Below are positions 1 to 64,000 of a DNA stretch of 64,000 bases, one piece after another. The notes beneath the pieces are model-generated. The model was not told the DNA's origin. It did no database searches and saw nothing but the letters and a program-made list of their open reading frames with translations. Positions within the stretch are counted from its first letter, which is position 1; each line of letters starts with the position of its first letter. A program made the position numbers and the translations under genes. This DNA is from a virus, in IMG/VR virus record IMGVR_UViG_3300034073_003340, positions 356,634 to 420,633 of that record, one strand, 5' to 3'.

Positions 1-572
1 CGAGCAAGACCATAAAACAGACGAGCATCGATTGGACAATTGGGGAAACGCTTGCGAAGATACGTCAAAGCTTCCTCAGTTGGACCATGTCCAACCTGCT
101 TCCAAGCATTGGTTAAATTACTGATGTGACTCATAGCACCAGGACGCTTTTTATCTGCTAGTGAATTTCCACAAGGCGTTACACCCGCACGGGCACAGGC
201 CGAAGCCAAAGCCAAGGTATCAGGATCCTGCTGGATTAGCAGATTACGGTACATGTCATACTTGCTAACCGGTTTCTGATTGGAGTTGATCGCAATAAAC
301 TGCTGACTCTGAAGTGCTACTGCCTGGGTGGCAGAGAGGCCAGCCGGCATTTCCATGACATAAACTTTGATTTTAGGAATCTTGGCCAAATATGCGCCAA
401 CACAAGTATGTTGCCCGTCAGTAATCAAAATCTTACCGTTGGAGTCAATGAAGCCGCTGGGGATTTTCATCTTCATAAAGCTGAATGCCTGGCCAATCTT
501 AGTGGCGTGTGGTACATTCAAATTGCGCTGATAGCTATGATCCAGATGGAGTTCTGCAGGATCAACATCCAT
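1..572 (-). CDS. Partial ORF (C-terminus lies beyond the window start) with a ParB/Srx-fold DGQHR-type domain, DndB/DUF262-like. An upstream SD+ATG at 681 is in another frame.
   Basis: Hand translation of the minus strand gives an open frame from 572 to position 1 containing DHSYQRNL and ILITDGQHTCVGA (DGQHR/DGQQR-like motif). It is absent from the ORF track because it runs off the window. Confidence 0.35.
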   Translation of the reverse strand, partial: MDVDPAELHLDHSYQRNLNVPHATKIGQAFSFMKMKIPSGFIDSNGKILITDGQHTCVGAYLAKIPKIKVYVMEMPAGLSATQAVALQSQQFIAINSNQKPVSKYDMYRNLLIQQDPDTLALASACARAGVTPCGNSLADKKRPGAMSHISNLTNAWKQVGHGPTEEALTYLRKRFPNCPIDARLFYGLA

Positions 573-821
573 GATGATCCCAGCGTTACCTGGATTTACA
601 TAGTTCAGATTGATAACGAGTTTGTGCTGTGCGGCAAGATCCGCGATAGAAATGGTATTCTGGTTGGTTACAGCGTTCATGGCTGGTCCTCCCTTTCTTT
701 AAGCGAGAATGTTTTTGTTTTTCAAAAGCGCCGTCTAATTCGGATCAGGACCGCTCCCTCGGGCTGTCCTCACTTTCTTATCACCAGTTATACTATTTCT
801 GGTTAGGGGAGTCAAAATAGA

Positions 822-846
822 AAAGGCGACCCAAGGGTCGCCTTTT
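822..846 (-). terminator. GC-rich hairpin (AAAGGCGACC-caag-GGTCGCCTTTT) followed by a T-run on both strands
   Basis: Perfect 10-bp stem with a 4-nt loop, flanked by T-rich sequence. Confidence 0.5.
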
Positions 847-1031
847 CGAGAGTCCTAAATATGCGCCATGCTAACTCTTCTGCATGTCTGGTTGTTGCGC
901 CGCAGTTACACCCTCTCGAGGAGTCGCAGAACAATTCCGAAGCCATACACCGGAAAGGGGAACCAGAACCCAACGCTGACTACAGCGTTCTTTTATATTT
1001 CATATTGGTAGAAGTCTATAATTCAAAAATT

Positions 1032-1058
1032 GGAGAAAGGTAGAAGGCACCTTTCTCC
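1032..1058 (-). terminator. Rho-independent terminator of the minus-strand gene 1067..1879
   Basis: GGAGAAAGG-tagaaggca-CCTTTCTCC stem-loop, followed on the minus strand by TTTTTGAAT. Confidence 0.6.
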
Positions 1059-1066
1059 AATTTCAA

Positions 1067-1879
1067 TTAAGCAGTGACTTCGTAAGTGAAGACAATCTGG
1101 TCAGCCGCATCTAGCGTATAGCCCAACACACCAGTGTTGAAGGTAACAACTTTGGTTGTTCCATTATAAGCATAAAGTTCTGATTTGACCGTCAATCCGT
1201 TTAAATGGACGATGATAGATGCTGGAATTGTTTTGTCAGCAAGAACAAAAGTCTGAGAGCCATTAAACTCACTGCGAGTCTGAGTTACTTTTGCTGCTTC
1301 AGTGGCAGCAGTAACCGCGCCAACTGTGGCAATTTCAAGATCTGGATCTGTGGCATCACTAGCATAGTAGATTTTACCAGTGCCACCACCATTGAGGAAA
1401 AGGTTTCCTGAACCAGCGCCACCAAGGAGAGCAAGGTCTTCGTCATCGTCAGCTTGGATGATACCGCCGCCAGCATTACCGATGATGACTTCACCGTTAC
1501 CCTGTGGGGCAATTACGATATCAATGTCAGCTTCGGTTCCCTTGGCCGCCACAGTTAGTCGACCGGTTTCGCCACTGAATTCAAAATTTTCATCGGTAGT
1601 GACGCCGCTCTTGAAAGTAGCAAAGTCCACAGCCTCAGTACCGTCAACATTTTCAACTGCGATCTTTACACCAGTTTCATCAGCGGCAGTGATTTTGTTG
1701 AAGGTGTTGATGCTATTGAGATGATCGTTAACCGACCATACAGGTGATCCACTAACCACACGAAGGACCTGATCGTCCTTACCAGAAGCACTGATGGTAG
1801 TGCCAGTTCCGCCTACGCCACCAATAAGCAGCGCGCCTGCTTCTGGTAGCTTTAGCTGTTTTGCTTTTAGCTGAGACAT
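1067..1879 (-). CDS. Glycine-rich, beta-rich protein; putative virion structural or fibre protein
   Basis: 270 aa with repeated GGxGG/GTGTT tracts and low complexity typical of tail-fibre or decoration proteins. No specific family recognised. Confidence 0.4.
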   Translation of the reverse strand: MSQLKAKQLKLPEAGALLIGGVGGTGTTISASGKDDQVLRVVSGSPVWSVNDHLNSINTFNKITAADETGVKIAVENVDGTEAVDFATFKSGVTTDENFEFSGETGRLTVAAKGTEADIDIVIAPQGNGEVIIGNAGGGIIQADDDEDLALLGGAGSGNLFLNGGGTGKIYYASDATDPDLEIATVGAVTAATEAAKVTQTRSEFNGSQTFVLADKTIPASIIVHLNGLTVKSELYAYNGTTKVVTFNTGVLGYTLDAADQIVFTYEVTA

Positions 1880-1964
1880 AAATTTCCTCCTACAGGATCA
1901 GTAATCGTATTTATTCTAACTGAGTTGAGGAAATTTATGAAAGAGCTGGATTTGGTCCAAAATA

Positions 1965-2321
1965 TCAAAAAGGCTTTGCTAGCTTGAACAAGCTGTTGAA
2001 CTGTAGAATTGCCTGACAAATAGCATGGGGCAAAGTGGTTCCTTTTGAACCAAAGTTGATTCCAGGAACCTGAGGATGTGTAATGGTCACGGACCAAGAA
2101 AGATCATCTTCGGCCTTGATCGCAAACGCGCATCCGGCAGCTTTATACCGTGATACCAATGAATGCGCTGTGGAGGTATCGGTACTATAAGGAGGAACAG
2201 AAACAAACTTTCTGTTTTCCATGTCACGAAGCTGAAAGGAGCCAGTCTCGGTGTCATGTATTACCACAACACCGAGAATTTTTCTGGCCACTTCAGCATC
2301 TAGTTCAGGACCAGGTAGCAT
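1965..2321 (-). CDS. Hypothetical protein
   Basis: 118-aa ORF, co-directional with and abutting the S21-like gene. Confidence 0.35.
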   Translation of the reverse strand: MLPGPELDAEVARKILGVVVIHDTETGSFQLRDMENRKFVSVPPYSTDTSTAHSLVSRYKAAGCAFAIKAEDDLSWSVTITHPQVPGINFGSKGTTLPHAICQAILQFNSLFKLAKPF

Positions 2322-2584
2322 CAGCTTTCCTGAAGACGATTCTTTTTCTTCTGACGGCGGACCGCTTCCTGACGCTTTTTACGAGCCACCTGACCCTTGG
2401 TCTCAGCATACTCCTTGCGGCGCATGTCCCTGATAAGACCTTCCTGGACTACTCGACGCTTGAGGGTCCTCATAGCAGAATCCAAATTCTTCAGAGCCTG
2501 CTCAGGGGTAAAAGCCGGCTTGACCTCGACCGCTAGTCCACGCTTGTGAATATCGCGACCGTTACCATTATAGTGTTGTCCCAC
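2321..2584 (-). CDS. rpsU: Ribosomal protein S21-like (bS21)
   Basis: The basic 87-aa protein aligns to bacterial S21: VEVKPAFTPEQALKNL...LKRR...EGLIRDMRRKEYAETKGQVARKKRQEAVRR versus IKVRENEPFDVALRRFKR...[29 protein letters not shown]. Phage-encoded S21 is known from marine myophages. Confidence 0.55.
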   Translation of the reverse strand: MGQHYNGNGRDIHKRGLAVEVKPAFTPEQALKNLDSAMRTLKRRVVQEGLIRDMRRKEYAETKGQVARKKRQEAVRRQKKKNRLQES

Positions 2585-2656
2585 GCTGGGATCTCCTGTT
2601 TGTAGTTAACTTAGATACTTTACTTATATCTAGCCAATTCTTCAATATTCAGGTTG

Positions 2657-2674
2657 ACTTTGTGGACACAAAGT
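2657..2674. promoter_or_regulatory. Perfect inverted repeat ACTTTGTG-ga-CACAAAGT overlapping a TTGACT (-35-like) hexamer in the divergent S21/lipoprotein intergenic region
   Basis: 8-bp arms with a 2-nt spacer, seen directly. TTGACT at 2654-2659, and a strong SD (AGAGGAG) before ATG 2703. Confidence 0.35.
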
Positions 2675-2702
2675 TTTACGGAAAACCCGCAGAGGAGATC
2701 TT

Positions 2703-3104
2703 ATGAATAAAATTGCCATGATTGCTGCCGTTAGTTTGGCTCTTACCGCTTGCGGTCCTGAACATATTCGTGACGAAGTTCGTGAAGTGGAAACCGGCGA
2801 TACTATCGTCTCCGATGGTTGGACGGACGTCGTTTTCCAAGGAGAAACGGATCCCAAGGTATCAGATCCAAACGCCCTGGCACTTCTCGATGAAAATAGC
2901 GATCCCGAACTGTATGTGAAAATCAAGGATATCAGCACGGGAGAGGAATTCAAAGTCTGGCTGGGGTATGAATGTAATAGATTCCCAATCCCCAAGGGTG
3001 CGAGATTCTTGGCGAAATTTGATATCATGGCGTATGAAAAATCCCCCAAGGAACTCTATATTCGCCCATACAGTGAACCAATCAACAAATATCTTTGCTC
3101 CTGA
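2703..3104 (+). CDS. Lipoprotein (signal peptide plus lipobox LTAC)
   Basis: N-terminus MNKIAMIAAVSLALTAC-G: hydrophobic h-region followed by a lipobox cysteine. Confidence 0.6.
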   Translation: MNKIAMIAAVSLALTACGPEHIRDEVREVETGDTIVSDGWTDVVFQGETDPKVSDPNALALLDENSDPELYVKIKDISTGEEFKVWLGYECNRFPIPKGARFLAKFDIMAYEKSPKELYIRPYSEPINKYLCS

Positions 3105-3706
3105 TCCTCTTTGAAAATTCGTCACGAATCAAGGTAGTTGATTCGAGTTCATTGATTTGAACGGAATGAACGAACTAGTGAGTGAATGTTGATCTTGCAG
3201 TAGGCGTGAAAGCCACACCTTTATCCCCCATTACGATACTGACATAAAAGTGTCATTGTTTCGTAATGAGGGATTCAGTGTCTTGCAGTTAGAGGCTGTC
3301 AGAGCACACCTTGAAACTGACGCTGAATAAATTCAGCACCGGGGTCACATTGTCGGTCTTACGGTCAGGAATCCTGGGGTAGTGGCGGCGTCCCAGTCAC
3401 ACGTTTCAAGTCGCATGAGCTGGGCAAAGAGGTGGTCGGAGTGGACCAGAACTCTTATCCAGGGGGTTCCTTGCGTTGTTTATACTGGCGCCAGACATAA
3501 CCTTTTCAACTCCTTGCGGAGGAGGCTGTCACCCCATGCTATGGCTCCTCACCATAGCTGATCTTCCAGTTTGCGCCTAGCCGCTCCCATCCCGTCTTCT
3601 TCCGGGCAAGGTATGGATGATGCTAGGTTGTTGGTGTCCTATTTACGGACGTTGAGTATAGGAATAACGTACTGGGTAATCCAGAGTCAGTATTATTCTA
3701 AACCAG
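3105..3706. other. About 600-bp ORF-free, GC-richer, stem-loop-rich segment; candidate structured ncRNA or decayed insert
   Basis: No ORF of 60 aa or more on either strand in a gene-dense genome. Several hairpins, e.g. CCCCATTACGA...TCGTAATGAGGG, GCTATGG-ctcctca-CCATAGC and GACA-taaaag-TGTC. Confidence 0.3.
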
Positions 3707-4396
3707 TTAGCTGATTTTTCCGAGCATGAATTGACCAAAAGTCTTCATGTCGGGAAGCTGGTGTTCCAGCCAGTCATTGAATCGTTGTATCTGTTCCTGG
3801 CGACGAATATCAGAAGTCTGTTTGATATGTTCAACGCAGCCCACGACTACAGCATAACATTGCGAGATGTCCTCAATACGCGCCCTATGAACGCCAGTGA
3901 GAACCATGTCCACTGTCACTATATCAAGAGCTTGCTCTTCGCGGACTTCGTTAGCAAGGGCGTCTAAACGCTCCTCAAAGGTAGTGCCGTCGAGAAACTC
4001 GATCGGCCAAGGATAGTGAGCAATCAGCTCAAACGTTTCTTCCTTGTATCCCAGCTTGGTTCCAATGCCTATACGCTCTTCAAGCCGAGCCATACGTGCC
4101 TCGGTCTTTTCATTGGCGTCGAATTCAATTTGATGATAATTCAACAACAGCTGAAAAGCGTAAACCTGTAAATCGGGATGAAGCCCTCCCAACCAAAGCG
4201 CGAAATTGTTGACCTTTAGATCAACCTCGGCAAAATCCATACCGGTGGTAAAATCTTCTAGAAGTATCTTACCAATCTTGTTGATAACCCGAACTTGATC
4301 GTCCAGAGACATAGCCTTTTCAGGGAACTTGCCTTTGAGGATTTTCTTAGCTTTTCCCATAAGATCTCCTATGTCAACGTGAGTTATGTCTAACAT
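3707..4396 (-). CDS. Hypothetical protein
   Basis: 229-aa ORF, no recognised motif. Confidence 0.45.
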   Translation of the reverse strand: MLDITHVDIGDLMGKAKKILKGKFPEKAMSLDDQVRVINKIGKILLEDFTTGMDFAEVDLKVNNFALWLGGLHPDLQVYAFQLLLNYHQIEFDANEKTEARMARLEERIGIGTKLGYKEETFELIAHYPWPIEFLDGTTFEERLDALANEVREEQALDIVTVDMVLTGVHRARIEDISQCYAVVVGCVEHIKQTSDIRRQEQIQRFNDWLEHQLPDMKTFGQFMLGKIS

Positions 4397-4579
4397 AGGA
4401 GATCATGACGTCAACCATTTAATCCTTCTTCAAAGCCTAGGTTCCAATAGATATATTCTTCAGAACCTCTTGAATAGGGATTGTGAGCAAGGGAATCACA
4501 TCCTAGTCTGACAGCGGTTCCTGCTAGCCAGCCAGCATGTTTAGCCTGTGATAATGTCTTGGAGTCAGATGCGTCTTTT

Positions 4580-5047
4580 TTATGCCTCTCGGTCAAGCCT
4601 ACCGAGCAACTCCCCAAATAGCTCTTCTGTATCACTTGGCACCTCATAGGCCAGCGCAAGACGTAATGTGTCAAGCAAAATACACCGATCTGAAATTATG
4701 CCACTAGTTCTATCAAGCATACCTTGGAGAAGAAACGATACTACTTTGAAATCGCTAGCCGTTTTATCTTCCAACATATCTACGCCGTTGGCTATCAGAA
4801 GAGCTTCCAATTGCCGATATATTGGGGTAGCCGGAACTCCTTTTGCTATTTTCTTGTTTGTTACCAGTTTGATAACATTATCTTCATTATGATTAGCGGG
4901 TTCGATTTTTGACGACACATTTTCCCGCTCGGAGCTCAATTGAACCCCGAACAAATTTACTACTTTGGTGTTCACAAGGGCTCCTGTAATAACGCAATTG
5001 GATAAAGGATATTTGGATAGCGACCCCCAATCATCCATATAACACAA
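4580..5047 (-). CDS. Hypothetical protein
   Basis: 155-aa ORF. It overlaps the small ORF 4411..4674, whose start is uncertain. Confidence 0.4.
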   Translation of the reverse strand: MCYMDDWGSLSKYPLSNCVITGALVNTKVVNLFGVQLSSERENVSSKIEPANHNEDNVIKLVTNKKIAKGVPATPIYRQLEALLIANGVDMLEDKTASDFKVVSFLLQGMLDRTSGIISDRCILLDTLRLALAYEVPSDTEELFGELLGRLDREA

Positions 5048-5211
5048 CGTGGCCCCTCCGCCGTTGCGCTATTAAGCAAAGCTATAGAAAACGGTTTTTC
5101 CTTTCAAGCAAAAAGTTACGCAGAGGTTAAATTTGTCAGTGGATAACTCCAGTAAATCGCAAGTCCTTTTGTAGAGCCAAGGAAATAGCGTTACTTACAT
5201 GGAGATAGGTT

Positions 5212-5245
5212 ATGAAGTCTAATAACAAATGTTATTAGACTTCAT
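5212..5245. terminator. Perfect 15-bp-stem hairpin (ATGAAGTCTAATAAC-aaat-GTTATTAGACTTCAT) downstream of the clpX-infC operon
   Basis: Seen directly; it lies 90 nt past the infC stop on the minus strand. No strong T-run follows, so it may be a processing or protein-binding site rather than an intrinsic terminator. Confidence 0.4.
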
Positions 5246-5334
5246 AGAATACAGAATTTAGGATATGTTTTATACAAGCTTTGCTTGCTTGAAAAGCATA
5301 TAAACAAAGCTTTATATCTGCTTAGTTCTGCAGA

Positions 5335-5910
5335 TTACTTCTTAGGTAGTGGAGCAATGATAGCAAAAAGCTGGCGCTCGCTTCGAACCACCGGACGTTC
5401 AAACTTGTAATCCGTGAGAGCATCGCAGAATTCCCGCATCACGTTTGCTCCCACATCCAAATGGGTAATCTCACGCCCTTTGAACTTCATGACAATTTTG
5501 ACCTTGTCGCCATCTTCAAGAAAGCTTTGGGCGCGGCGTGCTTTGACCTTGAGATCATTGCTGTCAGTTGTAGGACGAAGTTGAATTTCTTTGAGCTCAA
5601 CTCTGGCCTCTCGGGCTTTTGCTTTGTTTTCCTTCTCTTTACGGCTCTGCTCATATTTGAACCGCCCGTAATCGAGAATCTTACATACTGGAACTCCATC
5701 GGCAATATTAATTGCCACTAGATCCAGACCTGCTGCGCTCGCTCGACGTCTTGCTTCGATGGTGGGTATAATGCCTACCTGCTCGCCAGAGTCAGCAATG
5801 AGACGAACCTCCCTTGCTCGGATTTGATCGTTCACCGCATATTGAAAATTCAAAGTCGTTATTCCTTTCTGTTGCCAAGCTATCCTATGATAGAAATTTC
5901 TTGGTGTCAA
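5335..5910 (-). CDS. infC: Translation initiation factor IF-3
   Basis: Strong full-length similarity to bacterial IF-3 across both domains: IRAREVRLI..GEQVGII, AGLDLVAI...PVCKILDYGRFKYEQ, IQLRPTTD.NDLKVK.R....FLEDGDKVKIVMKFKGRE. It carries an N-terminal extension of about 25 aa. Confidence 0.85.
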   Translation of the reverse strand: MTPRNFYHRIAWQQKGITTLNFQYAVNDQIRAREVRLIADSGEQVGIIPTIEARRRASAAGLDLVAINIADGVPVCKILDYGRFKYEQSRKEKENKAKAREARVELKEIQLRPTTDSNDLKVKARRAQSFLEDGDKVKIVMKFKGREITHLDVGANVMREFCDALTDYKFERPVVRSERQLFAIIAPLPKK

Positions 5911-7164
5911 TTACTCGTTAGCTGCCTTGGTATCAAATACTACCAAGGGCTCACACTTTCCTTCAATTACATCGGCGGTTACCCTGACCGTATGTGCGCC
6001 CTGTTCCTTTAGATCCGGAAGATCATATTGTACTCGAATAAGGCGTTTCTCAATAACAGACCTAAGACCTCTGGCTCCTGTCTTACGAGAAATAGCATCT
6101 TTTGCTACTGCGCGAAGAGCCTCCTCGTCGAACTCCAGAGATACTTCTTCGAGACTAAACATCTTCTGAAATTGCTTTACCAAGGAATTCTTGGGTTCAG
6201 TTAGAACCTGAACCAGTTGATCCTGATCCAACTCTTCAAGACTGGTGATAACGGGAAGTCGTCCCACGAGTTCAGGAATCAAACCAAATTTTGTTAGGTC
6301 CTCTGGTTCAACAGCTGATAGAACTTTGTTTGATTCGCTCTTTTCCTGTTCAGTCTGAACGTTGGCTCCAAAACCAATTGATCCCTTGTTTTTATTCTGT
6401 CGCTTGTTGATGATTTCGTCCAGACCCACAAATGCCCCACCAACAATGAACAGAATATTCTTGGTATTCACAATGGCCATTTCCGCATTAGGGTGTTTGC
6501 GATTGCCTGTGACTGGAACTCGAACTTCGCTTCCTTCGATGATCTTCAAAAGAGCTTGCTGAACTCCTTCACCCGAGACATCACGGGAGATGCTCGCACT
6601 GTCGCCCCTCTTGGCTTTTTTATCAACTTCGTCGAGATAAACGATGCCTCTTTCGGCCTTTGCTATATCATTGTCACAGACCTGGAGAAGGCGAGAAATG
6701 ATAGTTTCCACATCATCGCCCACATATCCAGATTCAGTCAAAGACGTGGCATCAGCAATAGTAAATGGAACGTCCAACAGCTTGGCGATGCTACGAGCCA
6801 TCAAAGTCTTACCAGAGCCAGTAGGACCAAGGAGTAGAATGTTGGATTTCTCCAGTTCCACGTCGTCAACCACAGGATTAGCAAGTCGCTTATAATGATT
6901 ATGGACCGCGACTGCCATCACCATTTTGGCATCATTTTGACCAATAACATACTGGTCAAGGAACTCTCGGATCTGTCGAGGGCTTGGAATGCTGCCATCT
7001 TTTAGAAGCTTGGCTTCAGCGTTGCTATCCTCTTTTAGAATATCTGCGCAAAGTTGAACACAGTCATTACAGATGAAAACATCTGGACCCGCGATCAACT
7101 TGGTTACCTGTTCTTGACGCTTACCGCAAAAAGAGCAGCTTAGATTTTTCTTATTCTCGCTCAT
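5911..7164 (-). CDS. clpX: ATP-dependent Clp protease ATP-binding subunit ClpX
   Basis: N-terminal C4 zinc finger (CSFCGK...CNDC), Walker A GPTGSGKT, and AAA+ sensor motifs. Length of 417 aa is typical of ClpX. Confidence 0.9.
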   Translation of the reverse strand: MSENKKNLSCSFCGKRQEQVTKLIAGPDVFICNDCVQLCADILKEDSNAEAKLLKDGSIPSPRQIREFLDQYVIGQNDAKMVMAVAVHNHYKRLANPVVDDVELEKSNILLLGPTGSGKTLMARSIAKLLDVPFTIADATSLTESGYVGDDVETIISRLLQVCDNDIAKAERGIVYLDEVDKKAKRGDSASISRDVSGEGVQQALLKIIEGSEVRVPVTGNRKHPNAEMAIVNTKNILFIVGGAFVGLDEIINKRQNKNKGSIGFGANVQTEQEKSESNKVLSAVEPEDLTKFGLIPELVGRLPVITSLEELDQDQLVQVLTEPKNSLVKQFQKMFSLEEVSLEFDEEALRAVAKDAISRKTGARGLRSVIEKRLIRVQYDLPDLKEQGAHTVRVTADVIEGKCEPLVVFDTKAANE

Positions 7165-7254
7165 TCTGACCTCAGAGTAAACAGGGGATGTCTGATATTT
7201 AGTAGGTGTCTATCCATGCTCTGATACTAAGTCCTTGATGTTGAAATCGCATTA

Positions 7255-8535
7255 TTAAAGTCCAGGTCTAGGATTCTGCATAGCAATCGCTACCTGGACA
7301 ATATCATTCACGATGTCTGGATTCATTTCTAGAACCTCTATGATAAGATCCTTGGGATCCTTGCCGTCATCCTGATCATGCCTTTCAGGCTTCCATTCGT
7401 TTATTGCCTGTTGTTGAGCAATGAGATCTTTTTCCCAGTCACTCAAAAGCTGACGGTCGTCGTTTAGTCTAGCTTCCATTTCCAATAATTGCTTATGGGC
7501 AATTCCAAGTGCTTCTTGATCCGCCATAATCTGAGATTTTGCTTTTTCCAGGTTTGAATTCTCTTCAGCAATGACGTTTGACATTTCTAAAATAGAAGCT
7601 TCCAGCTCTTCTTTTTCTTGGAGTATTTTACGCTTGGCATCCTCCAAAGCAAATTCATCCAATCCGTCTGATTCAAGAACAGTCTCTTCAGTTATTGGAC
7701 TATTCTCAATGGTTTCATTTGGTAGTATACCATTTGAGTCAAAAGAATTCTTTGGTGATTCTTCACCACTTTCTTCAGCAAGGATCACATGATCCTTGGA
7801 TCGCCTTTCCTGATAATCCTTGAGAGAGATACTTCCGGCAATGAAGAGCGAAAGGGCCAACGGATCAAAAGCTATCATGATGATTACGATAATGATACGA
7901 ACTGCTGCCTCTGGGTCCCAACCAAACAGCTCTGCTACATATTTTACTGGACCTAGCTTTGCTTCAACTTCAGCACCTTGTGTTTTCAAAGGAACTAGTT
8001 TGGTGTTGAGGTCATTTATGGCAGAATTATTGGCATCAATTTTCTCTTGGATCTTGGCCGACTCTTGTCTTTGGGAATTTGCCGCACGGAGACCTGCGCG
8101 TCCACTGGATTCAAGACTTCTATCGGTAATTCGGCTGATTTGATCCAAACGTGATTGAAGCTGGTCGTTTTCTGTTTGTTTCTGCTTCAGCTGGGTTTCA
8201 AGCTGAGCTACTTGGATATTGATACCAGCCACCGGGGCATTTTGTTCTAGGTGCCCCTTGCTCAGATATCCATATATGCCAAGACTGGTTATAGCCATTA
8301 GAGCGGCAATGAAGACGCAAAACAGACCACGAAAATACCACGGAGCTCTAGGGTTTCTCCAATTAGCATGAACCCACTTCGTTGCTACGATCTTTCCGAC
8401 CTCTAATGTACCAGTCATAACAACCACTCCCCAGAAGGTGGCAGCAAACAATGCGCCCATGCCGACCAAGGAGAAATAAGCGGCAACGCTAGAAATTGCG
8501 GCCGCGATGAAGAAGATTAGAAAAATGAATGCCAT
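7255..8535 (-). CDS. Membrane protein with N-terminal TM helices and a long coiled-coil region
   Basis: Hydrophobic N-terminus, heptad-like QLETQLKQKQTENDQLQ segments, and a second hydrophobic block. Confidence 0.5.
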   Translation of the reverse strand: MAFIFLIFFIAAAISSVAAYFSLVGMGALFAATFWGVVVMTGTLEVGKIVATKWVHANWRNPRAPWYFRGLFCVFIAALMAITSLGIYGYLSKGHLEQNAPVAGINIQVAQLETQLKQKQTENDQLQSRLDQISRITDRSLESSGRAGLRAANSQRQESAKIQEKIDANNSAINDLNTKLVPLKTQGAEVEAKLGPVKYVAELFGWDPEAAVRIIIVIIMIAFDPLALSLFIAGSISLKDYQERRSKDHVILAEESGEESPKNSFDSNGILPNETIENSPITEETVLESDGLDEFALEDAKRKILQEKEELEASILEMSNVIAEENSNLEKAKSQIMADQEALGIAHKQLLEMEARLNDDRQLLSDWEKDLIAQQQAINEWKPERHDQDDGKDPKDLIIEVLEMNPDIVNDIVQVAIAMQNPRPGL

Positions 8536-8619
8536 GTTTTGCCTCTGAGATATCTGATAGTGATACGGACCGCAACCGCGGACTGTCTACTTATCACTAT
8601 CAGATATTATCAGGGTAGT

Positions 8620-9084
8620 TTATACACGCTTGCTCAAGAGACGCTTGAACAAACCAATGAAGCGATTACCTAAACATTCAAGTTGAGTTTTGATAGAAGG
8701 ATCTCGCTGAGGCGTGATATCAGTCAGGCCGTTATAACGATCCAAGAATTTCCAAGAAATATCCTTGGCTCCGAAAACCTCAAGAGCCTTGAATGCCATT
8801 TCTGGATCTAGGTCGCTACAGGTGTAGATGTCAAATTCAATAAAAGGCTGCTCGCACTCATCCCAAGTATGTAGGACCATATGAGATGTTGTGATGAGAA
8901 CCATCGCGGTCATTCCGCGATTTCCAACCTGTTCACAATATTCAGCAGAAGCCTCTTTGAGAACTTCCATATTCATTGCGTGAACGATGTCAGTAAGCCA
9001 CTGTTCGACCATTCGCTCATCCTTTTTCAAGGGCGGACGATCAACAGCGGCGTGAACAATCAGGTGCTTGTGAAGCTTTGCCAT
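8620..9084 (-). CDS. speD: S-adenosylmethionine decarboxylase proenzyme, class 1 (SpeH/SpeD-like)
   Basis: Close match to small bacterial/archaeal AdoMetDC: HLIVHA...GMTAMVLITTSHMVLHTWDE...IEFDIYTCSDLDPEMAFKALE versus [20 protein letters not shown]...IDLFTCG. The Ser-His processing site is retained. Confidence 0.75.
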   Translation of the reverse strand: MAKLHKHLIVHAAVDRPPLKKDERMVEQWLTDIVHAMNMEVLKEASAEYCEQVGNRGMTAMVLITTSHMVLHTWDECEQPFIEFDIYTCSDLDPEMAFKALEVFGAKDISWKFLDRYNGLTDITPQRDPSIKTQLECLGNRFIGLFKRLLSKRV

Positions 9085-9169
9085 TTTATCTCCTAATCAA
9101 AAGATCGCGCTCTGCGATAAGCGTGTCTCGGGAAGATTAGGAAATCCGCTTCTTCCTCCGTAGCACTGT

Positions 9170-9616
9170 TTAGAAAAACTTTGCCGTAGCGGTGATATTT
9201 ATCGGACTAGAGATCTTCTCATATCCTCGACTGGCTATGAGGTCATTGGACTTTACTGGCTTGAATCCAGCGTCACGATCCAACGACCAAGTGATATGAA
9301 AAGTCTTACCGTCTGGTCGAACGGTTGTTCCGTCCACCTCTACAACCAGGGCTTCAATACCCAAGGGATCACAAGCATAACCAACCACCTTAAAAGTAGA
9401 AGCCTCGGGTAATGGCTGATCGCTCTTGACTCCCATCTTATACGTGATGTGATGACCAATGAACTCAGGGAACTTGGGAGGGAAAATGCTGGCAAGGTGT
9501 GAGCGACTTTGGTCACTGACTTCGAACGCCTGGTAGCCCCCGCGAGGCTTAGGCGCACTTTCCAAGATGTCTTTTGCTCTCATTTTTCCTCCACAAGAAA
9601 ACTTCTTATTGCGCAC
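9170..9616 (-). CDS. Hypothetical protein
   Basis: 148-aa ORF; the start may be at the internal MRAKD. Confidence 0.4.
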   Translation of the reverse strand: MRNKKFSCGGKMRAKDILESAPKPRGGYQAFEVSDQSRSHLASIFPPKFPEFIGHHITYKMGVKSDQPLPEASTFKVVGYACDPLGIEALVVEVDGTTVRPDGKTFHITWSLDRDAGFKPVKSNDLIASRGYEKISSPINITATAKFF

Positions 9617-9723
9617 CTAATGATAGACGTCAACCTTGATTTGATAAATCGTTCTGTATCCTGGTAGAAATAGACTTCTAGGGTTCTATACCTGTAAAAA
9701 GAATTCATAAGCAGAGGCAAGAG

Positions 9724-11595
9724 ATGTCCAATAACATTAAGAAACTAACAGATTATCAGCACGCTAGACTCAGAACAGAGATGTATCTGGGCTCAAGAGC
9801 GCTTCATACCCAAAGCGTCCTACAGTTTGTAGATGGTGTTCCTAAGCCAGTTGAAACAAGTTGGGTTCCGGCAACCTATACGGCTTTCAGAGAAGTTCTA
9901 GACAATGCCTTAGATGAGGTGGTAGGCCATGGACACGGATCCAGGATTGACGTAAACTACGACGTCAAGACTAGGGAAATCAGTATTTCTGATGACGGGC
10001 GTGGTATCCCCTTTACCTATGATGAATCACATAAGATGCATCTTGCTACCTTGGTTATGACCGAAGCGCGAGCTGGTCGAAACTTTGAGGAGCGTGGCGA
10101 AGTAGCAGGCACCAATGGTATTGGTGCGTCGGTTGTAAACTTTTGTTCAGAATATTTCCGAATGGAAATCAACAAGGACGGTGAACGTTTTCAACAAGAG
10201 TTCACGCAGGGCAATGCGGTTTTCGGTGATGAGCTTCAAGTTGGTAAAGCTAAAATCACCAAGAAGCAAGGTAAGAACGGAACCAAGATTACATTCAAAC
10301 TTTCAGACGAAGTATTTCCTGACCTAACACTACCTGAGGAATTTATCAGGACCAGAGTAACAGAGGTCGCGATCTGTAATCCTCTTATCAAAGTCTATTA
10401 CAATGGTGAACAGATCAAGGTAAAGCCCCGTCCAGAGCAAAGTTTGTTTCCTGGTTTGAAGCCTATTGCTCTTGAGGTAAAGGAAGACACGTTCCGTTCG
10501 CGCTTTTGGATTGTGCCTAACTGGATTGATGGCGGTGAACACGTTCACACGATTGTAAACAACATTCCCGCGTTCAACGGCGGGGTTCATATCGACACAT
10601 TCCGTCGTTTGTTCTATGGAAATCTTCTGACCGCGCTGGAGCGTGAAAGCAAGCGTCGCAAATTGAGTCCCAACCGCAGTGACGTCACTGAGGGTGTTCT
10701 GATCTACAATATTACGAACATGCGAGCTCCTAACTTTGACAGCCAGAGCAAGACTCGACTGATCAACGAAGAGGTAGGTAAGATCCTCAAGGATCACCTC
10801 GACAACCCAGAACTCTACAAGGACTTCATCAAGAAGAACAAAGAGTGGATTGAAGAGATCTACAAGCGTTGCGCAGAGCGTACGATGAAAAAGGATCTTG
10901 GGGACTTAGCAAAGGCTGCTAAGAAGAACCTTCGTAATAAGGTTCCTCGTCTCATGGACGCTGCGGGTCAAGATAGATCCAAATGTATCCTATTTCTAGC
11001 AGAGGGTGAATCAGCCATCTCAGGAATGGGTGCCGCCCGCGATCCTGATCTACATGGCGGTCTCGGCATGAAAGGCAAGGTTCTCAACGTTAACGGTGAA
11101 ATGCCCAAGAGGGTTATCGAGAACAAAGAGCTCGCTGACATCATGAATTGCTTGGGGCTGATTATTGGCCAAAAGGCGCACCGTGGTGCTTTGCGTTATG
11201 GTAAGGTTTACATTGCGCACGACATGGATCCTGACGGTTTGAACATTGGCGCTTTGATGATCAATTTTTTCCACACTTATTGGCCTGAGCTGTTTGATCC
11301 CAATCAGGAACCCTTTGTTCATATTTTTCGAACTCCCTTTATTATTGCGGAAAAGGGTAAGACTCGCAAATATTGGTATGCCCACAATTATCATGAGTTC
11401 AAACCTGAAGAATATAGTGGTTGGACCATCACGCGGGCCAAGGGGCTTGGAACGCTAACTAGGGAAGATTGGGAATATAGCTTAAAGAACCCAGAAGTAT
11501 ATCCGGTCTTGGATGATGGCAAAATTGGTGAAACTCTAGATTTGATTTTCAATAGCAAACGTTCAGACGATCGCAAGGCGTGGATTGGACTCTAA
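9724..11595 (+). CDS. DNA topoisomerase II large subunit (T4 gp39+gp60-like, GyrB-type ATPase plus Toprim)
   Basis: GHKL ATPase motifs (EVLDNALDE, DDGRGIP, GTNGIGAS), a Toprim segment (LFLAEGESA..., DMDPDG), and a length of 623 aa consistent with a fused 39/60. Confidence 0.85.
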   Translation: MSNNIKKLTDYQHARLRTEMYLGSRALHTQSVLQFVDGVPKPVETSWVPATYTAFREVLDNALDEVVGHGHGSRIDVNYDVKTREISISDDGRGIPFTYDESHKMHLATLVMTEARAGRNFEERGEVAGTNGIGASVVNFCSEYFRMEINKDGERFQQEFTQGNAVFGDELQVGKAKITKKQGKNGTKITFKLSDEVFPDLTLPEEFIRTRVTEVAICNPLIKVYYNGEQIKVKPRPEQSLFPGLKPIALEVKEDTFRSRFWIVPNWIDGGEHVHTIVNNIPAFNGGVHIDTFRRLFYGNLLTALERESKRRKLSPNRSDVTEGVLIYNITNMRAPNFDSQSKTRLINEEVGKILKDHLDNPELYKDFIKKNKEWIEEIYKRCAERTMKKDLGDLAKAAKKNLRNKVPRLMDAAGQDRSKCILFLAEGESAISGMGAARDPDLHGGLGMKGKVLNVNGEMPKRVIENKELADIMNCLGLIIGQKAHRGALRYGKVYIAHDMDPDGLNIGALMINFFHTYWPELFDPNQEPFVHIFRTPFIIAEKGKTRKYWYAHNYHEFKPEEYSGWTITRAKGLGTLTREDWEYSLKNPEVYPVLDDGKIGETLDLIFNSKRSDDRKAWIGL

Positions 11596-11608
11596 ATCTT
11601 GGTGACCA

Positions 11609-11893
11609 ATGAGCTATCATGACTGGCTTTCAATATGGTATTCCCCTAGTGAAGATGACATAATTGCCTTTATAACACTAGAGCGAATTGCGGAAATTGG
11701 GGGTGTTGATCTTTCCAACACCCCCAATGGGGTTGACGCCCACCAGATAAACTATGGTCTTTCTGTCATACAGAGATGGTGTCGACACCACTGCTCTTCG
11801 GTTCCAAGACCGGTCAATATTAGGGGTAAATCAGGCTTCGCCTTTACAAACCAGTCTGACGCAGTTCTGTTTAAACTTACCTGGGGTGGATAA
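11609..11893 (+). CDS. FKLTWGG-family small protein (array member 1)
   Basis: C-terminus WCRHHC...DAVLFKLTWGG; 1-nt TAATG overlap with the next gene. Confidence 0.65.
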   Translation: MSYHDWLSIWYSPSEDDIIAFITLERIAEIGGVDLSNTPNGVDAHQINYGLSVIQRWCRHHCSSVPRPVNIRGKSGFAFTNQSDAVLFKLTWGG

Positions 11894-12183
11894 TGGAATC
11901 AGATTACGACTACATAACAATTTGGATGACAACCAGGAATCCATCAAACGAAGACTACACTACATCAAAGTTGAGCAATGAGTGTGTTGAATGGCTGGAG
12001 ACCAATGTTGGCAAAGGTCTCTACAATTTTCACGCTTGGCTTCTATCCCATGACGACGACGATGTTCAATGGTGTTATTTAGGGTTTGAATGGCAGGACG
12101 GCAGATTATCAGATTATAGAAAATTCATGTTCAAAGATAGAAGAAAAGCTTTTCTTTTCAAATTGATTTGGGGAGGAAAGTGA
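11893..12183 (+). CDS. FKLTWGG-family small protein (array member 2)
   Basis: C-terminus ...VEWLETNVG...KAFLFKLIWGGK. Confidence 0.65.
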   Translation: MESDYDYITIWMTTRNPSNEDYTTSKLSNECVEWLETNVGKGLYNFHAWLLSHDDDDVQWCYLGFEWQDGRLSDYRKFMFKDRRKAFLFKLIWGGK

Positions 12184-12458
12184 AACAGTTTGTTTTCACT
12201 AGAAGTCGCCAGACTCCAGGAAATTCTATTAATGCCTGGCGATTGGGCGAACTCATGGGAGTGAAATTTGAAATCCTAGAAACCTATGAAAAATCGTGGA
12301 ACCAATTTGCTACCAGAATTATTGACGAGCTAAGTCTCTGGTGTAAGAATAGTGGGATAAGGCATTTTGGTCTTGGCTATACTCAGATCGCTATTCAAAT
12401 AACATTTGCGGAACCAGCAGATGCTATGCTTTTTAAGTTGAGATGGCACAATGCCTAG
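12168..12458 (+). CDS. FKLTWGG-family small protein (array member 3)
   Basis: C-terminus LWCKNSG...DAMLFKLRWHNA; 16-nt overlap with the previous gene. Confidence 0.65.
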   Translation: MGRKVKQFVFTRSRQTPGNSINAWRLGELMGVKFEILETYEKSWNQFATRIIDELSLWCKNSGIRHFGLGYTQIAIQITFAEPADAMLFKLRWHNA

Positions 12459-12654
12459 ACCACCTGAACCTGGATACCTACGATTCAATCCTCCTATAGC
12501 TCTGGGATCTGATCGATATTTTCGAGCCTGGGCCCTACTGGAAGATATGGGCATCAAAAACAAGGTGGCCTTTATCTACAGAGGAAGACAAGATCTCCAC
12601 GGTCTGGCCTTTCCTTCAAAAGAACAAGCAATGATTTTTAAGTTGAGGTTGTGA
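12451..12654 (+). CDS. FKLTWGG-family small protein (array member 4, short)
   Basis: C-terminus EQAMIFKLRL; ATGA-type coupling to its neighbours. Confidence 0.55.
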   Translation: MPRPPEPGYLRFNPPIALGSDRYFRAWALLEDMGIKNKVAFIYRGRQDLHGLAFPSKEQAMIFKLRL

Positions 12655-12905
12655 TGGGAACGGTTCACCGAAATGGCACTCCGCCAAAAAAGCTACTATT
12701 CAAAAAAGTAATCACGTTCTCTGACATGAAGTTCAATGAGGAAATCATTTGTAAATGGGCTCGAGAACACTTGGTTCATCATATGCAATATGATTTTGTC
12801 TTATTCAATGGTTCCAAGGGTAAGCTGAATAGATCAGTTGAATTCACTGCTTGGTTTCAAACCAAAACAGACTCTGAACGTTTTGAGTTAGCGTGGTTTC
12901 AATGA
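12651..12905 (+). CDS. Divergent family member (array member 5)
   Basis: C-terminus TDSERFELAWFQ resembles the motif weakly; translationally coupled to both neighbours. Confidence 0.45.
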   Translation: MMGTVHRNGTPPKKLLFKKVITFSDMKFNEEIICKWAREHLVHHMQYDFVLFNGSKGKLNRSVEFTAWFQTKTDSERFELAWFQ

Positions 12906-13198
12906 ATCAAAAAATCTACATAGTGGATAGAGAAGACCAGGTGGGTTGGTATCTAGATCCTGAATCCATAAGCTTTTGCCTCAACCTAAAGGATAAAAAG
13001 CGAGAGGTGAGAGAATGGCTAGAAGAAATGACCAATAGTATTGTCGTCATAAGCGGCCAGGGCAAGATGCCAAGATGTGGCACCGAGGATCATCCCACGA
13101 ATATGTTTAGTTCTATTCAAAGACATCAGTTCAGAGTATATTTTGCCGATGAGCAAGATGCTATGATCTTCAAGCTTAGGTGGGGAGGTTCTCCTTGA
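12893..13198 (+). CDS. FKLTWGG-family small protein (array member 6)
   Basis: C-terminus EWLEEMTN...DAMIFKLRWGGSP. Confidence 0.65.
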   Translation: MVSMNQKIYIVDREDQVGWYLDPESISFCLNLKDKKREVREWLEEMTNSIVVISGQGKMPRCGTEDHPTNMFSSIQRHQFRVYFADEQDAMIFKLRWGGSP

Positions 13199-13476
13199 GC
13201 AGTAATGTCTTTGAATGTGATGTTGATAACAAACATTACTGGATTATTTCTGTAGGTCTTGGTTCGTCTATAGCAATGCGTTTGTTAGACGTAGCCAGGT
13301 CTGAGGGTCGATGCCCTATGAGTCTGAGCAATCTAGCTGATGAAATACTCGATGCTTGTGGTCAATGGTGCTTTGAAAATTGTTCAGGAAATTATCAGCT
13401 TGACCCAACCTATAGATTAGAGATTTGGTTTGATGATCCAAGTGACGCAATGCTTTTTAAGTTAACTCATGGGTAA
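13180..13476 (+). CDS. FKLTWGG-family small protein (array member 7)
   Basis: C-terminus CGQWCFENC...DAMLFKLTHG. Confidence 0.65.
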   Translation: MGRFSLSSNVFECDVDNKHYWIISVGLGSSIAMRLLDVARSEGRCPMSLSNLADEILDACGQWCFENCSGNYQLDPTYRLEIWFDDPSDAMLFKLTHG

Positions 13477-13669
13477 CAATATGTTTAGTTGTAGATTATG
13501 GAAAATTACGATTTCGTCATTGTTTCCAAACGGTAACAACGTCAGAAACGTCTTTTGGGCTTACAACTTTGATGAGATCAGAGCGAGAGCAGCAGCAAAG
13601 CGATGGATCAAAAATGAAAACAACGGCGAGTCCGTTGACACCATCGTATCGGTTGACGTTATCAAGTAA
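13469..13669 (+). CDS. Small hypothetical protein inside the array (no family motif)
   Basis: 66-aa ORF translationally coupled to member 7 and lacking the FKLTW tail. Confidence 0.35.
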   Translation: MGNNMFSCRLWKITISSLFPNGNNVRNVFWAYNFDEIRARAAAKRWIKNENNGESVDTIVSVDVIK

Positions 13670-13752
13670 GAGCTTAGAAGAGGGCATATGAGAAAACGAT
13701 CAGCCCTTTTCAGCGAACACTAGGAAGCAATCCCGCTTCCTGGAGTATTGTT

Positions 13753-14022
13753 ATGTCTTGGAGCCCTCCCCGTAAGTATAAGGGGAAGAGAAGTCAGTGG
13801 CCGCAGGCTGCTGAAGTCACGATTCATTATCCCGAAACCCTGTCGGGCCGTTCTCTGAATGCCATCAGCTCACGCGAAGCCGTCCGCCAGATGCTTTATG
13901 AAATGGAAGAATGGTGTGAAACCCATTGCTCGCATGAATGGTATTCTGCCGGATATTCTCGGTGGTCTTTTGCTAAGACTTCTGAGGCGGTATGGTTTAA
14001 GATGGTCTTTGGAGGCAAATAA
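13753..14022 (+). CDS. FKLTWGG-family small protein (array member 8)
   Basis: C-terminus EWCETHCSHEWY...EAVWFKMVFGGK. Confidence 0.6.
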   Translation: MSWSPPRKYKGKRSQWPQAAEVTIHYPETLSGRSLNAISSREAVRQMLYEMEEWCETHCSHEWYSAGYSRWSFAKTSEAVWFKMVFGGK

Positions 14023-14387
14023 TGTCAGAAATGAAAATCACCAGGGTTTGGTGGCGAATCTTGAGACCTTACAAGGTCGAGTGGCAGGAAGCCTATTCCA
14101 AGCATCAAACTCAGGCCGGGGGTGGTCCGTTGAGGGGCGAAGAACTTCAAGGACCCTTTTATGTGATGCGATCTAAGGTTCAAAATTTTCTAGTAAATTT
14201 GCCGGAAGCATCATTCTTTGGAATCTCATATAAGGCATGCTGCTATGTCTACCAGACCAGACGGGTCGACTTTGGAACTGCTCCGGGACCATACGGTGGA
14301 AAAATCATAGCAAGTCCTCCGCCGCCATTCTATATGGCTAGGAAAGCAGATGCCCTGATGCTAAAGCTAGCGTGTGGAGGAGATTGA
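14022..14387 (+). CDS. FKLTWGG-family small protein (array member 9, divergent)
   Basis: C-terminus DALMLKLACGGD; 1-nt overlap with the previous gene. Confidence 0.55.
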   Translation: MSEMKITRVWWRILRPYKVEWQEAYSKHQTQAGGGPLRGEELQGPFYVMRSKVQNFLVNLPEASFFGISYKACCYVYQTRRVDFGTAPGPYGGKIIASPPPPFYMARKADALMLKLACGGD

Positions 14388-14733
14388 GCCTGGTCCAGCG
14401 CATGGAAGCGCAGAGAACGCATCCGTTAGGGTAGTCTCTGGAATACGTCTGAGGATTGGATTCACCGATCAAAAATTCAAGTATAGATTTGATTCACGTA
14501 ATTTCTATTGGAAACATGGTATCTCCCATGAAGTTCATCGATGGCTTAAAAGAACCTTTGGTCCCCAATGTCAAAATCGTGCGCTTTGGGATAACGAAAA
14601 CCCCGAGGATGGTCAGTGGATTTATTTAGGAAGTCAGAACCGCAAGAATCGCTCACAAAATACAGTGACGCTCCAGTTCAGATCTGTGAGTCAGGCATTG
14701 TTATTCAAGCTGACTTGGACGGGGCGTCTCTAG
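14374..14733 (+). CDS. FKLTWGG-family small protein (array member 10)
   Basis: C-terminus RWLKRTFG...QALLFKLTWTGRL. Confidence 0.65.
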   Translation: MEEIEPGPAHGSAENASVRVVSGIRLRIGFTDQKFKYRFDSRNFYWKHGISHEVHRWLKRTFGPQCQNRALWDNENPEDGQWIYLGSQNRKNRSQNTVTLQFRSVSQALLFKLTWTGRL

Positions 14734-15080
14734 AGTCTACCGGGCGCATTATACCGGATCATATAGGCAAAAGCATCAGACTAACTCAAGGATACAAAGT
14801 AAGTATACGTGGCCCCTCTCAGGGCCCATATAGTGGCAAAATTAATGGGTTTCATCGACACGGCTTCCCTTTGGATCTCAAGGATTGGTTAGACCGAAAT
14901 GTTGGTGATACTGCCCCTCATCATTTCTGGGAGGAGGGCCAAGGTGACTGGCTTTATCAAGGAAGTAGGTGGGCAAAAGGATATTCTAGTTTCAAAGGCG
15001 GAAGTCTTTATCTGGATTTCCGCATCAGGGATCGTCACAAAGCCTTACTCTTCAAGCTAACCTGGTATGATACTCTGTAG
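14616..15080 (+). CDS. FKLTWGG-family small protein (array member 11); start uncertain
   Basis: C-terminus DWLDRNVG...KALLFKLTWYDTL. The only in-frame ATG (14616) lies 118 nt inside member 10 in another frame, and there is no canonical start between 14734 and about 14870. Confidence 0.5.
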   Translation: MDLFRKSEPQESLTKYSDAPVQICESGIVIQADLDGASLESTGRIIPDHIGKSIRLTQGYKVSIRGPSQGPYSGKINGFHRHGFPLDLKDWLDRNVGDTAPHHFWEEGQGDWLYQGSRWAKGYSSFKGGSLYLDFRIRDRHKALLFKLTWYDTL

Positions 15081-15351
15081 ACTCCCATATGATCGCTGCT
15101 CGCAGCGATTTCACTATCATAACGACTGGGGTCGGCCAACAGTCAGTGTAGGCCTTAGAACTGATATGGACGAATGGTTTGTTGAGTATATGGGCAAGCG
15201 TCCACGTTATGATATAAACACTTGTCCTGGTTATATTGAATTCTATATGCCCAACCGTGGACTAGCAGCGTTATTCATACTAAGTTGGATCGGTGAGGAA
15301 TCTGTGATGAAGAACAAGCCTGTGCCCCGACCAGGTGGGGATCTCTGCTAA
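15067..15351 (+). CDS. Divergent family member (array member 12)
   Basis: C-terminal region ...GLAALFILSWIGEES; coupled to member 11. Confidence 0.45.
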   Translation: MILCRLPYDRCSQRFHYHNDWGRPTVSVGLRTDMDEWFVEYMGKRPRYDINTCPGYIEFYMPNRGLAALFILSWIGEESVMKNKPVPRPGGDLC

Positions 15352-15412
15352 CCTAGATATAGACGTGGCCCTGGTGTAATAAGTAAAATACACATATAAA
15401 CAGAGGCCACTA

Positions 15413-16765
15413 ATGAATCAAAATAGCTCATCAGATTATATCCTAGACACCAGTCGCGAATACTCAATTTACGTTTGCGAAAGCCGAGCAATTCCAAAAG
15501 TTGCTGACGGTCTCAAAGACGCCCAACGCAAGGCGTTATGGTTGGTTCGCAATAGATCAGATAAAACAAAAACCGTTTCGCTAGCTGGTGAAATGATTTC
15601 CAGCGGCCTTTATCTACATGGTGACCAAAGTGCGGCCGGGGCTATCAGCATGTTGGCTGCTCCATATGTTAACAATGTTCCACTTTTGGAAGGTATTGGT
15701 TCGTTTGGAACCCGAGTGGCACCGGTAGACGGTATCGGCGCTCCGCGTTATACCTATGTCAAACGTGGAAAAGCGGCCCAAGATCTTATGTTTATGGATC
15801 TTGATATCGTACCGGTCAAAGAAAATTATGACGGTTCCACTATCGAACCCCAAAACTTCCTTCCCCTCATCCCAACAGTGCTCTTAAATGGAGTCTCAGG
15901 CATTGCTGTTGGTTGGTCTACCGAGATCTTACCCAGATCCTTTAAGAGCCTCGTAGACGCCACATTGGCCATTTTAGACGGAAAAAAGATCAAGCGTATT
16001 CCACCTTCCTATGATCTCTACGACGTGGGGGTCAAACACTTGGAGGATAATTCTTGGGAGTTCACTGGTAAGTTGGAGATTGTTGATACCAGCACGATCA
16101 AAGTTACCGAACTGCCTCCAGAACTCACGTTGGAGAAATTCAAAGAACGTCTCAACACCTATGAAGACGAAAATAAGATCTCTTCATATACTGATCGTTC
16201 AACTGATACCATTGATATCACGATCAAAATGGCTAGAGGGTCTTGTAAGGGTTGGTCTTCTACTAGAGCTATTGAATATTTCAAACTCAAGCAGAAGAAG
16301 TCAGAACGTATTGTGGTTATCGACTGGAATGGATCCTCTATTCGTCAGTATGAAAGCGCCGAAAAGCTTGTTGAGGATTTTGTTGAATGGCGACTGGGAT
16401 GGTATAAGACCCGCTATGAAAACAAAGTGGCCAAGGACGAATATGAACTAGGATTTTGGAAGGGGGTCAAGCTTTGCTTTGATGATAAACTTCCTGCTCG
16501 ACTAGGTGCTATCAAGAGTCGATCTGAACTAGATCAGGACGTCAACAACGTTACATCAAAGCTTGCCCTTGATAACAAGCGTATTGACCGCATCGTCAAT
16601 CTCCCAGCTCATCGTTGGACCAAGGATGCGTATGGTGATGTTTTGGCCAAAATCAAAGAGCTAGAAGCTAACATTAAGGAATACAAGCGTATTCTAAAGG
16701 ATCCTGAGGAGCGAAAGTCCATCTACCGATCAGAAGTAGAGGCTCTAAAAAAGACCAAGTTCTAA
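15413..16765 (+). CDS. DNA topoisomerase II medium subunit (T4 gp52-like, GyrA-type breakage-reunion domain)
   Basis: N-terminal DGLKDAQRKALW (the GyrA/ParC DGLKPVQRR signature) and a length of 450 aa like gp52. Confidence 0.8.
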   Translation: MNQNSSSDYILDTSREYSIYVCESRAIPKVADGLKDAQRKALWLVRNRSDKTKTVSLAGEMISSGLYLHGDQSAAGAISMLAAPYVNNVPLLEGIGSFGTRVAPVDGIGAPRYTYVKRGKAAQDLMFMDLDIVPVKENYDGSTIEPQNFLPLIPTVLLNGVSGIAVGWSTEILPRSFKSLVDATLAILDGKKIKRIPPSYDLYDVGVKHLEDNSWEFTGKLEIVDTSTIKVTELPPELTLEKFKERLNTYEDENKISSYTDRSTDTIDITIKMARGSCKGWSSTRAIEYFKLKQKKSERIVVIDWNGSSIRQYESAEKLVEDFVEWRLGWYKTRYENKVAKDEYELGFWKGVKLCFDDKLPARLGAIKSRSELDQDVNNVTSKLALDNKRIDRIVNLPAHRWTKDAYGDVLAKIKELEANIKEYKRILKDPEERKSIYRSEVEALKKTKF

Positions 16766-16767
16766 GC

Positions 16768-16794
16768 AAATGGGGAGGCTCAGCCTCCCCATTT
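16768..16794. terminator. Bidirectional rho-independent terminator between convergent gp52-like and 16800..18053 genes
   Basis: AAATGGGGAGGC-tcag-GCCTCCCCATTT, followed by TCTTTAT. Confidence 0.65.
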
Positions 16795-16799
16795 CTTTA

Positions 16800-18053
16800 T
16801 CAGTAATCAAAGTTATCATCCACCAACACGATATCTCCACTATGGGTGGTCTTGATCTTGATAGTATACTTGGTCACCTCATCAGGCATGTGGGTATGTG
16901 GTTGACGTTCAGGCTCGTGTAGACTTCGGTTATATCCATAACTAAGGGTTCTTGCCGGTTGGGTGCTGACAAACTCACAATCGTTATCGATTTTGTCCTT
17001 GTCCCATGAATAGATCCAAACTTTATCAAAACCGTTGCGATTTCGAGCACAAGTTTCATGATACTGATTCATCGAGAAAGAGCACCAGCGATCTTTCTGT
17101 CCAGGCATGAAGCCAAAGAATGTCCCCTTTTTATATTTGCTGGCTTCCACAAACGGCAGAGTCTCCGGTATAATGATCAGATCACTTTTTTTTGGCGGCT
17201 GGGTTGTTACAGCTGAAATTCGACCCCGGTAGCTGGGGCTAGTTTCGCTTACAGCTGAATGATAATGGTTGGTCTTAATAGTCTTGATACAAGCCGCATT
17301 GATCTCTTTCTCGGCGGCTTCCTGCGTCAGAGAGCCGTCTCCGGGAATGATTTCAGCCAACTTGGGCGTTGCGACGCTATCCCAGCTATCACCGTTCTTG
17401 AAGAGCCAGCGTTGTTTGTCACCTAGTATCTGAGCAATACTGGAGTAGCTATAAGAGCTATAAATGAGATAAAACTTTCCGTAGAAGATTCCTTCGTTGC
17501 CGTTCTGCATGACAACTTTGTCGCCAAGCTTGAGGTCTTTGAGGCTGGCCTTCTTGGCTGCTCGCTCCGTATTCTGCTGAGCGGCGCGATAGGCATCACT
17601 ATCAACAGGAACCAAAACATTCTCTGATCCGAGCCGACCCCAAATCAACTGTTCCTGAATCTCACCCCTTTCCAGGGTACAGTTCATGATGATCTGAGCA
17701 AAGTTGGGGCTGGAAATTTCCAGCTCAAACCCACGCGGGTCTTCAATCCGCCATTTGACATTTCCTTGCCCAAAGCTACTTGAACGCCGAATTTCCCGTG
17801 AAAGCTTGAAACCCACCATGGGCTTGTTTTCATAGGTAACACTGGGGACTTTTTCCTGTTTGGGCTGACCATGATACTGATATGGAGTTGCCCATTTGTC
17901 GACACTTTCCTTGCGCTTCTTAGCCGCAGCGTCAGTGCCGTCTGGAGTCATAAACCCAAGCGGGCAGTTATCCTGAGAAGGGCGGCTTTGAAACCCCACA
18001 TAATGATGTGAAGGGAATTTGATATCTTTGTTGTCAGCTGAAATCTTACTCAT
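16800..18053 (-). CDS. Hypothetical protein
   Basis: 417-aa ORF, no recognised motif. Confidence 0.45.
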   Translation of the reverse strand: MSKISADNKDIKFPSHHYVGFQSRPSQDNCPLGFMTPDGTDAAAKKRKESVDKWATPYQYHGQPKQEKVPSVTYENKPMVGFKLSREIRRSSSFGQGNVKWRIEDPRGFELEISSPNFAQIIMNCTLERGEIQEQLIWGRLGSENVLVPVDSDAYRAAQQNTERAAKKASLKDLKLGDKVVMQNGNEGIFYGKFYLIYSSYSYSSIAQILGDKQRWLFKNGDSWDSVATPKLAEIIPGDGSLTQEAAEKEINAACIKTIKTNHYHSAVSETSPSYRGRISAVTTQPPKKSDLIIIPETLPFVEASKYKKGTFFGFMPGQKDRWCSFSMNQYHETCARNRNGFDKVWIYSWDKDKIDNDCEFVSTQPARTLSYGYNRSLHEPERQPHTHMPDEVTKYTIKIKTTHSGDIVLVDDNFDY

Positions 18054-18064
18054 AAATCCCTCTT

Positions 18065-18298
18065 TTAGCTTTGAAGTTTCAAAAACATCGCATATCGCTT
18101 TTCGATCTTTTCGATCGCTTCAAGATACGGTTTGGCGGCTTCTTCCGCCGCCAATCGTTTTGCTTGATTCATTTCCAGCTTGAGATCTTGTATTTGATTC
18201 CACATATCCGTGATAGCAGAACCTTCACTAAGGATCTCCTGCTCGGTTGACTCGGATTTACCCATCAACTGTTTACGGATATCAGCAAGAATACTCAT
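18065..18298 (-). CDS. Small hypothetical protein
   Basis: 77-aa ORF coupled (ATGA overlap) to the upstream L7/L12-like gene. Confidence 0.4.
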   Translation of the reverse strand: MSILADIRKQLMGKSESTEQEILSEGSAITDMWNQIQDLKLEMNQAKRLAAEEAAKPYLEAIEKIEKRYAMFLKLQS

Positions 18299-18747
18299 GC
18301 GAAGTTGACCTCAAACCCACACTGGCGCAGCTCTTCTATACTATTCAGTATACTCTTTTCACGATTTAGAGGATCATCGCCTGTCGAACGTTCCAGTTCA
18401 GCTGTTTGGACTGATGTCTCTGCTTTTTCAATAGCTGCCTTTGATTCCACCAAACCCAAATTGGTCATGCTCCGCAGGACCTTTATGGCCCGGATCTTGA
18501 ATCCAATGCCGGATCCACCGCTTCGATAAAGATCATCATCAACAAGGCGAAATGAAATTCGGCCAGTAACTTGATATAGATTGGATAGCTTATTGAGGAT
18601 CACGCGATCCTTCCATGACTTGCCAAGTGTTCCTTCAAGCGCAGAAATCGCTTGATTAGCAGTCTCCGCCCCAAACGTAAGGTTGACCACCCGCAGAAAC
18701 TGCTGACTTATTTCGTCCAGCAATTGGGTATCCACCTTGTTTTCCAT
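18295..18747 (-). CDS. Ribosomal protein L7/L12 C-terminal-domain-like protein
   Basis: C-terminal 70 aa align to the bL12 CTD: GFKIRAIKVLRSMTNLGLVESKAAIE...ELRQCGFEV versus [24 protein letters not shown]...LEEAGAEVEV. Confidence 0.5.
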   Translation of the reverse strand: MENKVDTQLLDEISQQFLRVVNLTFGAETANQAISALEGTLGKSWKDRVILNKLSNLYQVTGRISFRLVDDDLYRSGGSGIGFKIRAIKVLRSMTNLGLVESKAAIEKAETSVQTAELERSTGDDPLNREKSILNSIEELRQCGFEVNFA

Positions 18748-18847
18748 AAAGTCTCCTATTACAAGACAGGTTGTATACTCTAGATAACATCTGTCAAGCT
18801 TCTAGATAAGTATTGTGATAGAAAGGAGACTTTGCTAGACAGAACGA

Positions 18848-19444
18848 ATGCCTTGGACCTTTGAACAGAGAATCCATAAAGCGTGTAATGCGTTGGTAGA
18901 TCGTAGCCTGCTAGATGAGTCACAGATCGAGACTCTTCGCAGACCACTATACTTTGGGCAGTACGCCTATAGTATTGGCTTATCTTTGAATCTGGCCCAT
19001 TGGGGCGATTGGCGGGAAATCAAACAATTTCTTCATGGAGTTTTTGAACCCATGAATGCCACAATTCAAAGCAATCAGCGGACCTATCAGTTTAATGCTT
19101 TTTCCAGCGATCCTAATATGCTTCGCTGGTTCATCCGTCATCAGTCCATGTTTACATTCAATCATATCCGCATTGTCGACAGATCGTGCTGGCATCTTAG
19201 TCTTCCCAAGCCTCGCCCCAAAGCGAAGTTTTATGGAGAGTTCGGATGGCGGTTCGAGTTTAAAGATTCAAAATGGGGATTGGATGCTGACAATGTTGCT
19301 GAACTTGATAAGCTGTCAGGCCCAGTCAAGCTGGTAACAAAACCACGCACCTTTCTCTATTTGGATAAGCTATCAGATGTTCTCATGTTCAAACTCATCG
19401 TAGGTGAGCAACTTCTGAGCTTGGATGACCGACATACCTTGTAG
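18848..19444 (+). CDS. Long (198 aa) member of the FKLTWGG family
   Basis: C-terminus ...YLDKLSDVLMFKLIVGEQ with an upstream W-rich segment. Confidence 0.5.
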   Translation: MPWTFEQRIHKACNALVDRSLLDESQIETLRRPLYFGQYAYSIGLSLNLAHWGDWREIKQFLHGVFEPMNATIQSNQRTYQFNAFSSDPNMLRWFIRHQSMFTFNHIRIVDRSCWHLSLPKPRPKAKFYGEFGWRFEFKDSKWGLDADNVAELDKLSGPVKLVTKPRTFLYLDKLSDVLMFKLIVGEQLLSLDDRHTL

Positions 19445-19513
19445 GTTTTGTTGACATCCAACCTCTCTCCGAGGTATAAAGGGAGTTCGGATCAACAATT
19501 CATGAGGTGATGG

Positions 19514-20056
19514 TTGAGATTTTTTGGATTAATGATGCTTTTCTTGTTCTGTTTGCTAACGCCAAAACCAGCCGAAGCAGGAACACTTACTAGATACCAG
19601 GGGCTGCATACTGCGGTTCGCAAAGCTGGACCACTGATTCCTCAGATTCAGCAAGCCAATGCGACCGATCAGGACCAGATGTTATGTATGGCACTTAACA
19701 TCTATCATGAGATTCGAGGGGGGACTTCTCGAGATCAGTGGGCGGTGGCGTTTGTGACTATCAATAGAACAAAACGGAGCGCGTTTCGTGCTCGTACGGT
19801 TTGTGCTGTTGTTTGGTCGCCAAGCCAGTTCTCTTGGACTCGTAAGCCAATGAAAGCACAGATACCGCGTGAGAAGTCAGCATGGGCAGAAAGCCAACGC
19901 AAAGCTGCCTTGATTCTTACAGGTGAGAGAATGAATGATCCTACGAACGGAGCGACGCACTTTAGTCGATCGCTCAATCAATCATGGGCTAGAAACCTGA
20001 TTAACAAAGTTCGTATCGGAGCCCACTGGTTCGCGAGGTTGCCTGGCAGCAACTAG
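19514..20056 (+). CDS. SleB-type cell-wall hydrolase (Hydrolase_2 family) with signal peptide; endolysin candidate
   Basis: Signal peptide MRFFGLMMLFLFCLL...AEA, and the core MLCMALNIYHEIRGGT...AVAFVTINRTK...RTVCAVVWSPSQFSW matches the SleB catalytic domain. Confidence 0.7.
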   Translation: MRFFGLMMLFLFCLLTPKPAEAGTLTRYQGLHTAVRKAGPLIPQIQQANATDQDQMLCMALNIYHEIRGGTSRDQWAVAFVTINRTKRSAFRARTVCAVVWSPSQFSWTRKPMKAQIPREKSAWAESQRKAALILTGERMNDPTNGATHFSRSLNQSWARNLINKVRIGAHWFARLPGSN

Positions 20057-20081
20057 GATTTCCACAAACTCAAAAGAAAGA

Positions 20082-20110
20082 AGAGCCCGCCCCTAATAAG
20101 GGCGGGCTCT
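20082..20110. terminator. Bidirectional terminator between convergent SleB-like and queD genes
   Basis: AGAGCCCGCCC-ctaataa-GGGCGGGCTCT, followed by ATAGTTTTCGG. Confidence 0.65.
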
Positions 20111-20134
20111 ATAGTTTTCGGATAGTCTGATAAA

Positions 20135-20689
20135 TCAGCCAATATATAAGGCTGAATTTGAACCATGTTCAAAACATTCTACCGAAACAAGACGAACGTC
20201 CGGATTGACAGCATAACGACCCAATTCGCCAGTCTTCATCTTTTCCAGTAGTTCAGATGCTTTATCATAAACCAACTTTGCTGTTAGTTCACATCCTACA
20301 CCAGGAACGATCCTGAGGTTACATACCCTTCCTTCTTCAAAAGGCTCAGCTTCGGAGTCAGGTTCTAGGCCATCGTAAACAGAATGAATGGAAAAGCTGG
20401 CTAGCTCTTTGAACTTTTCAAGGGCCGGATCATCCTTGGCGACCAAGATAGTGTGATCAAACATATAGTCTAGGTATTCCTTAATTGGCTTCATACCGCC
20501 AAAATCAAAACACCAGTTCTTTTCATCAAGGGTCTCTGATTCAAAGACAAACTTGAAGCCCAGACTATATCCGTGAAGCGTAGAACAGTGCGAGTGATTT
20601 GCCTTCCACTGACGGAAGCAACAGGAGAGACCACGGTCGGTTCCGTAGGTCTTGGTAGATTGAAACTTTGCCATTTTTATGGTTCTCAT
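20135..20689 (-). CDS. queD: 6-carboxytetrahydropterin synthase / 6-pyruvoyl-tetrahydropterin synthase family (QueD-like)
   Basis: CxxxHG motif region (HSHCSTLHGYSLGFKFVFE) and overall PTPS-like layout; common in T4-like marine phages. Confidence 0.55.
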   Translation of the reverse strand: MRTIKMAKFQSTKTYGTDRGLSCCFRQWKANHSHCSTLHGYSLGFKFVFESETLDEKNWCFDFGGMKPIKEYLDYMFDHTILVAKDDPALEKFKELASFSIHSVYDGLEPDSEAEPFEEGRVCNLRIVPGVGCELTAKLVYDKASELLEKMKTGELGRYAVNPDVRLVSVECFEHGSNSALYIG

Positions 20690-20788
20690 TTTCGTGACAC
20701 AGAATCTTTAAAGAGGGATGAGTCGTCGTCCTCTATCATTCATTTATATAGAACTGGACAAAAATCTGCAATATAGACTTCACCAGAA

Positions 20789-21184
20789 TTGAACCATATA
20801 AGGTCCAATATGTCACAGAATTTAACACCACAGGACCAAGCTATTTGGGATCAGGTTACCAAGGATGTGATACCTCTGGATAATCGCCCAGAGAAGCCCT
20901 GTGAGAACCTCGCTCGACTTAGGGTAGCCGAGCCCCGTAGCGTTCCTTTTAGCCCTCGTATGGACCTACACGGCGCTACAATACACGACGCTTTTGGTAG
21001 AGTACAGGAACATATCTATCAGGGTTCTCAGAATGGATATAAGAGGTTGATTATCATCACCGGACGTTCCGGACAAATCAACCAAGAACTACCAAGATGG
21101 CTAGAGAAAAACGCTCTGGTAAGATCGGTCAAACAACTCTCAAACGGTGGATCATGGGAAGTAACAATCAAACCCGCTATATAG
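20789..21184 (+). CDS. Smr (small MutS-related) domain protein
   Basis: MDLHGATIHDAFGRVQEHI...KRLIIITGRSGQ...LPRWLEKNALV matches the Smr LDLHG...IIHGKG pattern. Confidence 0.65.
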   Translation: MNHIRSNMSQNLTPQDQAIWDQVTKDVIPLDNRPEKPCENLARLRVAEPRSVPFSPRMDLHGATIHDAFGRVQEHIYQGSQNGYKRLIIITGRSGQINQELPRWLEKNALVRSVKQLSNGGSWEVTIKPAI

Positions 21185-21429
21185 ATGCTGATAAGCTCAA
21201 AGAAGCTTTGGCGTCCATGTACGCTGACTCTGGTACCAAATACACAAATGGGCAGATTGAGAGCCAAATCAATCAAATGATTTCTGGGGCGATCATGATC
21301 TCTCTCGAGGCTTTCAAGCACCAAATCATCGATGCGATCGATAAAGCATCAGTGCCCTACGACAAGTGTATGCTTTGTGTTCAGCGCGATTCCTGCATAC
21401 CCCAGCATCCACTAGGTGAGAAACCTTAG
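21154..21429 (+). CDS. Hypothetical protein (probable start at internal ATG 21154 of ORF 21097..21429)
   Basis: The listed ORF overlaps the Smr gene by 88 nt; the internal Met MGSNNQ gives a shorter overlap. Confidence 0.35.
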   Translation: MGSNNQTRYIDADKLKEALASMYADSGTKYTNGQIESQINQMISGAIMISLEAFKHQIIDAIDKASVPYDKCMLCVQRDSCIPQHPLGEKP

Positions 21430-21782
21430 ATCTCAATCTCTACATCACCACCATTGTCTTTGATATGACGCATGATGTCTAGACCATAAGGGGTGAACGT
21501 ATAGGTTTCAATACTAGCAGGTTTGGATGAGTCGTCAGGCCAGTTCCAATCTATGCCACACTTGATCAGTCCAATCTTTTCAAGGCGGCGAAGTTCTGTA
21601 ACTCTGAACCCTCGACAAATAGGAGCAACCTCCCTGGCTGTTAGAAAAAGCTCTTGACCTGGATCGCTTGCCAACTTCTTCATTACCAACCTGGAATTCA
21701 TGACTTTGAGAAATTCATAGGCAGGTGATCCTTCGCTTATCACCGCGTAGTTGGATCCGTCGATTACCTCAATGTCATACAT
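21426..21782 (-). CDS. Hypothetical protein
   Basis: 118-aa ORF. Confidence 0.4.
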   Translation of the reverse strand: MYDIEVIDGSNYAVISEGSPAYEFLKVMNSRLVMKKLASDPGQELFLTAREVAPICRGFRVTELRRLEKIGLIKCGIDWNWPDDSSKPASIETYTFTPYGLDIMRHIKDNGGDVEIEI

Positions 21783-21796
21783 AATTGATCCTCTGA

Positions 21797-22096
21797 CTAA
21801 TGGGTTTTACAGGCAAGCGTTCCTAGCCATACTAACTTGAAATAGATAGCATCTTGCTTGTTTTCAAAAGATATATTGTGAGGTGTCGTCGTATTATCAA
21901 TGGAGTAACAAGCTTTGGTATGTTTGTTCAACCAAATTGTTTCTTCCATATTGGGTTTGCGAACCAGTCCAATCTGATATTGGTAATATTTGAGGGACTG
22001 GCGATGGGGATATCTCCAGACACTAAGACGCTGGTGGTCTGCGGGAGTCAGCCGGTGCTTGATATCCCAATATTTCCGGCTCACTGTCCACTCCAT
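21797..22096 (-). CDS. FKLTWGG-family small protein (cluster 2 member)
   Basis: C-terminus DAIYFKLVWLGT. Confidence 0.55.
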   Translation of the reverse strand: MEWTVSRKYWDIKHRLTPADHQRLSVWRYPHRQSLKYYQYQIGLVRKPNMEETIWLNKHTKACYSIDNTTTPHNISFENKQDAIYFKLVWLGTLACKTH

Positions 22097-22371
22097 GTCA
22101 ACTTGAACAATACAGCTTCATTGACATCAGAAAACCAGATGTCAACCACAAATTGAAAAGCGATGTCGTTGCCATTGATATATATTGGCTCATAGGTTGA
22201 AACATAGACATCATTTTCGCAGTGGTCCCTTATCCATCTGCACATCTCGTCAGATAACGATGGAATAGATGATGACGATTCAATCTCAGGGTGATTTACT
22301 GGCAGGGCAACAGAGAAAAACCCAGCCTTTTTCCTGAATGTTTCGCTGCGGTTGTAGAGAAATATATTCAT
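22081..22371 (-). CDS. FKLTWGG-family small protein (cluster 2 member)
   Basis: C-terminus RWIRDHCEND...EAVLFKLTWSGQ; overlaps its neighbours by 16 nt and 4 nt. Confidence 0.65.
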   Translation of the reverse strand: MNIFLYNRSETFRKKAGFFSVALPVNHPEIESSSSIPSLSDEMCRWIRDHCENDVYVSTYEPIYINGNDIAFQFVVDIWFSDVNEAVLFKLTWSGQ

Positions 22372-22598
22372 AGGAAAGTTAGTTTAAACAGCAAAGCATG
22401 GTCAAGCTTTTCAAAACACCAAGTTACCACAAAATGAGGCTCGGGTGTTTTAACTAGTTTCCATCCCGCAGTCGTAACTCTACCTGTATTGTGGTCTTTC
22501 ATCCATTGTTTGAACACCGGGGTCGCCACTGGATTATTTCTTATTCCCCTGGTTACCGTTAGACTGTTGGCCGGCACCGTGACATGATACTTTTTCAT
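22368..22598 (-). CDS. FKLTWGG-family small protein (cluster 2 member)
   Basis: C-terminus KQWMKDHN...HALLFKLTFL. Confidence 0.6.
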   Translation of the reverse strand: MKKYHVTVPANSLTVTRGIRNNPVATPVFKQWMKDHNTGRVTTAGWKLVKTPEPHFVVTWCFEKLDHALLFKLTFL

Positions 22599-22858
22599 AG
22601 AAATGTCAACTTGAACATCGCCGCGTGGACCTGGTTGCTGAAGAAGATCTTGGTGGGAAGCTCTTTGATCAGGTTGTGACTAATGTTCATGATGATCCAG
22701 TGGTCACGAACTGGCGTGTATTGGTGTTGGTCAGGGTGGCGGAACTGTCGAGGCCCAACAACCCTTTCCAACCACTCTTCAGCTTCCTGGGTCAACTTTA
22801 CCGCATAGCCTGGCATCCATACACGATCATTGTCGCGATGGACGCTAATTGAAATCAC
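22595..22858 (-). CDS. FKLTWGG-family small protein (cluster 2 member)
   Basis: C-terminus EEWLERVVG...AAMFKLTFL. Confidence 0.6.
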   Translation of the reverse strand: MISISVHRDNDRVWMPGYAVKLTQEAEEWLERVVGPRQFRHPDQHQYTPVRDHWIIMNISHNLIKELPTKIFFSNQVHAAMFKLTFL

Positions 22859-23145
22859 GAGAACTTGGCCTCGAACTCCTGAGCTACCTCGATTCGATCC
22901 TTGGGGAAGAACACGGTTGTGATGTCGTGCTCGTCCGACGAACGCGAGGTCATGACCTCGATACCATGGCCCTCAATGAAGGCACGAGCCTCATCGCCGA
23001 TCACCCAATGAAAGGTGTCCGGCCACTTGTGATCCGTTTCCTTCTTCATATGAGCGAAGCCGACCATGCGTACGGGAATACACAGGGCCTGCTTCGCCCG
23101 TATGCGCTCAAAAGCGGACATGATCTCGGCGTGACGGTCGGTCAT
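22855..23145 (-). CDS. Hypothetical protein in a GC-rich cassette with the CCA gene
   Basis: 96-aa ORF with a 4-nt overlap to cca; local GC is clearly higher than the flanks (by eye). Confidence 0.45.
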   Translation of the reverse strand: MTDRHAEIMSAFERIRAKQALCIPVRMVGFAHMKKETDHKWPDTFHWVIGDEARAFIEGHGIEVMTSRSSDEHDITTVFFPKDRIEVAQEFEAKFS

Positions 23146-24278
23146 GCTTCGATCGCCAGCAGTTCTTCCTTGGTTCGCGTAAACCGACTGAATACCCAGG
23201 CATTCTCCAGCATCCGCAGCCGCTGACCCATGGCCGGGCCAGGCTTCATACCCAGTGCCAGCAGATCCTTACCCGTTACCGGGAAAGTGGGAACCTTGAA
23301 CGCCTCGGCATGACGTGCCAGCGAGGGCTCGCCTGCGATCTCCAGCATGGAAACCACATGATCCAGGGGGAACTTGTCGCGAGTCAGCATAACCTCAACC
23401 CGCTCTTCGGTCCAGTTCAGACCGCGATTGCGAATCAGGTTGCGCACCTTGGCTTCTTCGGCACTGCTCATCTTCCAAAACTTGAAGAAGTTCTCTTCAT
23501 CGGTGTTGGCGATCAGCGTCGACAGAGCAGCAACCGCATCATCCGACCGAGCCAGCTCAACGGGGTTGAACCGGAAAACACCCAGCGCACGATTGACGCC
23601 GGTCTTGAACATCGCGTCAACGATCCGAACCCGAGCCGGCATCTTGGGATCCAGCAGCTTGCTCATTTCCTGCCAAAAACGCTCCACACTGACAAGGTTC
23701 AGTTTGTCCAGAACTTCGGCATCGCTGAACAGATCCAGATCGTCCTGGCTCATCGTGCTGTCGAAACGAGCAGCAAAGCGGAAGTAGCGCAGAATACGCA
23801 GGTAATCTTCCTGGACTCGCAGTTCCGAAACACCAACAAAGCGCACAACCTTGTTCTTCAGATCCTCGCGACCACCAAAGTAGTCGTAAACCAGACCGTT
23901 GAAGTCCATGCTCATTGCGTTGATGGTCAGGTCGCGACGCTCAGCATCAATTTCGAAGCTGCGAGTAAACTCAACCTCGGCATGTCGACCGTCAGTCTCG
24001 ACATCCACGCGCAGGGTGGTGACCTCAAATGCTTCGCCGTCCACGACCAGCGTTGCCGTGCCGTGCTGGACACCGGTGGCAATGAAACCAAACTTGTTGG
24101 TGTTAGCAATAGCTTTCATTTCGTCCGGAGTAGCATCGGTGCAGAAGTCCACATCCTTGGGGACCACACCCAGCAGAGCGTCACGGACGCAACCACCAAC
24201 AAAGCGGATCTCGAAACCGGCAGAAGAAAATGCTTCTCCCAGCTTGCGCGTTTCCGGTGTCATCAGCTTGTCCAGCAC
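23142..24278 (-). CDS. cca: tRNA nucleotidyltransferase (CCA-adding enzyme) / poly(A) polymerase family
   Basis: Pol-beta head GGCVRDALLG..PKDVDF, RRDLTINA, and the neck ED..RILRYFRFAARF motif. Confidence 0.8.
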   Translation of the reverse strand: MLDKLMTPETRKLGEAFSSAGFEIRFVGGCVRDALLGVVPKDVDFCTDATPDEMKAIANTNKFGFIATGVQHGTATLVVDGEAFEVTTLRVDVETDGRHAEVEFTRSFEIDAERRDLTINAMSMDFNGLVYDYFGGREDLKNKVVRFVGVSELRVQEDYLRILRYFRFAARFDSTMSQDDLDLFSDAEVLDKLNLVSVERFWQEMSKLLDPKMPARVRIVDAMFKTGVNRALGVFRFNPVELARSDDAVAALSTLIANTDEENFFKFWKMSSAEEAKVRNLIRNRGLNWTEERVEVMLTRDKFPLDHVVSMLEIAGEPSLARHAEAFKVPTFPVTGKDLLALGMKPGPAMGQRLRMLENAWVFSRFTRTKEELLAIEA

Positions 24279-24315
24279 GTCGATCTCCTCTTTGTTACAA
24301 GGGTAGTTCTAACAC

Positions 24316-25044
24316 CTATTCGGGAGACGTCAACCTATTTGATTTTATTGTCAGCATTCTGGCTTTGAATTCTTCAGCAAGATCAGGGCGAAACAAAAAT
24401 ACCATAGCAAGCTGCCAAATACGCTGCTGTCTCCGCTCCTCAGACTTTTTGTTTCTCTCGGCATCGCGGATTTGCTTTGCTCCGGACAGCTTGCGATTTC
24501 GCTTGGTCCAGAGTTCGGGATTCTGTCGCGCTTTGAGAAAATCCTCAAAGGGTTCAGTTTGGCGATCACTGTTACATAGGGTACAAGCGAGAGCCAGATT
24601 ACTCAGCTTATCAGTGCCGCCATACATCTGAGGAATCTTATGATCCACCGTGGCCATTTGCTTTACCAGCATACCTTCCGGCGGACGCTGTTTTTTAACA
24701 CCCTCAACTGGTAGCCAGGTTTGACAATTACAAAATACGCAACGTCCATCCTGTTGGTTGAAGAGCTTGATGAGCTTTTTGCGCCTACTCATAGTGAATT
24801 TGGTATACCACCACTCCTTTTGATCGGGCGTTGGCCACTTTCGATTGACACCAGCTCGTATGACCTGACTATACGTCATATGATCAAGATGGCCAGCATG
24901 AATTTTATTTGTCTGGCTTACTGGGGATGCGATTGTAGATGTCTCGCATAACAAAGATGGGAAACATGATGAGTCGGACTGCTCCAACAACGAGTCGTTC
25001 TTGAATTCCTCGATTCTTTCCATGTTCCATTTTGTAATCTCCAT
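24316..25044 (-). CDS. HNH endonuclease
   Basis: CVFCNCQ...VDHKIPQMYGGTD...NLALACTLCN: an HNH core with flanking Cys pairs. Confidence 0.7.
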   Translation of the reverse strand: MEITKWNMERIEEFKNDSLLEQSDSSCFPSLLCETSTIASPVSQTNKIHAGHLDHMTYSQVIRAGVNRKWPTPDQKEWWYTKFTMSRRKKLIKLFNQQDGRCVFCNCQTWLPVEGVKKQRPPEGMLVKQMATVDHKIPQMYGGTDKLSNLALACTLCNSDRQTEPFEDFLKARQNPELWTKRNRKLSGAKQIRDAERNKKSEERRQQRIWQLAMVFLFRPDLAEEFKARMLTIKSNRLTSPE

Positions 25045-25061
25045 ATCATTACAACCGTAGT

Positions 25062-25307
25062 CTATTCACCACCAAAGGTCAACTTGAAAAGAATAGCAGT
25101 CTGTTTGCTTTCAAAGGCAAAGACATCCCGAGCTCTCTCACGACCCAGATAGTCATAATCTTGGACGATTTCCAAGTTGGCTTCTCTTAGCCAAAACTCT
25201 ATTTCTCGCATTCTTCGCCCGACCGCCGTTTTGACAACATGACGGGATGATATATTACTCAAATCCATCATCAAACCCCATATCAAAATACTGTGCGTCG
25301 TCGTCAA
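25062..25307 (-). CDS. FKLTWGG-family small protein (single)
   Basis: C-terminus EFWLREANL...TAILFKLTFGGE. Confidence 0.6.
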   Translation of the reverse strand: MTTTHSILIWGLMMDLSNISSRHVVKTAVGRRMREIEFWLREANLEIVQDYDYLGRERARDVFAFESKQTAILFKLTFGGE

Positions 25308-25968
25308 ACATTCGGTCTAGTTCATGTTTCTCAATATCATCTGCCCCCATAGAATCAAAATAATCGTCATCCTCTGAGTCTACTTGATGCCACTCTGCTT
25401 CATTGAAGTTCTTAAATTTGAAGTCCCGCTCAAGCAAAGCAACATAGAAGATATAATGTGGATCTCCCAGATCAGGAACATAGGTTATCTCAAGTGTGTA
25501 TATACCATAAGCCCCTAGGCTCTGTTTAAGCCTTTGTGTGAGATTTTTTAAATTTTCTGGAAATCTCACCTTGAGTTGTCCAGACCATCCCTTGCCAAAA
25601 ACCGCCTCGTCATCATTTAACCCAATATAGAAAATGGTGTCGATGTCATCGACAGTCATGTTTCTAAATTCCATATTTCGCGGACGGAAAAATATCTTTT
25701 CGTCCATGTCAAGGTGATTCAAAGGCACGTTATTGAGTGGCAATGGATTGGCATTAAGCCAGTTCTCAACCCCTTTTAAAGAATTGATGCTTTGGAGATT
25801 GTTTCTATGAATCTTATACTGATCAACAATCATTCGCAGACGGCGATAGGTCTCGGGTGATGCGGTTGACCACCGACGATCAGAAACAGCGTTATTGACT
25901 GAAAGAGCAAATTGTCTGAATTCAAACCATGAGCTGAATCTACGGTTATCCAAAACACTCCTGATCAT
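25255..25968 (-). CDS. Hypothetical protein with an acidic C-terminal tail
   Basis: 237 aa with a D/E-rich C-terminus (DDDAQYFDMGFDDGFE). Confidence 0.4.
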   Translation of the reverse strand: MIRSVLDNRRFSSWFEFRQFALSVNNAVSDRRWSTASPETYRRLRMIVDQYKIHRNNLQSINSLKGVENWLNANPLPLNNVPLNHLDMDEKIFFRPRNMEFRNMTVDDIDTIFYIGLNDDEAVFGKGWSGQLKVRFPENLKNLTQRLKQSLGAYGIYTLEITYVPDLGDPHYIFYVALLERDFKFKNFNEAEWHQVDSEDDDYFDSMGADDIEKHELDRMFDDDAQYFDMGFDDGFE

Positions 25969-27158
25969 AGAGCTTTAACCCTTGTCAACACTGTGCTCTT
26001 GTTACCCTTGAATTCATTATGGTCCTTGACCGTTCCGCGGATCTTTATGGTCTTGCCCACGTGGCTTTTGAGAGCCGGCTTGGTGGCAAACCACGTAAAG
26101 CGATTACCATGCCCATCGCGCATCTTATGGAGATAGCTGAATTCGAGGGTGCGAACTTCGTCCACTGTTACTTCGATCTCCATTTTCTGTCCCTTGACTC
26201 CCTGGAAAGTGGAGGAAGCCCCCTTGGGACGCATCCGGGCATAATAGCTACCAACGATAGAAGCCGCAATGCCAATGCTGCGAGGCTCGATAGCTTCAGC
26301 AAGTGCCACTACGCGAATATTGTGCTCATAGTCCGAGAGATCACCGTCGAGCTCGCTTGCCCAGTCGCGAGCCGCGATAGCAAGGTTACGAGCACCTTCG
26401 CTTACAATAGGCAACTGCTGGTGCATTCTTGCGAATACATCATCGGCAGTGCTTTTGCCGCCGGTTTCCTTGGCCTGCTTCTTACTCGTCCAGCCGCGAT
26501 CCAAGACACTTTCAGCGCAAAGCTGAAGGAACATCTCGGTACCAATCCAGCGATGATCGATCAGGCTGCTGCCGTCTTCGCCCTTGTTCCAGGCCATACG
26601 CTTGAGTTCACCCAAGCTCGCAATAAGCTCAGCCATCTTGGCCCACTTGTCAGCCTCACCGTGCCCCAAGAAATCCTTGAGGCACGAGCTACCAACCTGT
26701 CGAAATCCTTCAGCTTCGTTGAAGACCACAAACGTGTCGCGCCGACGACGCTTGTGACCACAGTGGTCGCAAACGGGTTCGCTGGTTCGGTATTCTTCGG
26801 GAAGTTCGCGCACATCAGTGGTGCGGACGATATTACCGGCTTCGTTGGCGTGGTCGATACGAGCCACGAACTCCCACCCAGCCAGCTTGGGCTCAGGGCA
26901 AGAAACAAATACTTCCATGATCTTCTGATTGAAGAACTTGGAATCCTTGGATTCTTCGAAGTGAAAACCCACAACGGTCATGAAGAGACGCTCTCCGGTG
27001 AGTTTTTGGGCCCGCTTACCAATACGGGTCATCTGGTCCTTGAACCATTCAAAACCTGCTGCCGGAATGTCGAACGTCTTGCCTTCTGCCATTGTTGATC
27101 TCCTCATCTGTTGCCCTGTTTCTACAATCAGGTGAGGAGATGTCAACCAGAATTTCAC
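25965..27158 (-). CDS. Hypothetical protein with a putative zinc-ribbon (CDHCGH...SSC)
   Basis: 397-aa ORF co-directional with its neighbours. The long antisense ORF 26019..27098 is judged spurious in this GC-rich stretch. Confidence 0.45.
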   Translation of the reverse strand: MKFWLTSPHLIVETGQQMRRSTMAEGKTFDIPAAGFEWFKDQMTRIGKRAQKLTGERLFMTVVGFHFEESKDSKFFNQKIMEVFVSCPEPKLAGWEFVARIDHANEAGNIVRTTDVRELPEEYRTSEPVCDHCGHKRRRRDTFVVFNEAEGFRQVGSSCLKDFLGHGEADKWAKMAELIASLGELKRMAWNKGEDGSSLIDHRWIGTEMFLQLCAESVLDRGWTSKKQAKETGGKSTADDVFARMHQQLPIVSEGARNLAIAARDWASELDGDLSDYEHNIRVVALAEAIEPRSIGIAASIVGSYYARMRPKGASSTFQGVKGQKMEIEVTVDEVRTLEFSYLHKMRDGHGNRFTWFATKPALKSHVGKTIKIRGTVKDHNEFKGNKSTVLTRVKAL

Positions 27159-27163
27159 TCAAG

Positions 27164-27193
27164 AAAATGGTCCCAGTTTCCCAGGACCATTTT
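27164..27193. terminator. Hairpin with conserved loop CAGTTTCCCA (10-bp stem AAAATGGTCC/GGACCATTTT)
   Basis: Seen directly; the same loop is present at 29096 and 54094. Confidence 0.55.
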
Positions 27194-27204
27194 CTATTCT
27201 AGAT

Positions 27205-27582
27205 TTATTCTGGTTCTTCGTCAGAGAAAGTATCAGCTTCCTCTTCGATTTCTACCTTATCTTCAGTGGCATCAGCAAAGTGCCAGCCAACAACGCTGCC
27301 ATCGCCTAGCGTGGCCTTATGCGCGGAAATCTTCACAACGCGCAGGATGTTATCATCTAGGTCGCGAACGCTCAGGGTCATTTCACCTGTTAGTAGATCA
27401 GCAATGTCTTTATCAACGAGAGCGCATACACCAGTGTCACCACCAGCATTGACTTCAAAACGCTTGGAGCCGCGCTGACGAACGATATGGCCTTCAGTTG
27501 GCCCCGATCCGATATTTGCCTGAACACGAAAATCCATACCTGGACCAGTGCCAAAATACTTCTTGTTAAGTGGTCGTCCCAT
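27205..27582 (-). CDS. Hypothetical protein
   Basis: 125-aa ORF with an acidic C-terminus. Confidence 0.4.
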   Translation of the reverse strand: MGRPLNKKYFGTGPGMDFRVQANIGSGPTEGHIVRQRGSKRFEVNAGGDTGVCALVDKDIADLLTGEMTLSVRDLDDNILRVVKISAHKATLGDGSVVGWHFADATEDKVEIEEEADTFSDEEPE

Positions 27583-27635
27583 AAAAATCTCTCCTAATAG
27601 AGTAGGGTGTTTAGACTATTTAGCGAGATTGGGAC

Positions 27636-28076
27636 TTACACGGAGAGTTTGAGAAGCAATACCCTTCTAGGGACTTCGCTTAGTGGCGAATCTATCATGT
27701 TGGCCACATGAGTGATCATATTCTGAAAATCAGAACATTTGAAGTCGCTGTTGATGATGAAATCTTCGCCACTTTGCCAAAGCTTGTTCCAAGACATAAT
27801 TCCGCCTTTGCTGAATTGACTGCCTTGTACACCAATGCCGTCTAGGTAAGTCAAAAAGGCAAAGACTATCTTTTTCTGACTTTCGTCAACAAATAAAGTT
27901 TCCAGATGGTAGCCCAAGCGGATACAAGAACGGGTCATTCTCCCCCGCTCATAAGGTGTCATGTTGTCAGGCTCGATTTCCTTGAGGTTGAGCGCTTTTT
28001 TATGGGCCAAGGAAACATTCCTGACCACCCGTAGATGCTTGACTATATCTTTGTAGAGATCAGTCCTGTCGCACAT
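27636..28076 (-). CDS. Hypothetical protein
   Basis: 146-aa ORF, abuts the NADAR gene. Confidence 0.4.
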   Translation of the reverse strand: MCDRTDLYKDIVKHLRVVRNVSLAHKKALNLKEIEPDNMTPYERGRMTRSCIRLGYHLETLFVDESQKKIVFAFLTYLDGIGVQGSQFSKGGIMSWNKLWQSGEDFIINSDFKCSDFQNMITHVANMIDSPLSEVPRRVLLLKLSV

Positions 28077-28654
28077 CAGAGGGCTGCGCTGGGCTTCAAC
28101 GAGTAGCCCTGTCGGGTCGTAGGAGCCATCGACTTGCGTAGAGTAATGATATCCCGGCGAACTTGTGTGATGATCTCACCCAGCCAGTTGGTTCCTTGCC
28201 AAGTGCTACGATCAAGAGCCCGAGGATCACTAGCATCCAAACCAATACCCCAAATTTTATCCCAGGGACTGGCTTCTACCAATGTGGTTCCATCAGTAGA
28301 TAGAAGCCACTCAAGAAATTCATCATTCTGTGTGAACTTGGCAAAGTTGGCACGATAGACAAACAGCTTGGCGTTCTTTTCCCAAGTTTCCTGATCGAAG
28401 TTCCTGACCGTCCGGCCTGTCGCCTTCTGTATCTTTGGGTTATCGGTCCCCATGATGATCTGAAGAGCGTCGTCATCGCCAAAGAGGATGGCTTTCTGCG
28501 CCATCATATATTGCTCGGCGGTATTGTAGACGACCCCGTCTACAGTGAAAAAGCTAGAGGCCCACTGACTGGCATAGCCACCATAGAAGAATGTGAACTT
28601 TTCAGTCATATCAGCACCATCCTGCGCGTTTGCCACCGGCATATGGGCGAGCAT
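28076..28654 (-). CDS. NADAR (YbiA/DUF1768) domain protein
   Basis: FTFFYGGYASQWASSFF...YNTAEQYMMAQKAILFGD...KATGRTVRNFDQETWE...ANFAKFTQN..L...LLSTDGTTLVEASPWDKIWGIG matches the NADAR consensus throughout. Confidence 0.8.
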   Translation of the reverse strand: MLAHMPVANAQDGADMTEKFTFFYGGYASQWASSFFTVDGVVYNTAEQYMMAQKAILFGDDDALQIIMGTDNPKIQKATGRTVRNFDQETWEKNAKLFVYRANFAKFTQNDEFLEWLLSTDGTTLVEASPWDKIWGIGLDASDPRALDRSTWQGTNWLGEIITQVRRDIITLRKSMAPTTRQGYSLKPSAAL

Positions 28655-29072
28655 ATCCCTGTATGATCATCAGTTGAGCCAGGCTCTCGCCATTAGAAAG
28701 ATAAACATCGGCGCCGACTCGTCCGCCGTATTTGTCCCACTTTAGGCCTTGGAGAGTGACCCGATTGCCGCTCAGCTTGAGCATACGAGTAGTAAAGAGC
28801 TTGGCTCCTGCCGCCGTCCGGCGTTCTTCATTACACTTGCCCCGCATCTCCGCGGTATCAATACCGCGAACCCGGACACCGATACGTCGTAGTTCCGGGG
28901 GAAGACCTGGCATATCAATGTAAAAGGTGTCACCGTCATAAACGCCAGTGACATTGTATTCATAGCGGGCTTGGGACAGTTTGGCGTCAGCAGTAGCTGA
29001 TCCAAAGAACGCGAAGGCCATAGCAGCCAAGATGGTGAACTTTTTCATACATGACCTTATATAGGCAAACAC
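28611..29072 (-). CDS. Secreted staphylococcal-nuclease (SNase/thermonuclease)-like nuclease
   Basis: Signal peptide, then VYDGDTFYID...VRVRGIDTAEM...GRVGADVY...ESLAQLMIIQGYARPY (the SNase fold pattern). Confidence 0.65.
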   Translation of the reverse strand: MFAYIRSCMKKFTILAAMAFAFFGSATADAKLSQARYEYNVTGVYDGDTFYIDMPGLPPELRRIGVRVRGIDTAEMRGKCNEERRTAAGAKLFTTRMLKLSGNRVTLQGLKWDKYGGRVGADVYLSNGESLAQLMIIQGYARPYAGGKRAGWC

Positions 29073-29095
29073 CTATAATGTCAACCAGTCATGGA

Positions 29096-29121
29096 AAAGG
29101 CCCCAGTTTCCCAGGGCCTTT
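29096..29121. terminator. Hairpin AAAGGCCC-CAGTTTCCCA-GGGCCTTT (conserved loop) downstream of the TelA-like gene
   Basis: Seen directly; followed on the minus strand by TTTTCC. Confidence 0.55.
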
Positions 29122-29128
29122 CCGGTGA

Positions 29129-30349
29129 TTATGCTCGGAGAGCAGCTTGGCGATTTGCCGCGCTGAGCAGCGTTTCCTTGAGCTTCTGTTCCGCACTCTG
29201 CAGGGCAGTTTCAGCGGCAGCGCGCTTGGCCTTGCCCTGTTCAGCAAGATCAATGCTGTCATTGATCGTCTGCATCAGCAAGTCGTTTGCCTGAACCGCT
29301 GCTTCGACATCAAAGATGCCACGTTCGATTTCAGTTCGAGCAACCTTGTTGCTCTGATTGAGTTGCTTGGCACTTGTCACCAACAGATCGTTGGTAAAAT
29401 CAGTCGCCGCCTTGGAAGCCTTGCCAGCTTCTTCAGCCCGCCATGCTGCGATGCTGACTGCCATCGTGCGCTTCCAAAGGGGAACCGACGTCAGCAGCTG
29501 AGTCTGGATCTTCTCTGCCAATCCCTTGTCGTTGGACTGAACGATGCGAATGCTCGGCAGTGCCTGGATCGTCACATTACGAGTGAGCAGCAGGTCCGCC
29601 CGCTTACGCTCCAGAGAATCACGAGCTTCAGTCATGTCTCGCACCGCCTGGGTGTCGTTCATGTCCTGCGTTTCGTTTGCCTTGGCCTGTAGTGCTGGGA
29701 TTTCCTTGGTGTTGACCTCATTCAAGAGATAATCGATAGCAGCAATCTGTTCATCGAGCGCATCGAGAAGTCCGAGGGTCGCTTCGTATTGCTTGTCCAA
29801 TGCCACAATATCCTTGAGCATCTGAACCCGGTGACCTTCGAGAATGTTGGCGCTAGCAATCAGCTGAGCTTCAACCGTCTTGTATTTGTCCAAGAACTTC
29901 TGGAGGACGCTCGCGCCACCGAATAGCTTTTTGAGGAAGCCGGGCTTTTTGCCAGTAGCCAGCTCGCCAAAGTCCAGGCCCTTCATTTCCCGGACCATTG
30001 CGTTCATCTGTTCACCCACCGGGCCAGTGTCCTTGGTGCGAACTCCCTGGAGCATCTGTTCCGATACCGCAGTGGTTGCCTTTTGAGCTTCAACGCCGAA
30101 CGTGATGATGGACTGGCTATCGCGCAGATTGATCTTGCTGGCCAGTTCACGGGCGCGTTCCACTGAAACCTTGGAGCCGGCTCGACCTACCTGGTCGTTC
30201 AGCGAAACGATTTCCTGTGAACCAATTTCAGGAACGATCAGTGCGTTCTCAGAAGTTGGGGTGGAGAGAAGTTCACCGGTAAGCGACGGGGTTTCCGTAG
30301 CCACGCCGATCTTAGTAGGATCAGATGCCATAATTTCAGATTCCTTCAT
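29129..30349 (-). CDS. TelA/KlaA-like toxic-anion-resistance family protein (tentative)
   Basis: About 400-aa all-helical acidic protein of TelA size, with an XpaC-like two-TM partner immediately upstream in the same orientation (as in yaaN-xpaC operons). The assignment rests on architecture and context, not a memorised motif. Confidence 0.4.
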   Translation of the reverse strand: MKESEIMASDPTKIGVATETPSLTGELLSTPTSENALIVPEIGSQEIVSLNDQVGRAGSKVSVERARELASKINLRDSQSIITFGVEAQKATTAVSEQMLQGVRTKDTGPVGEQMNAMVREMKGLDFGELATGKKPGFLKKLFGGASVLQKFLDKYKTVEAQLIASANILEGHRVQMLKDIVALDKQYEATLGLLDALDEQIAAIDYLLNEVNTKEIPALQAKANETQDMNDTQAVRDMTEARDSLERKRADLLLTRNVTIQALPSIRIVQSNDKGLAEKIQTQLLTSVPLWKRTMAVSIAAWRAEEAGKASKAATDFTNDLLVTSAKQLNQSNKVARTEIERGIFDVEAAVQANDLLMQTINDSIDLAEQGKAKRAAAETALQSAEQKLKETLLSAANRQAALRA

Positions 30350-30998
30350 TTTGGAGACGGCCCTTCATAACCGTAAGATTGACGTCAAAATCCATGACAT
30401 CGTTGGCCAAGAGTTTATCAAGCAACTCCTGGAACTTCTGCTCGATTGTATCGAGAAGCTCGTCGAATTGGGCCATTTGCTTTTGGGCTTCGATGCTGCG
30501 AGCACCGGTGCGACTCAGTTGAGCATACCCCTTGACCAGATTGATCGTCTCATCAAGGTAGCTGTTGAGCCATGACTGTGCGAGTCTGACATCCTTGGGA
30601 TCCTGTCGGAAGTCCTCAACGATCTTAAAGCCCAGGGCAACAATATGTTTGATCCTACGAGTCACGTTTGGCGCTCGGATCTGAAGAGATTCGTGTTGGA
30701 TCCGCTCAAGCTTTTCAGTGCCAACGCGGATAGCTTCCACTACCTCGGCAGTGGTAACACCACTGTTTTGTGTGTTGGCAATGCCGTCAATTTTGGCATA
30801 GAGATCTTTGATCTCTTGGCTCGTCACCGGACGGCGACCTGGCCACCAGTACCAAATACCTAGACCAGTAGCAGCGGCAAGCGGAGTCGCCAGCGCGAGA
30901 TCTGCTACAAAGCCTAGTGGAAAAGCTGCCATACCTCCGGCAAATACACATGCGGCTCCACTTAGGGCAGCAACCTTGCTAATCGTGCTATTTTTCAT
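30336..30998 (-). CDS. XpaC-like membrane protein (two N-terminal TM helices plus a helical domain), tentative
   Basis: Hydrophobic VAALSGAACVFAGGMAAFPLGFVADLALATPLAAATGLGIWYWW followed by a soluble helical region; 14-nt overlap with the TelA-like gene. Confidence 0.35.
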   Translation of the reverse strand: MKNSTISKVAALSGAACVFAGGMAAFPLGFVADLALATPLAAATGLGIWYWWPGRRPVTSQEIKDLYAKIDGIANTQNSGVTTAEVVEAIRVGTEKLERIQHESLQIRAPNVTRRIKHIVALGFKIVEDFRQDPKDVRLAQSWLNSYLDETINLVKGYAQLSRTGARSIEAQKQMAQFDELLDTIEQKFQELLDKLLANDVMDFDVNLTVMKGRLQNEGI

Positions 30999-31069
30999 CG
31001 AAGTCCTCTTTGAATTTAGACTCAGTTATACTCCTAAATAGCAACGTGTCTACTTTTCTTTGGAAGAAA

Positions 31070-31099
31070 GGAAAGGGTGGCAATTTTGCCACCCTTTCC
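31070..31099. terminator. Rho-independent terminator after the flotillin gene
   Basis: GGAAAGGGTGGCAA-tt-TTGCCACCCTTTCC perfect palindrome with a T-rich tail on the minus strand. Confidence 0.6.
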
Positions 31100-31118
31100 C
31101 GTAGAAGCCCTGTGAGGC

Positions 31119-32852
31119 TCACTGGTCGTCAGTGTGAATCCCAGCAAGTCGCTGTAGCTCTTCCTTGTCAGTAGGGGCGAGAGGTTCGTCCTTGACCCGA
31201 CGAGCATTAGACTTTGCGGGAGCCTTTGCCGCAACAGCTTCACCGACCGGAATAACCTCGGCCATGCTGCTCAGCATACCGTTCATACCCTGGCTTAGAT
31301 CAAGCCCCAGTTCCTTGGCTAGCGTGTCAACTACTGGAACCTGTAGTCGATAATTCAGCAGCGCATCAGTCATCTGAGTAGGGAGATTAGGACTGCCGTT
31401 TCCCACGGTTTCTCCCTCAACAGATCCAGATGCCTGACCGCCCATACCGCCGTTCATATGAACTACACGGAAGCTATCAATCTTCTCGATGGGCTTGCCC
31501 ATCTGCTCAAGAATAGCAGGCAGCTTTTCAATGAGCTTGAGTCGAATCTGCAGGGCGGCCTGTTCGGGCGACATTGTGTTTGCCGCTTCGTTGAGGGCGC
31601 GCTGACCTTCCGACTCAACTTCATAACGCTTGGCTTCAGCCTCGATGAGGCGTTCCTTGGCCTTGGCCGACGCATCTGCTGCTGCTAGTTCAGCTTCAGC
31701 ACGAATACGAACTGCTGCCGCATCTTCCTGCGCGCGACCCTCGGCCGCAATCACAGCCACTCGCTGGTCTCGTTCTGCCCTGGCCGTTGCCTCAACAGTC
31801 TTAACCTCTTCGCTGGCCCGAACCGCTTCAGCCCTGGCTGCGTCTGCTGCCGCGCGAGCTTCTGATTCTTCCTGAGACTTGGCAGCGACCTTGATTCGCT
31901 GATCCTGACTTGCCAGCTCAAGATCTCGGGCAGCTTCGGCCTGCGCAATCTTAATCTTGCGCTCACTTTCAACCCTGGCTTCTTCAGTGGCCTGCTCGGC
32001 ATGAATTACAGCAAGATCAGTTTCACGCTGGCGATCAGCACGGGTTCGCGCCAGTTCAGCTTCCTGTGCTGCTCGACGGGTTTCCACTTCACGCTGCTGT
32101 TCAAGCGTAGCAAATTCATCCTGCTGGCGAATTTCCAGAGAACGCTTGTTGGCCTCAAAGTTGCGCTGCTCAATAGCAACACGATTTTCCTGCTCGATAT
32201 CGTTTCGCTCTTTCTTGCGCGTTTCCGTGACCGACGTCAGCTTGGCAAGACCTTCAGCGTCGAAAGCGTTGTTGGGATTGAAGTGTTCCACAGAAGTCTG
32301 ATCAAGACCAGTCAGCGACACCGATTCAAGTTCAAGACCATTGGCCTTGAGATCCTCGGCCGCCGTGGTCTTAACCGTCTTCACGAACTCAGCCCGCTGG
32401 GTGTGGAGGTCCTGCATGTCCATTCCAGCAGCAACCGCGCGAAGGACGTCAACGAACTTACCTTCAATAAGTTCACTGAGCTGCTGGGGGTTCATAGTCC
32501 GGCGACCCAGTGTCTGTGCTGCCGCTGCGATGCTGCCATCGTCAGGTGAAACCCGAACATAGAACTCAGCCTTGACATCAACGCGCAGACGGTCCTTGGT
32601 GATAAGCGAGTCCTTGGCCTTTCGCTCAACAGTCAGACGCAGGGTCTGCATATTGATAGGAATGGTTTCATGAAACACCGGCAGCACAATTGCGCCGCCA
32701 TCCTTGACGACTTTCTGTCCGCCCATACCAGTTCGGACGAATGCTTGTTCCTTTGAGGCTCGCTGGTAGAGCCTGGTCATGAAGATGACCATTGTGAGAA
32801 TAACGACGATTGCCGCTACCACAATGCCACCAATGAATGCTAGATTTTCCAA
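31119..32852 (-). CDS. Flotillin-like SPFH/band-7 domain protein (YqiK/FloA-type) with a long Ala/Glu-rich coiled coil
   Basis: N-terminal TM segment, an SPFH domain (QAFVRTGMGGQKVV..., DRLRVDVKAEFYVRV) and an extended EA-repeat coiled coil. Confidence 0.8.
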   Translation of the reverse strand: MENLAFIGGIVVAAIVVILTMVIFMTRLYQRASKEQAFVRTGMGGQKVVKDGGAIVLPVFHETIPINMQTLRLTVERKAKDSLITKDRLRVDVKAEFYVRVSPDDGSIAAAAQTLGRRTMNPQQLSELIEGKFVDVLRAVAAGMDMQDLHTQRAEFVKTVKTTAAEDLKANGLELESVSLTGLDQTSVEHFNPNNAFDAEGLAKLTSVTETRKKERNDIEQENRVAIEQRNFEANKRSLEIRQQDEFATLEQQREVETRRAAQEAELARTRADRQRETDLAVIHAEQATEEARVESERKIKIAQAEAARDLELASQDQRIKVAAKSQEESEARAAADAARAEAVRASEEVKTVEATARAERDQRVAVIAAEGRAQEDAAAVRIRAEAELAAADASAKAKERLIEAEAKRYEVESEGQRALNEAANTMSPEQAALQIRLKLIEKLPAILEQMGKPIEKIDSFRVVHMNGGMGGQASGSVEGETVGNGSPNLPTQMTDALLNYRLQVPVVDTLAKELGLDLSQGMNGMLSSMAEVIPVGEAVAAKAPAKSNARRVKDEPLAPTDKEELQRLAGIHTDDQ

Positions 32853-32865
32853 AAAATTTCTCCTG

Positions 32866-33534
32866 TTAGATCTTACGGACTATAAAGGCAATTTCACGAT
32901 CCTTGTGTGGCCCTAGTAACACCACCTGTGAACCACTAGCAATATGTTCGTTGCTTTCTGAACAGACCACAAGATTATGGTCAGTCCCAAAATTATCAGT
33001 GAATCTAGCAATACCAAAATCCACTGGACCTATAGGTCCAGCAGTCAGTATTCCGCTTGATCCGATCAAGCTTTCAACCTTGATCGCGCTTGTTTCATCT
33101 TTTGGAAGCAACGGAGCAATGGAGGCAGACAGTGACCTGACGATTGGCAAGGTGCAGGCTAAAACCACTGGGCCTACTAGAAGTGCTGGCATCAAGCCTG
33201 AAGCTATGCCATTATAGATCCATTGTGCGCTATATCCCAAGATACTGTAGATACCAGAGAAAAGAATAATAAAAACAGTGCTTGGAACATGGCCAGGGTT
33301 GACCCATAGAAAAATTGAAGAATGACCAGCTTCGAGATAATCCGGGACACCATTCCCGTTAGCGTCCAGGGTAAAATCAATTTCAGCGTCTACCTGGAAT
33401 AGGTCATGACCTATACCAAAGATGATTGAAATCATTCCCAGGATGAGCAAGGCTATAACAATACAGCCGGCGATTAGAAAGGCAGTGTTTTCTGCTGCGG
33501 TGATGAAATTCAGCATGTCCATGCTGGACTTCAT
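32866..33534 (-). CDS. NfeD/YqiJ-like membrane protein (partner of the SPFH protein)
   Basis: Multi-TM N-terminal half with a C-terminal soluble beta domain (VVLLGPHKDREIAFIVRKI), directly upstream of the flotillin gene as in yqiJ-yqiK. Confidence 0.5.
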   Translation of the reverse strand: MKSSMDMLNFITAAENTAFLIAGCIVIALLILGMISIIFGIGHDLFQVDAEIDFTLDANGNGVPDYLEAGHSSIFLWVNPGHVPSTVFIILFSGIYSILGYSAQWIYNGIASGLMPALLVGPVVLACTLPIVRSLSASIAPLLPKDETSAIKVESLIGSSGILTAGPIGPVDFGIARFTDNFGTDHNLVVCSESNEHIASGSQVVLLGPHKDREIAFIVRKI

Positions 33535-33545
33535 AACAAGAGGAT

Positions 33546-33968
33546 TTACCTCTTGTCAATTGAATCGCTCCTAGTCTTTGGAATAATTTTTGAATCAGCC
33601 AATTTTGCTAATATTTGGCCATGACAGGCCTGTGGGTGACACCAGCAACCTAGACGTTTGCCCTTTAGCTCGTGAAGGGCATCCATCAAATGCGGCTGCT
33701 CAACAATCCAATCGGCATATTGTTTGATACATTCTTCACGGGTGCCATCTCTACCAACCACAAATGGATTACCCCATTTGGTCTTGCGATCAATACGGAC
33801 GTCATAATGATCTTCTTTGAGATTAACTACCGTGGTGCTGGGCGGTGGCCAAGAGAATAGATCATCTTTCATCGATCTACTTATTATAGAGGTAGGGGAC
33901 CTGGGAAGAATTTGCGACCCTGACCCAGGTCCCCAAACGGTTAGCAAAGAGGGGTTTGCCACCGCCAA
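33546..33968 (-). CDS. DUF4326-family protein
   Basis: GCWCHPQACHG with an upstream KWGNPF motif typical of DUF4326. Confidence 0.5.
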   Translation of the reverse strand: MAVANPSLLTVWGPGSGSQILPRSPTSIISRSMKDDLFSWPPPSTTVVNLKEDHYDVRIDRKTKWGNPFVVGRDGTREECIKQYADWIVEQPHLMDALHELKGKRLGCWCHPQACHGQILAKLADSKIIPKTRSDSIDKR

Positions 33969-34069
33969 TTAAGGTTTAGCAACTAAAAATGATTGCGCAA
34001 CTCTTTTTGCGACGAACTGTGTGATTATTCACAATCAGTGAATCAAATATTATTAACAATAAAGTAACG

Positions 34070-34423
34070 TTAAAATATTGCGTTGAGATGTTTTTCTATC
34101 TCACAGACCCTATAGGGTTTAGTTAAAATGGGCCATTGCTGAAATACTGTAGGTAGCTCTTGTGAATCCATGCCACTACATACCACAACAGGAATATTGA
34201 GCGCCGCTAGCATATTGGCTGCTCCGATGCTGGACTCGTCCCTGAGACCGACATCAAGAAACACACAAGAGATTTCATCCCCTTGCTCTTTGATGATAGT
34301 TTCAGCTTCAGAGTTGGTTGTAGCAGGTCCTAAAAGAGACAGCTCGTTGTCTTCACAAATGTCTTCCCATAAGAGATGAAGCAAGATTTGATCCTCAACG
34401 AGCAGAACACGGCCTTTAGCCAT
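34070..34423 (-). CDS. Standalone response-regulator receiver (CheY-like) domain protein
   Basis: RVLLVEDQ...(D)...FLDVGL...K: phospho-acceptor Asp layout in a 117-aa protein with no output domain. Confidence 0.6.
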   Translation of the reverse strand: MAKGRVLLVEDQILLHLLWEDICEDNELSLLGPATTNSEAETIIKEQGDEISCVFLDVGLRDESSIGAANMLAALNIPVVVCSGMDSQELPTVFQQWPILTKPYRVCEIEKHLNAIF

Positions 34424-34439
34424 GGTAGTCTCCTTTGTG

Positions 34440-34964
34440 TTAGGACATCAGCTTTGCCAACATCACCTGATTTACTGTGCCATTGTCGATAATCATTGCG
34501 CTACTGGGCTTACCAACACGAACCAATGCGCTAAGAACGTCTTCGTTGCCTTGCCCACTTTTAAAGAGCTTGGCATAAATGGTTCCCTTTTCACTGATTT
34601 GCTTTACCGTGCCCATTACCATATCAACGCGAGCACCTTCTGTGCCGCGAGGAAACAGGATTGTGTGGCCGATTTCAATACGACGACCCATGAGGTCATT
34701 ATAGAATGGGGTTGCTTTGTCTTCAGCAAAAAAGGTGCCACCTGCCCAATTGACCAAATGCTCAAGAAACGAGCCCTTTACCCAAAAGGGCCGCTTGCCC
34801 TTTACCGAGAGCCTATATTCATGAGCGCTATAATATTTGCTGGAAACCTGCATCACTCGGCCGATTGTTCCTGCTCGCGGCCCGGCAATCACCTTGGCAT
34901 ACTGCGGCCCATCTTCCATGGCTTTTAGCAGACCCATCGCAGTTTGGTAATTGTTAAGGCTCAT
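34440..34964 (-). CDS. Hypothetical protein
   Basis: 174-aa ORF. Confidence 0.4.
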   Translation of the reverse strand: MSLNNYQTAMGLLKAMEDGPQYAKVIAGPRAGTIGRVMQVSSKYYSAHEYRLSVKGKRPFWVKGSFLEHLVNWAGGTFFAEDKATPFYNDLMGRRIEIGHTILFPRGTEGARVDMVMGTVKQISEKGTIYAKLFKSGQGNEDVLSALVRVGKPSSAMIIDNGTVNQVMLAKLMS

Positions 34965-35202
34965 ATACGACCTCTTTGAAATTTTTCAATTTTCTACGCT
35001 AGCAGAGCGCAACTAAAAAAGCATGAATGCGTTAATAGCTGTTAAAGCATGATCTATAACCTAACGATCCACGAGTCTAGTGGATAGTCTGGAGCCGTCT
35101 AAAAAAAATTTACATATTGCCTGTTTGTTAGCTCTTGACATTTTGAAACTCACAGAAAAAGTGCAGGTCGAGATGGCCCACACTTTTCTGTGATTTTAGA
35201 TT

Positions 35203-35388
35203 TCAGACTAGTTCGTTATCAAACTGTAGACGAAATTTGAAGGCATCGTCGATGTTTGAAAATCCAACTTCTAAACCGTCAACTGCCGGATTCAAGACAT
35301 AGCCCTGCACTTGCTCGTCTTCAAGCCATTTTTCAACTTTGGTTTTGGAATCGGGTCGTGCCCGCATAACCCACGAATTTGCGACCAT
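35203..35388 (-). CDS. Possible degenerate FKLTW-family member
   Basis: C-terminus DDAFKFRLQFDNELV resembles the motif only weakly. Confidence 0.3.
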   Translation of the reverse strand: MVANSWVMRARPDSKTKVEKWLEDEQVQGYVLNPAVDGLEVGFSNIDDAFKFRLQFDNELV

Positions 35389-35951
35389 TATTACCTCAAC
35401 TGGTTTCTTGCTAGAAAACGATTACTAGCTGGTGTAACCAGGCTGAATCAATATTTTTGAAGGGTTTTGCGACGATCCGAAATAGACCTGCGTATCTATC
35501 ATCAGTAGAGGAAAAACGGCCCGTTCTGTTGTTACGCCGGGACCATGCGCCACCTAGGGAGTTGATCCCCTAGGGATTGTTGAGGCATAGGAATCTACCG
35601 TAGCTTTTTCCTAACCTCGCTACCCTTAGGCAGCGAGCGCCTCGACAACATCGTTGTCGTTGACAGTTACGTCGTTGATCTTTTCAGAACAGATGTTCCC
35701 AGGGAATCACCCCTCGTCATCGCTTCACTGGTTTCCCAGATCGTCTCTCAACCGTTCGCTTCCACGTCGATCCTAGTTCAGGCCCATCAGTTACAACGCC
35801 CACAGCGTCCGTGGTCTATATCCTGTCAATTCAGGACCGCGTTGTAAGTGGTGGACCTGCCGGGTACCGCCCCCGGGTCCGCTAGTCACTAATAAGTTTC
35901 GGTCATCAATAACTTTTTCAATATAGTAGATAAGGATCCATATGTCAAGCA
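35389..35951. other. About 560-bp ORF-free, GC-richer, stem-loop-dense segment; candidate structured RNA
   Basis: No ORF of 60 aa or more. Hairpins include CCTAGGG-agttgatc-CCCTAGG, CTCGCT-acccttaggc-AGCGAG, GACAAC-atc-GTTGTC and GGACC..GGG-taccgcc-CCCGGGTCC. Confidence 0.3.
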
Positions 35952-36227
35952 TTAACCTACAAAAACATTAGGTGAACCAGTGGCTACTTTGCTCTTACAC
36001 ATAACCGGATCACCTTTTCGTCCCTGCTGCCGACCGTTAGTAAAAACAGTGCTAGAGCCCCTGGCTAGCTTGCTGGTGTGATCTTTATGAAAAGCCCACA
36101 TATCACCTTGTCTATGCGCTGGTTTGCCATTTATAAAAACATCAGGCGAGCCTTGTAGATTTGGTCGCGGCTTTGCGTCGCCGTGCCCGGTACACTTATC
36201 ACCCAAGCGAGCCGCTGGCTTACCCAC
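35952..36227 (-). CDS. PAAR-repeat protein (T4 gp5.4-like spike-tip)
   Basis: GDKCTGHG...GSPDVFINGKPAHRQGD...GSSTVFTNG...GSPNVFVG: three PAAR-type repeats in 91 aa. Confidence 0.7.
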   Translation of the reverse strand: MGKPAARLGDKCTGHGDAKPRPNLQGSPDVFINGKPAHRQGDMWAFHKDHTSKLARGSSTVFTNGRQQGRKGDPVMCKSKVATGSPNVFVG

Positions 36228-37089
36228 CGATCACCGCCGCCGCTGCTCCGGTGGCCACACTTCCTAATAGACTTCTGAGACATGGATCATCAGGAAGATT
36301 TGCCATTAGATCCGCAAGTCCTTGTCGGGCTTGCGCCAACAACGCTTTGGCAAACTTTTCCACCTCTGCTTTTGCCATAGCAATCAACTTTGCGATTTCA
36401 GCTTTGGCTACCGCGATAGCCGCTTTGATTTCGTCAATAAGAGGTCCAATCTGAGCATCAACCCATGCCCTAGCGTCTTCCAACGCTTTATTGATTTCAC
36501 TCTTTATGTCGTTGAGTATGGCTTTTCCTTCATCCATAATGGATCCAAGAAATCCACTTAGACCAATACATGGATTACTGAGAAGATTCATAACAGTATC
36601 AAGAGCCAATGCCGCTTGGGCAATACCAGCAAGACTTGGTAGGTTATTGGTCAGGCGATCAGTATGGTCTTCGAAAGAATCTAGATCACCAATTATTCCA
36701 CTATCCCCATCCGGTCCATAGACGTCTTCCAAGAATTCAATTCTATAGGTAGTCCATGTTCCGTCATCGCTAAAACGACCATCCATATAATTGACGAGGG
36801 AAACTAGATCATCTCTTATAGGATCCATCAAGCAAGAGGTTGGGTTAGCCAAAACCCCATGATAAGGATTATAGACACCAAGAGAATTGATCTGTTCAAC
36901 ATGCTCACGAAGTTCAAAAGGAACATCACTCACGCTCAATAGGGCAGGTTTTCTCGGCTCTTGTAGGCTGGTATTTGACCCCGGAGGTTGGGTCTCCATG
37001 ATTTCCTGTAATGCTATTGCCCTAGGATCAATCGGGGGATTGTAGAGCCCGTTTTCCAATGCTTCTCGGTTGAGTAAATTGGATGTCAT
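36220..37089 (-). CDS. Hypothetical protein upstream of PAAR, with a Gly/Ala-rich hydrophobic C-terminus
   Basis: 289-aa ORF with an 8-nt overlap to the PAAR gene; C-terminus GSVATGAAAAVIGG. Confidence 0.45.
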   Translation of the reverse strand: MTSNLLNREALENGLYNPPIDPRAIALQEIMETQPPGSNTSLQEPRKPALLSVSDVPFELREHVEQINSLGVYNPYHGVLANPTSCLMDPIRDDLVSLVNYMDGRFSDDGTWTTYRIEFLEDVYGPDGDSGIIGDLDSFEDHTDRLTNNLPSLAGIAQAALALDTVMNLLSNPCIGLSGFLGSIMDEGKAILNDIKSEINKALEDARAWVDAQIGPLIDEIKAAIAVAKAEIAKLIAMAKAEVEKFAKALLAQARQGLADLMANLPDDPCLRSLLGSVATGAAAAVIGG

Positions 37090-37342
37090 TTTCTCTCTCC
37101 AAAGGTGGATTCAGATGAACCTGGTGGGTATAATCTATCCCATCATTTCCACTGTTGATAACCAGATGTTGGTCGGAACTTAAAATCAAGTTACCAGTTG
37201 CGTGTATCTGGAAATCTCCAGTAATCAGCAGTCTCTGACTTACAGGATCATAAAATATAGGACTTCCTTTTGTGACTTTTTCTAAGTCATTAGGTGCCAT
37301 CAAAACCTGTAATGCTAGTTTTACTCTGCTGATAAGTCCCAT
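37028..37342 (-). CDS. Hypothetical protein
   Basis: 104-aa ORF; its 3' end overlaps the next gene, so the start may be later. Confidence 0.35.
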   Translation of the reverse strand: MGLISRVKLALQVLMAPNDLEKVTKGSPIFYDPVSQRLLITGDFQIHATGNLILSSDQHLVINSGNDGIDYTHQVHLNPPLERENDIQFTQPRSIGKRALQSPD

Positions 37343-37344
37343 AG

Positions 37345-37641
37345 TCAGCTCATTATAGCTTGTTCATATTGTTCAGCAGCATCTTCCCTAGCAGGCGAAA
37401 CCGCTACCACATGAGCGTTCTTGATAGTGATGACTTCTTTACCAGCCGACACCATCCATGGTGTAAACATAACTCTAGTTTGCTGAGGATTTTCAGGATT
37501 CTCAGCCATTACCATTGCTAGAGGTCGACTAACAATCAGATGATTGTCATCGTCGCTTAGTTTTCTAGCAATAATCTCTTCGCCAGTTATGAGCTTTACA
37601 GCAATTACCTGGGTATTGTCCGGAGTCTTTTCTTTTAACAT
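37345..37641 (-). CDS. Hypothetical protein
   Basis: 98-aa ORF. Confidence 0.4.
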   Translation of the reverse strand: MLKEKTPDNTQVIAVKLITGEEIIARKLSDDDNHLIVSRPLAMVMAENPENPQQTRVMFTPWMVSAGKEVITIKNAHVVAVSPAREDAAEQYEQAIMS

Positions 37642-37661
37642 TGGTTATTTATCCATGTATT

Positions 37662-38183
37662 TTATAATTTGTGACGCTGATTCAAAAGTGCTTTGTGGAA
37701 ACCTTTGTAGTTTTCCAAGGTCATATACCCTATGAATCTACTATTGAGCATAAGAGGATAACGATTCCATTCATCAACTCTTATGACGGAATCGCCAAAT
37801 CTGACTAGATCGTCATCCATGATCATAAATGTATCACCGTTGTCGACTTGTATTTGCCAACCGTGATGATGAACTTCCATACTTGTGCCCACAAACTCAG
37901 ATGACCCATCCCATAACCGGACTTCATATGTCGGAGTTGGTAAAACTCTAGTTTCTGCTGCTAGAGTTTCTGATCTCTCAAGAATCTGATTGATTCTTTC
38001 CTTCTGCCCCAATCCATTGGTGGCCTTGAGTGTAGATAGTGCCTCTTTGACCCAGAGAGGTTCACTGAGGGCCGCTATGTCGTCGGACGACATATTGGCT
38101 ACATTGTCTACTAGAGCCTGTAACCGTGGCTTTTTCTTAGCCACGGCTATCAGCATTTCATCCTTGGAGTAGAGAGATCTCAT
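37662..38183 (-). CDS. Hypothetical protein
   Basis: 173-aa ORF with a 4-nt overlap to the glutaredoxin gene. Confidence 0.4.
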   Translation of the reverse strand: MRSLYSKDEMLIAVAKKKPRLQALVDNVANMSSDDIAALSEPLWVKEALSTLKATNGLGQKERINQILERSETLAAETRVLPTPTYEVRLWDGSSEFVGTSMEVHHHGWQIQVDNGDTFMIMDDDLVRFGDSVIRVDEWNRYPLMLNSRFIGYMTLENYKGFHKALLNQRHKL

Positions 38184-38419
38184 GAAGCGTTCTTAAAATG
38201 CTCCACTAGTTCGTTGTATCCACCGATATAGGTGTCGTTGAGCCAAATCTGAGGCACTGTTCGAGGAGCGGCACCAGTTGCTGCTTTGACTCGCTCGATT
38301 AGTTCATCGCGCTTATCAACTGCGCTTTCCTCAGTATAACCAATACCCTTTTCGTCGAGCAACTTCTTGGCTCGAACGCAGAATGGGCAATTGGGCTTGC
38401 TGTAAACGGTAGCTGTCAT
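38180..38419 (-). CDS. Glutaredoxin (nrd-associated)
   Basis: CPFC active site, TVPQIW, GG motif; located immediately downstream of nrdB. Confidence 0.8.
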   Translation of the reverse strand: MTATVYSKPNCPFCVRAKKLLDEKGIGYTEESAVDKRDELIERVKAATGAAPRTVPQIWLNDTYIGGYNELVEHFKNAS

Positions 38420-38428
38420 TTTATTTCC

Positions 38429-39601
38429 TTAAAGCTTGAAGGTGTTGAAGTCGTCGTTCTGTGCGTCTTGCTTGACACCGCCAACCACATAGCTGGAAAT
38501 CTCAGTTTCCTGTGGGGCAACCTGTACCGACTTGGAAGCAATCCAGCTACTGGTCCACGGTAGTGGGTTACGTGCTGGAACGGTAAATGGTGGCTTGAGT
38601 CCTACCCCACGCATACGAGTTCCCGCGATGTAGTCCACATACTCATTCAAGAGAGCTTCATTGAGACCAATGATGCTGCCATCCTTGAACAGATACTTTG
38701 CCCATTCCTTTTCCTGACGAATAGCGGACATGTACATTTCAATTGCCTGCTCCTCACACTCAGAAGCAATCTTGATGAAGTCAGGATCGTCCTGCTTGAG
38801 AATGTTGCGGAGCAAATTCTGGGAACCAGCAAGGTGAAGGTTTTCATCGCGAGCAATGAACTTAATCAGCTTGGCATTACCTTCCATGCGCTTGGTTTCA
38901 GCAAATGCCCATGAGCAGGCAAACGAAACATAGAAGCGAACTCCCTCGAGGATATTGACACTCATGAGGCAGAGCCAGAGCTTTTTCTTGAGGTCATAGA
39001 GATCAACCGTAATCTTCTTGCCGTTGATGTTGTGAGTTCCCACACCAAGCAGCTCATACCACTTGGACGCTTCAATCAGTTCATCATAGTTCTTGCTGAT
39101 GTCTTTGGCGCAATCCACAATTTCCTGAATATCCTTCATTGAATCGAAGATCTCACCAGGGTTTGGATATACATTACGAATAATGTGGGTGTAGGAACGA
39201 CTATGGATAGTTTCAATAAACGCCCAAGTCTGTGCCCATGTTTCCATTTCTGGCAGCGATGTAATATTGCCAAAGGCCTGAGTTGGTGAACGACCCTGTA
39301 CCGAGTCCAAAAGGATCTGACGCTTGAGGTTGGAGGTAAAGATATGCTTTTCGTGATCGGTTAGTTTACCGAAGTCACCACGATCTGTATTGAGATCAAC
39401 TTCTTCAGGACGCCAAAAGAAACCCAACTGCTGATTGGTTAGATGCTCTAGCTCAGGATATTTGACCTGGTCAAAACGCTGGATATCCACAGGACCGCTT
39501 GGGTCAAAGAACATCTTAGCTGTAAGGTGATCAACTTTATTTAGATTGAATACGGACATTTTCTGCCTCTCTGTTATATGTGTCAGAATACTGTATTTCA
39601 C
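38429..39601 (-). CDS. nrdB: Ribonucleotide reductase class Ia beta subunit
   Basis: Di-iron and tyrosyl radical motifs (FIETIHSRSYTHII, EGVRFYVSFACSWAFAE). Confidence 0.9.
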   Translation of the reverse strand: MKYSILTHITERQKMSVFNLNKVDHLTAKMFFDPSGPVDIQRFDQVKYPELEHLTNQQLGFFWRPEEVDLNTDRGDFGKLTDHEKHIFTSNLKRQILLDSVQGRSPTQAFGNITSLPEMETWAQTWAFIETIHSRSYTHIIRNVYPNPGEIFDSMKDIQEIVDCAKDISKNYDELIEASKWYELLGVGTHNINGKKITVDLYDLKKKLWLCLMSVNILEGVRFYVSFACSWAFAETKRMEGNAKLIKFIARDENLHLAGSQNLLRNILKQDDPDFIKIASECEEQAIEMYMSAIRQEKEWAKYLFKDGSIIGLNEALLNEYVDYIAGTRMRGVGLKPPFTVPARNPLPWTSSWIASKSVQVAPQETEISSYVVGGVKQDAQNDDFNTFKL

Positions 39602-39661
39602 CAGTTTTGTCTATTTGTGACAGGTGAGCCCATGACTTTTTCAGCCATGGGCCCACAAATC

Positions 39662-41977
39662 TCAAAGTTTACAACTGTCGCAATCATCTTCCTGTAGAAG
39701 CTCAAGATCCTCGTCTTCTACCAGCTTTTCACTTTCAATAGTCTGGATTGCTGCCGCATCTTCCTGACCATCATATGTGTTAAAGTAGTACAAATTCTTC
39801 CCGCCATACTTGTAAAAGGTAAGAAGATCCATGATCATTTCCTTCATGGAAATCTCACGATCAGGATAATGATCAGGATTGTAGCTGGTGTTTACACTTG
39901 CGCTCTGGTCAATATACTTGAGTAAAACACACGACACCTTCAAGTAACCACGCGGACTCTTCTGATCCCAGAGAAGCTCATACTTGTTCTTCAGCTTACC
40001 AATCTCAGGAACAACCTGCTTGAGAATACCATGCTTGGAAACTTTTTCAGAAACCAAAGCTCTTACTGGTTCAATACCATTCGTGCTGTTTGATAGCTGA
40101 GCTGAAGTTTCAGCAGGCATCAAGGCCATCAGCGTTGTGTTGCGGATGCTTGTTTCCAATAGCTGCTGACGGAGATCATCCCAAGGCATGCGAAGCTTTG
40201 GCACAACTAATTCATCAACGTCGCTTTTGTAGGTATCAATTGGCAAAATACCCTTGCTGTATTTGCTCATGTGAGCACCCGAACAGGCACCCTTTTCCAC
40301 TGCCAAATCAGCCGAGGCTTTGATCAGATAATAAGCCATTCCTTCCATATATTCATCAATAATTGGAAGGGCAGCATCGTCATATTTCAAGCCGTTCTTA
40401 GCAAGAAAATAAGCCAGATTGATAATACCCACACCAAGTGGTCTTAACTCCTTGGTGGCTAGCTCTGCGGCTTTAACTGGATAGTTCTGATAGCTAAGGA
40501 TTTCATCCAAGAATCTAACCACCAACTTGGCCGGCTTTTCAAAATCATGTGGAGACTTAACTCTTCCCCAGTTCAAAGCACTCAACGTACAAAGGCTGAT
40601 TCGTCCATCTGGATCATCATGAAACTGCATGGGACGAGTAGGGAGGGTAATCTCTTGACAAAGATTGCTCTGTGTGATCGGAGCCAACTTGGGTAGATAG
40701 CTACCATGAGTGTTGGCGTGATCAATGTTCATGAGATAGATGCGACCAGTTTCCTTGCGCTCGGTCAAGAACGCAATGAACACATCTAAAGCCTTCATGG
40801 AATGCTTGCGAATCGAGGGATCGTTTTCATACTTGACATATAGACGATCAAACTCGTCCTGGTCCGCATAAAAGGCATCAAGAAGACCAGGAACGTCTCT
40901 GGGTGAAAAGAAGGTAATATCTCCACCTTCGACCAAACGCTGATACATCATGCGGTTGAATAGAAAGCTATAATCCAACTGACGAATACGATTGAATTCA
41001 GTTCCCTTATTGTTTTTGAGAACCACCAGGCTTGGGAATTCAAAGTGCCATAGTGGGAAGTGAACGGTGGCAGCACCACCGCGAACACCACCCTGTGAGC
41101 AGCTCTTGACCGCAGCCTGCATCCAACGCAGGAATGGCAGAAGACCAGTATGCTCAGCATCACCATTGCGAATCTTAGATCCCAATGCGCGGATACGGCT
41201 CATGTCAATACCAAGACCGGCCTTTTGACTGATATACTTTACCACACTAACGTTGGTGGCAGCCAAGCTATCAAGAGAGTCATCAGTTGAAATGGTCACG
41301 CACGAGCTGAATTGCTTTTGTGGAGTTCGTAGACCGGCCATGATAGGAGTCGGTAGACTGATATCAAACTGACTGATGCTATCGTAGAAATCCTTGATGT
41401 ATTCCATACGAGTGTCAGCAGGATAAGACATAAAGCCCAGAGCGCTAATCAGAACTAGAGCAATCTGTGGAGTTTCAAAAAATTGGCCAGTGACACGATC
41501 CTTTACCAGGTATTTTCCTCGCCACTGTTCCATTCCAGCATATGCTATTAGATCATCGCGAGAATGCTTGACGATTTTCTCAATCTTTTTCCAATCGTCC
41601 TCGCTGAAATTGTCTAGAAGTTCCTGAGTATAATGACCAAGCGCCACATTATGCTCAACTACCTGCTTGACCGTCCAAGGTTCATATCGACCATAGACTT
41701 CTTTTCTCAATTGATAGCTAGCTAGACGACTGGCCACGAACTGATAGTTGGGAGTTTCTTCACTAATCAGTTCACTTGCGCTCTTTACCAAGAGCTCATG
41801 AATATCAGTGCTGCGGACGCCATCTTCTAGCTGAAGTTGAGCTCTCAACTCAACCTCAGACGGGGAAACCCCCGTCAGATCTTCGCACGCCCAAAACACA
41901 ACCTTATGAATTTTTTCGAGGTTCAAAGCCTCTCTTCGACCGTCACGCTTGACGACCATAATTGGTGTGTTGCCCAT
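39662..41977 (-). CDS. nrdA: Ribonucleotide reductase class Ia alpha subunit
   Basis: N-terminal ATP cone (VVKRDGRREALNLEKI), catalytic core, and a C-terminal CDSC tail. Confidence 0.9.
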   Translation of the reverse strand: MGNTPIMVVKRDGRREALNLEKIHKVVFWACEDLTGVSPSEVELRAQLQLEDGVRSTDIHELLVKSASELISEETPNYQFVASRLASYQLRKEVYGRYEPWTVKQVVEHNVALGHYTQELLDNFSEDDWKKIEKIVKHSRDDLIAYAGMEQWRGKYLVKDRVTGQFFETPQIALVLISALGFMSYPADTRMEYIKDFYDSISQFDISLPTPIMAGLRTPQKQFSSCVTISTDDSLDSLAATNVSVVKYISQKAGLGIDMSRIRALGSKIRNGDAEHTGLLPFLRWMQAAVKSCSQGGVRGGAATVHFPLWHFEFPSLVVLKNNKGTEFNRIRQLDYSFLFNRMMYQRLVEGGDITFFSPRDVPGLLDAFYADQDEFDRLYVKYENDPSIRKHSMKALDVFIAFLTERKETGRIYLMNIDHANTHGSYLPKLAPITQSNLCQEITLPTRPMQFHDDPDGRISLCTLSALNWGRVKSPHDFEKPAKLVVRFLDEILSYQNYPVKAAELATKELRPLGVGIINLAYFLAKNGLKYDDAALPIIDEYMEGMAYYLIKASADLAVEKGACSGAHMSKYSKGILPIDTYKSDVDELVVPKLRMPWDDLRQQLLETSIRNTTLMALMPAETSAQLSNSTNGIEPVRALVSEKVSKHGILKQVVPEIGKLKNKYELLWDQKSPRGYLKVSCVLLKYIDQSASVNTSYNPDHYPDREISMKEMIMDLLTFYKYGGKNLYYFNTYDGQEDAAAIQTIESEKLVEDEDLELLQEDDCDSCKL

Positions 41978-42069
41978 GTTTTTCCTTGTTCTTTTTATCT
42001 TTAGGGCAGATATTTAGTGGGTCAAAATAAGCATTTTCCAGGTATTTAGAACTCCTGGAACCATGCTAA

Positions 42070-42522
42070 TTAGACTTCCGTGTGTCCACCCTCGGGGTTC
42101 ACGCGGTAACTCACCAAGTATGTACAATTTGCCCGCTCTGTGTCAAAATTCAGGACCTCTGAATGGATATAATTCAGAGCCCATTTGTTATCCACCAAAA
42201 GAACCATGGTCTCCATGCTCTCTTTTTGGTTTCTAACATAGTGTAGTCTAAGTCGTTCTGGATTCCACCCTATCATAATCAGGGTTTGCTCCATTAGATA
42301 TGCTTTGGCGGTATCGTCAAAATCACCACCATTGATTAATTCCCAAGGACCTGGCCAAGAAGCAGAGTCATAGATATCTAGCACATATGTAGAAAGTGGT
42401 GCCATGGCAACCCATTCAGCAACACGATTAAGTTGCTCATGCTCTTCTAGATTCTCAAGACTTTGGCGAAATGCTCTCCACTCAACAAGACGCTCACTAT
42501 TGGGTAGAAGAAACGGATTCAT
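42070..42522 (-). CDS. Hypothetical protein
   Basis: 150-aa ORF. Confidence 0.4.
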   Translation of the reverse strand: MNPFLLPNSERLVEWRAFRQSLENLEEHEQLNRVAEWVAMAPLSTYVLDIYDSASWPGPWELINGGDFDDTAKAYLMEQTLIMIGWNPERLRLHYVRNQKESMETMVLLVDNKWALNYIHSEVLNFDTERANCTYLVSYRVNPEGGHTEV

Positions 42523-42541
42523 GTTATTCCCCTAGGAGAAG

Positions 42542-43144
42542 TTATACCACAGGTGTTGACCACTCACGACCGTTTATAGTCAAGGTAAAATCAGAAGAAA
42601 TTCCTGTTTTACAACTCAACCACGAAACACCGTTGTCAGTTCCCTCGCTCGATAAACGAGTAAGTCTGAATTCAACTGAACTGGTATCGGGTTGACCCAG
42701 TGTTGATTTAAAGACTACTCCGATCTGTGATAAATCTGGATCGCTAGGGTGAACACATACTGATAGCTCACCTAAAATTTTCAAATTGCCGTTATTGGCA
42801 CTGAGCCCAAAGTCATAGATTGCGAACTCTCTAGAGCCATGGGCAAAAAGAGGAACACAAGAGACAAATACGCTAGAAATATTAGATGGCAGTTCCGCGG
42901 CCGCTAGGGCACCATGATGGTAGACATCGCCTTTTATGCCTCGTTGAACATCTAATTCAGTAATGATCTTGATATTCTGATATGGATAGGAGCGACGTCC
43001 GGACACCGCCGGATGATTAGGCGCACCATAGAATATCTCTCCGGTATCAGTTGTCATTCCAATTTCACCGTCCGCCAAGGCATCTGGTAACTCACTGGCG
43101 GTGCCTCTGCGATGCTGAATACGACTGATCTGATAAACCGCCAT
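42542..43144 (-). CDS. Hypothetical protein
   Basis: 200-aa ORF. Confidence 0.4.
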   Translation of the reverse strand: MAVYQISRIQHRRGTASELPDALADGEIGMTTDTGEIFYGAPNHPAVSGRRSYPYQNIKIITELDVQRGIKGDVYHHGALAAAELPSNISSVFVSCVPLFAHGSREFAIYDFGLSANNGNLKILGELSVCVHPSDPDLSQIGVVFKSTLGQPDTSSVEFRLTRLSSEGTDNGVSWLSCKTGISSDFTLTINGREWSTPVV

Positions 43145-43216
43145 TGTCTGACCTCCAATTGTAGTGTATTTATTGCGTTTGGCTTGACAATCTTGCCACT
43201 TTTGTTACACTAAGGA

Positions 43217-43630
43217 ATGAACATAACAAAGATACCAGCTATTGGGACTAGAGTCTCAGTTGAGACTCTATATTCCATTGAATGGATGAACTTCCCAAAG
43301 CCTGCCATTGTTGGCATTGTCGCTCCCAGTAATCCTTGGGATCAACCAGGGACCTTCAAAATAACCAATCGAGAAGACGCCCTGGCTCGTCATAAGCATG
43401 ACAGTGTTATTTCCATTGAGCGGGTCAAAAGTCTAAAAATACTAGACTCAAAGCCCAATCAAGAATCACCTATGGAAAATGCGGTCAATACCTTTGAGAT
43501 CAAAGGCAGCAAGGGTGATATCTACACCGTGGTCCTGGATGGTGAAAAGGCGTCCTGTAACTGCCAAGCTGGCTCTCATGGTCGCCTGTGTAAGCATATC
43601 AAGACTGCTCGCCAGATGCAGATTGGTTGA
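43217..43630 (+). CDS. SWIM-type zinc-finger protein
   Basis: C-terminal CNCQAGSHGRLCKH (CxCxnCxH). Confidence 0.4.
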   Translation: MNITKIPAIGTRVSVETLYSIEWMNFPKPAIVGIVAPSNPWDQPGTFKITNREDALARHKHDSVISIERVKSLKILDSKPNQESPMENAVNTFEIKGSKGDIYTVVLDGEKASCNCQAGSHGRLCKHIKTARQMQIG

Positions 43631-44294
43631 AGAATATATCAAGACGTTCTAACCATTCATCAGTGGCTTTGGTAAACTCTTCACCTTCAAAAACAAATTC
43701 TTGAAAGCTAAGATCTCTAGCCACCATAAAGATCACACCCCGTTTGATTTCAGTTCCAAACAACTCATTGTGAGCAAGCGCATACGCAGATAGCTGACAG
43801 GCATAGTTGTTGATTTTGTCTTTGCTTTTCATCTTATTGGTGGTTTTATAATCCATAATGGCAGGTTCACCGTTGTGAATACCAATTAGGTCAGCAGTTC
43901 CCGCATATAGTTTGGGAAAATAAAGCATTTCCTCCATGGCCCAAACTTCGCTTACGTTAACCAAACCTCTGTGAATAATGACATCGGCCATATTGCTAGC
44001 CATTTGCCTCACTAGATTATTTCCTCTTGGTCTTTCAATCTGCATCATCCAGTTTTCCAAATGGGTATGCATCAGAGATCCTAGACCAGTGGCTTCATCT
44101 CTTATTTGATCAGCCTTTTTGTCACCTACCCATGCTCTCCACTCCATGAGTCCGGTTTTATCTTCAGTTGCTCCCAGAATGGTAGTAACACTTGATAATT
44201 GATTCCCCTCAGGGCAAACATAAAATCTATTGCCATCAGGGTGTGTCACACGTTCAAGAGTGTGATAATTGAAATGTTTTTTAACGGGGATCAT
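43599..44294 (-). CDS. PD-(D/E)XK nuclease of the RecB/Cas4/YqaJ-like family
   Basis: Motifs in order: SVTTILG, ...HLE..., TADLIG, IMDYKT (D-x-K), QLSAYA (QxxxY). Confidence 0.55.
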   Translation of the reverse strand: MIPVKKHFNYHTLERVTHPDGNRFYVCPEGNQLSSVTTILGATEDKTGLMEWRAWVGDKKADQIRDEATGLGSLMHTHLENWMMQIERPRGNNLVRQMASNMADVIIHRGLVNVSEVWAMEEMLYFPKLYAGTADLIGIHNGEPAIMDYKTTNKMKSKDKINNYACQLSAYALAHNELFGTEIKRGVIFMVARDLSFQEFVFEGEEFTKATDEWLERLDIFFNQSASGEQS

Positions 44295-44394
44295 GAGCTC
44301 TTTTCTTTCTAGTATATAGGTTCTGGATAATCTGAGTCTATATCCGATCTACTGCTCATGGATGAAGCGGATGTTTCCATCCGCTTCATATTTA

Positions 44395-46062
44395 TTAGCG
44401 CTCTGAGACCTTCTTTGTGATCACCTTTGGTGAGGTTTTCTTATTGGAGCGGGCATCGTTATCAAATTCCTCAAGAGAACCATATTCAAATTCAGCTTGT
44501 TTGATTATTTCACCATCAAGTTTGGGATCTCCAAATAGTTTTGCGCAAACTGCTTTGATGACCTGATTGATGTGGGACTGTGGGTTTCTCTTGATGGTTG
44601 CCCTCACGACTCTCAGCGCATGGGCTATCTGTCCTACCGTAAGCTTATAGCCTTTCATCATGCGTTCATTGACTTCTTCATCTTGGGTCTCGGCATGAAT
44701 AGCTTCAAAAAAGCCCTTAGACAGCTCTTCTAGGCGTGCTCTGGTTTCGTGGACTGTAGGTGTAGAGGAAACCGGAGAGGCCCCGTGACGGACTCCTGCG
44801 AGTCTCTGAGCTTCCATGATTTGCTGTTGGAAGAATACTTCCTCGGTAGTCTCATCAACAATTTCTTCAACAGTTTCAGAATTAGCATCTTCATAGAACT
44901 GACGATACTCACCGATGGGCAAGACGTCGATGCCAAGAACATAGGCACCTTCTGACAATGATACGGGGATGGTTCCTGCGGATACTTGGGCAGCAACAGC
45001 GCGGGCCGAGCCATAATCAGCAAAACCTTCTTGGACTAGAATCGTTTCAGTCCCAGCGGTTGCCCAGCTTGGATTCACAGCCGAACCAATGTTCTCCATG
45101 ATCTGCGTGTGGACGACGACCACAAAATTATTGGCTTCCATTACTGCTTCCTCCTCTGATAGTTCTTCTTCAATGCCGGCCTCACAAACAGGGAGGTCCA
45201 AATTATCATCAAACAGATCAACATCAGGTCTGTTATTTTCCTGAATAGTATCTTCATAGAACTGGTCCTCCACATCGGTAAGGAGGGCATCAGTCTCCAT
45301 GATATATTTCAAAGCACGAGCACGAAATTCATCTTCAGACAATAGACCGAAATCGTGCATATAGGGTGTTCCCTGATAGTGCTTATAGCCCAGACTCAAC
45401 ACGGTGTTGACATCAGCACCCTCGCCTAGACCACCCCATTCAAGACATTCCTGTAGGTCTCCACGGTTCAAGCCTTCAGCTATTTCACTTAGACCTTCTG
45501 CTAGGCTTTCTGAGACTTTTCGAGCCACCATGATTGGGCTTTTGATGTTTTTGCCCAATAAGCCGCGCCTTTTGAAATCAGCATATGTTTCTTGGCGAGC
45601 CAACATCGCATGACTTTTAGAAGCACTAAAAGCAATGACCTGAAAATGCTCCATGTCAAATTCAGTACAGCCGCCATACATCGTTGTTGGCTTAAAGGTT
45701 ACGCTCTTGAAAGCTTTGATGGCTTCATTTTTGTTAGAGTAACCCAACATGACTTTGTCTTCATCAAACTTGGATCCATCAACAGTCATTTGGTGCATGA
45801 CGTATACTTTGGCATCCTTCTTTGGATTCTTCCTGACATAACAATCCAAATGCTCACCATCTGGACTGTGTGTTCCTTTGATATAACCATAGTGGGCCGG
45901 TACCTTGACTGCCCATTCCTCACCAGTCTTTTTGTTTTTGCCTCTTCTGAATCCGTCGGCAGGAACTTCAATGCTAATATCCAGTCCTTCGAAGTTCATA
46001 TGGCGGTGAAGCTTGGCTTCATTAAGGCTTCTAATAAAGTCCATTACCAGAGTATCCTCCAT
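44395..46062 (-). CDS. Hypothetical protein
   Basis: 555-aa ORF, acidic central region. Confidence 0.45.
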   Translation of the reverse strand: MEDTLVMDFIRSLNEAKLHRHMNFEGLDISIEVPADGFRRGKNKKTGEEWAVKVPAHYGYIKGTHSPDGEHLDCYVRKNPKKDAKVYVMHQMTVDGSKFDEDKVMLGYSNKNEAIKAFKSVTFKPTTMYGGCTEFDMEHFQVIAFSASKSHAMLARQETYADFKRRGLLGKNIKSPIMVARKVSESLAEGLSEIAEGLNRGDLQECLEWGGLGEGADVNTVLSLGYKHYQGTPYMHDFGLLSEDEFRARALKYIMETDALLTDVEDQFYEDTIQENNRPDVDLFDDNLDLPVCEAGIEEELSEEEAVMEANNFVVVVHTQIMENIGSAVNPSWATAGTETILVQEGFADYGSARAVAAQVSAGTIPVSLSEGAYVLGIDVLPIGEYRQFYEDANSETVEEIVDETTEEVFFQQQIMEAQRLAGVRHGASPVSSTPTVHETRARLEELSKGFFEAIHAETQDEEVNERMMKGYKLTVGQIAHALRVVRATIKRNPQSHINQVIKAVCAKLFGDPKLDGEIIKQAEFEYGSLEEFDNDARSNKKTSPKVITKKVSER

Positions 46063-46394
46063 TTAAAGGTGTTACCAGTGTTGGCCTTCAGGGGTGTCAC
46101 TTGATAACCTAGATCCACAAATGTCTTGCGGACGATGTTAATCTGTTCGGTCAAAGTTCTGATGTTGACATCGGTGAAAAGAGTTGCGAAATAGTCGCTT
46201 GGATCAATCACATCTTCATTTTGGTAATTCACATCCAATGGATTTGTCATTGGACTATTTGAAATTTCAACCTCATATTCGCCCTGTTCTATCGCTTGAT
46301 AGATTGCTTGCTCGATGGCTCTGATTTCCGCGTGAATGATTAGATTATTGCGGGAACCTGCTCTTGCTTCTGCTGCGGTAGGAAAGGTGCTCAT
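46044..46394 (-). CDS. Hypothetical protein
   Basis: 116-aa ORF coupled to its neighbours. Confidence 0.4.
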   Translation of the reverse strand: MSTFPTAAEARAGSRNNLIIHAEIRAIEQAIYQAIEQGEYEVEISNSPMTNPLDVNYQNEDVIDPSDYFATLFTDVNIRTLTEQINIVRKTFVDLGYQVTPLKANTGNTFKWRILW

Positions 46395-46756
46395 TCGCTA
46401 TTATTCCTTTCTACGGAACGAAGGGCCGCTGAACGAATATTCTTTTCATCCTTTTCAGCTTGCTTTTGATCAACCTGACGGCCGGCCGTCGGATTTTCCC
46501 AAAATATAGTCATTTGTCCAGTTTCTGGGTCTGTTTCAATCTTGATACCCTTGGTATTAGCAAGAGCTTGATTCACCAAATCAGATTCCAAACGAAAGCC
46601 TTCAAAGTCTGGTGATTTGTTTAGCTGATCGATTACCTGCTGAACGGTAATACTGTCCATGCCTTGTGCCTTTAACGGCGCGATGATATCCATGATATAG
46701 CTCTTGGCCATAGTCACGACACTCATCTCTTCTGTAACTATCTCGTTCCAGCGCAT
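46391..46756 (-). CDS. Hypothetical protein
   Basis: 121-aa ORF. Confidence 0.4.
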   Translation of the reverse strand: MRWNEIVTEEMSVVTMAKSYIMDIIAPLKAQGMDSITVQQVIDQLNKSPDFEGFRLESDLVNQALANTKGIKIETDPETGQMTIFWENPTAGRQVDQKQAEKDEKNIRSAALRSVERNNSE

Positions 46757-46837
46757 AAACGTCTCCTAATTTCATACTATTTACCGTATATCGTTCAGAG
46801 ACAGCGAAGCCCTGGATTTCTCCAGGGCTTCACTATT

Positions 46838-48979
46838 TTACTTTTCAGAAGCTTCGCTATCCGATTCGTTGTTCTTTACAAATGGATTGCCCTTTGACTT
46901 CTTGGCCTTTGGCTTTTCAGTTTTTGGCTCTTCTTTTGGGGCTTCTTCAGCCGTTGGGGCTTCTTCAACCTTTGGTTCAGGAGCACCACCTTCAGTCTTA
47001 GCGGGGCCACTTGGATTTGCCTTGAGCTTTCCGTAATCGGTAGAAAACGGTTCTCCCTTGTACTGACCCATGGTATCAACTGGCCAATGCGCGGCGTTGA
47101 TGTTTTCATCCAGTTCTTGGCTACTTTCGTCAGTTACGCCTTGAATGTCAACATTGCCTTCATGCTTGTCGGCCCACGCCATGTATGCGGCACCATTCTT
47201 AAACGTCTTATCAAAACGCTTATTATTCATGCCCATTAGACCATAAGCACGAACCTTGCCTACCCAACCACCGTTTGGATCTTCAGATTCATTCATACCG
47301 GTCTGTTTGTCGTCAGATACAAGGCTTGCTGCCTTCTGCGCAAAGTCACCAGCATTCTTAGGAGCGTTGCCATCCTTTTTCAACTGATTAAGAATCTTAG
47401 TAGCAGCGGTGCGTTCTTGACCAGTTAGACCAGTCATAGCACTTGAAACACTCTTTGTGGCTGCGGTTTTATCGTTCCCCATGGCGCTTCCCAGCTTGGC
47501 TAGGGCAGAGTTTCCATTTTTCTTGTCCATTGGATTCAGAGTGGAAAACTCACGAAGCTTTGAAACACTATAGGCAGCTGGTTTCATTCCAAATTCGGAA
47601 ACAAATGCTTCTACCACAATAGCTTCTAGGTCTTCGCTTCCTTCAACTAGATTCTTACCAGCTAGATAAGAAACGGCTTCTTTTACAGCCTTGGCAGCAT
47701 TGCCTTTGTTTTCGCGCTTGATTGAAGCCTCAATCAATCTAGCAATAGCATGGGCCGCAATAACGGTCTCATCTAGTTTGTCATCACCCTTGCGCTTGCG
47801 AGCACTTTTGCGTTCAACATCTTTGGACTTCTTTTCCCAAGAATCTTCGTCATCGTTGGCCTTGTAGGTTTTTCCTTCGTCAACCTTGTCGTCGCCCTTG
47901 CGTCTACGAGCAGCCTTGCGTTCAACATCTCTGGATCTAACATCGTCCATATCAGCATCTTCGCCACGCTTGTAGGTCTTTCCCTCATTGACAGATTCTG
48001 ACCAATACCAACCATCTTCTTTCTTCATGATCGAGAAGTTGGTTCCTTCGGACCCGCCGCCAATTTCACTCTTGGCGTCAGCTCTGGCGGCCATTTTACT
48101 ACTGAATGGACCATAGCAATCAGACTTGCCGGCTCTTGATTCAACAAGGCCGAGATCAGGCGTACGGTCTTGAGTAAAGGTTGGTTCAGCAAGTTGAACC
48201 ATTGCTGCCATACCGTGCTTCTTTTTGCCAATCCAACCTGCTAGTTTCGCAGGATCGCTTGCTGCTTTTTGAGCAATGCTGGTAGCAAATGATCTAAAAT
48301 GTTCTTCTGGCATGCCTGCCGCTGCCTCATTTAGAACCCAACTAATAAGAGAGCTCAAACCCTCTTCCTTAATTAGTCTACGACCGGCAGATTCAAGGAT
48401 AAGAGACTCATTGAGGGCTTTTCCGCCTTCAACTGATTCTTTACGCGCACGACCCAGTGGTTCGTCTTCTGGACCCGCAGCCGCATCAGCTGCTCCAAAA
48501 TCATCCATTGCTGCGTCAACGGCATCAGCGTCATCTGCCGGTGCCATTTCATCCGACGAAGCCATTTCATCAGATGCCATATCATTTGCTGGAATTTTAC
48601 CTTCCAGCTTTAGAACAGCATTACCCAGTTCATCTTTTGCGTGACGGACCGTATTCATAGCGTCTGAAATTGCTTCCTGAGAAGTGACTTCAAAGGTATG
48701 AGCGGCTTCTGGTCCAAAGGCGCCCTTCATCTTATCAACAAGAGGAAATAGATCCTGGGCATTCATCTTTGCTAGATCTTCAGCCATGTTCTGAAGCTTG
48801 TGCATCAGATCCTGGGCCGCTAGGATAAGTTCAGCCTGGTCCAGGTCGTTCTCTAGTAGAGTTGACAAGCTAACTGGCTTAGCAGCTTCTTCAAGCTGAC
48901 GAGCCTTCATGAGAGCAGCCTGCGTTCGAGCAAACTCCTCCTTGATCGCCAGCAGCCTTTTCATTTTGGTGTCTGTCAT
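46838..48979 (-). CDS. Large Ala/Asp/Lys-rich protein with an internal tandem duplication; putative virion-associated or internal protein
   Basis: Two near-identical units of about 45 aa: EGKTYK(R/A)..D(A/E)D...(R/K)DVERK(A/S)ARRRKGDDK(V/L)DE. Confidence 0.5.
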   Translation of the reverse strand: MTDTKMKRLLAIKEEFARTQAALMKARQLEEAAKPVSLSTLLENDLDQAELILAAQDLMHKLQNMAEDLAKMNAQDLFPLVDKMKGAFGPEAAHTFEVTSQEAISDAMNTVRHAKDELGNAVLKLEGKIPANDMASDEMASSDEMAPADDADAVDAAMDDFGAADAAAGPEDEPLGRARKESVEGGKALNESLILESAGRRLIKEEGLSSLISWVLNEAAAGMPEEHFRSFATSIAQKAASDPAKLAGWIGKKKHGMAAMVQLAEPTFTQDRTPDLGLVESRAGKSDCYGPFSSKMAARADAKSEIGGGSEGTNFSIMKKEDGWYWSESVNEGKTYKRGEDADMDDVRSRDVERKAARRRKGDDKVDEGKTYKANDDEDSWEKKSKDVERKSARKRKGDDKLDETVIAAHAIARLIEASIKRENKGNAAKAVKEAVSYLAGKNLVEGSEDLEAIVVEAFVSEFGMKPAAYSVSKLREFSTLNPMDKKNGNSALAKLGSAMGNDKTAATKSVSSAMTGLTGQERTAATKILNQLKKDGNAPKNAGDFAQKAASLVSDDKQTGMNESEDPNGGWVGKVRAYGLMGMNNKRFDKTFKNGAAYMAWADKHEGNVDIQGVTDESSQELDENINAAHWPVDTMGQYKGEPFSTDYGKLKANPSGPAKTEGGAPEPKVEEAPTAEEAPKEEPKTEKPKAKKSKGNPFVKNNESDSEASEK

Positions 48980-48991
48980 ATGGTTTGCTCC

Positions 48992-49348
48992 TTACGCGGA
49001 AGTCTTCTTGGATCGCTTGATACGCTTTGGGGCAACTTCGCTAAGAAAGATGCCAATTGCTTCCTGGATTAAAACAGCTTTGGTGTAAGATGGATCATTG
49101 TTGTAGGAGTTAAAAGCAGACTCCTTGACAATTCTGCTGCGTTCAAGACCATACATCTCATAGATGCTTTGGAGTTGAGCCAAGCTTTCGGCAGCATCAA
49201 AATCTATCGTCAATCCGTAGAGCGACTCAAGGACGGTTAAAACCCTTGAGAGACGATAACTTGCGCTGGTGTTGAGTTCATCAATAACCATGGCATCCTT
49301 CCAGGTAGGTAAGCTGCGATATTCTGTATATTTAGTCAGGTAAGTCAT
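48992..49348 (-). CDS. Hypothetical protein
   Basis: 118-aa ORF. Confidence 0.4.
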   Translation of the reverse strand: MTYLTKYTEYRSLPTWKDAMVIDELNTSASYRLSRVLTVLESLYGLTIDFDAAESLAQLQSIYEMYGLERSRIVKESAFNSYNNDPSYTKAVLIQEAIGIFLSEVAPKRIKRSKKTSA

Positions 49349-49395
49349 TCAGTCAGCAAGATGTTACTGGCTACCTACCAGTAACAATCTATTGC

Positions 49396-50103
49396 TCAAC
49401 GGAGAGATTCTAATATGCTCTTGATTTGATCCTGGGCTACCAGAGCATTGGCTTTTGCCACATTGAATCTATTTTTGAAAACTTCGGCCGCCGCCGTTTC
49501 GTTCAATTCCATAGAACGAGTATAGCGAGCTTTATGCTTTGCCGTTTCAAGACGATTTCGATTAAAATCTTCTTCCAAATCAATAACTTCTTGAACTCTA
49601 GAAGAATCAAAGCTCAAACCTTTGTTCATAAGCTTCATAATAGCTTGAGCTGACTCCTGAAGTCTCAGATTGCTCACAACATCGCGACGATTACTATCCA
49701 CTACATTGTAGGTTCTAATCTCTTTGCCATTGCTCTCTTTTAGAGAGATCAGAACTTCAAAAGAACCAGGGCTAGTTTTCTGTGCCAAACTAGTTTCAGT
49801 TAGGGTAGTTCGACCAACAGTAGGGGAAGCCTGTTCTGAAATCTGATCCTCGCCGCTTATGTTGTTGAGTTTGGCAAGGATATTTTTCATAGCATCTATG
49901 TCTTCTCGACTAGTGCCAATTGAAGGAGAGTAATGAGCAGTATTATGACTTTCTCTCAGAGGCTGGTTTCCACCAGTGTAAAAGGCTTGCTGGGGCTGCT
50001 GAACGGCCGGAACATTCGTGCCCTCCATAATGGCTCTCAGTCTGGCCATTTCCTGGATATCTCGAGCACTAGGCATGTTTGAGGGAATTAGATCGTTTGA
50101 CAT
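49396..50103 (-). CDS. Hypothetical protein
   Basis: 235-aa ORF. Confidence 0.4.
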   Translation of the reverse strand: MSNDLIPSNMPSARDIQEMARLRAIMEGTNVPAVQQPQQAFYTGGNQPLRESHNTAHYSPSIGTSREDIDAMKNILAKLNNISGEDQISEQASPTVGRTTLTETSLAQKTSPGSFEVLISLKESNGKEIRTYNVVDSNRRDVVSNLRLQESAQAIMKLMNKGLSFDSSRVQEVIDLEEDFNRNRLETAKHKARYTRSMELNETAAAEVFKNRFNVAKANALVAQDQIKSILESLR

Positions 50104-50104
50104 T

Positions 50105-50368
50105 TTATCTCCAAAGGTCCTCTAGACCACTTACAACATAAAAGAGGGATCCTTCACGTTGGGATCTTTCTAGAATACCCCTACTTACCATCTTTCTAGC
50201 AAGCTCTTTCTGTCGCTCATTGAGATCTTGTCTCTTAATGATTTGGCCTTCTTGTGATTCGATCATATCAAGTAATTCCTGTTCCTCACTGGAAACAGGA
50301 ATCTGAATTCCGCCTCGAATCTCTAGAAAACGCATCTTACTTCTTGCGACGTTCGCCGAGATAATCAC
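50105..50368 (-). CDS. Hypothetical protein
   Basis: 87-aa ORF. Confidence 0.35.
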   Translation of the reverse strand: MIISANVARSKMRFLEIRGGIQIPVSSEEQELLDMIESQEGQIIKRQDLNERQKELARKMVSRGILERSQREGSLFYVVSGLEDLWR

Positions 50369-51716
50369 GACCCATCATCTGAGCCTGATTTGTTAGATCC
50401 TGAAGCTTCTGGATAAGGGACTTATATTCAGAAAGACGAATATCAGCAAGCCCGGCCTGAATACTATTCAGGGCATCTTCAATTTGTGCCATTGCTTCGC
50501 TCTGTGAAGGAACGTTACCAACCGTCATGACCGGATCACTACCAACAGCACCGGGGATACCTGCGTCTGCGGGTAGATCCAAAGTTCCGGTAGTTTCTAC
50601 ATCATCAACTGGAACATCAAAAGAGAGATCTTCTGGCTCTTCCATCCCACCGTCCATATCGGCCATTGGTTCCTCTACTGGGTCAGCACCAATACCATCT
50701 AGTTCCATATCTACAATTTTGTCACCTACTGGACCAGCCGCGAGAACGCCTTCGGGATCAATTTCAGGTGCTTCTACGACTTCAATACCGGCAAAGTCGT
50801 CGTTTTCTAGTGGTAGACCTGCGAGTTCGCGCAGGCGGAATAGTGGATTCACTGGCTTCATCATGCCTATCACTCCCTCGTCTAAACGGCTTACTTCTGA
50901 TTCAGCAACCATTTCTAGTTGACCGTTCATGATAACACCGATGGTTCCATTAGGTCCGTGAGGAATTTTGATTTGGCCAACAGCTTCGCCGACCATAACG
51001 TCCTCACCAATTTCAAATTCGATCTCCTCATCAAAGCGAGGCTTGTGCTTGGCACCGCGTCCAAACTTGTCTACCTTGCGAGGGTCCTTACCGCCATCAT
51101 GCGCACCAGCACCACTACGGGTCTTTACCGCTGCGATTACAGGATTACGTGGCTTCATGAGTTCAATCTTTTTCTTGGCGTCTTTGGCGCGCTTTTCTGG
51201 CTTCTTGCTCATCTTTTCCTCTATTTCAACAGAATCGCGAACTGTCTGCTTTCTAAGGATTTCTGAGAGAGCTCGTCCAGTGCGATATGCCACGTTACGA
51301 TCACCACATTCAATACGGTAAGCAACAGGGCTGGTAGCCTGGTATTCTACCTGGTTTTCATCCAACCAGTCAAGAACTCTATCCCTGGTTTGTTCAGAAA
51401 CCTCAACGGAGTATGAAAATCCTTCATCAAGTTTTGTCATACATCCGAATGTCTCATCCAGGGTCTCGCCTGAACGTAGACTTTCAAACTTTGCGTTCAG
51501 ATAATCATCGCTCATTGTGGTTCTCCCCAGCTTGATACCATATTTACCAAGTAATTTTTCGGCTTCGACCTGGCCCTGATAGGGTCGGCTTGTGTTTTTG
51601 AAAGCTTGAACCAAATTCATAAGGTCATTGCCGTTTACTTCACCTTTGAAGCGCTCAGCAGCTTTTTCGTCTACTCCTCGACGAATCAGTTCATCGGCAA
51701 TATCCATCTTATCCAT
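50337..51716 (-). CDS. Hypothetical protein
   Basis: 459-aa ORF; acidic C-terminal half, a basic KKPEKRAKDAKKK segment. Confidence 0.45.
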   Translation of the reverse strand: MDKMDIADELIRRGVDEKAAERFKGEVNGNDLMNLVQAFKNTSRPYQGQVEAEKLLGKYGIKLGRTTMSDDYLNAKFESLRSGETLDETFGCMTKLDEGFSYSVEVSEQTRDRVLDWLDENQVEYQATSPVAYRIECGDRNVAYRTGRALSEILRKQTVRDSVEIEEKMSKKPEKRAKDAKKKIELMKPRNPVIAAVKTRSGAGAHDGGKDPRKVDKFGRGAKHKPRFDEEIEFEIGEDVMVGEAVGQIKIPHGPNGTIGVIMNGQLEMVAESEVSRLDEGVIGMMKPVNPLFRLRELAGLPLENDDFAGIEVVEAPEIDPEGVLAAGPVGDKIVDMELDGIGADPVEEPMADMDGGMEEPEDLSFDVPVDDVETTGTLDLPADAGIPGAVGSDPVMTVGNVPSQSEAMAQIEDALNSIQAGLADIRLSEYKSLIQKLQDLTNQAQMMGRDYLGERRKK

Positions 51717-52146
51717 GTTTCTTCGCCTTTTTGACTACAATGCGAGTCTTGATCTTCGGTCCACGAGATTCACGAATTATGCCGTCAAACTGACGAGCCC
51801 ATAACACTGATGCCTGTTCTAGGAACTTTCGTTCCTCAACAGATATAGAAAGAGGGTCGTCCCCAAAGAGCTCAGAAAGAGTCATTGATTTCTCACAATT
51901 AGGATATCCTTTGGTATTTAGCGTATCACTATCAAGTTGAACAGAATGTGGGTAGTTAAAGCAAGTGAGTGTATTCATTGGACTTTGAATAAATATCACG
52001 CAAGTCGCGTATCGGGAGACTACCTTCATGGGTGATATAATCAAGAGTGTAGTCGAGATGATCGCTAAAGGAGACGGAGGGGCTTTAACGGCTCTTCTCC
52101 TTGGTATCATTGGAGTCTTGGGTTGGTATTGTTTTCGCTTGACCAA
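51709..52146 (-). CDS. Hypothetical protein
   Basis: 145-aa ORF. Confidence 0.35.
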   Translation of the reverse strand: MVKRKQYQPKTPMIPRRRAVKAPPSPLAIISTTLLIISPMKVVSRYATCVIFIQSPMNTLTCFNYPHSVQLDSDTLNTKGYPNCEKSMTLSELFGDDPLSISVEERKFLEQASVLWARQFDGIIRESRGPKIKTRIVVKKAKKHG

Positions 52147-52273
52147 GCAATTGGAAAAGAAAGACGAAAAGATTTACAAGATTATCGATGACTATTCAAA
52201 AAACAACATTACCATAACTGAAGCCATGAATGGCCTCAAACTGGTTCTAATTGAGATCAAGGCAAAACTCTAA
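52028..52273 (+). CDS. Small single-TM protein coupled to the PAS sensor gene
   Basis: 81 aa with a hydrophobic LLLGIIGVLGWYCF segment; its stop overlaps the ATG of the PAS gene. Confidence 0.35.
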   Translation: MGDIIKSVVEMIAKGDGGALTALLLGIIGVLGWYCFRLTKQLEKKDEKIYKIIDDYSKNNITITEAMNGLKLVLIEIKAKL

Positions 52274-53943
52274 TGATGAAATGGCTGTTTGAAAGCAAAG
52301 AAGCTGCTGCCAAACGGACGTTGCGTGCTGAGACCTTGAAAGCGGCTCTGGAATCCAGTGAAGCTCTTGAAAAAGCCGCCAAAGGAACTTTGGATCTTGC
52401 GGCTGATGTAACAGAAACTCTGCAGGCCAGAATTGATGACTACACGACTCAAATTGATCAGACAGCAAGACTGCTGAATGACGCCCTGATGTTGGTAAGT
52501 CCAGAAGGCGAAATACAGAGTTATAATCCAGCAGCTGAATCCATGTTTGGCTGGAAAAAGAGGGAAGTAATTGGCAAGAAGATTAGTCTCCTTTTTCAAT
52601 TCCCAAAAGAAACCGAACTAGACGTTAGCTTCATGGAATCTCTGGTAACTCAGGTGAATACCAATGACGAGTTTACCAGTGTAAATTATGAAGATTTCAT
52701 GGGTATACGAAAAGACGGTAGTATCATCTACATAGACGTCTCCGCTAGTAAAGTGGTTCGCAGCGACAAAAAAGTTTACTATATCATGTTGGTCAGAGAT
52801 GTCACACATCAGGTCAACAATAGCAAAATGATTCGAGAATTAGCTGAGCATAATCAAGAACTACTCACTACGATTGATGCGTCTAGCACCGGATTTATGA
52901 TTCTCAATCCAGATGGTTCTGACTTCAGTATAAGCTTTGTAAATGAAGGATTTGCCAAGCTTATTGGTTTCAAACGATCCGCTATAAAAAAGATGAATCT
53001 CAGGGATCTGTTTGGAACAGATTCTACCTTCTGGACCATTCGCAGAACTTTGCTTGAAGGTGTTGAAGGACGTCACGAAATACAGTTTGATATCGGGGTC
53101 AGCCAGACGGTTGTTTTCGAGGTCCATTTGACACCAGTGAAGAAGGGACCCAATCCGGTTCAATGGATATTGGTTTTCTATGAAACAACTGAGCTAAAGA
53201 AAGCCTATCAAGAACTTGGAAAAAGCCAAGCTACATTCAAAGCATTCAGTGACGCTAGCTCTGAAAGTTTGATCATCCATGACCATACACGCCTAATGGA
53301 ATGGAACGACAGGGTCATACTCTTGACAGGATATTCAGACTCGGAACTTGAAACTATGAATCCTTCTGATTTACTTCATCCTCTTGAAAGAGAGAGAATG
53401 TTGTTCAAGAAGAATGAAGTCGAAGATTCCTCATACGAGACCCTGTTCCTCACCAAGAGCGGTGAAGTAAAGGATGTGGCAATCAACAGTAAGCCAATTG
53501 AATGGGACAATACCGAGGCCCGAATTGCTATCGTCAGAGACGTCACAGCATTCAAGGATGTAGAAACTCAACTCAAAACATCAAGAGAGCGATATAAGAC
53601 AGTAGTGGACAACACCATTGATCTCATTGTTTGCTTTAATAAAGACTTTGAAATTACTTTTTCAAATCAAACATTTCGTGATTACTTTGATGTAGAGGTT
53701 GAAGATATAAACGGGTTCAGTCTCTTGGAGATCATACCTGAGTCAGACCACCAGAAATTCATCAAATATATGTTGGAAGTTCTACCGGGCCAAGAGATTC
53801 GCCGCGGAGTTCATAGGGTCAAGAGACATGACGAGATACGCTGGCAGGACTGGATCGATCGAGGAATTTTTGATGAAGAAGGTATCTTGATAGAAGTTCA
53901 AAGCGTCATACGTGACATCACACATCTGATTCCCAGTCAATAA
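52273..53943 (+). CDS. Multi-PAS-domain sensor protein (about four PAS/PAC repeats, no kinase or output domain seen)
   Basis: Repeated PAS signatures, e.g. SPEGEIQSYNPAAESMFGWKKREVIGKKISLLF, FMILNPDGSDFSISFVNEGFAKLIGF, and IDLIVCFNKDFEITFSNQTFRDYFDV. Confidence 0.7.
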   Translation: MMKWLFESKEAAAKRTLRAETLKAALESSEALEKAAKGTLDLAADVTETLQARIDDYTTQIDQTARLLNDALMLVSPEGEIQSYNPAAESMFGWKKREVIGKKISLLFQFPKETELDVSFMESLVTQVNTNDEFTSVNYEDFMGIRKDGSIIYIDVSASKVVRSDKKVYYIMLVRDVTHQVNNSKMIRELAEHNQELLTTIDASSTGFMILNPDGSDFSISFVNEGFAKLIGFKRSAIKKMNLRDLFGTDSTFWTIRRTLLEGVEGRHEIQFDIGVSQTVVFEVHLTPVKKGPNPVQWILVFYETTELKKAYQELGKSQATFKAFSDASSESLIIHDHTRLMEWNDRVILLTGYSDSELETMNPSDLLHPLERERMLFKKNEVEDSSYETLFLTKSGEVKDVAINSKPIEWDNTEARIAIVRDVTAFKDVETQLKTSRERYKTVVDNTIDLIVCFNKDFEITFSNQTFRDYFDVEVEDINGFSLLEIIPESDHQKFIKYMLEVLPGQEIRRGVHRVKRHDEIRWQDWIDRGIFDEEGILIEVQSVIRDITHLIPSQ

Positions 53944-54093
53944 CACTTGACCCCAGAGTTCTAGATGCTATCTCTTTGATTAGAGGAGACGCACATGGAA
54001 ATTATCAAACGCGGAATCTATACTATCATCATTGATCGGGAACATGAACGACGGGCAATCGAGGCAATTCGAGCTCGCAAGTCTTCCTGACGC

Positions 54094-54127
54094 AAAAGAG
54101 CCCCGGAGTTTCCCCCGGGGCTCTTTT
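54094..54127. terminator. Bidirectional terminator: 13-bp stem AAAAGAGCCCCGG/CCGGGGCTCTTTT with loop AGTTTCCC
   Basis: Seen directly; followed by TTTTTTAGAT, and it shares the AGTTTCCC loop core with the 27164 and 29096 hairpins. Confidence 0.65.
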
Positions 54128-54145
54128 TTAGATCCTAATCAAGGA

Positions 54146-54490
54146 TTAGAAATCAGCAGCAGCTACCACGAAAGTGGCAGTTGAGGCACCAGTTGCGCGA
54201 AGCGCAGCCTGGCCAGCAGCATTGAAGTCTGCCAGAGTGTTTGGAGCAACCGAAGTTCCGAAAACATCAGCGTGCTCAACAGCAAACGCAAAACCAGTTG
54301 CGGTTACTGCGCCCAGGATAACTGGCTGTGCGCGAGTAGAGATGATTTCGATAACCTTGTCCAGGTTAGAAGTGCCGTTAGCAGGATCAGCGGTCAGGTC
54401 AAAGTTAGAAACAGTGACAGTGTAACGCTTAACTGCGCCGGACAGGAACTGGTCATTGCCAGAAGCGAAGCCGTTTACTTTCTCAGTCAT
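54146..54490 (-). CDS. Hypothetical protein (Ala/Thr/Gly-rich, possibly structural)
   Basis: 114-aa ORF. Confidence 0.4.
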   Translation of the reverse strand: MTEKVNGFASGNDQFLSGAVKRYTVTVSNFDLTADPANGTSNLDKVIEIISTRAQPVILGAVTATGFAFAVEHADVFGTSVAPNTLADFNAAGQAALRATGASTATFVVAAADF

Positions 54491-54737
54491 AGTGAATTCT
54501 CCTATAGAGAGTTTCTGTTAGAAGTATTTATCTAAGAGCATCTTTTAGCGACGTAAAACTGTTGGTTTGGTATGAGGCTTACGCTTCTTCTCAGCAGCGT
54601 CATAGATACCCTTATGCCCATTTGAATCGAATCCTGCACCAATGGCACCCACCGAGGTTGCCACTGCGCCTGCGGCTGTAGCACCGCTGCTAGCAGTTTC
54701 TAAAATTGGTTTACCTACAATCTCACTCCATCGCATA

Positions 54738-55658
54738 TTACAACCTCACACCAAACCGTTTGAGTTCCGCCTTGGGAACTTCTACTTTCAAGTTATTTAA
54801 GCGCTCAACATAGATTTTGTAGATTTTCAAACGTTCAGGAATCGTATATGTTGATGTCATGGTAACTGATATAGTTTCAAACGACGTCATATAATCCAAA
54901 ATTTTTGAGGGTAGATGTTGATCAAAAACCATCTCTACCACTTGTTTTGGATCATCTATAATATCAGTTCTAGCCGGGGTGGCACTTGGGTAAATTTTCA
55001 AGAACTCTTCTTTGGTAAGTTCCTTGAATTCCTTTACTCTCCCGTTGCCGTCCTTGCGCATAGGACGATGTCTATATCTCCAGACACACCCCTTATCATG
55101 GAAAAAGGTAGGACCTACTCTGGCCACCATCTCTCCATTTTCTTCCAACACCCAATCACTATTGAATGCCACTAACGCTTTGATAAGCTCAGTTCTATAT
55201 AGACCTTTGAGGCAGCTTTTCTTTGATGTTTGTCCCCAATAATAGAAACCATCGGTATACTCAGGATCGTATTCAGGTGAAAAATAGCTGAACTTCTGCC
55301 ACTCATAATTGCCAAACATGAAGTCAACCTGAACATACCCGTTTTTAGGGTCTCCGTTGATCGGAACCGCGGTGAAGATCTGGTTGTTACCAGGGCGAGC
55401 CTTGACATACTGTGATCCCAAGAGAGCAGATAGCTGTTGTGCTACCTTCTCCTGATCATATAGCTCAATTCGCATATTCAGATCAATGTCGCCACTCGTT
55501 GGATTCTTACCGGCACTACCAAGTAGGTGGTTCATGTATTTCCCACCCTGGATGCTTGAATCCTTCCAGTTTCTAGTTAGCCAGTCTAATGTCTTGGGTA
55601 TGTCCTCTTTGGCGATCCTCTGTGTAATACCCTCAAACGCCTTACCGCCCATCTTCAA
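54738..55658 (-). CDS. Nucleotidyltransferase-fold (Pol-beta superfamily) protein
   Basis: hG[GS]x9-13 DhDh signature GSAGKNPTSGDIDLNM with a downstream VQVDFMF (candidate third acidic residue). Translationally coupled (17-nt overlap) to the upstream RNA ligase gene. Confidence 0.5.
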   Translation of the reverse strand: MKMGGKAFEGITQRIAKEDIPKTLDWLTRNWKDSSIQGGKYMNHLLGSAGKNPTSGDIDLNMRIELYDQEKVAQQLSALLGSQYVKARPGNNQIFTAVPINGDPKNGYVQVDFMFGNYEWQKFSYFSPEYDPEYTDGFYYWGQTSKKSCLKGLYRTELIKALVAFNSDWVLEENGEMVARVGPTFFHDKGCVWRYRHRPMRKDGNGRVKEFKELTKEEFLKIYPSATPARTDIIDDPKQVVEMVFDQHLPSKILDYMTSFETISVTMTSTYTIPERLKIYKIYVERLNNLKVEVPKAELKRFGVRL

Positions 55659-56811
55659 TCCTTTTTCTTGTATCGCTGAACATATTCAATGTTCGTTGAT
55701 GTAATTGTCCCGAATATACTAGTAATTCTTGCCTGGCTCCGACCCTGTAAACGTGATGTAGAATATGTCGATTGTCTAGATATCGTTTGAGAAGCGTATC
55801 TAGTCTTTTCAGACGTTTTTCCTTGGGCCAGTCTTTGGTTCTAGATAGGAAGCTGGGACGAGCCGGTCTACTGCCTCCTACCAACCAGTATTTGATAAAA
55901 TGAGTAAAGCGATTGGCCGCCTGGAATGATTCTCGATCAACTATTTTGAATTTACCCTGATTGCTTTCAACTACGACACCTTCCACAAACGAGCCGGCTC
56001 CAATAACACTTGGTTGTTCAAGCACTAGAACTCGATAGGCAATATCTTTAAACATCAGAATCATAGATCGGAATACCTGCTTGAGGTCATCGCGTTCCTT
56101 TGAAATCTCTTTCTTGAGATCATTCCAATTCCGATCACCACATTTGTGATGCTTCTTGGATAGGTTGATATCTAGGATGTCAAAAACGTTGAAGCCTTCA
56201 ATCCTAGTGTCTTGCTGAAACCAATGATCCAATACCGTTCTGAGTTGCTTGGCGTGGGTTGACAGTCTAGCTTGGACCAATTGCCTCGACGTTTGCGGGT
56301 TTATAAACGCCAACCACCGTTGCTTTTCTTTAAAAAGCTCTCTGGAAAATCCATCTGGACTTTGATGGTATTCAACATCAAGCTTACACTTGAAATCGTC
56401 AAGGAGCCTTATATGCCCTTCACCAAATTCAAAATCAGCAGAAGTGATAATGAGAAGACCGCTGATTGAACTAGATAACAGGTATCGAATAGTATTGGGC
56501 ATATTACCGTGGATGATTTCAGCACCCAATTTCTGCCCAGGCTTGATAAGATTTTCCTTGACTAGGGCTTCAACTATCATAGCACCAACGTTATGGGCAA
56601 TGCGATAACTCGAAGCCCAGCATTCATTTGGCCAATCTTCTACACAATAGCAGAATTGACCTCCCTTGCGGTAACTATAATATCTTCCAGCGTCGTCTAA
56701 ACCAAATCCCAAGAAGCTACCGTCAAGCTTTTCGCTCGGCCACCACATTAAGTCAAGGCTATCATATATGGCCCTGGCACTTAGTTCTTCATAATGGGGA
56801 ATACTAACCAT
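55642..56811 (-). CDS. RNA ligase, T4 Rnl1-like (ATP-dependent nucleotidyltransferase motif I KxDG)
   Basis: Motif I SEKLDGSF (compare T4 Rnl1 TKEDGSL); length of 389 aa is close to Rnl1 (374 aa). Confidence 0.55.
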   Translation of the reverse strand: MVSIPHYEELSARAIYDSLDLMWWPSEKLDGSFLGFGLDDAGRYYSYRKGGQFCYCVEDWPNECWASSYRIAHNVGAMIVEALVKENLIKPGQKLGAEIIHGNMPNTIRYLLSSSISGLLIITSADFEFGEGHIRLLDDFKCKLDVEYHQSPDGFSRELFKEKQRWLAFINPQTSRQLVQARLSTHAKQLRTVLDHWFQQDTRIEGFNVFDILDINLSKKHHKCGDRNWNDLKKEISKERDDLKQVFRSMILMFKDIAYRVLVLEQPSVIGAGSFVEGVVVESNQGKFKIVDRESFQAANRFTHFIKYWLVGGSRPARPSFLSRTKDWPKEKRLKRLDTLLKRYLDNRHILHHVYRVGARQELLVYSGQLHQRTLNMFSDTRKRIEDGR

Positions 56812-56850
56812 CCTCTGGCTCTAGCATACCAGAGGATCGGTTCGCATTAT

Positions 56851-57909
56851 TTAGGTTCTAGAACGTAGAAGCGCATATCCAATTCTCGCCAATACATCAA
56901 TGTCGCTATCCTGCATACGACCATATCCTTTGTCAGCAGTATCTTTGACATATTGGGTAATCTGCTTGAGCTTGGAATCGCCGATCTCTAGCTCTCGCTT
57001 GAGAATACTAGACATCTCAGTTATATCATATGGGCCCACCGAGGTGGATTTATCAGAACTCTTTTTAGACGATGAACCCTGTGACATTTTTTGGCTTGCT
57101 AAATCTGCCATAGCATCAGCAGTGTCGTTGACAGGACCATTCAATAGATATTCATCATTGATATGACCTGCGCTGGCATCCATGAGTTCATCAACGACCT
57201 CATCATCCAACACCTCTGAATCAGATTCCATGATAGATTCAACGTTGGTTTGTGGGTTTTGAGGCTTACCAACTGAACGGGAAAACGACGCTTTGCCGAG
57301 AATCAGTTTGTCTCCCACTGGCATATTGGCCAATTTTGCTGAAATTTTCTCACGATCCCATTCGCCATTTGATAAGCGATAGTCTTTGGGATCCGCTTTG
57401 ATTTCACCATGATCCTTTTTGCCATCGTCTTTTTCAACATCAATACCGACCTTGCCAAAATCACTAAGCTTGGTATTCAAGTCTTTGGGAATAGGGACAC
57501 CGTCTTCTTTTTCAGCAGCAGATTTCTGGTCCTTGTCTACTTCACCACCTCGAGCTATTTTGCGCTCAGGAGGAGATTGGTCTGGCGAGTCAGAAGAGTC
57601 AGCTACCTCAGGAGACTTAGATTTATCAAAAACTTTGTCTTTGACAATGGCAACATCTTTGTCAGAAAATCCAATGCGTGCTCGCATAAAGCGATCCATG
57701 TCATCGTCAGTTCCTTGACGTCCCGTCTGACCAAGCCATTTCAGCCATTCCTGCTTGAGACGATGTGCCATTTCGGCTCGCTCTTTACTACCAAGACGAC
57801 GGATTCGCTTATTCTTGAGATTGGTGAGCCATCCTTCAAGGAGAACTGGCTCCTGCGTGCTTTCTACAAGGCTCATAAGGCGGCGGATGTCAGAACTATT
57901 ATTTGCCAC
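56851..57909 (-). CDS. Hypothetical acidic protein
   Basis: 352-aa ORF. Confidence 0.4.
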   Translation of the reverse strand: MANNSSDIRRLMSLVESTQEPVLLEGWLTNLKNKRIRRLGSKERAEMAHRLKQEWLKWLGQTGRQGTDDDMDRFMRARIGFSDKDVAIVKDKVFDKSKSPEVADSSDSPDQSPPERKIARGGEVDKDQKSAAEKEDGVPIPKDLNTKLSDFGKVGIDVEKDDGKKDHGEIKADPKDYRLSNGEWDREKISAKLANMPVGDKLILGKASFSRSVGKPQNPQTNVESIMESDSEVLDDEVVDELMDASAGHINDEYLLNGPVNDTADAMADLASQKMSQGSSSKKSSDKSTSVGPYDITEMSSILKRELEIGDSKLKQITQYVKDTADKGYGRMQDSDIDVLARIGYALLRSRT

Positions 57910-58294
57910 GCTTGCTCTCCTCGACCTTGCGATATTCTCTAATCTTGCGATTGAACTTATCGGGATCCTTATTCTTTATAGCATTGATGAATCGACGTTG
58001 TAGTTCGTCGGCTTCCTCATCACTAAAGCTTTCAGATATAAGATTCAAAAGATTGACGGCCCCAGCAATCACATTAGATGCGCGAGCTTCTACAATCTGG
58101 TGTTTGTCTCTTTGAGGAACAAATAAATCGAGTTCCTCTATTAGACTTTTGACGCGACCGTCTTTCATCGTGGTTCCCTTACTTGCTGGAGTAACCAGAA
58201 TGGCGTTCCAACAGTCTTTCGAGCATGTTGGCGGCAAGTGCCAATCCTTCTTCAACGCCGCGAGCATAGTCAAGATTACCGTCAGGTTCTCCAT
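57899..58294 (-). CDS. Hypothetical protein
   Basis: 131-aa ORF; overlaps ORF 58179..58463, whose start is uncertain. Confidence 0.35.
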   Translation of the reverse strand: MENLTVILTMLAALKKDWHLPPTCSKDCWNAILVTPASKGTTMKDGRVKSLIEELDLFVPQRDKHQIVEARASNVIAGAVNLLNLISESFSDEEADELQRRFINAIKNKDPDKFNRKIREYRKVEESKRGK

Positions 58295-58512
58295 AACTGC
58301 GAAGCTTGAAAACTATATCATTTAGATCTTCAAGCAAAAGGGCAGAGGTATCCACATCTTCAACGTGGATACCCCCATAAGTCATATCTTCGGTAACATC
58401 CGACACTGAAGAGGATTCAGTAAGTCTGATATACCTCCTAATGTCATCTGGATGACTGAACATTCATGACTCTCCTAAATGGCGCGCTTTGTATATTTAG
58501 CCTAATGCCAAT

Positions 58513-60015
58513 TTAGTCGCTCAGCTTCCTAGCTAGGTTACGTAGTTGAGCCCCGTTGGCTTGTACCTTAGACGGAGGAGTAGCCTCAGGGCGTGCTAGT
58601 ATAGGATTCTGTGCGGCTGGCCCTGTAGGCCCCTTATCAGGGCTGTAAGACGTGCCTATGTTCTTGGGAACAACCGTAGTGACTTTGTTAGCCAAACCTG
58701 CCTGTAAGCCGCCCACCCCTGATCCACGACCTTCTAGCATTTCCTGAGGAGCATCCTCAATCCTCAATGTATTGGGATCAATCTTCAAGAAGATCTTCTG
58801 ACCAACTCCTGACGACGAACGTGTCTTAAGGAACTGGATCTGATATTCACCACGATCCTTCATTGCTGCGGTTGTAAGAATCGCGAGCACATTGTCAGCC
58901 GTATTAATCTTTGAGATACCACCAGCAATGTGGCTGGCGTCAAAGTCCTGCTCTTGGATAGAAGCACGGTTGAGCTGTGACGCGGTAGCGCACAAGATGT
59001 TCCATTCCACTGCCAGCGCGCGAAGCTCTTCCGACGTGAACTTGTCCTTGATGAACTGGTCACTGACGTTGATCTTACCACTGTTTGGATGCATCAAATC
59101 CAGATAGTCTACCACGATGGCATCAGGACGAGTTCCAGTTTGGATTTCAAACTCTTGTAGATAGGCCCTAATATCATTGGCGGTGGTTCCCGCCATTGGC
59201 AGTTTCTTGATTTGTAGCTTGCCCCATTTATGGGTCTTGCCACCAGCTTTTCTCATCATACCCAGTCGCATTGCGACATCGTTGATGTCTTTGAAGATCA
59301 TCTTCGTTGGGGTCTCGGTGATCATCGCATCATACCGGAGTCCAACTAGCTCTTCGCTTAGTTCCATAGTAATATAGATGACACTCAGACCCATCTGAAC
59401 CCAATTCAGGGCTAGATTCTGTAGAAACAAACTCTTACCCGTGCCTGGGCCTCCGCAGAAAAAGGTTATCTCTCCGCGATTCATACCACCATACAACTTG
59501 CTGTCGATATCTCTCCAGCCCGTAGAGGTAGTATCAGTTTTATCTCTCATTCGCTCAAGGCGTTCTAGTGGATTTTCAAAATAGTCCGTGCCCAGTTCAG
59601 TCTGTAGACTGATGAGCATGTTTTCTTTTGAACGCCTCTCTAGTTCCGCATAGTCACCCTGAGCAATTAGCTGAGGGCCATCATACACCAAAGCTTCCAT
59701 GGCTTTATGACGACAGAACCCACTTATCTCATCCAGGAACCAGTCAACATGGTTGCTCTGGATATTAGGAATAATGGGTAAATCGAGATTTGTTTCAGCC
59801 TTGACCTGTTCTGGTGTTGGCAATGCTCGATATTGCTCGGTGAACTTTTTGATAAAGCGAACGGCTGGACGAAGACGCTCATTCCAATATTCTGGCTTAA
59901 CGATATTCTGACAACGAACGTAGGCGCTGTTGTCGGTAAGCATGAACTGAATGAGGACCTTCTGGACCTCTTCGCTATATTCCTTGAGCTCTTGTTGTTC
60001 TTTTCTTTGGCTCAC
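58513..60015 (-). CDS. Replicative DNA helicase, DnaB family (T4 gp41-like)
   Basis: Walker A FFCGGPGTGKS, an ITMELSEE-type motif, and the RecA-like core; adjacent to the primase gene as in T4 41-61. Confidence 0.7.
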   Translation of the reverse strand: MSQRKEQQELKEYSEEVQKVLIQFMLTDNSAYVRCQNIVKPEYWNERLRPAVRFIKKFTEQYRALPTPEQVKAETNLDLPIIPNIQSNHVDWFLDEISGFCRHKAMEALVYDGPQLIAQGDYAELERRSKENMLISLQTELGTDYFENPLERLERMRDKTDTTSTGWRDIDSKLYGGMNRGEITFFCGGPGTGKSLFLQNLALNWVQMGLSVIYITMELSEELVGLRYDAMITETPTKMIFKDINDVAMRLGMMRKAGGKTHKWGKLQIKKLPMAGTTANDIRAYLQEFEIQTGTRPDAIVVDYLDLMHPNSGKINVSDQFIKDKFTSEELRALAVEWNILCATASQLNRASIQEQDFDASHIAGGISKINTADNVLAILTTAAMKDRGEYQIQFLKTRSSSGVGQKIFLKIDPNTLRIEDAPQEMLEGRGSGVGGLQAGLANKVTTVVPKNIGTSYSPDKGPTGPAAQNPILARPEATPPSKVQANGAQLRNLARKLSD

Positions 60016-60034
60016 AGGACCTCCTGGTCTCTTA

Positions 60035-61060
60035 TTATTTTAAGCGTTGTCGTTGTATACCTATTGATAACCTATCTTTGGTTCTGGCGTCAATAATCGA
60101 CCATATCGTATAGAGCTTACCATAGGCTTTTACGGCGTCTGCTGCGTCTTTTATTCCTTCATCCCAACGAGGGAAGGACACATACCAGCCTTGTGCTAGA
60201 GCAGTATCAACTAACCGTCCTCCCTGATTGGTGCGATCAGGTACGACAATTTTGGTTTTACCGGTTTGATTCAACCACTGAATCTGTTCAGGTGTTATTT
60301 TATCACCTAGCATCGCGACACCATTTACCGCGATTCCGTCAAATGGGCCTTCATTTATAAAAAGATATTCCCAATCCTCTTTGACGATATCGGTGTTGAA
60401 AATATAATGCGGTTGAACGTCACTATAATAGCGGCGACTGCTAGATCCGTTTACAATTCTAGCTGTCCAACCCACTATTTCATTTTCCCAGTAAAACGGG
60501 ATGATAACCCTCTGATTCATATGATCAGTAGTATCTGGGGTCCAATAATAGTCATAGGAAAGTAAAATATCCTCTCCTCTGTTGGCAACGTAAGTGAGAA
60601 CTTCTAGGAAATGAGGATCTTCACAGTTCTCTTCGAGCCAGAAGCTTATGGGCTTTGCCGACTTTGGTAGATTCCTGGATTCAAAGGTAATAGAAGCAGA
60701 GGCTTGCCGGGTAAATGATTGTTCAATACCACCGCCTTCGAGCATATTCTTACGGAGAAGAGATACATCAAAGTCAAGACGTCTGATCTTCTCACTAGGC
60801 ATGCCTAGCCATTCAAAATACTTTTTCCACTTTGGAGAAAATCGAGCACCGGGTGACCAGCCGGCTCGGAACCCACAGTTAAAGCAGGAAACCGAAGTCC
60901 GGCCGTCAGAGTCAAACAAGATACCAGATCTCTTTTTGGTGTCTGCCCTCATCTGTCCGTTATGAATACAGCATGGACCATTGAATGTGGTCCAGCGACT
61001 GGGGGTCTGCTTGCCCCCAGGTATACAGCTCATTAGAGCACTATAGATGAGGGTAGACAT
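60035..61060 (-). CDS. DNA primase (T4 gp61-like)
   Basis: N-terminal zinc ribbon CIHNG...KKRSG...CFNCGF aligns with gp61 CPVCGD...KARGW...CYNCNY. Toprim-like VIIPFY...FINEGPFDGIAV; 341 aa versus 342 aa in gp61. Confidence 0.75.
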   Translation of the reverse strand: MSTLIYSALMSCIPGGKQTPSRWTTFNGPCCIHNGQMRADTKKRSGILFDSDGRTSVSCFNCGFRAGWSPGARFSPKWKKYFEWLGMPSEKIRRLDFDVSLLRKNMLEGGGIEQSFTRQASASITFESRNLPKSAKPISFWLEENCEDPHFLEVLTYVANRGEDILLSYDYYWTPDTTDHMNQRVIIPFYWENEIVGWTARIVNGSSSRRYYSDVQPHYIFNTDIVKEDWEYLFINEGPFDGIAVNGVAMLGDKITPEQIQWLNQTGKTKIVVPDRTNQGGRLVDTALAQGWYVSFPRWDEGIKDAADAVKAYGKLYTIWSIIDARTKDRLSIGIQRQRLK

Positions 61061-62766
61061 CAGGCAAAGAGACCGTTGTTTACTATCTGCATTTTGGGCT
61101 TGTTTTCAGCAAGATGTGGTGCTTCTGCTTCTTTCTTAGCCTTTAACACATTAACGTGATCCTTTTGGTTGGCAACCTCGAACAACTGAAGATCCAAGAC
61201 TCCCCTTTCCGCATTGTCACTAGCTAGATAGTTGAGAACCTTGCGATTTCTCTCAATAACAGACATTGGAGTTTCGCTGTTGAATACATCTTCAACAACC
61301 GATTTGATTTCAAGAAGTTGCTGAGGAACAGCCGCTGGGTCGCCCTTGTCATATAGATCCTGCGATTCGTAAACCCCCTCGAGGTGAACCTGGACATTAT
61401 GGTTCATCAACATCGCATAGGTGACTACGTCCCACGTTGAAGTAAACTTTGGATCCACGTTAACACAGATGTCGCCCATCTTGAGCTGCTCACCAATCTG
61501 AGTTCTAACAAACCTAGAGCCATCAACTCCGTCTAGACGTTCATGAAACATCTCTTCCAGCACATCGAGGAATGGACGATCAGCGTCTTTTCCCTTCTTG
61601 GGTAGAGGAATCTTATTACCAGAATCATCAAGAAGATATTTGATGCGGTCCTTTCCGGTTGAGATCATCTCATAACCAAGTTGTTCAACTCCTTCATCGT
61701 CAAGATAGGTGTTGGTTGGTAGATAATTTCGACCGTCTAGTTTCTCACCCTGAATACTCCAGCTGTCTTTGTTCAAGTTGTAGCCAAGGAAAACTTTACC
61801 ATAAGCAGCTAGAGTAAAGGGTGAGCTCACGTCATACGAGATAGTGAAATTGGGGTTAATCTGTTCACGAACTTGTCTCTGAATGGTCGTGTAGACACAA
61901 CCATGTTGGAACTTACCAACACCCAAGAAGTGCATCCAGTCACGATCCTGTAGGACTCCGTCATCTCTCATATTAATGATTCGACCCAGAGACATCTCAA
62001 AGTTCTCTTTGTGATGAGACGCAAGAGACCAACCCTCAAAGGGATAGTGCTTGACATTCTCATACCATATTTTTGACTCGCTGGCGTTTCGTCCCTGAAC
62101 CACATTTAAAAACTTAGTAGCACCAGGGACCCTGTTCTTCACAAAGTAATCGTTATTGATTAGAGTCTGAAGCATACAGGCATAGAACAGACGATCGTTC
62201 TTATTGTTGATGTTTCCGCCATTTTTGATAATCAGGTCATCCAGAGCATCCTTGTTTCCTGAATCCACAATATTGGGATCTAAAGGACTTTCAAGTCGCT
62301 GTAGATGTTGGTCAATATTACCAATCTGAATACCGCCAGTTGGGAAGTCGAGAATCATCGACCAATCGCAATTGGCTTCCATCCAGCGCATCATCCTCTC
62401 GCGAGTTTTGTCACCCTCAAACTTGATAGCACCGGTCTGAATCTGGAATCCACCCGAGTCACCTAGAACTGTTGTAGAGCCACGATCACGACCGGTGACC
62501 ATATCTTTACGTTCAGTAATACCACTGCTCTTTGCGGCCTGCCCAGCTGAATACAGAGCACTGGGCAGATAGAACAAGCTGCTATTAGGGTTGAAGAAGT
62601 TCAGTTCCTCGCGTGGAATAGGTGGCTCACGCTTGGGGTTTTCCGCATTGACATAGCGGACATACATTTCTGAAATGGCAGGAGTAAACCGCGCATAATC
62701 GCGGTATCTCTTGGAATAATCAATTCCGGGCATTGACGGCCTCTTGTTTTGTTCGTGTTTAACCAC
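61060..62766 (-). CDS. tRNA-guanine transglycosylase (TGT)-family protein, long form (DpdA/archaeosine-TGT-like)
   Basis: VLGDSGGFQI (the TGT DSGGFQ motif) and a later HFLGVG segment; 568 aa with extra N- and C-terminal regions. Confidence 0.5.
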   Translation of the reverse strand: MVKHEQNKRPSMPGIDYSKRYRDYARFTPAISEMYVRYVNAENPKREPPIPREELNFFNPNSSLFYLPSALYSAGQAAKSSGITERKDMVTGRDRGSTTVLGDSGGFQIQTGAIKFEGDKTRERMMRWMEANCDWSMILDFPTGGIQIGNIDQHLQRLESPLDPNIVDSGNKDALDDLIIKNGGNINNKNDRLFYACMLQTLINNDYFVKNRVPGATKFLNVVQGRNASESKIWYENVKHYPFEGWSLASHHKENFEMSLGRIINMRDDGVLQDRDWMHFLGVGKFQHGCVYTTIQRQVREQINPNFTISYDVSSPFTLAAYGKVFLGYNLNKDSWSIQGEKLDGRNYLPTNTYLDDEGVEQLGYEMISTGKDRIKYLLDDSGNKIPLPKKGKDADRPFLDVLEEMFHERLDGVDGSRFVRTQIGEQLKMGDICVNVDPKFTSTWDVVTYAMLMNHNVQVHLEGVYESQDLYDKGDPAAVPQQLLEIKSVVEDVFNSETPMSVIERNRKVLNYLASDNAERGVLDLQLFEVANQKDHVNVLKAKKEAEAPHLAENKPKMQIVNNGLFA

Positions 62767-62790
62767 TTTAGGCTAAACACGGGCCATCAG

Positions 62791-63624
62791 TCAATTTCTA
62801 AACACCAGTTTTGTGACTTTACCTAGATCCTCTTCTAGTGGAGGTTCACCGTATGGGTTCTGATCGTTTTGATTGAAGATCTTTACTCTCCACCACATCA
62901 AATTGGCCTCAAAAGAGTATCCTTGAGTTGAGGTCTCGTGGTCAAACTCATGAGTCTGTATGGTAAACCATTCCTCTTCCGTTGGTGTTCCCTCTTCAAC
63001 TGACCCTTCAATGATAAGTTCGCCAGTGAAATTATCCAGATAAGCAGCTAGCGTATGAACACCAGTATAGTCGTCAACTTGAAGAGATCCTGGAATCGCA
63101 GAAGTTGCTCTATAGGCTATACGGCCATCCACTGGCATCTGGGTGGATAAAAGAAGCTCTTCGTATGTGACTGTTTCACTTATCCTAGGTAAGAACCTAG
63201 GACCTTGGAGAAGTTCAAAGAACCCTCTTTGGGTCTCATTGGCATCCACATACAAGAGATGAACCGCACCGTCAGGATTGGTTACCGCAACTTGATAGCT
63301 ATAGGTTTGAAGAAACCAATCCGCCATGATATCTGGTTCAATTGTGAGCTTACAGATGCCTCTGGCTTCGTTTATAACCCTTAGCTCTTTTCGCCATAGT
63401 TCGCGATCTATTCTGTGGTCGTAAAAGATGATCTCAGCTGAGCGACCCATCATGTTTATGGGTTTTCGATCGGTATCTCTTACCACGAACTCGATTGTAT
63501 TCTGCACGTCTCTGAAAACGCGGAAGTCATTTGTGTTCATGGGAAGATTCCAATTCACTGTGCCGCCAGTTTCTCTGAGGGTCATTTCAATCTTTCGCTT
63601 TTTATCTATTAGAAAGACTGTCAT
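62791..63624 (-). CDS. Hypothetical protein
   Basis: 277-aa ORF. Confidence 0.4.
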   Translation of the reverse strand: MTVFLIDKKRKIEMTLRETGGTVNWNLPMNTNDFRVFRDVQNTIEFVVRDTDRKPINMMGRSAEIIFYDHRIDRELWRKELRVINEARGICKLTIEPDIMADWFLQTYSYQVAVTNPDGAVHLLYVDANETQRGFFELLQGPRFLPRISETVTYEELLLSTQMPVDGRIAYRATSAIPGSLQVDDYTGVHTLAAYLDNFTGELIIEGSVEEGTPTEEEWFTIQTHEFDHETSTQGYSFEANLMWWRVKIFNQNDQNPYGEPPLEEDLGKVTKLVFRN

Positions 63625-63802
63625 GACACATCCTCAGATTGTCCAAAAACGGCTGGACTAAATATCCAGTATTTATTAGAGAGTATAGGTTGTTTTAAAG
63701 TGTTGCCCCAGCTAGAGAATTTTCCATTTTTGACTTTGGGTCGATACTTAGATCAAGAGTATCTTGGCATCGTGGGAAACTCTGACAACCAGATAACATC
63801 GA

Positions 63803-64000
63803 TGTATGTTTACAACTCCTTACCAGACGAAGAACATAAAAAATTGTTTCTCCAACTGGGCGATGAATGGTGGTGGGAAACAAATCGACAGATGCCAATC
63901 AACGTTACTCTAAAGGAAAGATGGGCAGTTTTTCGTCCATACCTTAAAACGTTCATCAGTAGCGATTTTGAAATTCTACAGGGACCTTGTGTTAGTCTTG
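63803..64000 (+). CDS. Partial ORF running off the window end
   Basis: ATG at 63803 preceded by an in-frame TGA; open through position 64000 (MYVYNSLPDEEHKKLF...). Confidence 0.3.

Follow-up and report, generated by a model that had tools for sequence, protein, structure and literature searches.

The 64-kb stretch of DNA analyzed here (hereafter, the window; positions 356,634–420,633 of IMG/VR record IMGVR_UViG_3300034073_003340) raises the question of how a virus came to carry genes for translation initiation factor IF-3, ribosomal protein S21, an L7/L12-like domain, and the unfoldase ClpX, and what it may use them for. The four ORFs lie, exactly as the preliminary description had placed them, at 2321–2584 (S21), 5335–5910 (infC), 5911–7164 (clpX), and 18295–18747 (the L12-like gene), all on the minus strand. 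The window (GC content, ~45%) belongs to the genome of an uncultivated jumbo phage of ~450 kb, a relative of Agrobacterium phage Atu_ph07. Between infC and ~19.4 kb, it was collinear with two isolated jumbo phages, Atu_ph07 itself and the Sinorhizobium phage Phosso, and related contigs reached 435–470 kb. The window probably forms part of the replication and auxiliary-gene region of a jumbo myovirus of the lineage of Atu_ph07, Phosso, and AP-J-162, the last of these being another Sinorhizobium phage. It contains a DnaB-like helicase domain (Pfam), a primase and a virion structural protein recognized by PHROG matches, and, on the plus strand, the genes for a T4-type topoisomerase II. These encode the gp39-like large subunit (9724–11595; DNA_gyraseB, TOPRIM_C, HATPase_c, and Toprim domains), which is divergent from the clpX–infC block and shares 70% identity with that of Phosso and 60% with that of Atu_ph07, and the gp52-like subunit A (15413–16765; DNA_topoisoIV, 245 bits), with 66% and 56% identity, respectively. 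The chance that the contig is instead a bacterial chromosome or a chimeric assembly carrying ordinary housekeeping genes is negligible, and this reading is refuted for practical purposes: the genes are of bacterial type, and TelA, flotillin, YqiJ, and PAS-domain genes lend a bacterial flavor to a higher-GC stretch of the window, but against this stand the collinearity with two isolated jumbo phages, the split T4-type topoisomerase II with the primase and virion structural protein, the absence of both the infC-rpmI-rplT operon and the clpP-clpX-lon arrangement of bacteria, an identical 15.8-kb stretch in a separate, independent assembly, and an identical ClpX (P0121) on a 435,856-bp contig. Typical bacterial housekeeping operons were likewise absent from the ORFs scanned.

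The gene set and its arrangement are already known from the Atu_ph07 lineage (Attai 2018; Al-Shayeb 2020; Iyer 2021; Kozlova 2024), and clpX beside IF-3 and topoisomerase, together with S21 and L7/L12, is on record for Atu_ph07, AP-J-162, and huge phages. In Atu_ph07 (Polybotosvirus), gp1 is IF-3, gp2 is ClpX, and gp4–5 are topoisomerase II. Atu_ph07, Phosso, and AP-J-162 share the order of the window, namely IF-3, ClpX, a conserved small hypothetical protein, the divergent topoisomerase II large subunit, and subunit A; in Phosso, the resemblance extends to the next hypothetical genes of the window, the L12-like gene, and an S21 gene within a few kb. IF-3 and ClpX had been described as far less usual in viruses than S21, and they are indeed rare overall (102 and 71, respectively, of 50,697 phage records, some of which are contaminated assemblies), but they are standard in the Atu_ph07-type jumbo lineage. 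The window lineage, which is known from metagenomes alone, unlike the isolated Phosso and Atu_ph07, has more small paralogs arrayed between the topoisomerase subunit genes, as well as two added genes between clpX and the topoisomerase genes, both on the minus strand. One encodes a 426-aa membrane/coiled-coil protein (7255–8535) with a hydrophobic N-terminus in translation and no Pfam family over the cutoff; a gene of ~425 aa occupies the corresponding position in L003 and L005. The other encodes an S-adenosylmethionine (AdoMet) decarboxylase (8620–9084; PF02675, 62.8 bits), a conserved neighbor found at the same place upstream of clpX in L003, L005, and L007. The translation genes of huge phages (Al-Shayeb et al. 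2020) and the viral ribosomal proteins of Mizuno et al. 2019, which that paper cites, share with the window an N-terminal extension of S21; those phages belong to other clades, with hosts that are mostly Bacteroidetes or Firmicutes.

The IF-3 homologues formed a continuous series of ~70 metagenomic clusters with 51–100% identity, on contigs of up to ~470 kb, and the series was followed by a sharp fall to bacterial IF-3 at ≤54% identity; the closest named bacterial proteins, from alphaproteobacterial and Lachnospiraceae MAGs, reached 48–54% over part of the protein. The window IF-3 shared 49% identity with that of Phosso and 41% with that of Atu_ph07, and the IF-3 of RaK2-like phages (Klebsiella phage RaK2, Xanthomonas phage XaC1, and their relatives), at an identity of only 33–35%, still sided with it against bacterial IF-3. 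The preliminary description had proposed phylogenies to decide whether the copies are host-derived or belong to a long-resident viral clade. In 97 of 100 NJ bootstraps, the IF-3s of jumbo phages (window, Phosso, Atu_ph07, RaK2, and XaC1) were split from all named bacterial IF-3s, a grouping that favors the viral clade and could be inflated through long-branch attraction; the exact 78-member IF-3 clade had a support of only 65%. ClpX adjoined IF-3 in all four sampled contexts of the metagenomic IF-3 clusters, and this adjacency held over IF-3 identities of 41–100%; the order AdoMet decarboxylase, ClpX, IF-3, and then S21 was common to L003, L005, and L007, and the S21 gene was always 1.5–7 kb from infC. 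The ClpX sequences, at 62.8% identity to Phosso ClpX and 53.5–54.3% to Atu_ph07 ClpX, gave a tree without resolution in its deep branches, so that it is synteny, and not phylogeny, that argues for a single ancient acquisition of clpX. Recent acquisition of infC, clpX, and rpsU from a host, whose current copies they would then mirror, is disfavored and in our view very unlikely. It would agree with a ClpX about as close to that of E. coli (57%) as to that of Atu_ph07 (53.5%), with the RKH loop present in both the window and E. coli ClpX, and with bacterial IF-3s at 48–54% identity, but it is at odds with the distribution of IF-3 identities and the bootstrap split described above, with a gene order kept across phages of different hosts, and with two traits that the phages have in common, namely the S21 extension and an infC start of TTG or GTG followed by AAT. 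The explanation that best accounts for the locus as a whole, which we hold to be likely, is that clpX, infC, S21, and the bL12-CTD gene are long-resident, vertically inherited genes of an Atu_ph07-lineage jumbo phage with the modes of action proposed below. We infer every step of these from conservation.

infC was described as directly adjoining clpX, and it is a real, co-oriented neighbor; however, its start is most likely TTG 5853, which has AGGA 9 nt upstream and gives a product of 172 aa (5335–5853), whereas 5910 is merely the first possible start codon past the in-frame clpX stop. An identical 172-aa protein (P0001) came from independent gene callers, and the TTG-AAT start of the window corresponds to GTG-AAT in homologues. 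This start leaves a 57-nt spacer (5854–5910, minus strand) that holds a promoter-like TTGACA (5910–5905), N17, and TAGGAT (5887–5882), followed by the AGGA (5866–5863). The match was the top sigma-70-like site in 1–10 kb (10 of 12 positions); the corresponding spacers of Phosso, Atu_ph07, and L007 also contain TTGACA, whereas that of L005 does not. Because the total number of promoter-like sites in the region was not above that of shuffles (18 vs 14.8 ± 3.5), it is only the conserved position of the site that points to promoter function. infC thus appears to have its own sigma-70-like promoter; with this and a TTG start in place of the bacterial AUU, it would therefore lack the AUU-based autoregulation of bacterial infC. 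No conserved RNA hairpin was found in the spacer: z was −1.0 in the window, and Phosso alone gave a low value (−3.97).

The encoded protein is full-length, has the two-domain architecture of E. coli IF-3 (8jsg; 44% identity), and scored 94.8 bits with IF3_N, 88.7 bits with IF3_C, and 170.8 bits with TIGR00168 (cutoff, 60). As to the residues needed for 30S binding, both domains, the Lys-rich linker, and most arginines are kept: in the alignment to 8jsg, R99, R112, R133, R168, K110, D106, Y70, and Y75 are retained and R129K and R131K are conservative, leaving six of the eight C-domain arginines kept or conservatively replaced, but R116S, R147E, and Y107L are non-conservative, and 30S binding or fidelity could be changed or weakened as a result. 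The phage IF-3 may bind the host 30S platform via these largely conserved arginines and supplement or replace host IF-3, so that 30S subunits would stay available, possibly with start-site selection shifted toward phage mRNAs. The 87-aa S21 protein is full-length and above the equivalog cutoff (PF01165, 38.7 bits, cutoff 27; TIGR00030, 41.2 bits, cutoff 28.95), and its residues 32–83 match the bS21 chains of solved ribosomes. It keeps the core helices of bS21 and adds an 8-residue insert and a 16-residue basic/aromatic N-terminal extension (MxxHxxGxxRxIxKxGL) that L005, L007, and Phosso share and E. coli S21 lacks. It would be expected to join the host 30S subunit near the anti-Shine-Dalgarno region and to bias initiation.

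The 150-aa L12-like protein combines an N-terminal three-helix bundle with a C-terminal β-α-α-β-α-β domain. Its C-terminal domain has the complete bL12-CTD-type fold that the preliminary description had recognized (PF00542, 29.1 bits, cutoff 25.9, with only profile positions 12–43 of 67 matched). It is not an orthologue of ribosomal L7/L12 (TIGR00855, 20 bits, cutoff 84.4), since its N-terminal domain is unrelated to the L10-binding dimerization domain and hinge of bL12, whose place it takes. The family conserves the helix 4–5 face of bL12, with K84, I88, and K103 invariant and I85, K89, R92, L99, and E107 also conserved; K84, I85, I88, and K103 align with E. coli bL12 K65, V66, I69, and K84, and K89, R92, L99, and E107 with K70, R73, L80, and E88. 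These bL12 residues are what we take to be the factor-binding face (Helgstrand et al. 2007), and its conservation across the family is a modest addition of the present analysis. A protein displaying this face on a different N-terminal scaffold would probably bind translational GTPases away from the ribosomal stalk.

Alternatively, IF-3, S21, or the L12-like protein might serve to shut down host translation as an inhibitor or decoy: an IF-3 whose C-domain contacts are altered could block 30S subunits, for instance, and a free L12-CTD could sequester EF-G, EF-Tu, or IF2. The three non-conservative changes in IF-3 would fit this, as would the missing L10-binding domain, without which placement of the L12-like protein on the stalk cannot be assumed. 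However, phage translation needs the same ribosomes, so that the phage itself would suffer from a general inhibitor, and apart from these changes IF-3 is canonical: across a clade of 51–100% identity, both domains and the linker are evidently under purifying selection. We therefore regard working factors as the better reading and decoys as improbable.

ClpX (417 aa) is full-length, as had been stated with confidence (NF003745, 603.6 bits, cutoff 359; TIGR00382, 564.9 bits), with zf-C4_ClpX, AAA_2, and ClpB_D2-small domains. In the alignment to E. coli ClpX (PDB 8e91), all motifs for ATPase activity and ClpP docking are kept: four Zn-finger cysteines, Walker A (GPTGSGKT), Walker B (DEVD), the pore-1 GYVG, the RKH loop, the IGF ClpP-docking loop, the GRLPV Arg finger, and the GARGLR sensor-II. 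Such a protein would act as a normal hexameric unfoldase, docking on ClpP via its IGF loops to degrade or remodel selected host or phage proteins during infection. No ClpP is encoded within the 64-kb window; the partner may be the ClpP of the host or one encoded in another part of the phage genome, since Atu_ph07 and Phosso both carry a ClpP (64% identity to E. coli ClpP). Atu_ph07 additionally encodes ClpS, ClpA, and ClpB, and in the genome studied here a ClpS (108 bits) lies 1.1 kb beyond the window edge. ClpX together with ClpS, and with ClpA in relatives, suggests that the phage has its own Clp proteolysis system.

The preliminary description read these genes together as a means by which the virus directly remodels host initiation fidelity, ribosome composition, and protein turnover. 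They may have such effects, but this reading was put too firmly. A stronger version, in which all four genes form one coordinated takeover module linked through joint action, for example with phage ClpXP clearing host IF-3, bS21, or other translation components that phage versions then replace, is in our judgment quite unlikely. The conserved clpX–infC adjacency and the constant proximity of S21 speak for it, as does the ClpS-domain gene that follows infC in RaK2 and XaC1, a recurrence of the IF-3/Clp linkage in which another Clp component takes part. However, the block is likewise accompanied by unrelated genes and by those for topoisomerase II and AdoMet decarboxylase, so that the linkage may be no more than that of a conserved early-gene region; infC apparently has its own promoter, and the L12-like gene lies 11 kb off, beyond the topoisomerase genes. 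The suggestion that the small family nearby carries ClpX degrons did not hold, as its C-terminal tails (…DAxLFKLxWGG-COOH) resemble neither ssrA-type (LAA-COOH) nor MuA-type (basic) signals.

ClpX may alternatively belong to a DNA replication module, remodeling or degrading replication initiator or topoisomerase complexes, in which case its adjacency to infC would be functionally meaningless. ClpXP acts on lambda O and MuA complexes, and the N-terminal Zn-finger domain of E. coli ClpX, intact in the window protein, serves their recognition. This reading, put forward earlier for Atu_ph07 and AP-J-162, also draws on the position of clpX, which adjoins T4-type topoisomerase II genes in every relative. 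We consider it possible, if on balance unlikely: its support is purely positional, and the membrane protein and AdoMet decarboxylase intervene between clpX and the topoisomerase genes in the window lineage. It is compatible with the long-resident phage ClpX proposed above, the substrate being the sole difference.

A modest addition to the published picture is that the linkage of IF-3, Clp, and topoisomerase II reaches RaK2-like phages, in which 2–3.5 kb separate the IF-3 gene from that for the large subunit of topoisomerase II. The two genes are co-oriented there and divergent in the window, and the Clp gene beside infC encodes the ClpS-domain protein rather than ClpX. Of the other RNA-related genes mentioned as context, the RNA ligase was not found in a search that covered all ORFs of >300 aa with Pfam and, for several that lacked annotation, PHROGs or PDB sequences as well. 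No tRNA genes were found in the window. The CCA-adding enzyme (tRNA nucleotidyltransferase) was confirmed at 23142–24278 on the minus strand, with a PolyA_pol head domain (115.4 bits) and tRNA_NucTran2_2 (38.6 bits).

All four open reading frames (ORFs) that the preliminary description had grouped as a translation and proteostasis set were found, each on the minus strand and at exactly the positions claimed for it. These are an S21 gene at 2321–2584 (PF01165, 38.7 bits against a cut-off of 27; TIGR00030, 41.2 bits against 28.95), a maximal infC ORF at 5335–5910 (IF3_N, 94.8 bits; IF3_C, 88.7 bits; TIGR00168, 170.8 bits against 60), clpX at 5911–7164 (zf-C4_ClpX, AAA_2, and D2-small domains; NF003745, 603.6 bits against 359), and a gene for an L12-like protein at 18295–18747 (PF00542, 29.1 bits against 25.9, covering only positions 12–43 of the 67 in the profile). 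Of the two context genes named in the preliminary description, the one for the CCA-adding enzyme was confirmed (23142–24278); the RNA ligase was not found among the ORFs of >300 amino acids (aa), all of them searched with Pfam, several of which were also searched against PHROGs and PDB sequences. No tRNA genes were found within the window.

The alternative that these genes lie on a bacterial chromosome is contradicted by collinearity with known phages and by phage genes within the window. A DNA search returned Sinorhizobium phage Phosso (469 kb) and Agrobacterium phage Atu_ph07 (490 kb) as relatives, in both of which ClpX adjoins IF-3. Among nine matching window ORFs at 5.3–19.4 kb (local tblastn), eight were collinear in Phosso (30–70% identity) and six in Atu_ph07 (21–60%). 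The genes for infC, clpX, a 148-aa ORF, the topoisomerase II subunits, and the ORFs at 16.8–18.1 and 18.8–19.4 kb occur in the same order in both phages, and two further ORFs, including the L12-like gene, match Phosso alone. Elsewhere, the window encodes a ribonucleotide reductase, a DnaB-like helicase, a primase, a virion structural protein, an HNH endonuclease, an Mtd_N tail-fibre domain, and a phage ABA-sandwich protein. Judged by this collinear order and by protein similarity to isolated members, the window belongs to the Atu_ph07-like jumbo phages (Polybotosvirus and relatives; jumbo group 2.2 of Iyer et al.). The related contigs reach 435–470 kb; L003, a contig locus assembled independently, matches window positions 1–15853 with 100% identity, and a 435,856-bp contig encodes proteins identical to the window ClpX (P0121) and L12-like protein (P0241).

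The maximal infC ORF extends to 5910 only because it shares the frame of clpX, its first codon coming immediately behind the TAA of that gene. The junction reads TAA-TTGACA-N17-TAGGAT-…-AGGA-N9-TTG-AAT, and the same layout occurs in Phosso and Atu_ph07, with TTGACAC just past the clpX stop, a Shine-Dalgarno sequence, and GTG-AAT. Furthermore, independent gene callers predicted an identical 172-aa IF-3 (P0001) in two other assemblies. From the TTG layout, the GTG-AAT of the relatives, and this protein, infC is best placed at 5335–5853, with a likely TTG start and a 57-nt clpX–infC spacer. A ClpX–IF-3 read-through fusion, as the shared frame might suggest, was ruled out: the Phosso spacer is 65 nt long and out of frame, and every relative has its own Shine-Dalgarno sequence and start codon. 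The frame match, which is not kept in Phosso, is probably coincidental. In E. coli, an AUU start codon serves IF-3 autoregulation. All the relatives use TTG or GTG to start infC, and none uses AUU; the infC-rpmI-rplT operon is also absent, the downstream ORFs (4580–5047 and 3707–4396) giving no match to L35, L20, or any other Pfam family. The AUU-type start and this operon context are traits of bacterial gene regulation, not of the IF-3 protein family.

Within the spacer, TTGACA-17-TAGGAT is the top sigma-70-like match in the first 10 kb of the window; TTGACA is also present in the spacers of Phosso, Atu_ph07, and the related contig locus L007, and is missing from that of a second such locus, L005. 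The count of promoter-like sites at 1–10 kb was not above that in shuffled sequences, so the site is treated here as a putative promoter. No RNA hairpin or attenuator in the spacer could be upheld as a conserved, shared feature, folding being significant only in Phosso (z = −3.97, against −1.0 in the window, and not significant in Atu_ph07 or L007). The Phosso spacer (8375–8407 of its locus, L001) contains a perfect 16-bp inverted repeat (GGTTATCCTGTTA…TAACAGGATAACC region) that overlaps the promoter-like site and folds as RNA at −24.5 kcal/mol; it is not kept in the window, Atu_ph07, or L007.

The IF-3 protein covers both Pfam profiles, IF3_N and IF3_C, in full, and its Lys-rich linker aligns to that of E. 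coli IF-3 (8jsg) with a 2-residue insertion. The C-domain arginines that reportedly serve 30S binding in E. coli are R99, R112, R116, R129, R131, R133, R147, and R168; four of them (R99, R112, R133, and R168) are identical in the phage protein, two are conservatively replaced (R129K and R131K), and two are lost (R116S and R147E). Among further residues, K110, D106, Y70, Y75, and the basic linker are kept, and Y107 is changed to leucine.

As to whether this gene is host-derived or belongs to a long-resident viral clade, the question left by the preliminary description, both the tree and the gene order point to one old viral clade of jumbo-phage IF-3s. The homologues form a continuous series of ~70 clusters with 51–100% identity, on contigs of up to ~470 kb, that belong to the same branch as the window; beyond this series, identity falls sharply, to at most 54% for bacterial IF-3. 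In a neighbor-joining (NJ) tree of 127 IF-3 sequences, for which long-branch attraction is a caveat, the window clade, Phosso, Atu_ph07, RaK2, and XaC1 fell into one 78-member group with 65% bootstrap support, and the split between these five phages and all named bacterial IF-3s was recovered in 97 of 100 replicates. The order AdoMet decarboxylase, ClpX, IF-3, and then S21 was found in all contexts examined (100%, 56%, and 51% IF-3 identity). An ABA-sandwich protein follows this set in L003 and L005, where a gene of ~425 aa also lies between the AdoMet decarboxylase gene and clpX. The decarboxylase gene itself (8620–9084, minus strand; polyamine synthesis) is kept as the upstream neighbor of clpX in L003, L005, and L007, and in Phosso the S21 and IF-3 genes flank a gene of the glutathionylspermidine synthase family, so that polyamine metabolism may sit beside the translation genes.

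Independent support for the IF-3 clade comes from synteny, the gene linkage extending further than the Atu_ph07-like lineage. In RaK2 and XaC1, infC lies 2–3.5 kb from the gene for the topoisomerase II large subunit and is directly followed by a ClpS-domain gene (RaK2 ORF154, 4508–5047 of locus L009, PF02617, 24.4 bits; XaC1_403, 4560–5108 of locus L010, 17.1 bits). Therefore, the IF-3/Clp linkage recurs with a different Clp component, the gene linked to infC encoding ClpX in the Atu_ph07-like lineage and a ClpS-domain protein in RaK2-like phages.

The ClpX protein scored above both curated equivalog cut-offs (for TIGR00382, 564.9 against 370.75 bits). Its N-terminal C4 zinc finger (PF06689, 65.6 bits) has four cysteines that align with those of E. 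coli ClpX, and alignment to the E. coli structure 8e91 placed the Walker A (GPTGSGKT), Walker B (YLDEVDK), Arg finger (GRLPV), and sensor-II (GARGLR) motifs; the pore-1 loop GYVG and the RKH loop are kept, and GSIGFGA aligns with the IGF loop for ClpP docking. From these motifs, the window ClpX is expected to be active as an unfoldase and capable of ClpP docking. No ClpP was found among the scanned window ORFs; when E. coli ClpP was used as a probe, a ClpP with 64% identity to it was present in both Atu_ph07 and Phosso. A strong ClpS (PF02617, 108 bits) is encoded in the same genome at 16996–17289 of L003, 1.1–1.4 kb beyond the left edge of the window (position 1), and L007 also has a ClpS gene (13960–14253). 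The phage Clp repertoire therefore exceeds what the window shows, and Atu_ph07 is described as having seven Clp-family genes, including ClpX, ClpA, ClpB, ClpP, and ClpS (Attai et al. 2018). The window ClpX shares 62.6% identity with that of Phosso, 53.5% with that of Atu_ph07, and 57.4% with that of E. coli. The ClpX NJ tree did not separate the deep branches, the smallest group that held the window, Phosso, and Atu_ph07 containing 102 of the 117 sequences; therefore, the common ancestry of the phage clpX genes rests on their conserved position and synteny.

Approximately 12 small paralogous ORFs (67–154 aa; 11609–15351, plus strand) take up the space that separates the genes for the two topoisomerase II subunits, with an extra copy at 25062–25307 (minus strand); an alignment showed an invariant Trp and a C-terminal motif, …F.F….DAxLFKLxWGG-COOH, common to the members. 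Phosso has four small hypothetical genes in the same gap. The suggestion that the tails of this family resemble C-terminal ClpX degrons found no support, DAxLFKLxWGG-COOH being unlike the C-terminal motifs of the ssrA type (LAA) or the MuA type (basic).

The L12-like protein matched bL12 only in the helix 4–5 segment by sequence; its whole-protein score with TIGR00855 was 20.1 bits against a cut-off of 84.4, and Pfam gave no match to Ribosomal_L12_N. A word-based search returned four homologues only, and an exhaustive search 152 matches, of which ~35 were full-length homologues of ~150 aa and the rest carried the 30-residue segment two to six times; one of the latter (P0260) gave five PF00542 stretches. 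The first AF2 model, built from 4 sequences, was unusable (pLDDT 48), whereas that built from 26 sequences of the exhaustive search reached a pLDDT of 83.8 and showed an N-terminal three-helix bundle (residues 8–54) followed by a β-α-α-β-α-β arrangement (residues 63–149). In other words, a bL12-type C-terminal α/β domain (CTD) with a conserved helix 4–5 face is present. K84, I88, and K103 are invariant in the family and I85, K89, R92, L99, and E107 nearly so; in the same order, these align with K65, I69, K84, V66, K70, R73, L80, and E88 of E. coli bL12, residues that reportedly form its translation-factor-binding face. A ClpS adaptor (PF02617) was also considered, since ClpS and bL12 share a superfold, and was rejected: the protein gave neither a ClpS profile match nor a better structural match than that to bL12. 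With a low TIGR00855 score, no Ribosomal_L12_N, and a three-helix bundle instead, the protein is therefore not filed as bL12; it is a bL12-CTD-type domain on a non-bL12 scaffold, not a bL12 orthologue. A place on the ribosomal stalk cannot be assumed; the structural argument is that the “L7/L12” gene of these phages encodes a stand-alone factor-binding domain and not a stalk protein. Such a protein would most likely bind translational GTPases off the stalk.

The bS21 protein aligns over residues 32–83 with the bS21 chains of solved ribosomes, with the core helices covered. Its 16-residue N-terminal extension (MxxHxxGxxRxIxKxGL) is also kept in L005, L007, and Phosso, and the E. coli S21 lacks it; a basic/aromatic extension of this kind was already reported for huge-phage S21 (Al-Shayeb et al. 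2020). The most likely role of IF-3 and S21 would be to sustain or bias initiation at the 30S platform of the host; ClpX would most likely pair with a ClpP, from either the phage or the host, and serve as a protease or unfoldase under phage control.

Joint action of the linked genes is one reading of their conserved linkage, and a conserved block of early or replication genes would account for it equally well. Attai et al. (2018) noted that the Atu_ph07 ClpX adjoins topoisomerase genes and suggested a role in replication. We consider improbable a further reading, in which the link of infC with topoisomerase II and a Clp-system gene in T4-related jumbo phages would predate the split of the Atu_ph07-like and RaK2-like lineages, perhaps reflecting a functional coupling whereby phage Clp would remove host initiation components (or phage early proteins) and IF-3, S21, and the free bL12-CTD protein would reprogramme the 30S platform and factor recruitment. 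The preliminary description was right in its observation of the gene set, and its interpretation as direct viral remodelling of initiation, ribosome composition, and protein turnover is only partly supported.

Published work already describes this gene set and how it is arranged, and the present results add no new mechanism. Al-Shayeb et al. (2020) counted IF3, S21, and L7/L12 among the genes by which huge phages would redirect translation, Iyer et al. (2021) cited the Atu_ph07 ClpX and IF3 by accession, and Kozlova et al. (2024) reported that the clpX of AP-J-162 directly adjoins IF-3 and topoisomerase, listing S21 and L7/L12 as well. The present finding is an added uncultivated branch of a known jumbo-phage group with its own initiation factor, S21, and Clp proteolysis system; smaller contributions are the corrected infC model, the single old clade of jumbo-phage IF-3, the structural reading of the L12-like protein, and the reach of the IF-3/Clp/topoisomerase II linkage into RaK2-like phages (ClpS type). 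None of the papers found examines a phage IF-3 functionally. Each of these proteins would be a sensible choice for an initial biochemical study of translation factors that phages encode.

Among 50,697 records of deposited phages, IF-3 occurs in 102 and ClpX in 71; several of these are contaminated assemblies, and the rest are mostly jumbo or huge phages. Host-like ClpX, ClpP, and IF-3 with high identity to bacterial genes occur in “phage” records such as Staphylococcus phage SA 1306 Kay, Listeria LM 4-11-1 and 4-14-1, Enterococcus Efs 1-1-1, and Acinetobacter phage MD-2021a, and the 3-kb record of Escherichia phage EC22.5-2, with a ClpP 100% identical to that of E. coli, is of the same kind. 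Such records look like host contamination that inflates the counts of “phage” IF-3 and ClpX.

Further observations concern the neighboring genes. In L007, the relative whose IF-3 is 51% identical, flagellin, FlaF, and FlbT genes (67–1667) adjoin the module, and the presence of such flagellin regulators might be a sign that the host is alphaproteobacterial. One or two Thg1-like genes (tRNA-His guanylyltransferase family) lie near the module in relatives (L005, 4447–6085; L007, 11316–12125). In the window, a minus-strand stretch at ~26000–33600 has a GC content of 0.50–0.535, against ~0.45 elsewhere, and encodes NADAR, a staphylococcal-nuclease-like protein, TelA, a 5-bromo-4-chloroindolyl phosphate hydrolysis (XpaC-like) protein, flotillin/SPFH, and a YqiJ-like membrane protein; the stretch resembles a membrane-stress cassette of bacterial type within the phage genome. 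A 555-aa protein (44395–46062, minus strand) has an N-terminal InPase domain (inorganic pyrophosphatase, PF18823) followed by ~400 residues without a family match. Finally, a 556-aa protein with approximately four PAS domains and no recognised output domain (52273–53943) is encoded by one of the few plus-strand genes in its part of the window, where the local GC and AT skew reverses.

Follow-up and report, generated by a model that had tools for sequence, protein, structure and literature searches.

Introduction

Comeau et al. (2007) reportedly described hyperplastic regions in T4-like phages, in which small and for the most part early ORFs cluster between conserved core genes, and the polyimmunity loci of Zhang, Iyer and Aravind (2011) are said to hold tandem, divergent small immunity proteins, among them the SUKH and Imm families. 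For Bacillus phage G, a lineage-specific expansion of a zinc ribbon to approximately 35 copies has been documented (Iyer et al. 2021, PMC7824862). Here, we analyzed a 64-kb stretch of DNA (hereafter the window) from a metagenomic jumbo phage that is kin to Sinorhizobium phage Phosso and Agrobacterium phage Atu_ph07. Positions 11609–15351 of the window carry 13 same-strand ORFs, 12 of which have a common C-terminal domain, between the genes for the large and the medium subunit of topoisomerase II. We are highly confident that this interval comprises twelve ancient paralogues of an undescribed, expanded family together with one unrelated small gene. As in hyperplastic regions of the T4 type, the small-ORF content is variable (0–15 genes) and the core flanks are conserved.

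Organization of the array and its surroundings

The upstream flanking gene showed 70% identity in tblastn to the 'DNA topoisomerase large subunit' of Phosso and 60% to its Atu_ph07 counterpart, and its orthologue in the related contig L003 matched Pfam DNA_gyraseB, while orthologues of the downstream gene matched DNA_topoisoIV. Spacings of only 13 nt between the large-subunit stop and m1 and of 61 nt between m12 and the medium-subunit gene, together with overlapping junctions, argue for co-transcription. Most junctions within the array are stop/start overlaps of 1–19 nt, including TAATG at 11893 (m1/m2) and 14022 (m8/m9), ATGA at 12180 (m2/m3) and 12902 (m5/m6) if ATG starts are assumed as in the relatives, and overlaps of 8 nt at 12451 and of 14 nt at both 14374 and 15067. 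The operon-like coupling proposed in an earlier, sequence-only reading is thereby borne out, with a sole true intergenic gap of 83 nt (13670–13752). This gap contains a hairpin whose 3' arm extends into the GGAG preceding the m8 start codon, and which is the same in L003 and L004, whereas the flanking intergenic bases vary. A scan for consensus promoters returned 16 candidates against 13.3 expected, i.e. chance level. Other genes neighbouring the arrays encode ClpX (assigned by synteny to 5911–7164, upstream of the array), IF3 and the CCA-adding enzyme.

The sequence-only reading had counted twelve genes in the interval. All twelve members stand, and their ORFs and C-termini were the same on re-reading, but the interval holds a thirteenth gene (13469/13481–13669) that is not a member: it gave no match to the family HMMs, and is 92% identical in L003 and L004, in both of which a 62-aa gene is called. 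The upper end of the size range given there (67–154 aa) hinges on the GTG start of m11, as the TTG at 14715 would yield 121 aa. Nor is the array the whole repertoire, since six additional members lie elsewhere in the window, which brings its total to at least 18, and approximately 55–59 occur in Phosso. The second array adjoins the gene for the CCA-adding enzyme (23142–24278), an arrangement that recurs in L004 and Phosso.

Table 1. Features of the window discussed in the text, with the evidence used for each assignment.
Feature	Position	Strand	Description	Basis
Topoisomerase II large subunit (GyrB-like)	9724–11595	+	upstream flank	tblastn
m1	11609–11893	+	94 aa; ends ...DAVLFKLTWGG	ORF, alignment, HMM
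m2	11893–12183	+	96 aa; long subtype, EWLETNVG...W.YLG	ORF, BLASTP, HMM
m3	12168–12458	+	likely start ATG 12180 (92 aa)	database gene call P0002 begins MKQF
m4	12451–12654	+	67 aa; ends ...AMIFKLRL	ORF, HMM
m5	12651–12905	+	likely start ATG 12654 (83 aa); divergent end ERFELAWFQ	HMM
m6	12893–13198	+	likely start ATG 12902 (98 aa)	HMM
m7	13180–13476	+	98 aa from GTG 13180, or 93 aa from candidate start codon 13195; ends ...DAMLFKLTHG	shorter form implied by 93-aa L004 call
Non-member ORF	13469–13669	+	likely start ATG 13481 (62 aa)	
Hairpin, 9 bp	13720–13743	+	inside the only gap of the array	terminator-like scan
m8	13753–14022	+	89 aa; ends ...EAVWFKMVFGGK	ORF, HMM
m9	14022–14387	+	121 aa; ALMLKLACGGD; weakest array member	HMM
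m10	14374–14733	+	119 aa; long subtype; orthologue P0009	BLASTP, HMM
m11	14616–15080	+	long subtype; 154 aa (GTG 14616) or 121 aa (TTG 14715)	120 aa in L004, 154 aa as P0004
m12	15067–15351	+	94 aa; degenerate motif AALFILSWIGEE, then 19-aa tail	ORF, HMM
Topoisomerase II medium subunit (GyrA/ParC-like)	15413–16765	+	downstream flank	synteny with Phosso 'topoisomerase IV subunit A'
Second array, four members	21797–22858	-	21797–22096, 22081–22371, 22368–22598, 22595–22858	HMM
Solitary member	25062–25307	-	81 aa; ends ...TAILFKLTFGGE	HMM
Solitary minimal member	35203–35388	-	61 aa; ends ...DAFKFRLQFDNELV	HMM

A protein family defined by its C-terminal domain

MAFFT alignment of the members yielded the C-terminal consensus ...F.(D)A.LFKL.W(GG), in which A, F and L are nearly invariant, and a Trp helix whose nearly invariant Trp lies approximately 28–45 residues before the C-terminal block. 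Many pairs of members were linked in BLASTP comparisons, with E-values as low as 5e-10. A first HMM, trained on the 12 array members and four Phosso ORFs, recovered the six untrained ORFs of the window (E 2e-9 to 1.5e-3) and returned nothing with E < 1 in the other reading frames of the window. The HMM A5, built almost entirely from proteins outside the window, found 17 of the 18 window members and gave no other match in the six-frame translation of the window; m9 was matched solely by window-derived HMMs. Across 456 domains, seven columns are more than 90% conserved (W 96%, F 93%, A 96%, F 98%, K 93%, L 94%, W/F 94%), and the domain ends no more than two residues from the protein C-terminus in 87% of cases, with many members terminating in -L, -FL, -HG or longer tails rather than -WGG. 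The small paralogues therefore do share the conserved C-terminal domain that had been claimed for them. The N-termini, by comparison, are not alignable across paralogues, yet they are kept within orthologue groups, as exemplified by m1 and its orthologues P0001, P0005 and P0008.

Searches with 18 window and 10 remote members against Pfam-A 2025, PHROGs v4, NCBIfam 20 and PADLOC 2.0 returned no curated family above threshold, the best E-values (0.003–0.3) all being far short of the cut-offs. No family recurred over 116 members, the commonest one matching three, and the A5 profile searched against 177,635 PDB sequences reached a best E-value of 0.12 without domain-level significance. No member matched known defence, anti-defence or inhibitor families among the Pfam and PADLOC models, and no RNP, KH or HTH signature was found in Pfam. 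The earlier statement that the domain belongs to no described family thus holds for these collections.

Distribution and evolution

Inspection of the topoisomerase junction in related phages, a check suggested by the sequence-only reading, revealed copy-number variation: no small gene in Atu_ph07, approximately one in AP-J-162 (judged from the numbering gp551/gp553), four in Phosso, nine in L005, 13 each in the window, L003 and L004, and 15 in a 406-kb contig. Identity between the topoisomerase genes on either side is 84–97%, while the insert varies between 0 and 15 genes. The arrays consist of same-strand, overlapping genes and occupy several junctions of conserved genes; those of Phosso lie among tRNA genes and beside the genes for the CCA-adding enzyme and polynucleotide kinase. 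The Phosso genome gave 59 HMM matches, approximately 55 of them with a canonical C-terminus, so that the family makes up about 8% of the genes in this cultured relative, and the metagenomic L019 holds 22 members within 7.2 kb. An exhaustive profile search of 1.84 billion representatives (E ≤ 0.001) returned 1006 clusters at 50% identity. In tblastn over 50,697 phage records, a canonical member matched Phosso only. Single family copies are also present in prophage-like DNA. Only 3–5 very divergent relatives were found in 212 kb of Atu_ph07, which shares core genes and lifestyle, so that the expansion is dispensable for such phages. Tens of paralogues in one genome, against few or none in related lineages, mark a lineage-specific expansion of the family.

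Compared with the closest relatives, synonymous sites are saturated, and omega ranges from 0.01 to 0.26 where measurable. The best-conserved member between phages is m5 (94% identity to L003, dN 0.028). Identity to the L003 orthologue is 88% for m4, 73% for m9 and only 53% for m7, and m12 is the fastest-evolving member with 40%. One-to-one orthologues, their order and their own N-termini are kept across phages whose topoisomerases are only 85–87% identical. At the DNA level, the only repeat is a 35-nt motif-coding stretch of 69–77% identity, without long repeats, indicating that the copies are not recent duplicates; the proposal of old paralogues under protein-level selection is supported by these data. 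Gene number differs between phages, while single paralogues are maintained as orthologues by purifying selection. The array has the appearance of a stable group of specialised proteins rather than a fast-turnover arms-race cassette.

Predicted fold

The family comprises small (approximately 60–120 aa), soluble, single-domain proteins, with a negative GRAVY value in all members pointing to solubility. Independent AlphaFold models of m1 (pLDDT 85.7) and of the second-array member 22081–22371 (pLDDT 79.7) have a common topology, predicted to be a two-layer beta-beta-alpha-beta-beta-alpha sandwich. In these models, the conserved residues are mainly hydrophobic: the first long helix carries the Trp, the last strand the Phe, and the terminal helix A..FKL.W. 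As in ACT, DCoH/PCD and RRM-type sandwiches, four antiparallel strands lie under two helices, and DCoH/PCD presumably has the same strand and helix order as both models. The ACT domain was rejected, as its beta-alpha-beta-beta-alpha-beta order and ligand-binding loop do not apply to the family. Structural matches of the models were no better than any alpha/beta sandwich gives, and the second model had no match to GyrA. No metal site was recognized, as Cys at W+1 and W+5 are jointly missing in 230 of 456 domains. Isoelectric points of the window members range from 4.5 to 10.1, and acidic values (pI < 6.5) prevail in the family at large, with approximately 62% of 248 proteins.

Discussion

As the best explanation overall, combining the family description with a proposed role, we favour a scaffold with diversified binding surfaces, to which we assign a probability of roughly 0.45. 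The role as such, with the members acting as diversified binders in host takeover or anti-defence, is put forward tentatively and may well prove wrong. In this proposal, the conserved residues would form a common scaffold, while distinct binding surfaces would come from N-terminal strands particular to each paralogue and from the variable loop separating the Trp helix from the third strand; since the paralogues differ in these surfaces, each would have its own target among host or phage macromolecules. Transcription of the arrays would occur by read-through with replication genes, for which reason production early or midway in infection is proposed, and the products could constitute a repertoire of small modulators or inhibitors serving host takeover or neutralising host defence or toxin proteins. 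Stable one-to-one orthology and fixed gene order are no less compatible with specialised, housekeeping-like roles than with a role in conflict. The interpretation in the sequence-only reading is supported in part, the host-takeover, anti-defence or superinfection-exclusion repertoire that it proposed being a candidate role.

The location of Phosso arrays among tRNA genes and near CCA-adding enzyme and polynucleotide kinase genes, the CCA-adding enzyme gene beside the second array of the window, and the precedent of the approximately 35-copy zinc-ribbon expansion in Bacillus phage G (PMC7824862) could also indicate small nucleic-acid-binding regulators, either DNA-binding transcription factors or RNA-binding proteins that adjust translation or the processing of tRNA and mRNA. 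We regard this as unlikely, given the predominantly acidic and widely scattered isoelectric points without a common basic surface, the lack of RNP, KH or HTH signatures in Pfam, and structural matches at the level of a generic alpha/beta sandwich. A function as Clp adaptors or substrates, in which phage ClpX, ClpA or ClpS would be contacted by the invariant C-terminal helix or the free C-terminus and the variable part would deliver different host proteins to degradation, or in which the tail would serve as a built-in degron timing the removal of early proteins, is quite improbable in our view. A phage ClpX gene does lie just upstream of the array, Phosso additionally has ClpP, ClpS and two more Clp ATPases, AP-J-162 has six Clp ORFs, the C-terminal position of the domain and the conserved FKL lysine would suit docking, and adaptor families expanded in large eukaryotic viruses offer an analogy. 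However, Atu_ph07 also has Clp genes, with clpX by its topoisomerase genes, but hardly any family members, so that the co-occurrence is non-specific; moreover, the helix residues are mainly hydrophobic and lie on two faces by helical periodicity, as would be expected of a buried helix, and many members lack the -WGG end. The wider version, in which modular adaptors found in these jumbo phages alone dock through the C-terminal helix and tail on a common phage machine, the Clp set being the obvious candidate, and 50-odd N-terminal surfaces each capture a host protein of their own, has a small chance of being correct. If true, it would imply programmed degradation or remodelling of a large share of the host proteome and a bacterial-virus counterpart to the way in which poxviruses and giant viruses have expanded their F-box, ankyrin and BTB adaptors.

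Many small proteins are packaged by jumbo phages, and 112 additional function-unassigned proteins were detected in Atu_ph07 virions by ESI-MS/MS, in line with proteins that belong to the virion or are injected as internal proteins, or with small accessory factors in the morphogenesis of a 'hairy' jumbo virion. Such a role is very improbable, as the arrays are surrounded by replication, nucleotide and translation genes rather than by structural modules, the phage that supplied the virion proteome is nearly devoid of the family, and a targeting or cleavage motif common to the N-termini is absent, these being the variable part. From the constant position between large- and medium-subunit genes in this lineage one might postulate accessory subunits or regulators of phage topoisomerase II, but most members sit at other loci, the topoisomerase genes of Atu_ph07 are adjacent without an insert, the junction copy number runs from 0 to 15, and the second model gave no GyrA match, leaving this reading a minimal chance. 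Equally remote is the view that the genes are functionless remains of old duplications or spurious ORFs, which their small size, missing annotation and some degenerate members (m9, m12 and 35203–35388) might suggest: it is contradicted by ORFs that are open and in order in relatives with saturated synonymous sites and by omega well below 1, the seven conserved columns persist over 456 domains, and the fold predictions are confident.

Regarding known systems, the arrays resemble polyimmunity loci in that small alpha+beta paralogues stand in tandem, diverge from one another and combine a conserved core with variable surfaces, but they lack Imm or SUKH Pfam matches and an adjoining toxin cassette and belong to a lytic phage operon. 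With anti-defence islands (anti-CRISPR, anti-restriction) they share small accessory gene clusters whose content varies between relatives; such islands typically mix unrelated genes, whereas the array members are mutually homologous and orthologous in fixed order. The profile scans turned up neither a known anti-defence gene nor an Aca-type HTH regulator within or next to the array. Assignment as a polyimmunity or anti-defence island was rejected, with no Pfam or PADLOC match and with topoisomerase, ClpX, IF3 and CCA-adding enzyme genes as neighbours. T4-like hyperplastic regions likewise hold small, same-strand, overlapping genes between replication genes, with variable content and fixed flanks; however, their small ORFs are mostly unrelated, whereas in the present arrays almost all of them are members of a single family, found at many junctions and in tens of copies per genome. 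Compared with the zinc ribbon of Bacillus phage G, the family differs in fold, phage group and hosts, has no metal site and also occurs as a single copy in prophage-like DNA, but in both cases one small domain has been amplified to tens of copies within a single lineage of jumbo phages.

Organization of the topoisomerase junction

The interval between the two topoisomerase II genes of this metagenomic jumbo phage contains 13 successive plus-strand ORFs, twelve of which (m1–m12, 5′ to 3′) carry an alignable C-terminal domain. The sequence-only reading had described a twelve-gene array of small paralogues ending in a shared FKLTWGG motif; the twelve paralogues stand, but the interval holds a thirteenth ORF that HMM analysis places outside the family. 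This non-member encodes 62 aa from position 13481, is 92% identical in L003 and L004, the two loci most closely related to the window, and is recognisable in remoter relatives. The gene junctions overlap as had been claimed, with TAATG at 11893 and 14022, ATGA at 12180 and 12902 (given the ATG starts used in relatives) and overlaps of 8–14 nt at 12451, 14374 and 15067, and the sole true intergenic gap measures 83 nt. The proposed upper length of 154 aa is attainable for ORF 14616-15080 only with a GTG start, and falls to 121 aa if translation begins at TTG 14715. Within the gap lies a 9-bp hairpin (CTAGGAAGC aatccc GCTTCCTGG), which is unchanged in L003 and L004 despite saturated synonymous sites and whose 3′ arm extends into the GGAG preceding ATG 13753; it may control translation, act as a terminator or provide a processing site.

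The GC content of the array is 42–46%, compared with 45.8% for the entire window. Gene order is kept throughout the relatives, running from IF3, ClpX and the AdoMet decarboxylase-like gene through the topoisomerase large subunit, the array and the medium subunit to PTPS, Smr, a second small-gene array and the CCA-adding enzyme. The first three genes, named by synteny with annotated relatives, form a divergently oriented block directly upstream of the topoisomerase operon.

Features of the window in and around the small-gene arrays
Feature	Position	Strand	Remarks
IF3	5335-5910	-	
ClpX	5911-7164	-	
AdoMet decarboxylase-like gene	8620-9084	-	
Topoisomerase II large subunit	9724-11595		upstream of array; 70% identity to Phosso, 60% to Atu_ph07 orthologue
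Array	11609-15351	+	m1–m12 and one non-member ORF
Non-member ORF	13469/13481-13669	+	
Hairpin	13720-13743	+	in the array's only gap
Topoisomerase II medium subunit	15413-16765		GyrA/ParC-like; downstream of array
Second array	21797-22858	-	four members with overlapping genes, beside CCA-adding enzyme gene; same arrangement in L004 and Phosso
96-aa ORF	22855-23145	-	closes second array
CCA-adding enzyme	23142-24278		
242-aa ORF	24316-25044	-	HNH-type motif (HKIP...CTLCN)
Solitary member	25062-25307	-	
Solitary member	35203-35388	-	
91-aa PAAR-like ORF	35952-36227	-	Gly/His-rich, 'PAARLGD'

Comparison with homologous phages revealed that the number of small genes at the topoisomerase junction varies from 0 to 15. 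Agrobacterium phage Atu_ph07 (490 kb) has none, its topoisomerase genes being separated by a 10-nt gap, and AP-J-162 has about one, judging from the gene numbering gp551/gp553. Sinorhizobium phage Phosso (469 kb) has four, all with the motif; nine are present in a 315-kb ENA contig (L005), 13 each in the window, L003 and L004, and 15 in a 406-kb JGI contig. A megablast search of the array region against 50,697 phage records gave no match, and identical proteins are present on Logan and ENA metagenome contigs.

A shared C-terminal domain and its predicted fold

The domain comprises a helix whose Trp is almost invariant and often lies within WC..(H/N)C or WL..N, a strand with Phe at its end, and a terminal block (D)A.LFKL.W that is usually followed by GG. 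Conservation of this terminal block, as originally proposed, was borne out by the alignment of the twelve members and by BLASTP alone, in which many member pairs were significant (best E 5e-10). An HMM built from the twelve members and four Phosso ORFs found six more window ORFs, none of which had been in the training set, and nothing below E = 1 in the other frames of the window, while an HMM derived almost wholly from non-window proteins recovered 17 of the 18 window members and no other match. Across 456 domains, column conservation reached 96% (W), 93% (F), 96% (A), 98% (F), 93% (K), 94% (L) and 94% (W/F).

AlphaFold models of m1 (pLDDT 85.7, pTM 0.74) and of the member at 22081-22371 (pLDDT 79.7, pTM 0.69), which are different paralogues modelled from different input alignments, agree in topology: both begin with two strands, pass through the Trp helix and two further strands, and finish with a terminal helix. 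By helical periodicity, the conserved hydrophobic residues would occupy two faces of this terminal helix, consistent with one that packs against both the sheet and the other helix. Any functional or salt-bridge role would most plausibly fall to the invariant Lys. A metal site at WC..(H/N)C was considered and rejected as a family-wide feature because both Cys residues are missing from half of the domains and their association is weak (odds ratio 3.2). The members, which appear from their sequences to be soluble, span pI values from 4.5 to 10.1, a spread for which we also rejected the notion of a DNA mimic or otherwise uniformly charged protein. Seven metagenomic proteins of 143–245 aa (P0012, P0014, P0021, P0025, P0029, P0040 and P0046) each contain two tandem copies, so the domain tolerates an internal position.

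The suggestion that the domain belongs to no described family held up: Pfam, PHROGs, NCBIfam and PADLOC gave no near-threshold match for window or remote members, 116 members scanned singly returned no recurring family, and a profile search against PDB sequences was empty. All Foldseek matches in BFVD had E >= 0.05, the top two probably being unannotated members of the family themselves. The motif strings are absent from the searchable literature, the Atu_ph07 and AP-J-162 papers and a comparative review of jumbo phages do not mention the family, and no description of it was found in literature on Atu_ph07, Phosso or the motif strings.

Size and distribution of the family

The six further window members all lie on the minus strand, four in the second array and two as solitary genes. 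The 96-aa ORF that closes the second array overlaps its neighbours in like manner, and its family membership was undetectable by HMM (E 0.55). The 242-aa ORF, possibly a homing endonuclease, separates the CCA-adding enzyme gene from one solitary member; the PAAR-like ORF sits near the other, and a PAAR-domain protein is annotated in the syntenic region of Phosso.

A six-frame HMM scan of the whole Phosso genome yielded 59 matching ORFs, about 55 with the canonical C-terminus and all annotated as 'hypothetical protein', which amount to roughly 8% of its genes and cluster at 2.8-14, 95-100, 113-122, 166-177, 348-349.5 and 369.5-370.7 kb and at the topoisomerase junction. The largest array seen packs 22 same-strand members into 7.2 kb (L019 1-7212; IMG/VR UViG 3300031088_000008, 416,714 bp). 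A profile search of all 1.84 billion representative proteins returned 1006 clusters at E <= 0.001; the best 150 of these comprise proteins of 58–245 aa in which the domain is nearly always C-terminal, several having two tandem copies. Many of the database matches are carried by contigs of 200–470 kb. Single copies or pairs also occur in prophage-like DNA, namely one in a 35.7-kb high-GC viral contig with an integrase (L016 7280-7585) and two beside a collagen-like fibre gene in a Novosphingobium guangzhouense contig (L023 2037-3307), so the family is not restricted to jumbo phages. Among phages, tblastn of single members found Phosso alone, the remainder being noise, and Atu_ph07 has just 3–5 very divergent relatives in its first 212 kb. 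A scan of genomes from 185,579 species gave at least one match, a lower bound given that a single strict 10-residue DNA pattern was used. Atu_ph07 also has, at 44-53 kb (L034 32000-41200), a tandem run of about 12 genes of some 255 aa each on one strand, a separate paralogue expansion unrelated to the small-protein family.

Evolution of the array

Relative to L003 and L004, the topoisomerase proteins are 95–97% identical with saturated synonymous sites, and array members are 40–94% identical, with dN of 0.03–0.60 against 0.02–0.04 for the flanks and omega of 0.01–0.26 where dS could be estimated. These values indicate real and constrained genes, most of which evolve faster than core genes and at very unequal rates. 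In phages whose topoisomerases are 85–87% identical, members m3 to m6, the non-member ORF and, for the most part, m8 can still be recognised in unchanged order; others have been lost, gained or replaced. N-termini are paralogue-specific and kept within orthologue groups. The long-subtype members m2, m10 and m11 are mutual closest relatives, which points to duplication inside the array. Recent tandem duplication was rejected, as DNA-level repeats are limited to a 35-nt motif-coding stretch (69–77% identity) and dS is saturated; the view of old paralogues held under protein-level selection is thereby upheld. Overall, the family is old, very large, lineage-expanded and single-domain, and sits in overlapping-gene arrays at variable core-gene junctions, one of them inside the topoisomerase operon.

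Possible functions

Our tentative preference, at a probability of about 0.3, is that the members form a repertoire of small proteins that bind and act on macromolecules of the host or the phage. The pattern of conserved residues fits the role of a folding scaffold, which would present N-terminal strands and a loop that vary between paralogues. The spread of charge, together with conservation specific to each paralogue, suggests that the partners are many and different, and from the position of the array co-expression with replication genes would be expected. The repertoire for host takeover, anti-defence or superinfection exclusion that the sequence-only reading put forward stands as a hypothesis. 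Stable orthology speaks against a simple cassette in a fast arms race.

Other readings appear less probable. That the members are nucleic-acid-binding regulators is unlikely, and that they are Clp adaptors or degron-tagged proteins is somewhat more so. We consider a role as virion proteins improbable, and one as topoisomerase accessories very improbable. Equally little weight falls on the members as debris of old duplications, which the comparison with L003 and L004 contradicts, since genes with such omega values are constrained.

Significance

The family is notable for its scale: without a name in any database, it makes up about 8% of a cultured phage's genes and over a thousand metagenomic clusters. 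Once the function of one member is learned, annotation of a visible share of the unknown jumbo-phage genes would begin. Phosso and its host, Sinorhizobium meliloti, can both be grown in culture and the host is amenable to genetics, so that the timing of expression, the partners and the effects of knock-outs are directly testable. Members that proved to inhibit host defence proteins or toxin proteins would form a large new source of such reagents. The arrays also offer a clean case of large-phage growth, in which a single scaffold is duplicated at core-gene junctions and the birth and loss of genes can be traced between relatives. The genome architecture is of a kind already known in phages, and what is new in it is the protein family.

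Follow-up and report, generated by a model that had tools for sequence, protein, structure and literature searches.

An old multigene family of small proteins, arrayed at two sites in a segment of a giant phage genome

The 64-kb window (the whole stretch of phage DNA analysed here) carries 19 copies of one uncatalogued small protein domain: 12 in a main array between two topoisomerase genes, five in a second array beside a CCA-type tRNA nucleotidyltransferase gene (cca), and one at each of two further sites. The copies are deeply diverged, and profile searches and orthology across related phages show that the ORFs make up one real and old multigene family, referred to below as the FKLTWGG family. 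An initial annotation of this DNA had counted 18 to 19 copies; the number is correct, but one ORF was wrongly named as a member (18848..19444) and one was missed (22855..23145). Its wider statement, that a single family extends well outside the main array and represents a large paralog load for a phage segment, is borne out.

Membership was assessed with two profiles. An array-only HMM, derived solely from the 12 ORFs of the main array (11.6-15.35 kb), was run against all window ORFs together with reversed and shuffled decoys (best decoy E=0.45). A second profile, A2, was built from 108 metagenomic relatives and includes one window sequence, so that it is largely independent of the window (best decoy 0.75). 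The seven outlying ORFs named earlier all have the coordinates and C-terminal peptides quoted for them, but the expectation that a main-array HMM would group them holds for only part of the set: five of the seven are recovered (21797, 22081, 22368, 22595 and 25062, with E-values from 3.6e-9 to 5.9e-3), the ORF at 35203 is borderline (E=0.14) and is supported by A2, and that at 18848 fails, scoring at decoy level (E=3.2). A2 matches 17 window ORFs plus the one at 35203, and six-frame scans of the whole 64-kb window returned no further copies.

The main array lies on the plus strand, as do the genes flanking it: on the left the topoisomerase II large-subunit gene (9724..11595), whose product is 70% identical to the 'DNA topoisomerase large subunit' of Sinorhizobium phage Phosso and 60% identical to its Atu_ph07 counterpart, and on the right the topoisomerase subunit A gene (15413..16765; 66% identity to Phosso, 56% to Atu_ph07 and 84-88% to the relatives L009, L010, L016 and L017). 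Copy 1 (11609..11893, ending AVLFKLTWGG; A2 E=2.1e-12) begins 13 nt past the large-subunit gene and has full-length orthologs in L017 and L016 (47-49% identity). A protein identical to copy 2 (11893..12183, ending AFLFKLIWGGK; E=1.3e-10) is present in JGI metagenome 3300034072, and copy 3 (12168..12458, ending AMLFKLRWHNA; E=6.9e-12) has orthologs at 46-59% identity. Then come the short copy 4 (12451..12654, ending AMIFKLRL; E=8.7e-3), with orthologs at 49-57% identity across 67 aa, and copy 5 (12651..12905; E=2.5e-5), which has a divergent motif (SERFELAWFQ) and is the best conserved of all, its orthologs being 73-78% identical. Copies 6 (12893..13198, ending AMIFKLRWGGSP; E=1.4e-18, orthologs at 58-63% identity), 7 (13180..13476, ending AMLFKLTHG; E=1.6e-14) and 8 (13753..14022, ending AVWFKMVFGGK; E=5e-13, with numerous metagenomic orthologs) precede the divergent copy 9 (14022..14387, ending ALMLKLACGGD). 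Copy 9 is not matched by the A2 HMM, and hhalign aligned just its last 21 aa, at 54% probability; it was included on the strength of full-length orthologs (L016 5491 and L009 7797, 32-35% identity) that do match A2. The array is completed by copy 10 (14374..14733, ending ALLFKLTWTGRL; E=1.7e-8), copy 11 (14616..15080, ending ALLFKLTWYDTL; E=2.3e-6), whose true start is probably the TTG at 14715, and copy 12 (15067..15351; E=5e-5), in which LFILSWIG is followed by a 14-aa tail and which stops 61 nt short of the subunit A gene.

The second array is on the minus strand, with cca (23142..24278, minus strand; Pfam PolyA_pol and tRNA_NucTran2_2) as its upstream flank. Its last gene (21797..22096, ending AIYFKLVWLG...; array-only E=1.2e-7, A2 E=2.2e-13) has an L022 ortholog (52% identity), as does the copy at 22595..22858 (ending AAMFKLTFL; E=6.9e-5 and 2.4e-6; 55% identity). 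Orthologs of the two copies between them, 22081..22371 (ending AVLFKLTWSGQ; E=3.6e-9 and 4.9e-15) and 22368..22598 (ending ALLFKLTFL; E=5.9e-3 and 2.9e-8), are missing in L022, the closest relative. Between this four-copy run and cca, directly downstream of the latter, lies a degenerate fifth copy (22855..23145, minus strand, ending VAQEFEAKFS) that was not on the earlier list. Alone it matches no profile. Its full-length L022 ortholog (45-47% identity) ends LAALFKLTFA, keeping the motif LFKLTF, the genes at its position in L010 and Phosso, orthologs too, plainly belong to the family, and its ortholog-group profile matches A2 with 97.7% probability; it was accepted because its orthologs match the family profile. 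The junctions overlap by 4, 4, 4, 4 and 16 nt, in agreement with the previous description of the copies as tandem and coupled, and translational coupling of family copies is probable from this arrangement.

Two further copies, both on the minus strand, are isolated. The one at 25062..25307 (ending AILFKLTFGGE; A2 E=2e-10), already listed as a single copy and confirmed by the array-only HMM (E=1.7e-6), lies between a 237-aa gene and an HNH endonuclease gene, has a positional ortholog in L022 at 9903-10118, and probably starts at an ATG at about 25271. The other, 35203..35388 (ending DAFKFRLQFDNELV), had been called a weak remnant. It is a family member, with an A2 E-value of 1.3e-3 against 0.75 for the best decoy and an hhalign probability of 88% over 44 columns; since this match spans the whole domain, the copy is short and divergent but complete rather than a remnant.

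The plus-strand gene at 18848..19444, previously taken for a 198-aa long form of the family, is instead the ortholog of a single-copy gene of ~200 aa conserved in the clade, whose counterparts at the equivalent syntenic position are 40% identical in Phosso, 19% in Atu_ph07 and 64-83% in four metagenomic relatives. Beyond its decoy-level score with the array-only HMM, hhalign gave 15% probability, or 12% with a 3-sequence profile, and the gene was excluded because the alignment covers only 23 columns, corresponding to its last ~23 residues, at these probabilities. Its C-terminus resembles the motif through chance or a very remote relationship.

The shared domain, C-terminal and ~60-70 aa long, is a small alpha/beta unit with the pattern W-[CL]-x-x-N ... 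F-x-F ... D-A-x-x-F-K-L-x-W-G-G. Conserved residues mark three elements: a helix that opens with Trp (W-[C/L]-x-x-N-[C/V]), a strand with F-x-F, and a last helix, D-A-x-x-F-K-L-x-W, after which G-G and the stop codon usually come. The N-termini vary freely, as does the loop joining helix 1 to the last strand, where the alignment shows an insert of variable length. Searches of Pfam, PHROGs and NCBIfam with up to 108 members gave zero matches, no related sequence was found in the PDB, and none of 10 longer family members is fused to a known domain. Two AF2 models of copy 2 (pLDDT ~71, pTM 0.51-0.60) are of moderate confidence and disagree in mid-protein, and structural comparison returned no informative relative. 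Window members have no TM segment, are Trp-rich and range in pI from 4.5 to 10.1. Tentatively, the proteins may be seen as soluble, cytoplasmic molecules that combine an invariant hydrophobic core with strongly differing surfaces (pI 4.5-10.1).

The family is essentially phage-borne. In metagenomes it is represented by 574 cluster representatives at E<=1e-3, whereas among about 185,000 species genomes a single one has the exact motif, inside a prophage-like region. Both array sites hold family members in Phosso and in four metagenomic jumbo phages; the related giant phages carrying the family include one cultured phage. Between the topoisomerase genes there are 11-14 copies in L009, L016 and L017, while Phosso has 4 at this junction and 4-5 at the cca junction, with about 20 across its first 50 kb and further copies at 396-469 kb; one third of its genome carries about 30-40 copies. 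L015 has about 23 copies within 7.2 kb, and one 417-kb contig has at least ~35. In Atu_ph07 nothing is inserted between the topoisomerase genes. Across relatives, copy number at the topoisomerase junction is 0, 4, 11, 12 or 13, and at the cca junction 3 versus 5.

Individual paralogs are matched, in the same order, by orthologs of 37-78% identity in five relatives, whereas the best in-window paralog reaches at most 37% and only over part of the length. Close paralog pairs were found in none of the arrays, the best pairs having 30-45% identity over part of their length, and no DNA repeats extend past a ~35-nt motif (69-77% identity); there are no recent duplicates. Poxvirus-type gene accordions, in which near-identical recent tandem copies amplify a gene for dosage, likewise repeat a viral gene in tandem, but such recent amplification is rejected here on account of the confined repeats and the low identity of the best protein pairs (31-43%). 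Because each paralog has a same-order ortholog, the arrays are old and not markers of recent horizontal cassettes; they predate the divergence of these phages, and have grown or shrunk as single genes were occasionally gained or lost. Values of dN are 0.16-0.53 for family members versus 0.11-0.14 for flanking core genes, and dN/dS is at most 0.28 where computable, dS being saturated. Each copy is under purifying selection, yet evolves about 3-4 times faster than the core flanks. A reading of the ORFs as annotation noise, or as duplicates in decay or without function, could be argued from the loss of the motif in 22855..23145 and the weak scores of some copies, but the frames are intact, orthologs persist between phages with saturated synonymous sites, dN/dS is low, and hundreds of independent homologs exist in metagenomes, all of which makes this explanation scarcely credible.

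The initial annotation had placed the copies around a 'GC-rich cca cassette' and near the HNH endonuclease gene, suggesting that they may mark a hyperplastic accessory region and that the family might border horizontally acquired cassettes. The cca gene is syntenic in Atu_ph07, Phosso, L010 and L022 (identity 45%, 39% and 84% in Atu_ph07, Phosso and L022, respectively), and its GC content exceeds that of its own genome by 3 to 10 points in every relative, so the excess is a property of the gene. Acquisition of cca as a horizontal cassette is therefore rejected, and the clade-wide syntenic orthology of cca and its flanks speaks against bordered cassettes as well; cca and the two array sites belong to a syntenic backbone shared with Phosso and the four metagenomic jumbo phages. 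The HNH gene (24316..25044, minus strand; Pfam HNH), between cca and the copy at 25062, does adjoin that copy, but a homolog with 39% identity is in the same place in L022; the Phosso homolog lies elsewhere.

T4-type hyperplastic regions are shuffled by events that promoter-early plus stem-loop (PeSL) motifs mediate (Arbiol et al. 2010, PMC2839356; Comeau et al. 2014, PMC4122927), and the arrays resemble them in placing a variable number of small non-core ORFs between core genes of a T4-related replication module. They differ in containing one family rather than a fast-changing collection of unrelated ORFans, only its copy number being variable, and in keeping order and orthology in distant relatives. 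Unlike PeSL cassettes, the array genes overlap, by 1-19 nt, are oriented like their neighbours and leave no intergenic space for a promoter or stem-loop; since they overlap each other, flanking repeat, promoter or stem-loop cassettes are absent. A generic sigma-70 scan found 28 promoter-like sites versus 25.4 expected, which is no enrichment, and no flanking direct repeats were found at array genes, so that identity with PeSL cassettes is also rejected. The tight packing, the shared orientation and the lack of room for promoters suggest co-transcription with the replication and RNA-metabolism genes, a point on which the sigma-70 scan is uninformative. If the copies were mobile or hitch-hiking ORFs marking a hyperplastic region with T4-like shuffling and bordering acquired cassettes (cca, HNH), the copy number differences at both sites, the Atu_ph07 topoisomerase genes without an insert and the adjoining HNH gene would be accounted for, but not the same-order orthologs, the occupation of both sites in five relatives, the lack of recent duplicates, the clade-wide synteny and GC excess of cca, or the equal placement of the HNH gene in L022. 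This possibility seems largely refuted by synteny, and we consider it improbable; what stands of the accessory-region proposal is the variable copy number and the HNH gene beside one copy.

Another parallel is Bacillus phage G, which has a ~35-copy zinc-ribbon family of proposed transcription factors (Iyer et al. 2021, PMC7824862). There too, dozens of copies of one small domain occur in a giant phage genome and the function is a guess, but the FKLTWGG family is clade-wide, its arrays keep their positions, and small temperate phages carry it too, in single copy. A zinc ribbon, with four conserved metal-binding Cys/His, is not what the sequences show: the Cys4 arrangement is absent, 5 of the 18 window copies counted lack Cys altogether, and at the two frequent Cys positions other copies have Leu, Val or Ile. 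The precedent remains relevant to the suggestion that the proteins are nucleic-acid-binding regulators of transcription, translation or tRNA, expanded into specific DNA or RNA binders. Weak fold resemblances including KH, RRM, ACT and Cas6-type ferredoxin-like domains, the strongly basic character of several copies (pI 9.5-10.1), the location of the window arrays among topoisomerase, cca and PTPS genes, and the Phosso arrays beside polynucleotide kinase and among tRNA genes are all consistent with it, and we regard it as rather unlikely, if the most probable of the alternatives. The same neighbourhoods speak against virion-associated proteins (internal, ejected or decoration) or assembly chaperones that would have diversified as the first to meet the host: all copies in the window and in relatives lie in replication, nucleotide and RNA-metabolism operons outside structural modules, the single copies of temperate elements have early or regulatory genes as neighbours, and Atu_ph07, the sole relative with a published virion proteome, showed no family member in its 20.5-kb syntenic segment. 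A virion role accordingly has little likelihood.

Multigene families of large eukaryotic DNA viruses, such as MGF110/360/505 of ASFV and the ankyrin and Bcl-2-like families of poxviruses, act in host range and immune evasion. They share with the FKLTWGG family tandem, deeply diverged paralogs that vary in copy number between strains and are kept by selection, although there is no sequence or fold relationship and the host here is bacterial. Their roles motivate a low-confidence proposal by analogy, that the family supplies a set of small cytoplasmic proteins acting as binders or inhibitors. Each paralog would be aimed at a different host protein, and the paralogs may serve host takeover or neutralise host defence or toxin proteins. 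Small non-core ORFs of T4 can inhibit host proteins, as does gene 55.2 with topoisomerase I (PMC4396842). Polymorphic-toxin immunity arrays (SUKH/Imm), in which each protein is thought to counteract a partner of its own (Zhang et al. 2012, PMC3482391), similarly consist of small (~100 aa), soluble and highly diverged paralogs in a row. The present carrier, however, is a lytic jumbo phage, no Pfam Imm/SUKH model matched 10 window members scanned directly, 108 relatives or the 10 longer members, and none of the scanned neighbours (topoisomerase, cca, HNH, Smr, PTPS) is a toxin, several small neighbours being unannotated.

Taken as a whole, the observations are best explained by an old array family that provides a repertoire of host-directed binders or inhibitors, an explanation that we favour tentatively and that may well prove wrong. 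The long-distance conservation of each paralog fits any specialised function, not counter-defence alone. Related giant phages carry dozens more copies of the domain at matching sites.

All seven open reading frames assigned to the FKLTWGG family outside its main array by the initial annotation are present in the window, with C-terminal peptides as quoted there. The main array, at 11609..15351 on the plus strand, consists of 12 family ORFs plus a small unrelated one (13469..13669). It occupies the whole interval between two topoisomerase subunit genes. A profile HMM made from these 12 proteins only was searched against all window ORFs of at least 40 aa, with reversed and shuffled sequences as decoy controls. 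It recovered five of the seven ORFs, namely 22081..22371 (E=3.6e-9), 21797..22096 (E=1.2e-7), 25062..25307 (E=1.7e-6), 22595..22858 (E=6.9e-5) and 22368..22598 (E=5.9e-3), while 35203..35388 was borderline (E=0.14, best decoy 0.45) and 18848..19444 was negative (E=3.2). The borderline ORF had been described as a weak remnant. Its membership is supported by a broad profile nearly independent of the window, made from 108 metagenomic relatives and one window sequence (E=1.3e-3 versus 0.75 for the best decoy), and its remnant status is not, as the hhalign alignment (88% probability) spans the whole domain; we therefore accept 35203..35388 as a short, divergent family member. [quoted passage not shown]

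Conversely, one ORF had been omitted. Located between the four-copy minus-strand run and the cca gene, 22855..23145 (minus strand, 96 aa) has lost the FKL motif (C-terminus VAQEFEAKFS), but its full-length ortholog in the closest relative of the window (45-47% identity) has the C-terminus LAALFKLTFA. The genes occupying the position of 22855..23145 in Phosso and in the metagenomic contig L010 are clear family members. By these sequence comparisons, it is a degenerate fifth copy of the cca-adjacent array. In the main array, the broad-profile match of 14022..14387 is limited to its last 21 residues, and this ORF is taken as a member because its full-length orthologs themselves match the profile; 13469..13669 is not a family member according to profile scans. 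Six-frame scans of the 64 kb found no further family copies. The total (12 + 5 + 1 + 1 = 19) agrees with the 18-19 copies previously proposed, and the tandem coupling of the minus-strand copies is also borne out, with overlaps of 4, 4, 4, 4 and 16 nt in order from cca to 21797. The longest-ORF starts of two members are probably wrong: the GTG start at 14616 (ORF 14616-15080) overlaps the preceding gene by 118 nt, a TTG at 14715 being more plausible, and 25062-25307 probably starts at an ATG near 25271, since its exact 81-aa product is absent from the gene-call collection.

The main array starts 13 nt past the topoisomerase large-subunit stop codon, and 61 nt lie between its end and the start of the topoisomerase subunit A gene; judging from this packing, it must therefore be transcribed together with these genes. 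Its sole non-family ORF (13469-13669, plus strand, 66 aa) lies just ahead of an 83-nt gap, the one sizeable gap of the array, in which there is a 9-bp hairpin at 13720-13743; together they may constitute an internal regulatory point. Shine-Dalgarno-like sequences occur at a few junctions (GGAGG before 14022, GGTGGA before 11893). The idea that the W-G-G codons of one gene serve as Shine-Dalgarno for the next coupled gene was rejected, as it fits few junctions only and none in the minus-strand array. Elsewhere in the window, a strong bidirectional terminator-like hairpin (20082-20110; 11-13 bp stem with 9 GC pairs, T-runs on both strands) separates convergent cell-wall hydrolase (19514-20056) and PTPS/QueD-like (20135-20689) genes.

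The window comes from a jumbo phage that is uncultured and belongs to the Phosso/Atu_ph07 lineage, as indicated by topoisomerase identities, by the lack of a near-identical phage record and by metagenome matches. The topoisomerase II large-subunit protein (9724..11595) is 70% identical to that of Phosso (469 kb) and 60% identical to that of Atu_ph07 (490 kb), with the remaining jumbo myoviruses below 50%. No near-identical DNA was found for 15.7 kb of the window among 50,697 phage records; exact window proteins are recorded from JGI metagenome 3300034072, on a 436-kb contig, and an IMG/VR contig from this sample is 100% identical to the window over a 397-aa gene. From 9.2 kb to cca (24.3 kb), Phosso and Atu_ph07 share the gene order of the window. 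It is shared more closely by four metagenomic jumbo-phage contigs (L009, L010, L016 and L017/L022, the last being the closest relative), whose topoisomerase genes are 84-88% identical to those of the window. In Phosso and Atu_ph07, phage-encoded ClpX and IF-3 genes precede the topoisomerase locus, and the Phosso annotation also includes ClpP and ClpS (relevant positions: 9170-9616 and upstream in the window; L001 13135-15818 and L025 2076-2375 in Phosso).

The number of family copies varies between these phages at both array sites. At the topoisomerase junction, there are none in Atu_ph07 (the genes being 10 nt apart), 4 in Phosso, 11 in L017, 12 in the window, 13 in L016 and at least 11 in L009; at the cca junction, there are 4-5 in Phosso, 3 in L022, 3 in L010 and 5 in the window, L022 being without orthologs of 22081 and 22368. 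Copies are also found elsewhere. In a 417-kb IMG/VR contig, one run of 7.2 kb contains about 23 of them, and four loci together contain at least about 35. In Phosso, about 20 more lie within the first 50 kb and about 8-10 at 396-469 kb, for a total of roughly 30-40 in the examined third of its genome (genome-wide counts for Phosso and Atu_ph07, each from part of the genome, are lower bounds). An association with tRNA genes was considered and rejected as inconsistent: the family is interspersed with tRNAs at 0-20 kb in Phosso and absent from its densest tRNA block. That block, at 420357-446806 (24394-48262 of locus L025 and 768-843 of locus L026), packs about 50 tRNA genes into about 25 kb, among them an annotated tRNA-Pyl(cta), an amber-reading tRNA. 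There are no tRNA genes in the window.

These arrays are ancient and their members have been maintained one by one, with occasional gain or loss. This follows from the conservation of orthologs in the same order, the lack of close paralogs and the substitution data. For every main-array paralog, the related phages have a full-length ortholog (37-78% identity, order kept), compared with at most 37% identity, over partial length only, to its best paralog within the window. Repeats at the DNA level are confined to the roughly 35 nt coding for the motif, and no close paralog pair was found in any array, the 23-copy one included (best pairs 30-45% identity). Between the window and its closest relative, dN is 0.16-0.53 for the family. 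The topoisomerase genes, the PTPS gene and the 18848 ortholog have values of 0.11-0.14, so that family members evolve about 3-4 times faster than adjoining core genes. Where computable, dN/dS is at most 0.28, a rough upper bound only given that synonymous sites are saturated, and dN ratios were otherwise used.

The initial annotation, sound as to the observation, thus mostly fails in its interpretation of the copies as possible marks of a hyperplastic accessory region around a horizontally acquired cca cassette. The cca gene encodes a bona fide CCA-type nucleotidyltransferase and is not a recent arrival: it is syntenic throughout the clade and GC-richer than its own genome in every relative (by 10 points in the window, 7 in L010, 3.7 in Atu_ph07 and 3 in Phosso). 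The window arrays lack the hallmarks described for T4-type hyperplastic regions (PMC2839356, PMC4122927): with their overlapping genes, they have no room for promoter/stem-loop cassettes, show no enrichment in promoter-like sites and contain a single family with conserved orthology. What survives of the hyperplastic idea is that variable numbers of family genes are tolerated at two junctions. The proximity to an HNH endonuclease gene is real: the gene next to cca (24316-25044, minus strand) adjoins the isolated 25062 copy, and both are in the same place in L022. This HNH gene is consistent with a mobile endonuclease that has either evolved fast or been replaced, being only 39% identical to its L022 homolog at the same position (10345-10824) as against 84% for the flanking cca, with the Phosso homolog (L001 11759-12301) occupying a different locus. 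Further along, a minus-strand block at 25965-32852 has a GC content of 51-55% (45.8% for the window), and its synteny with the closest relative extends over its whole length, with protein identities of 68-84%. It encodes a 397-aa protein without assignment, a NADAR-domain protein, a probable nuclease, and TelA-like and flotillin/SPFH proteins, the last two being membrane-stress-type functions and unusual cargo for a phage.

A word-indexed search retrieved 31 close relatives of the family, all metagenomic, small and without annotation. When 1.84 billion cluster representatives were searched exhaustively with a profile, 574 proteins were retrieved (E<=1e-3), mostly of 60-120 aa, some with two domain copies. 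They share a helix W-[C/L]-x-x-N-[C/V], a strand F-x-F and a terminal helix D-A-x-x-F-K-L-x-W, in which the residues W, F, A, F, K, L and W are each at least 90% conserved. The domain is at the extreme C-terminus in all cases, with 0-4 residues following FKLxW in about 80% of members and GG there in about 40%. No match to Pfam, PHROGs or NCBIfam was obtained for the window copies, the 108 relatives or 10 longer relatives, nor was a related sequence found in the PDB by profile search. Single members, being too short and divergent for tblastn, matched nothing in the phage records, and family loci were located with a degenerate DNA pattern encoding DAMLFKLTWG. This exact motif was found in 16 stretches of IMG/VR viral contigs and, among about 185,000 species genomes, in a single one, within a prophage-like region of Novosphingobium; the family is essentially phage-borne. 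It is not confined to jumbo phages, since small temperate or prophage-like elements have one or two copies: one in an IMG/VR provirus from IMG genome 641522612 (L012 7280-7585) and two in the alphaproteobacterium Novosphingobium guangzhouense (L020 2034-2264 and 2939-3295). Two AlphaFold2 models (pLDDT ~71, pTM 0.51 and 0.60; pLDDT ~91 for the two conserved helices) predict a small two-layer alpha/beta unit.

Sequence analysis indicates soluble, Trp-rich proteins with no hydrophobic segment; net charge ranges from about -7 to +7 and pI from 4.5 to 10.1 across copies. The conserved residues are mostly hydrophobic, and both the N-terminus and the segment from helix 1 to the last strand are variable in length as well as in sequence. 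Single copies in small temperate elements have early or regulatory genes as neighbours. A ubiquitin-like C-terminal GG was rejected on C-terminal GG statistics and AlphaFold2 models, as was a metal-binding CxxxC site, its Cys positions interchanging with aliphatic residues. Multigene families of large DNA viruses are an example of binder/inhibitor repertoires, and a fixed scaffold with diversified surfaces, in many distinct viral paralogs, would be the pattern expected of these. Immunity-protein arrays are a further example (PMC3482391), as are small ORFs of T4, of which 55.2 is reported to inhibit a host enzyme (PMC4396842). On the strength of this resemblance, we tentatively favour a role in host takeover or counter-defence. 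Its most specific form, an unrecognised phage-specific module of scaffold and variable surface whose paralogs would each inhibit a host target of their own, be it a defence, toxin or housekeeping protein, is possible but rather doubtful; if true, the arrays would be the largest known counter-defence/takeover repertoire from a single fold. The main rival is that these proteins are nucleic-acid-binding regulators, which seems unlikely. A virion or assembly role is less likely than regulation, and distinctly improbable.

Lineage-specific expansions of small domains are already known in jumbo phages, the zinc ribbons of phage G being an example (PMC7824862), and it is the family itself that is new to Pfam, PHROGs, NCBIfam and the PDB. 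Neither that jumbo-phage review nor the paper on Sinorhizobium phage AP-J-162 (PMC11242549), a related phage for which 304 'unique' ORFs are counted, describes it. Large and uncatalogued, the family can be approached experimentally in a cultured phage, with an unusual mechanism not so far indicated. A sizeable share of the 'hypothetical' genes of giant phages falls into this one family, and its definition provides an annotation model accounting for part of the 'unique ORF' load in such phages. Phosso on Sinorhizobium meliloti offers a cultured, tractable system for the role of an ancient small-protein repertoire in infection, and if these proteins inhibit host proteins, every paralog would be a potential probe for a rhizobial defence or essential function.
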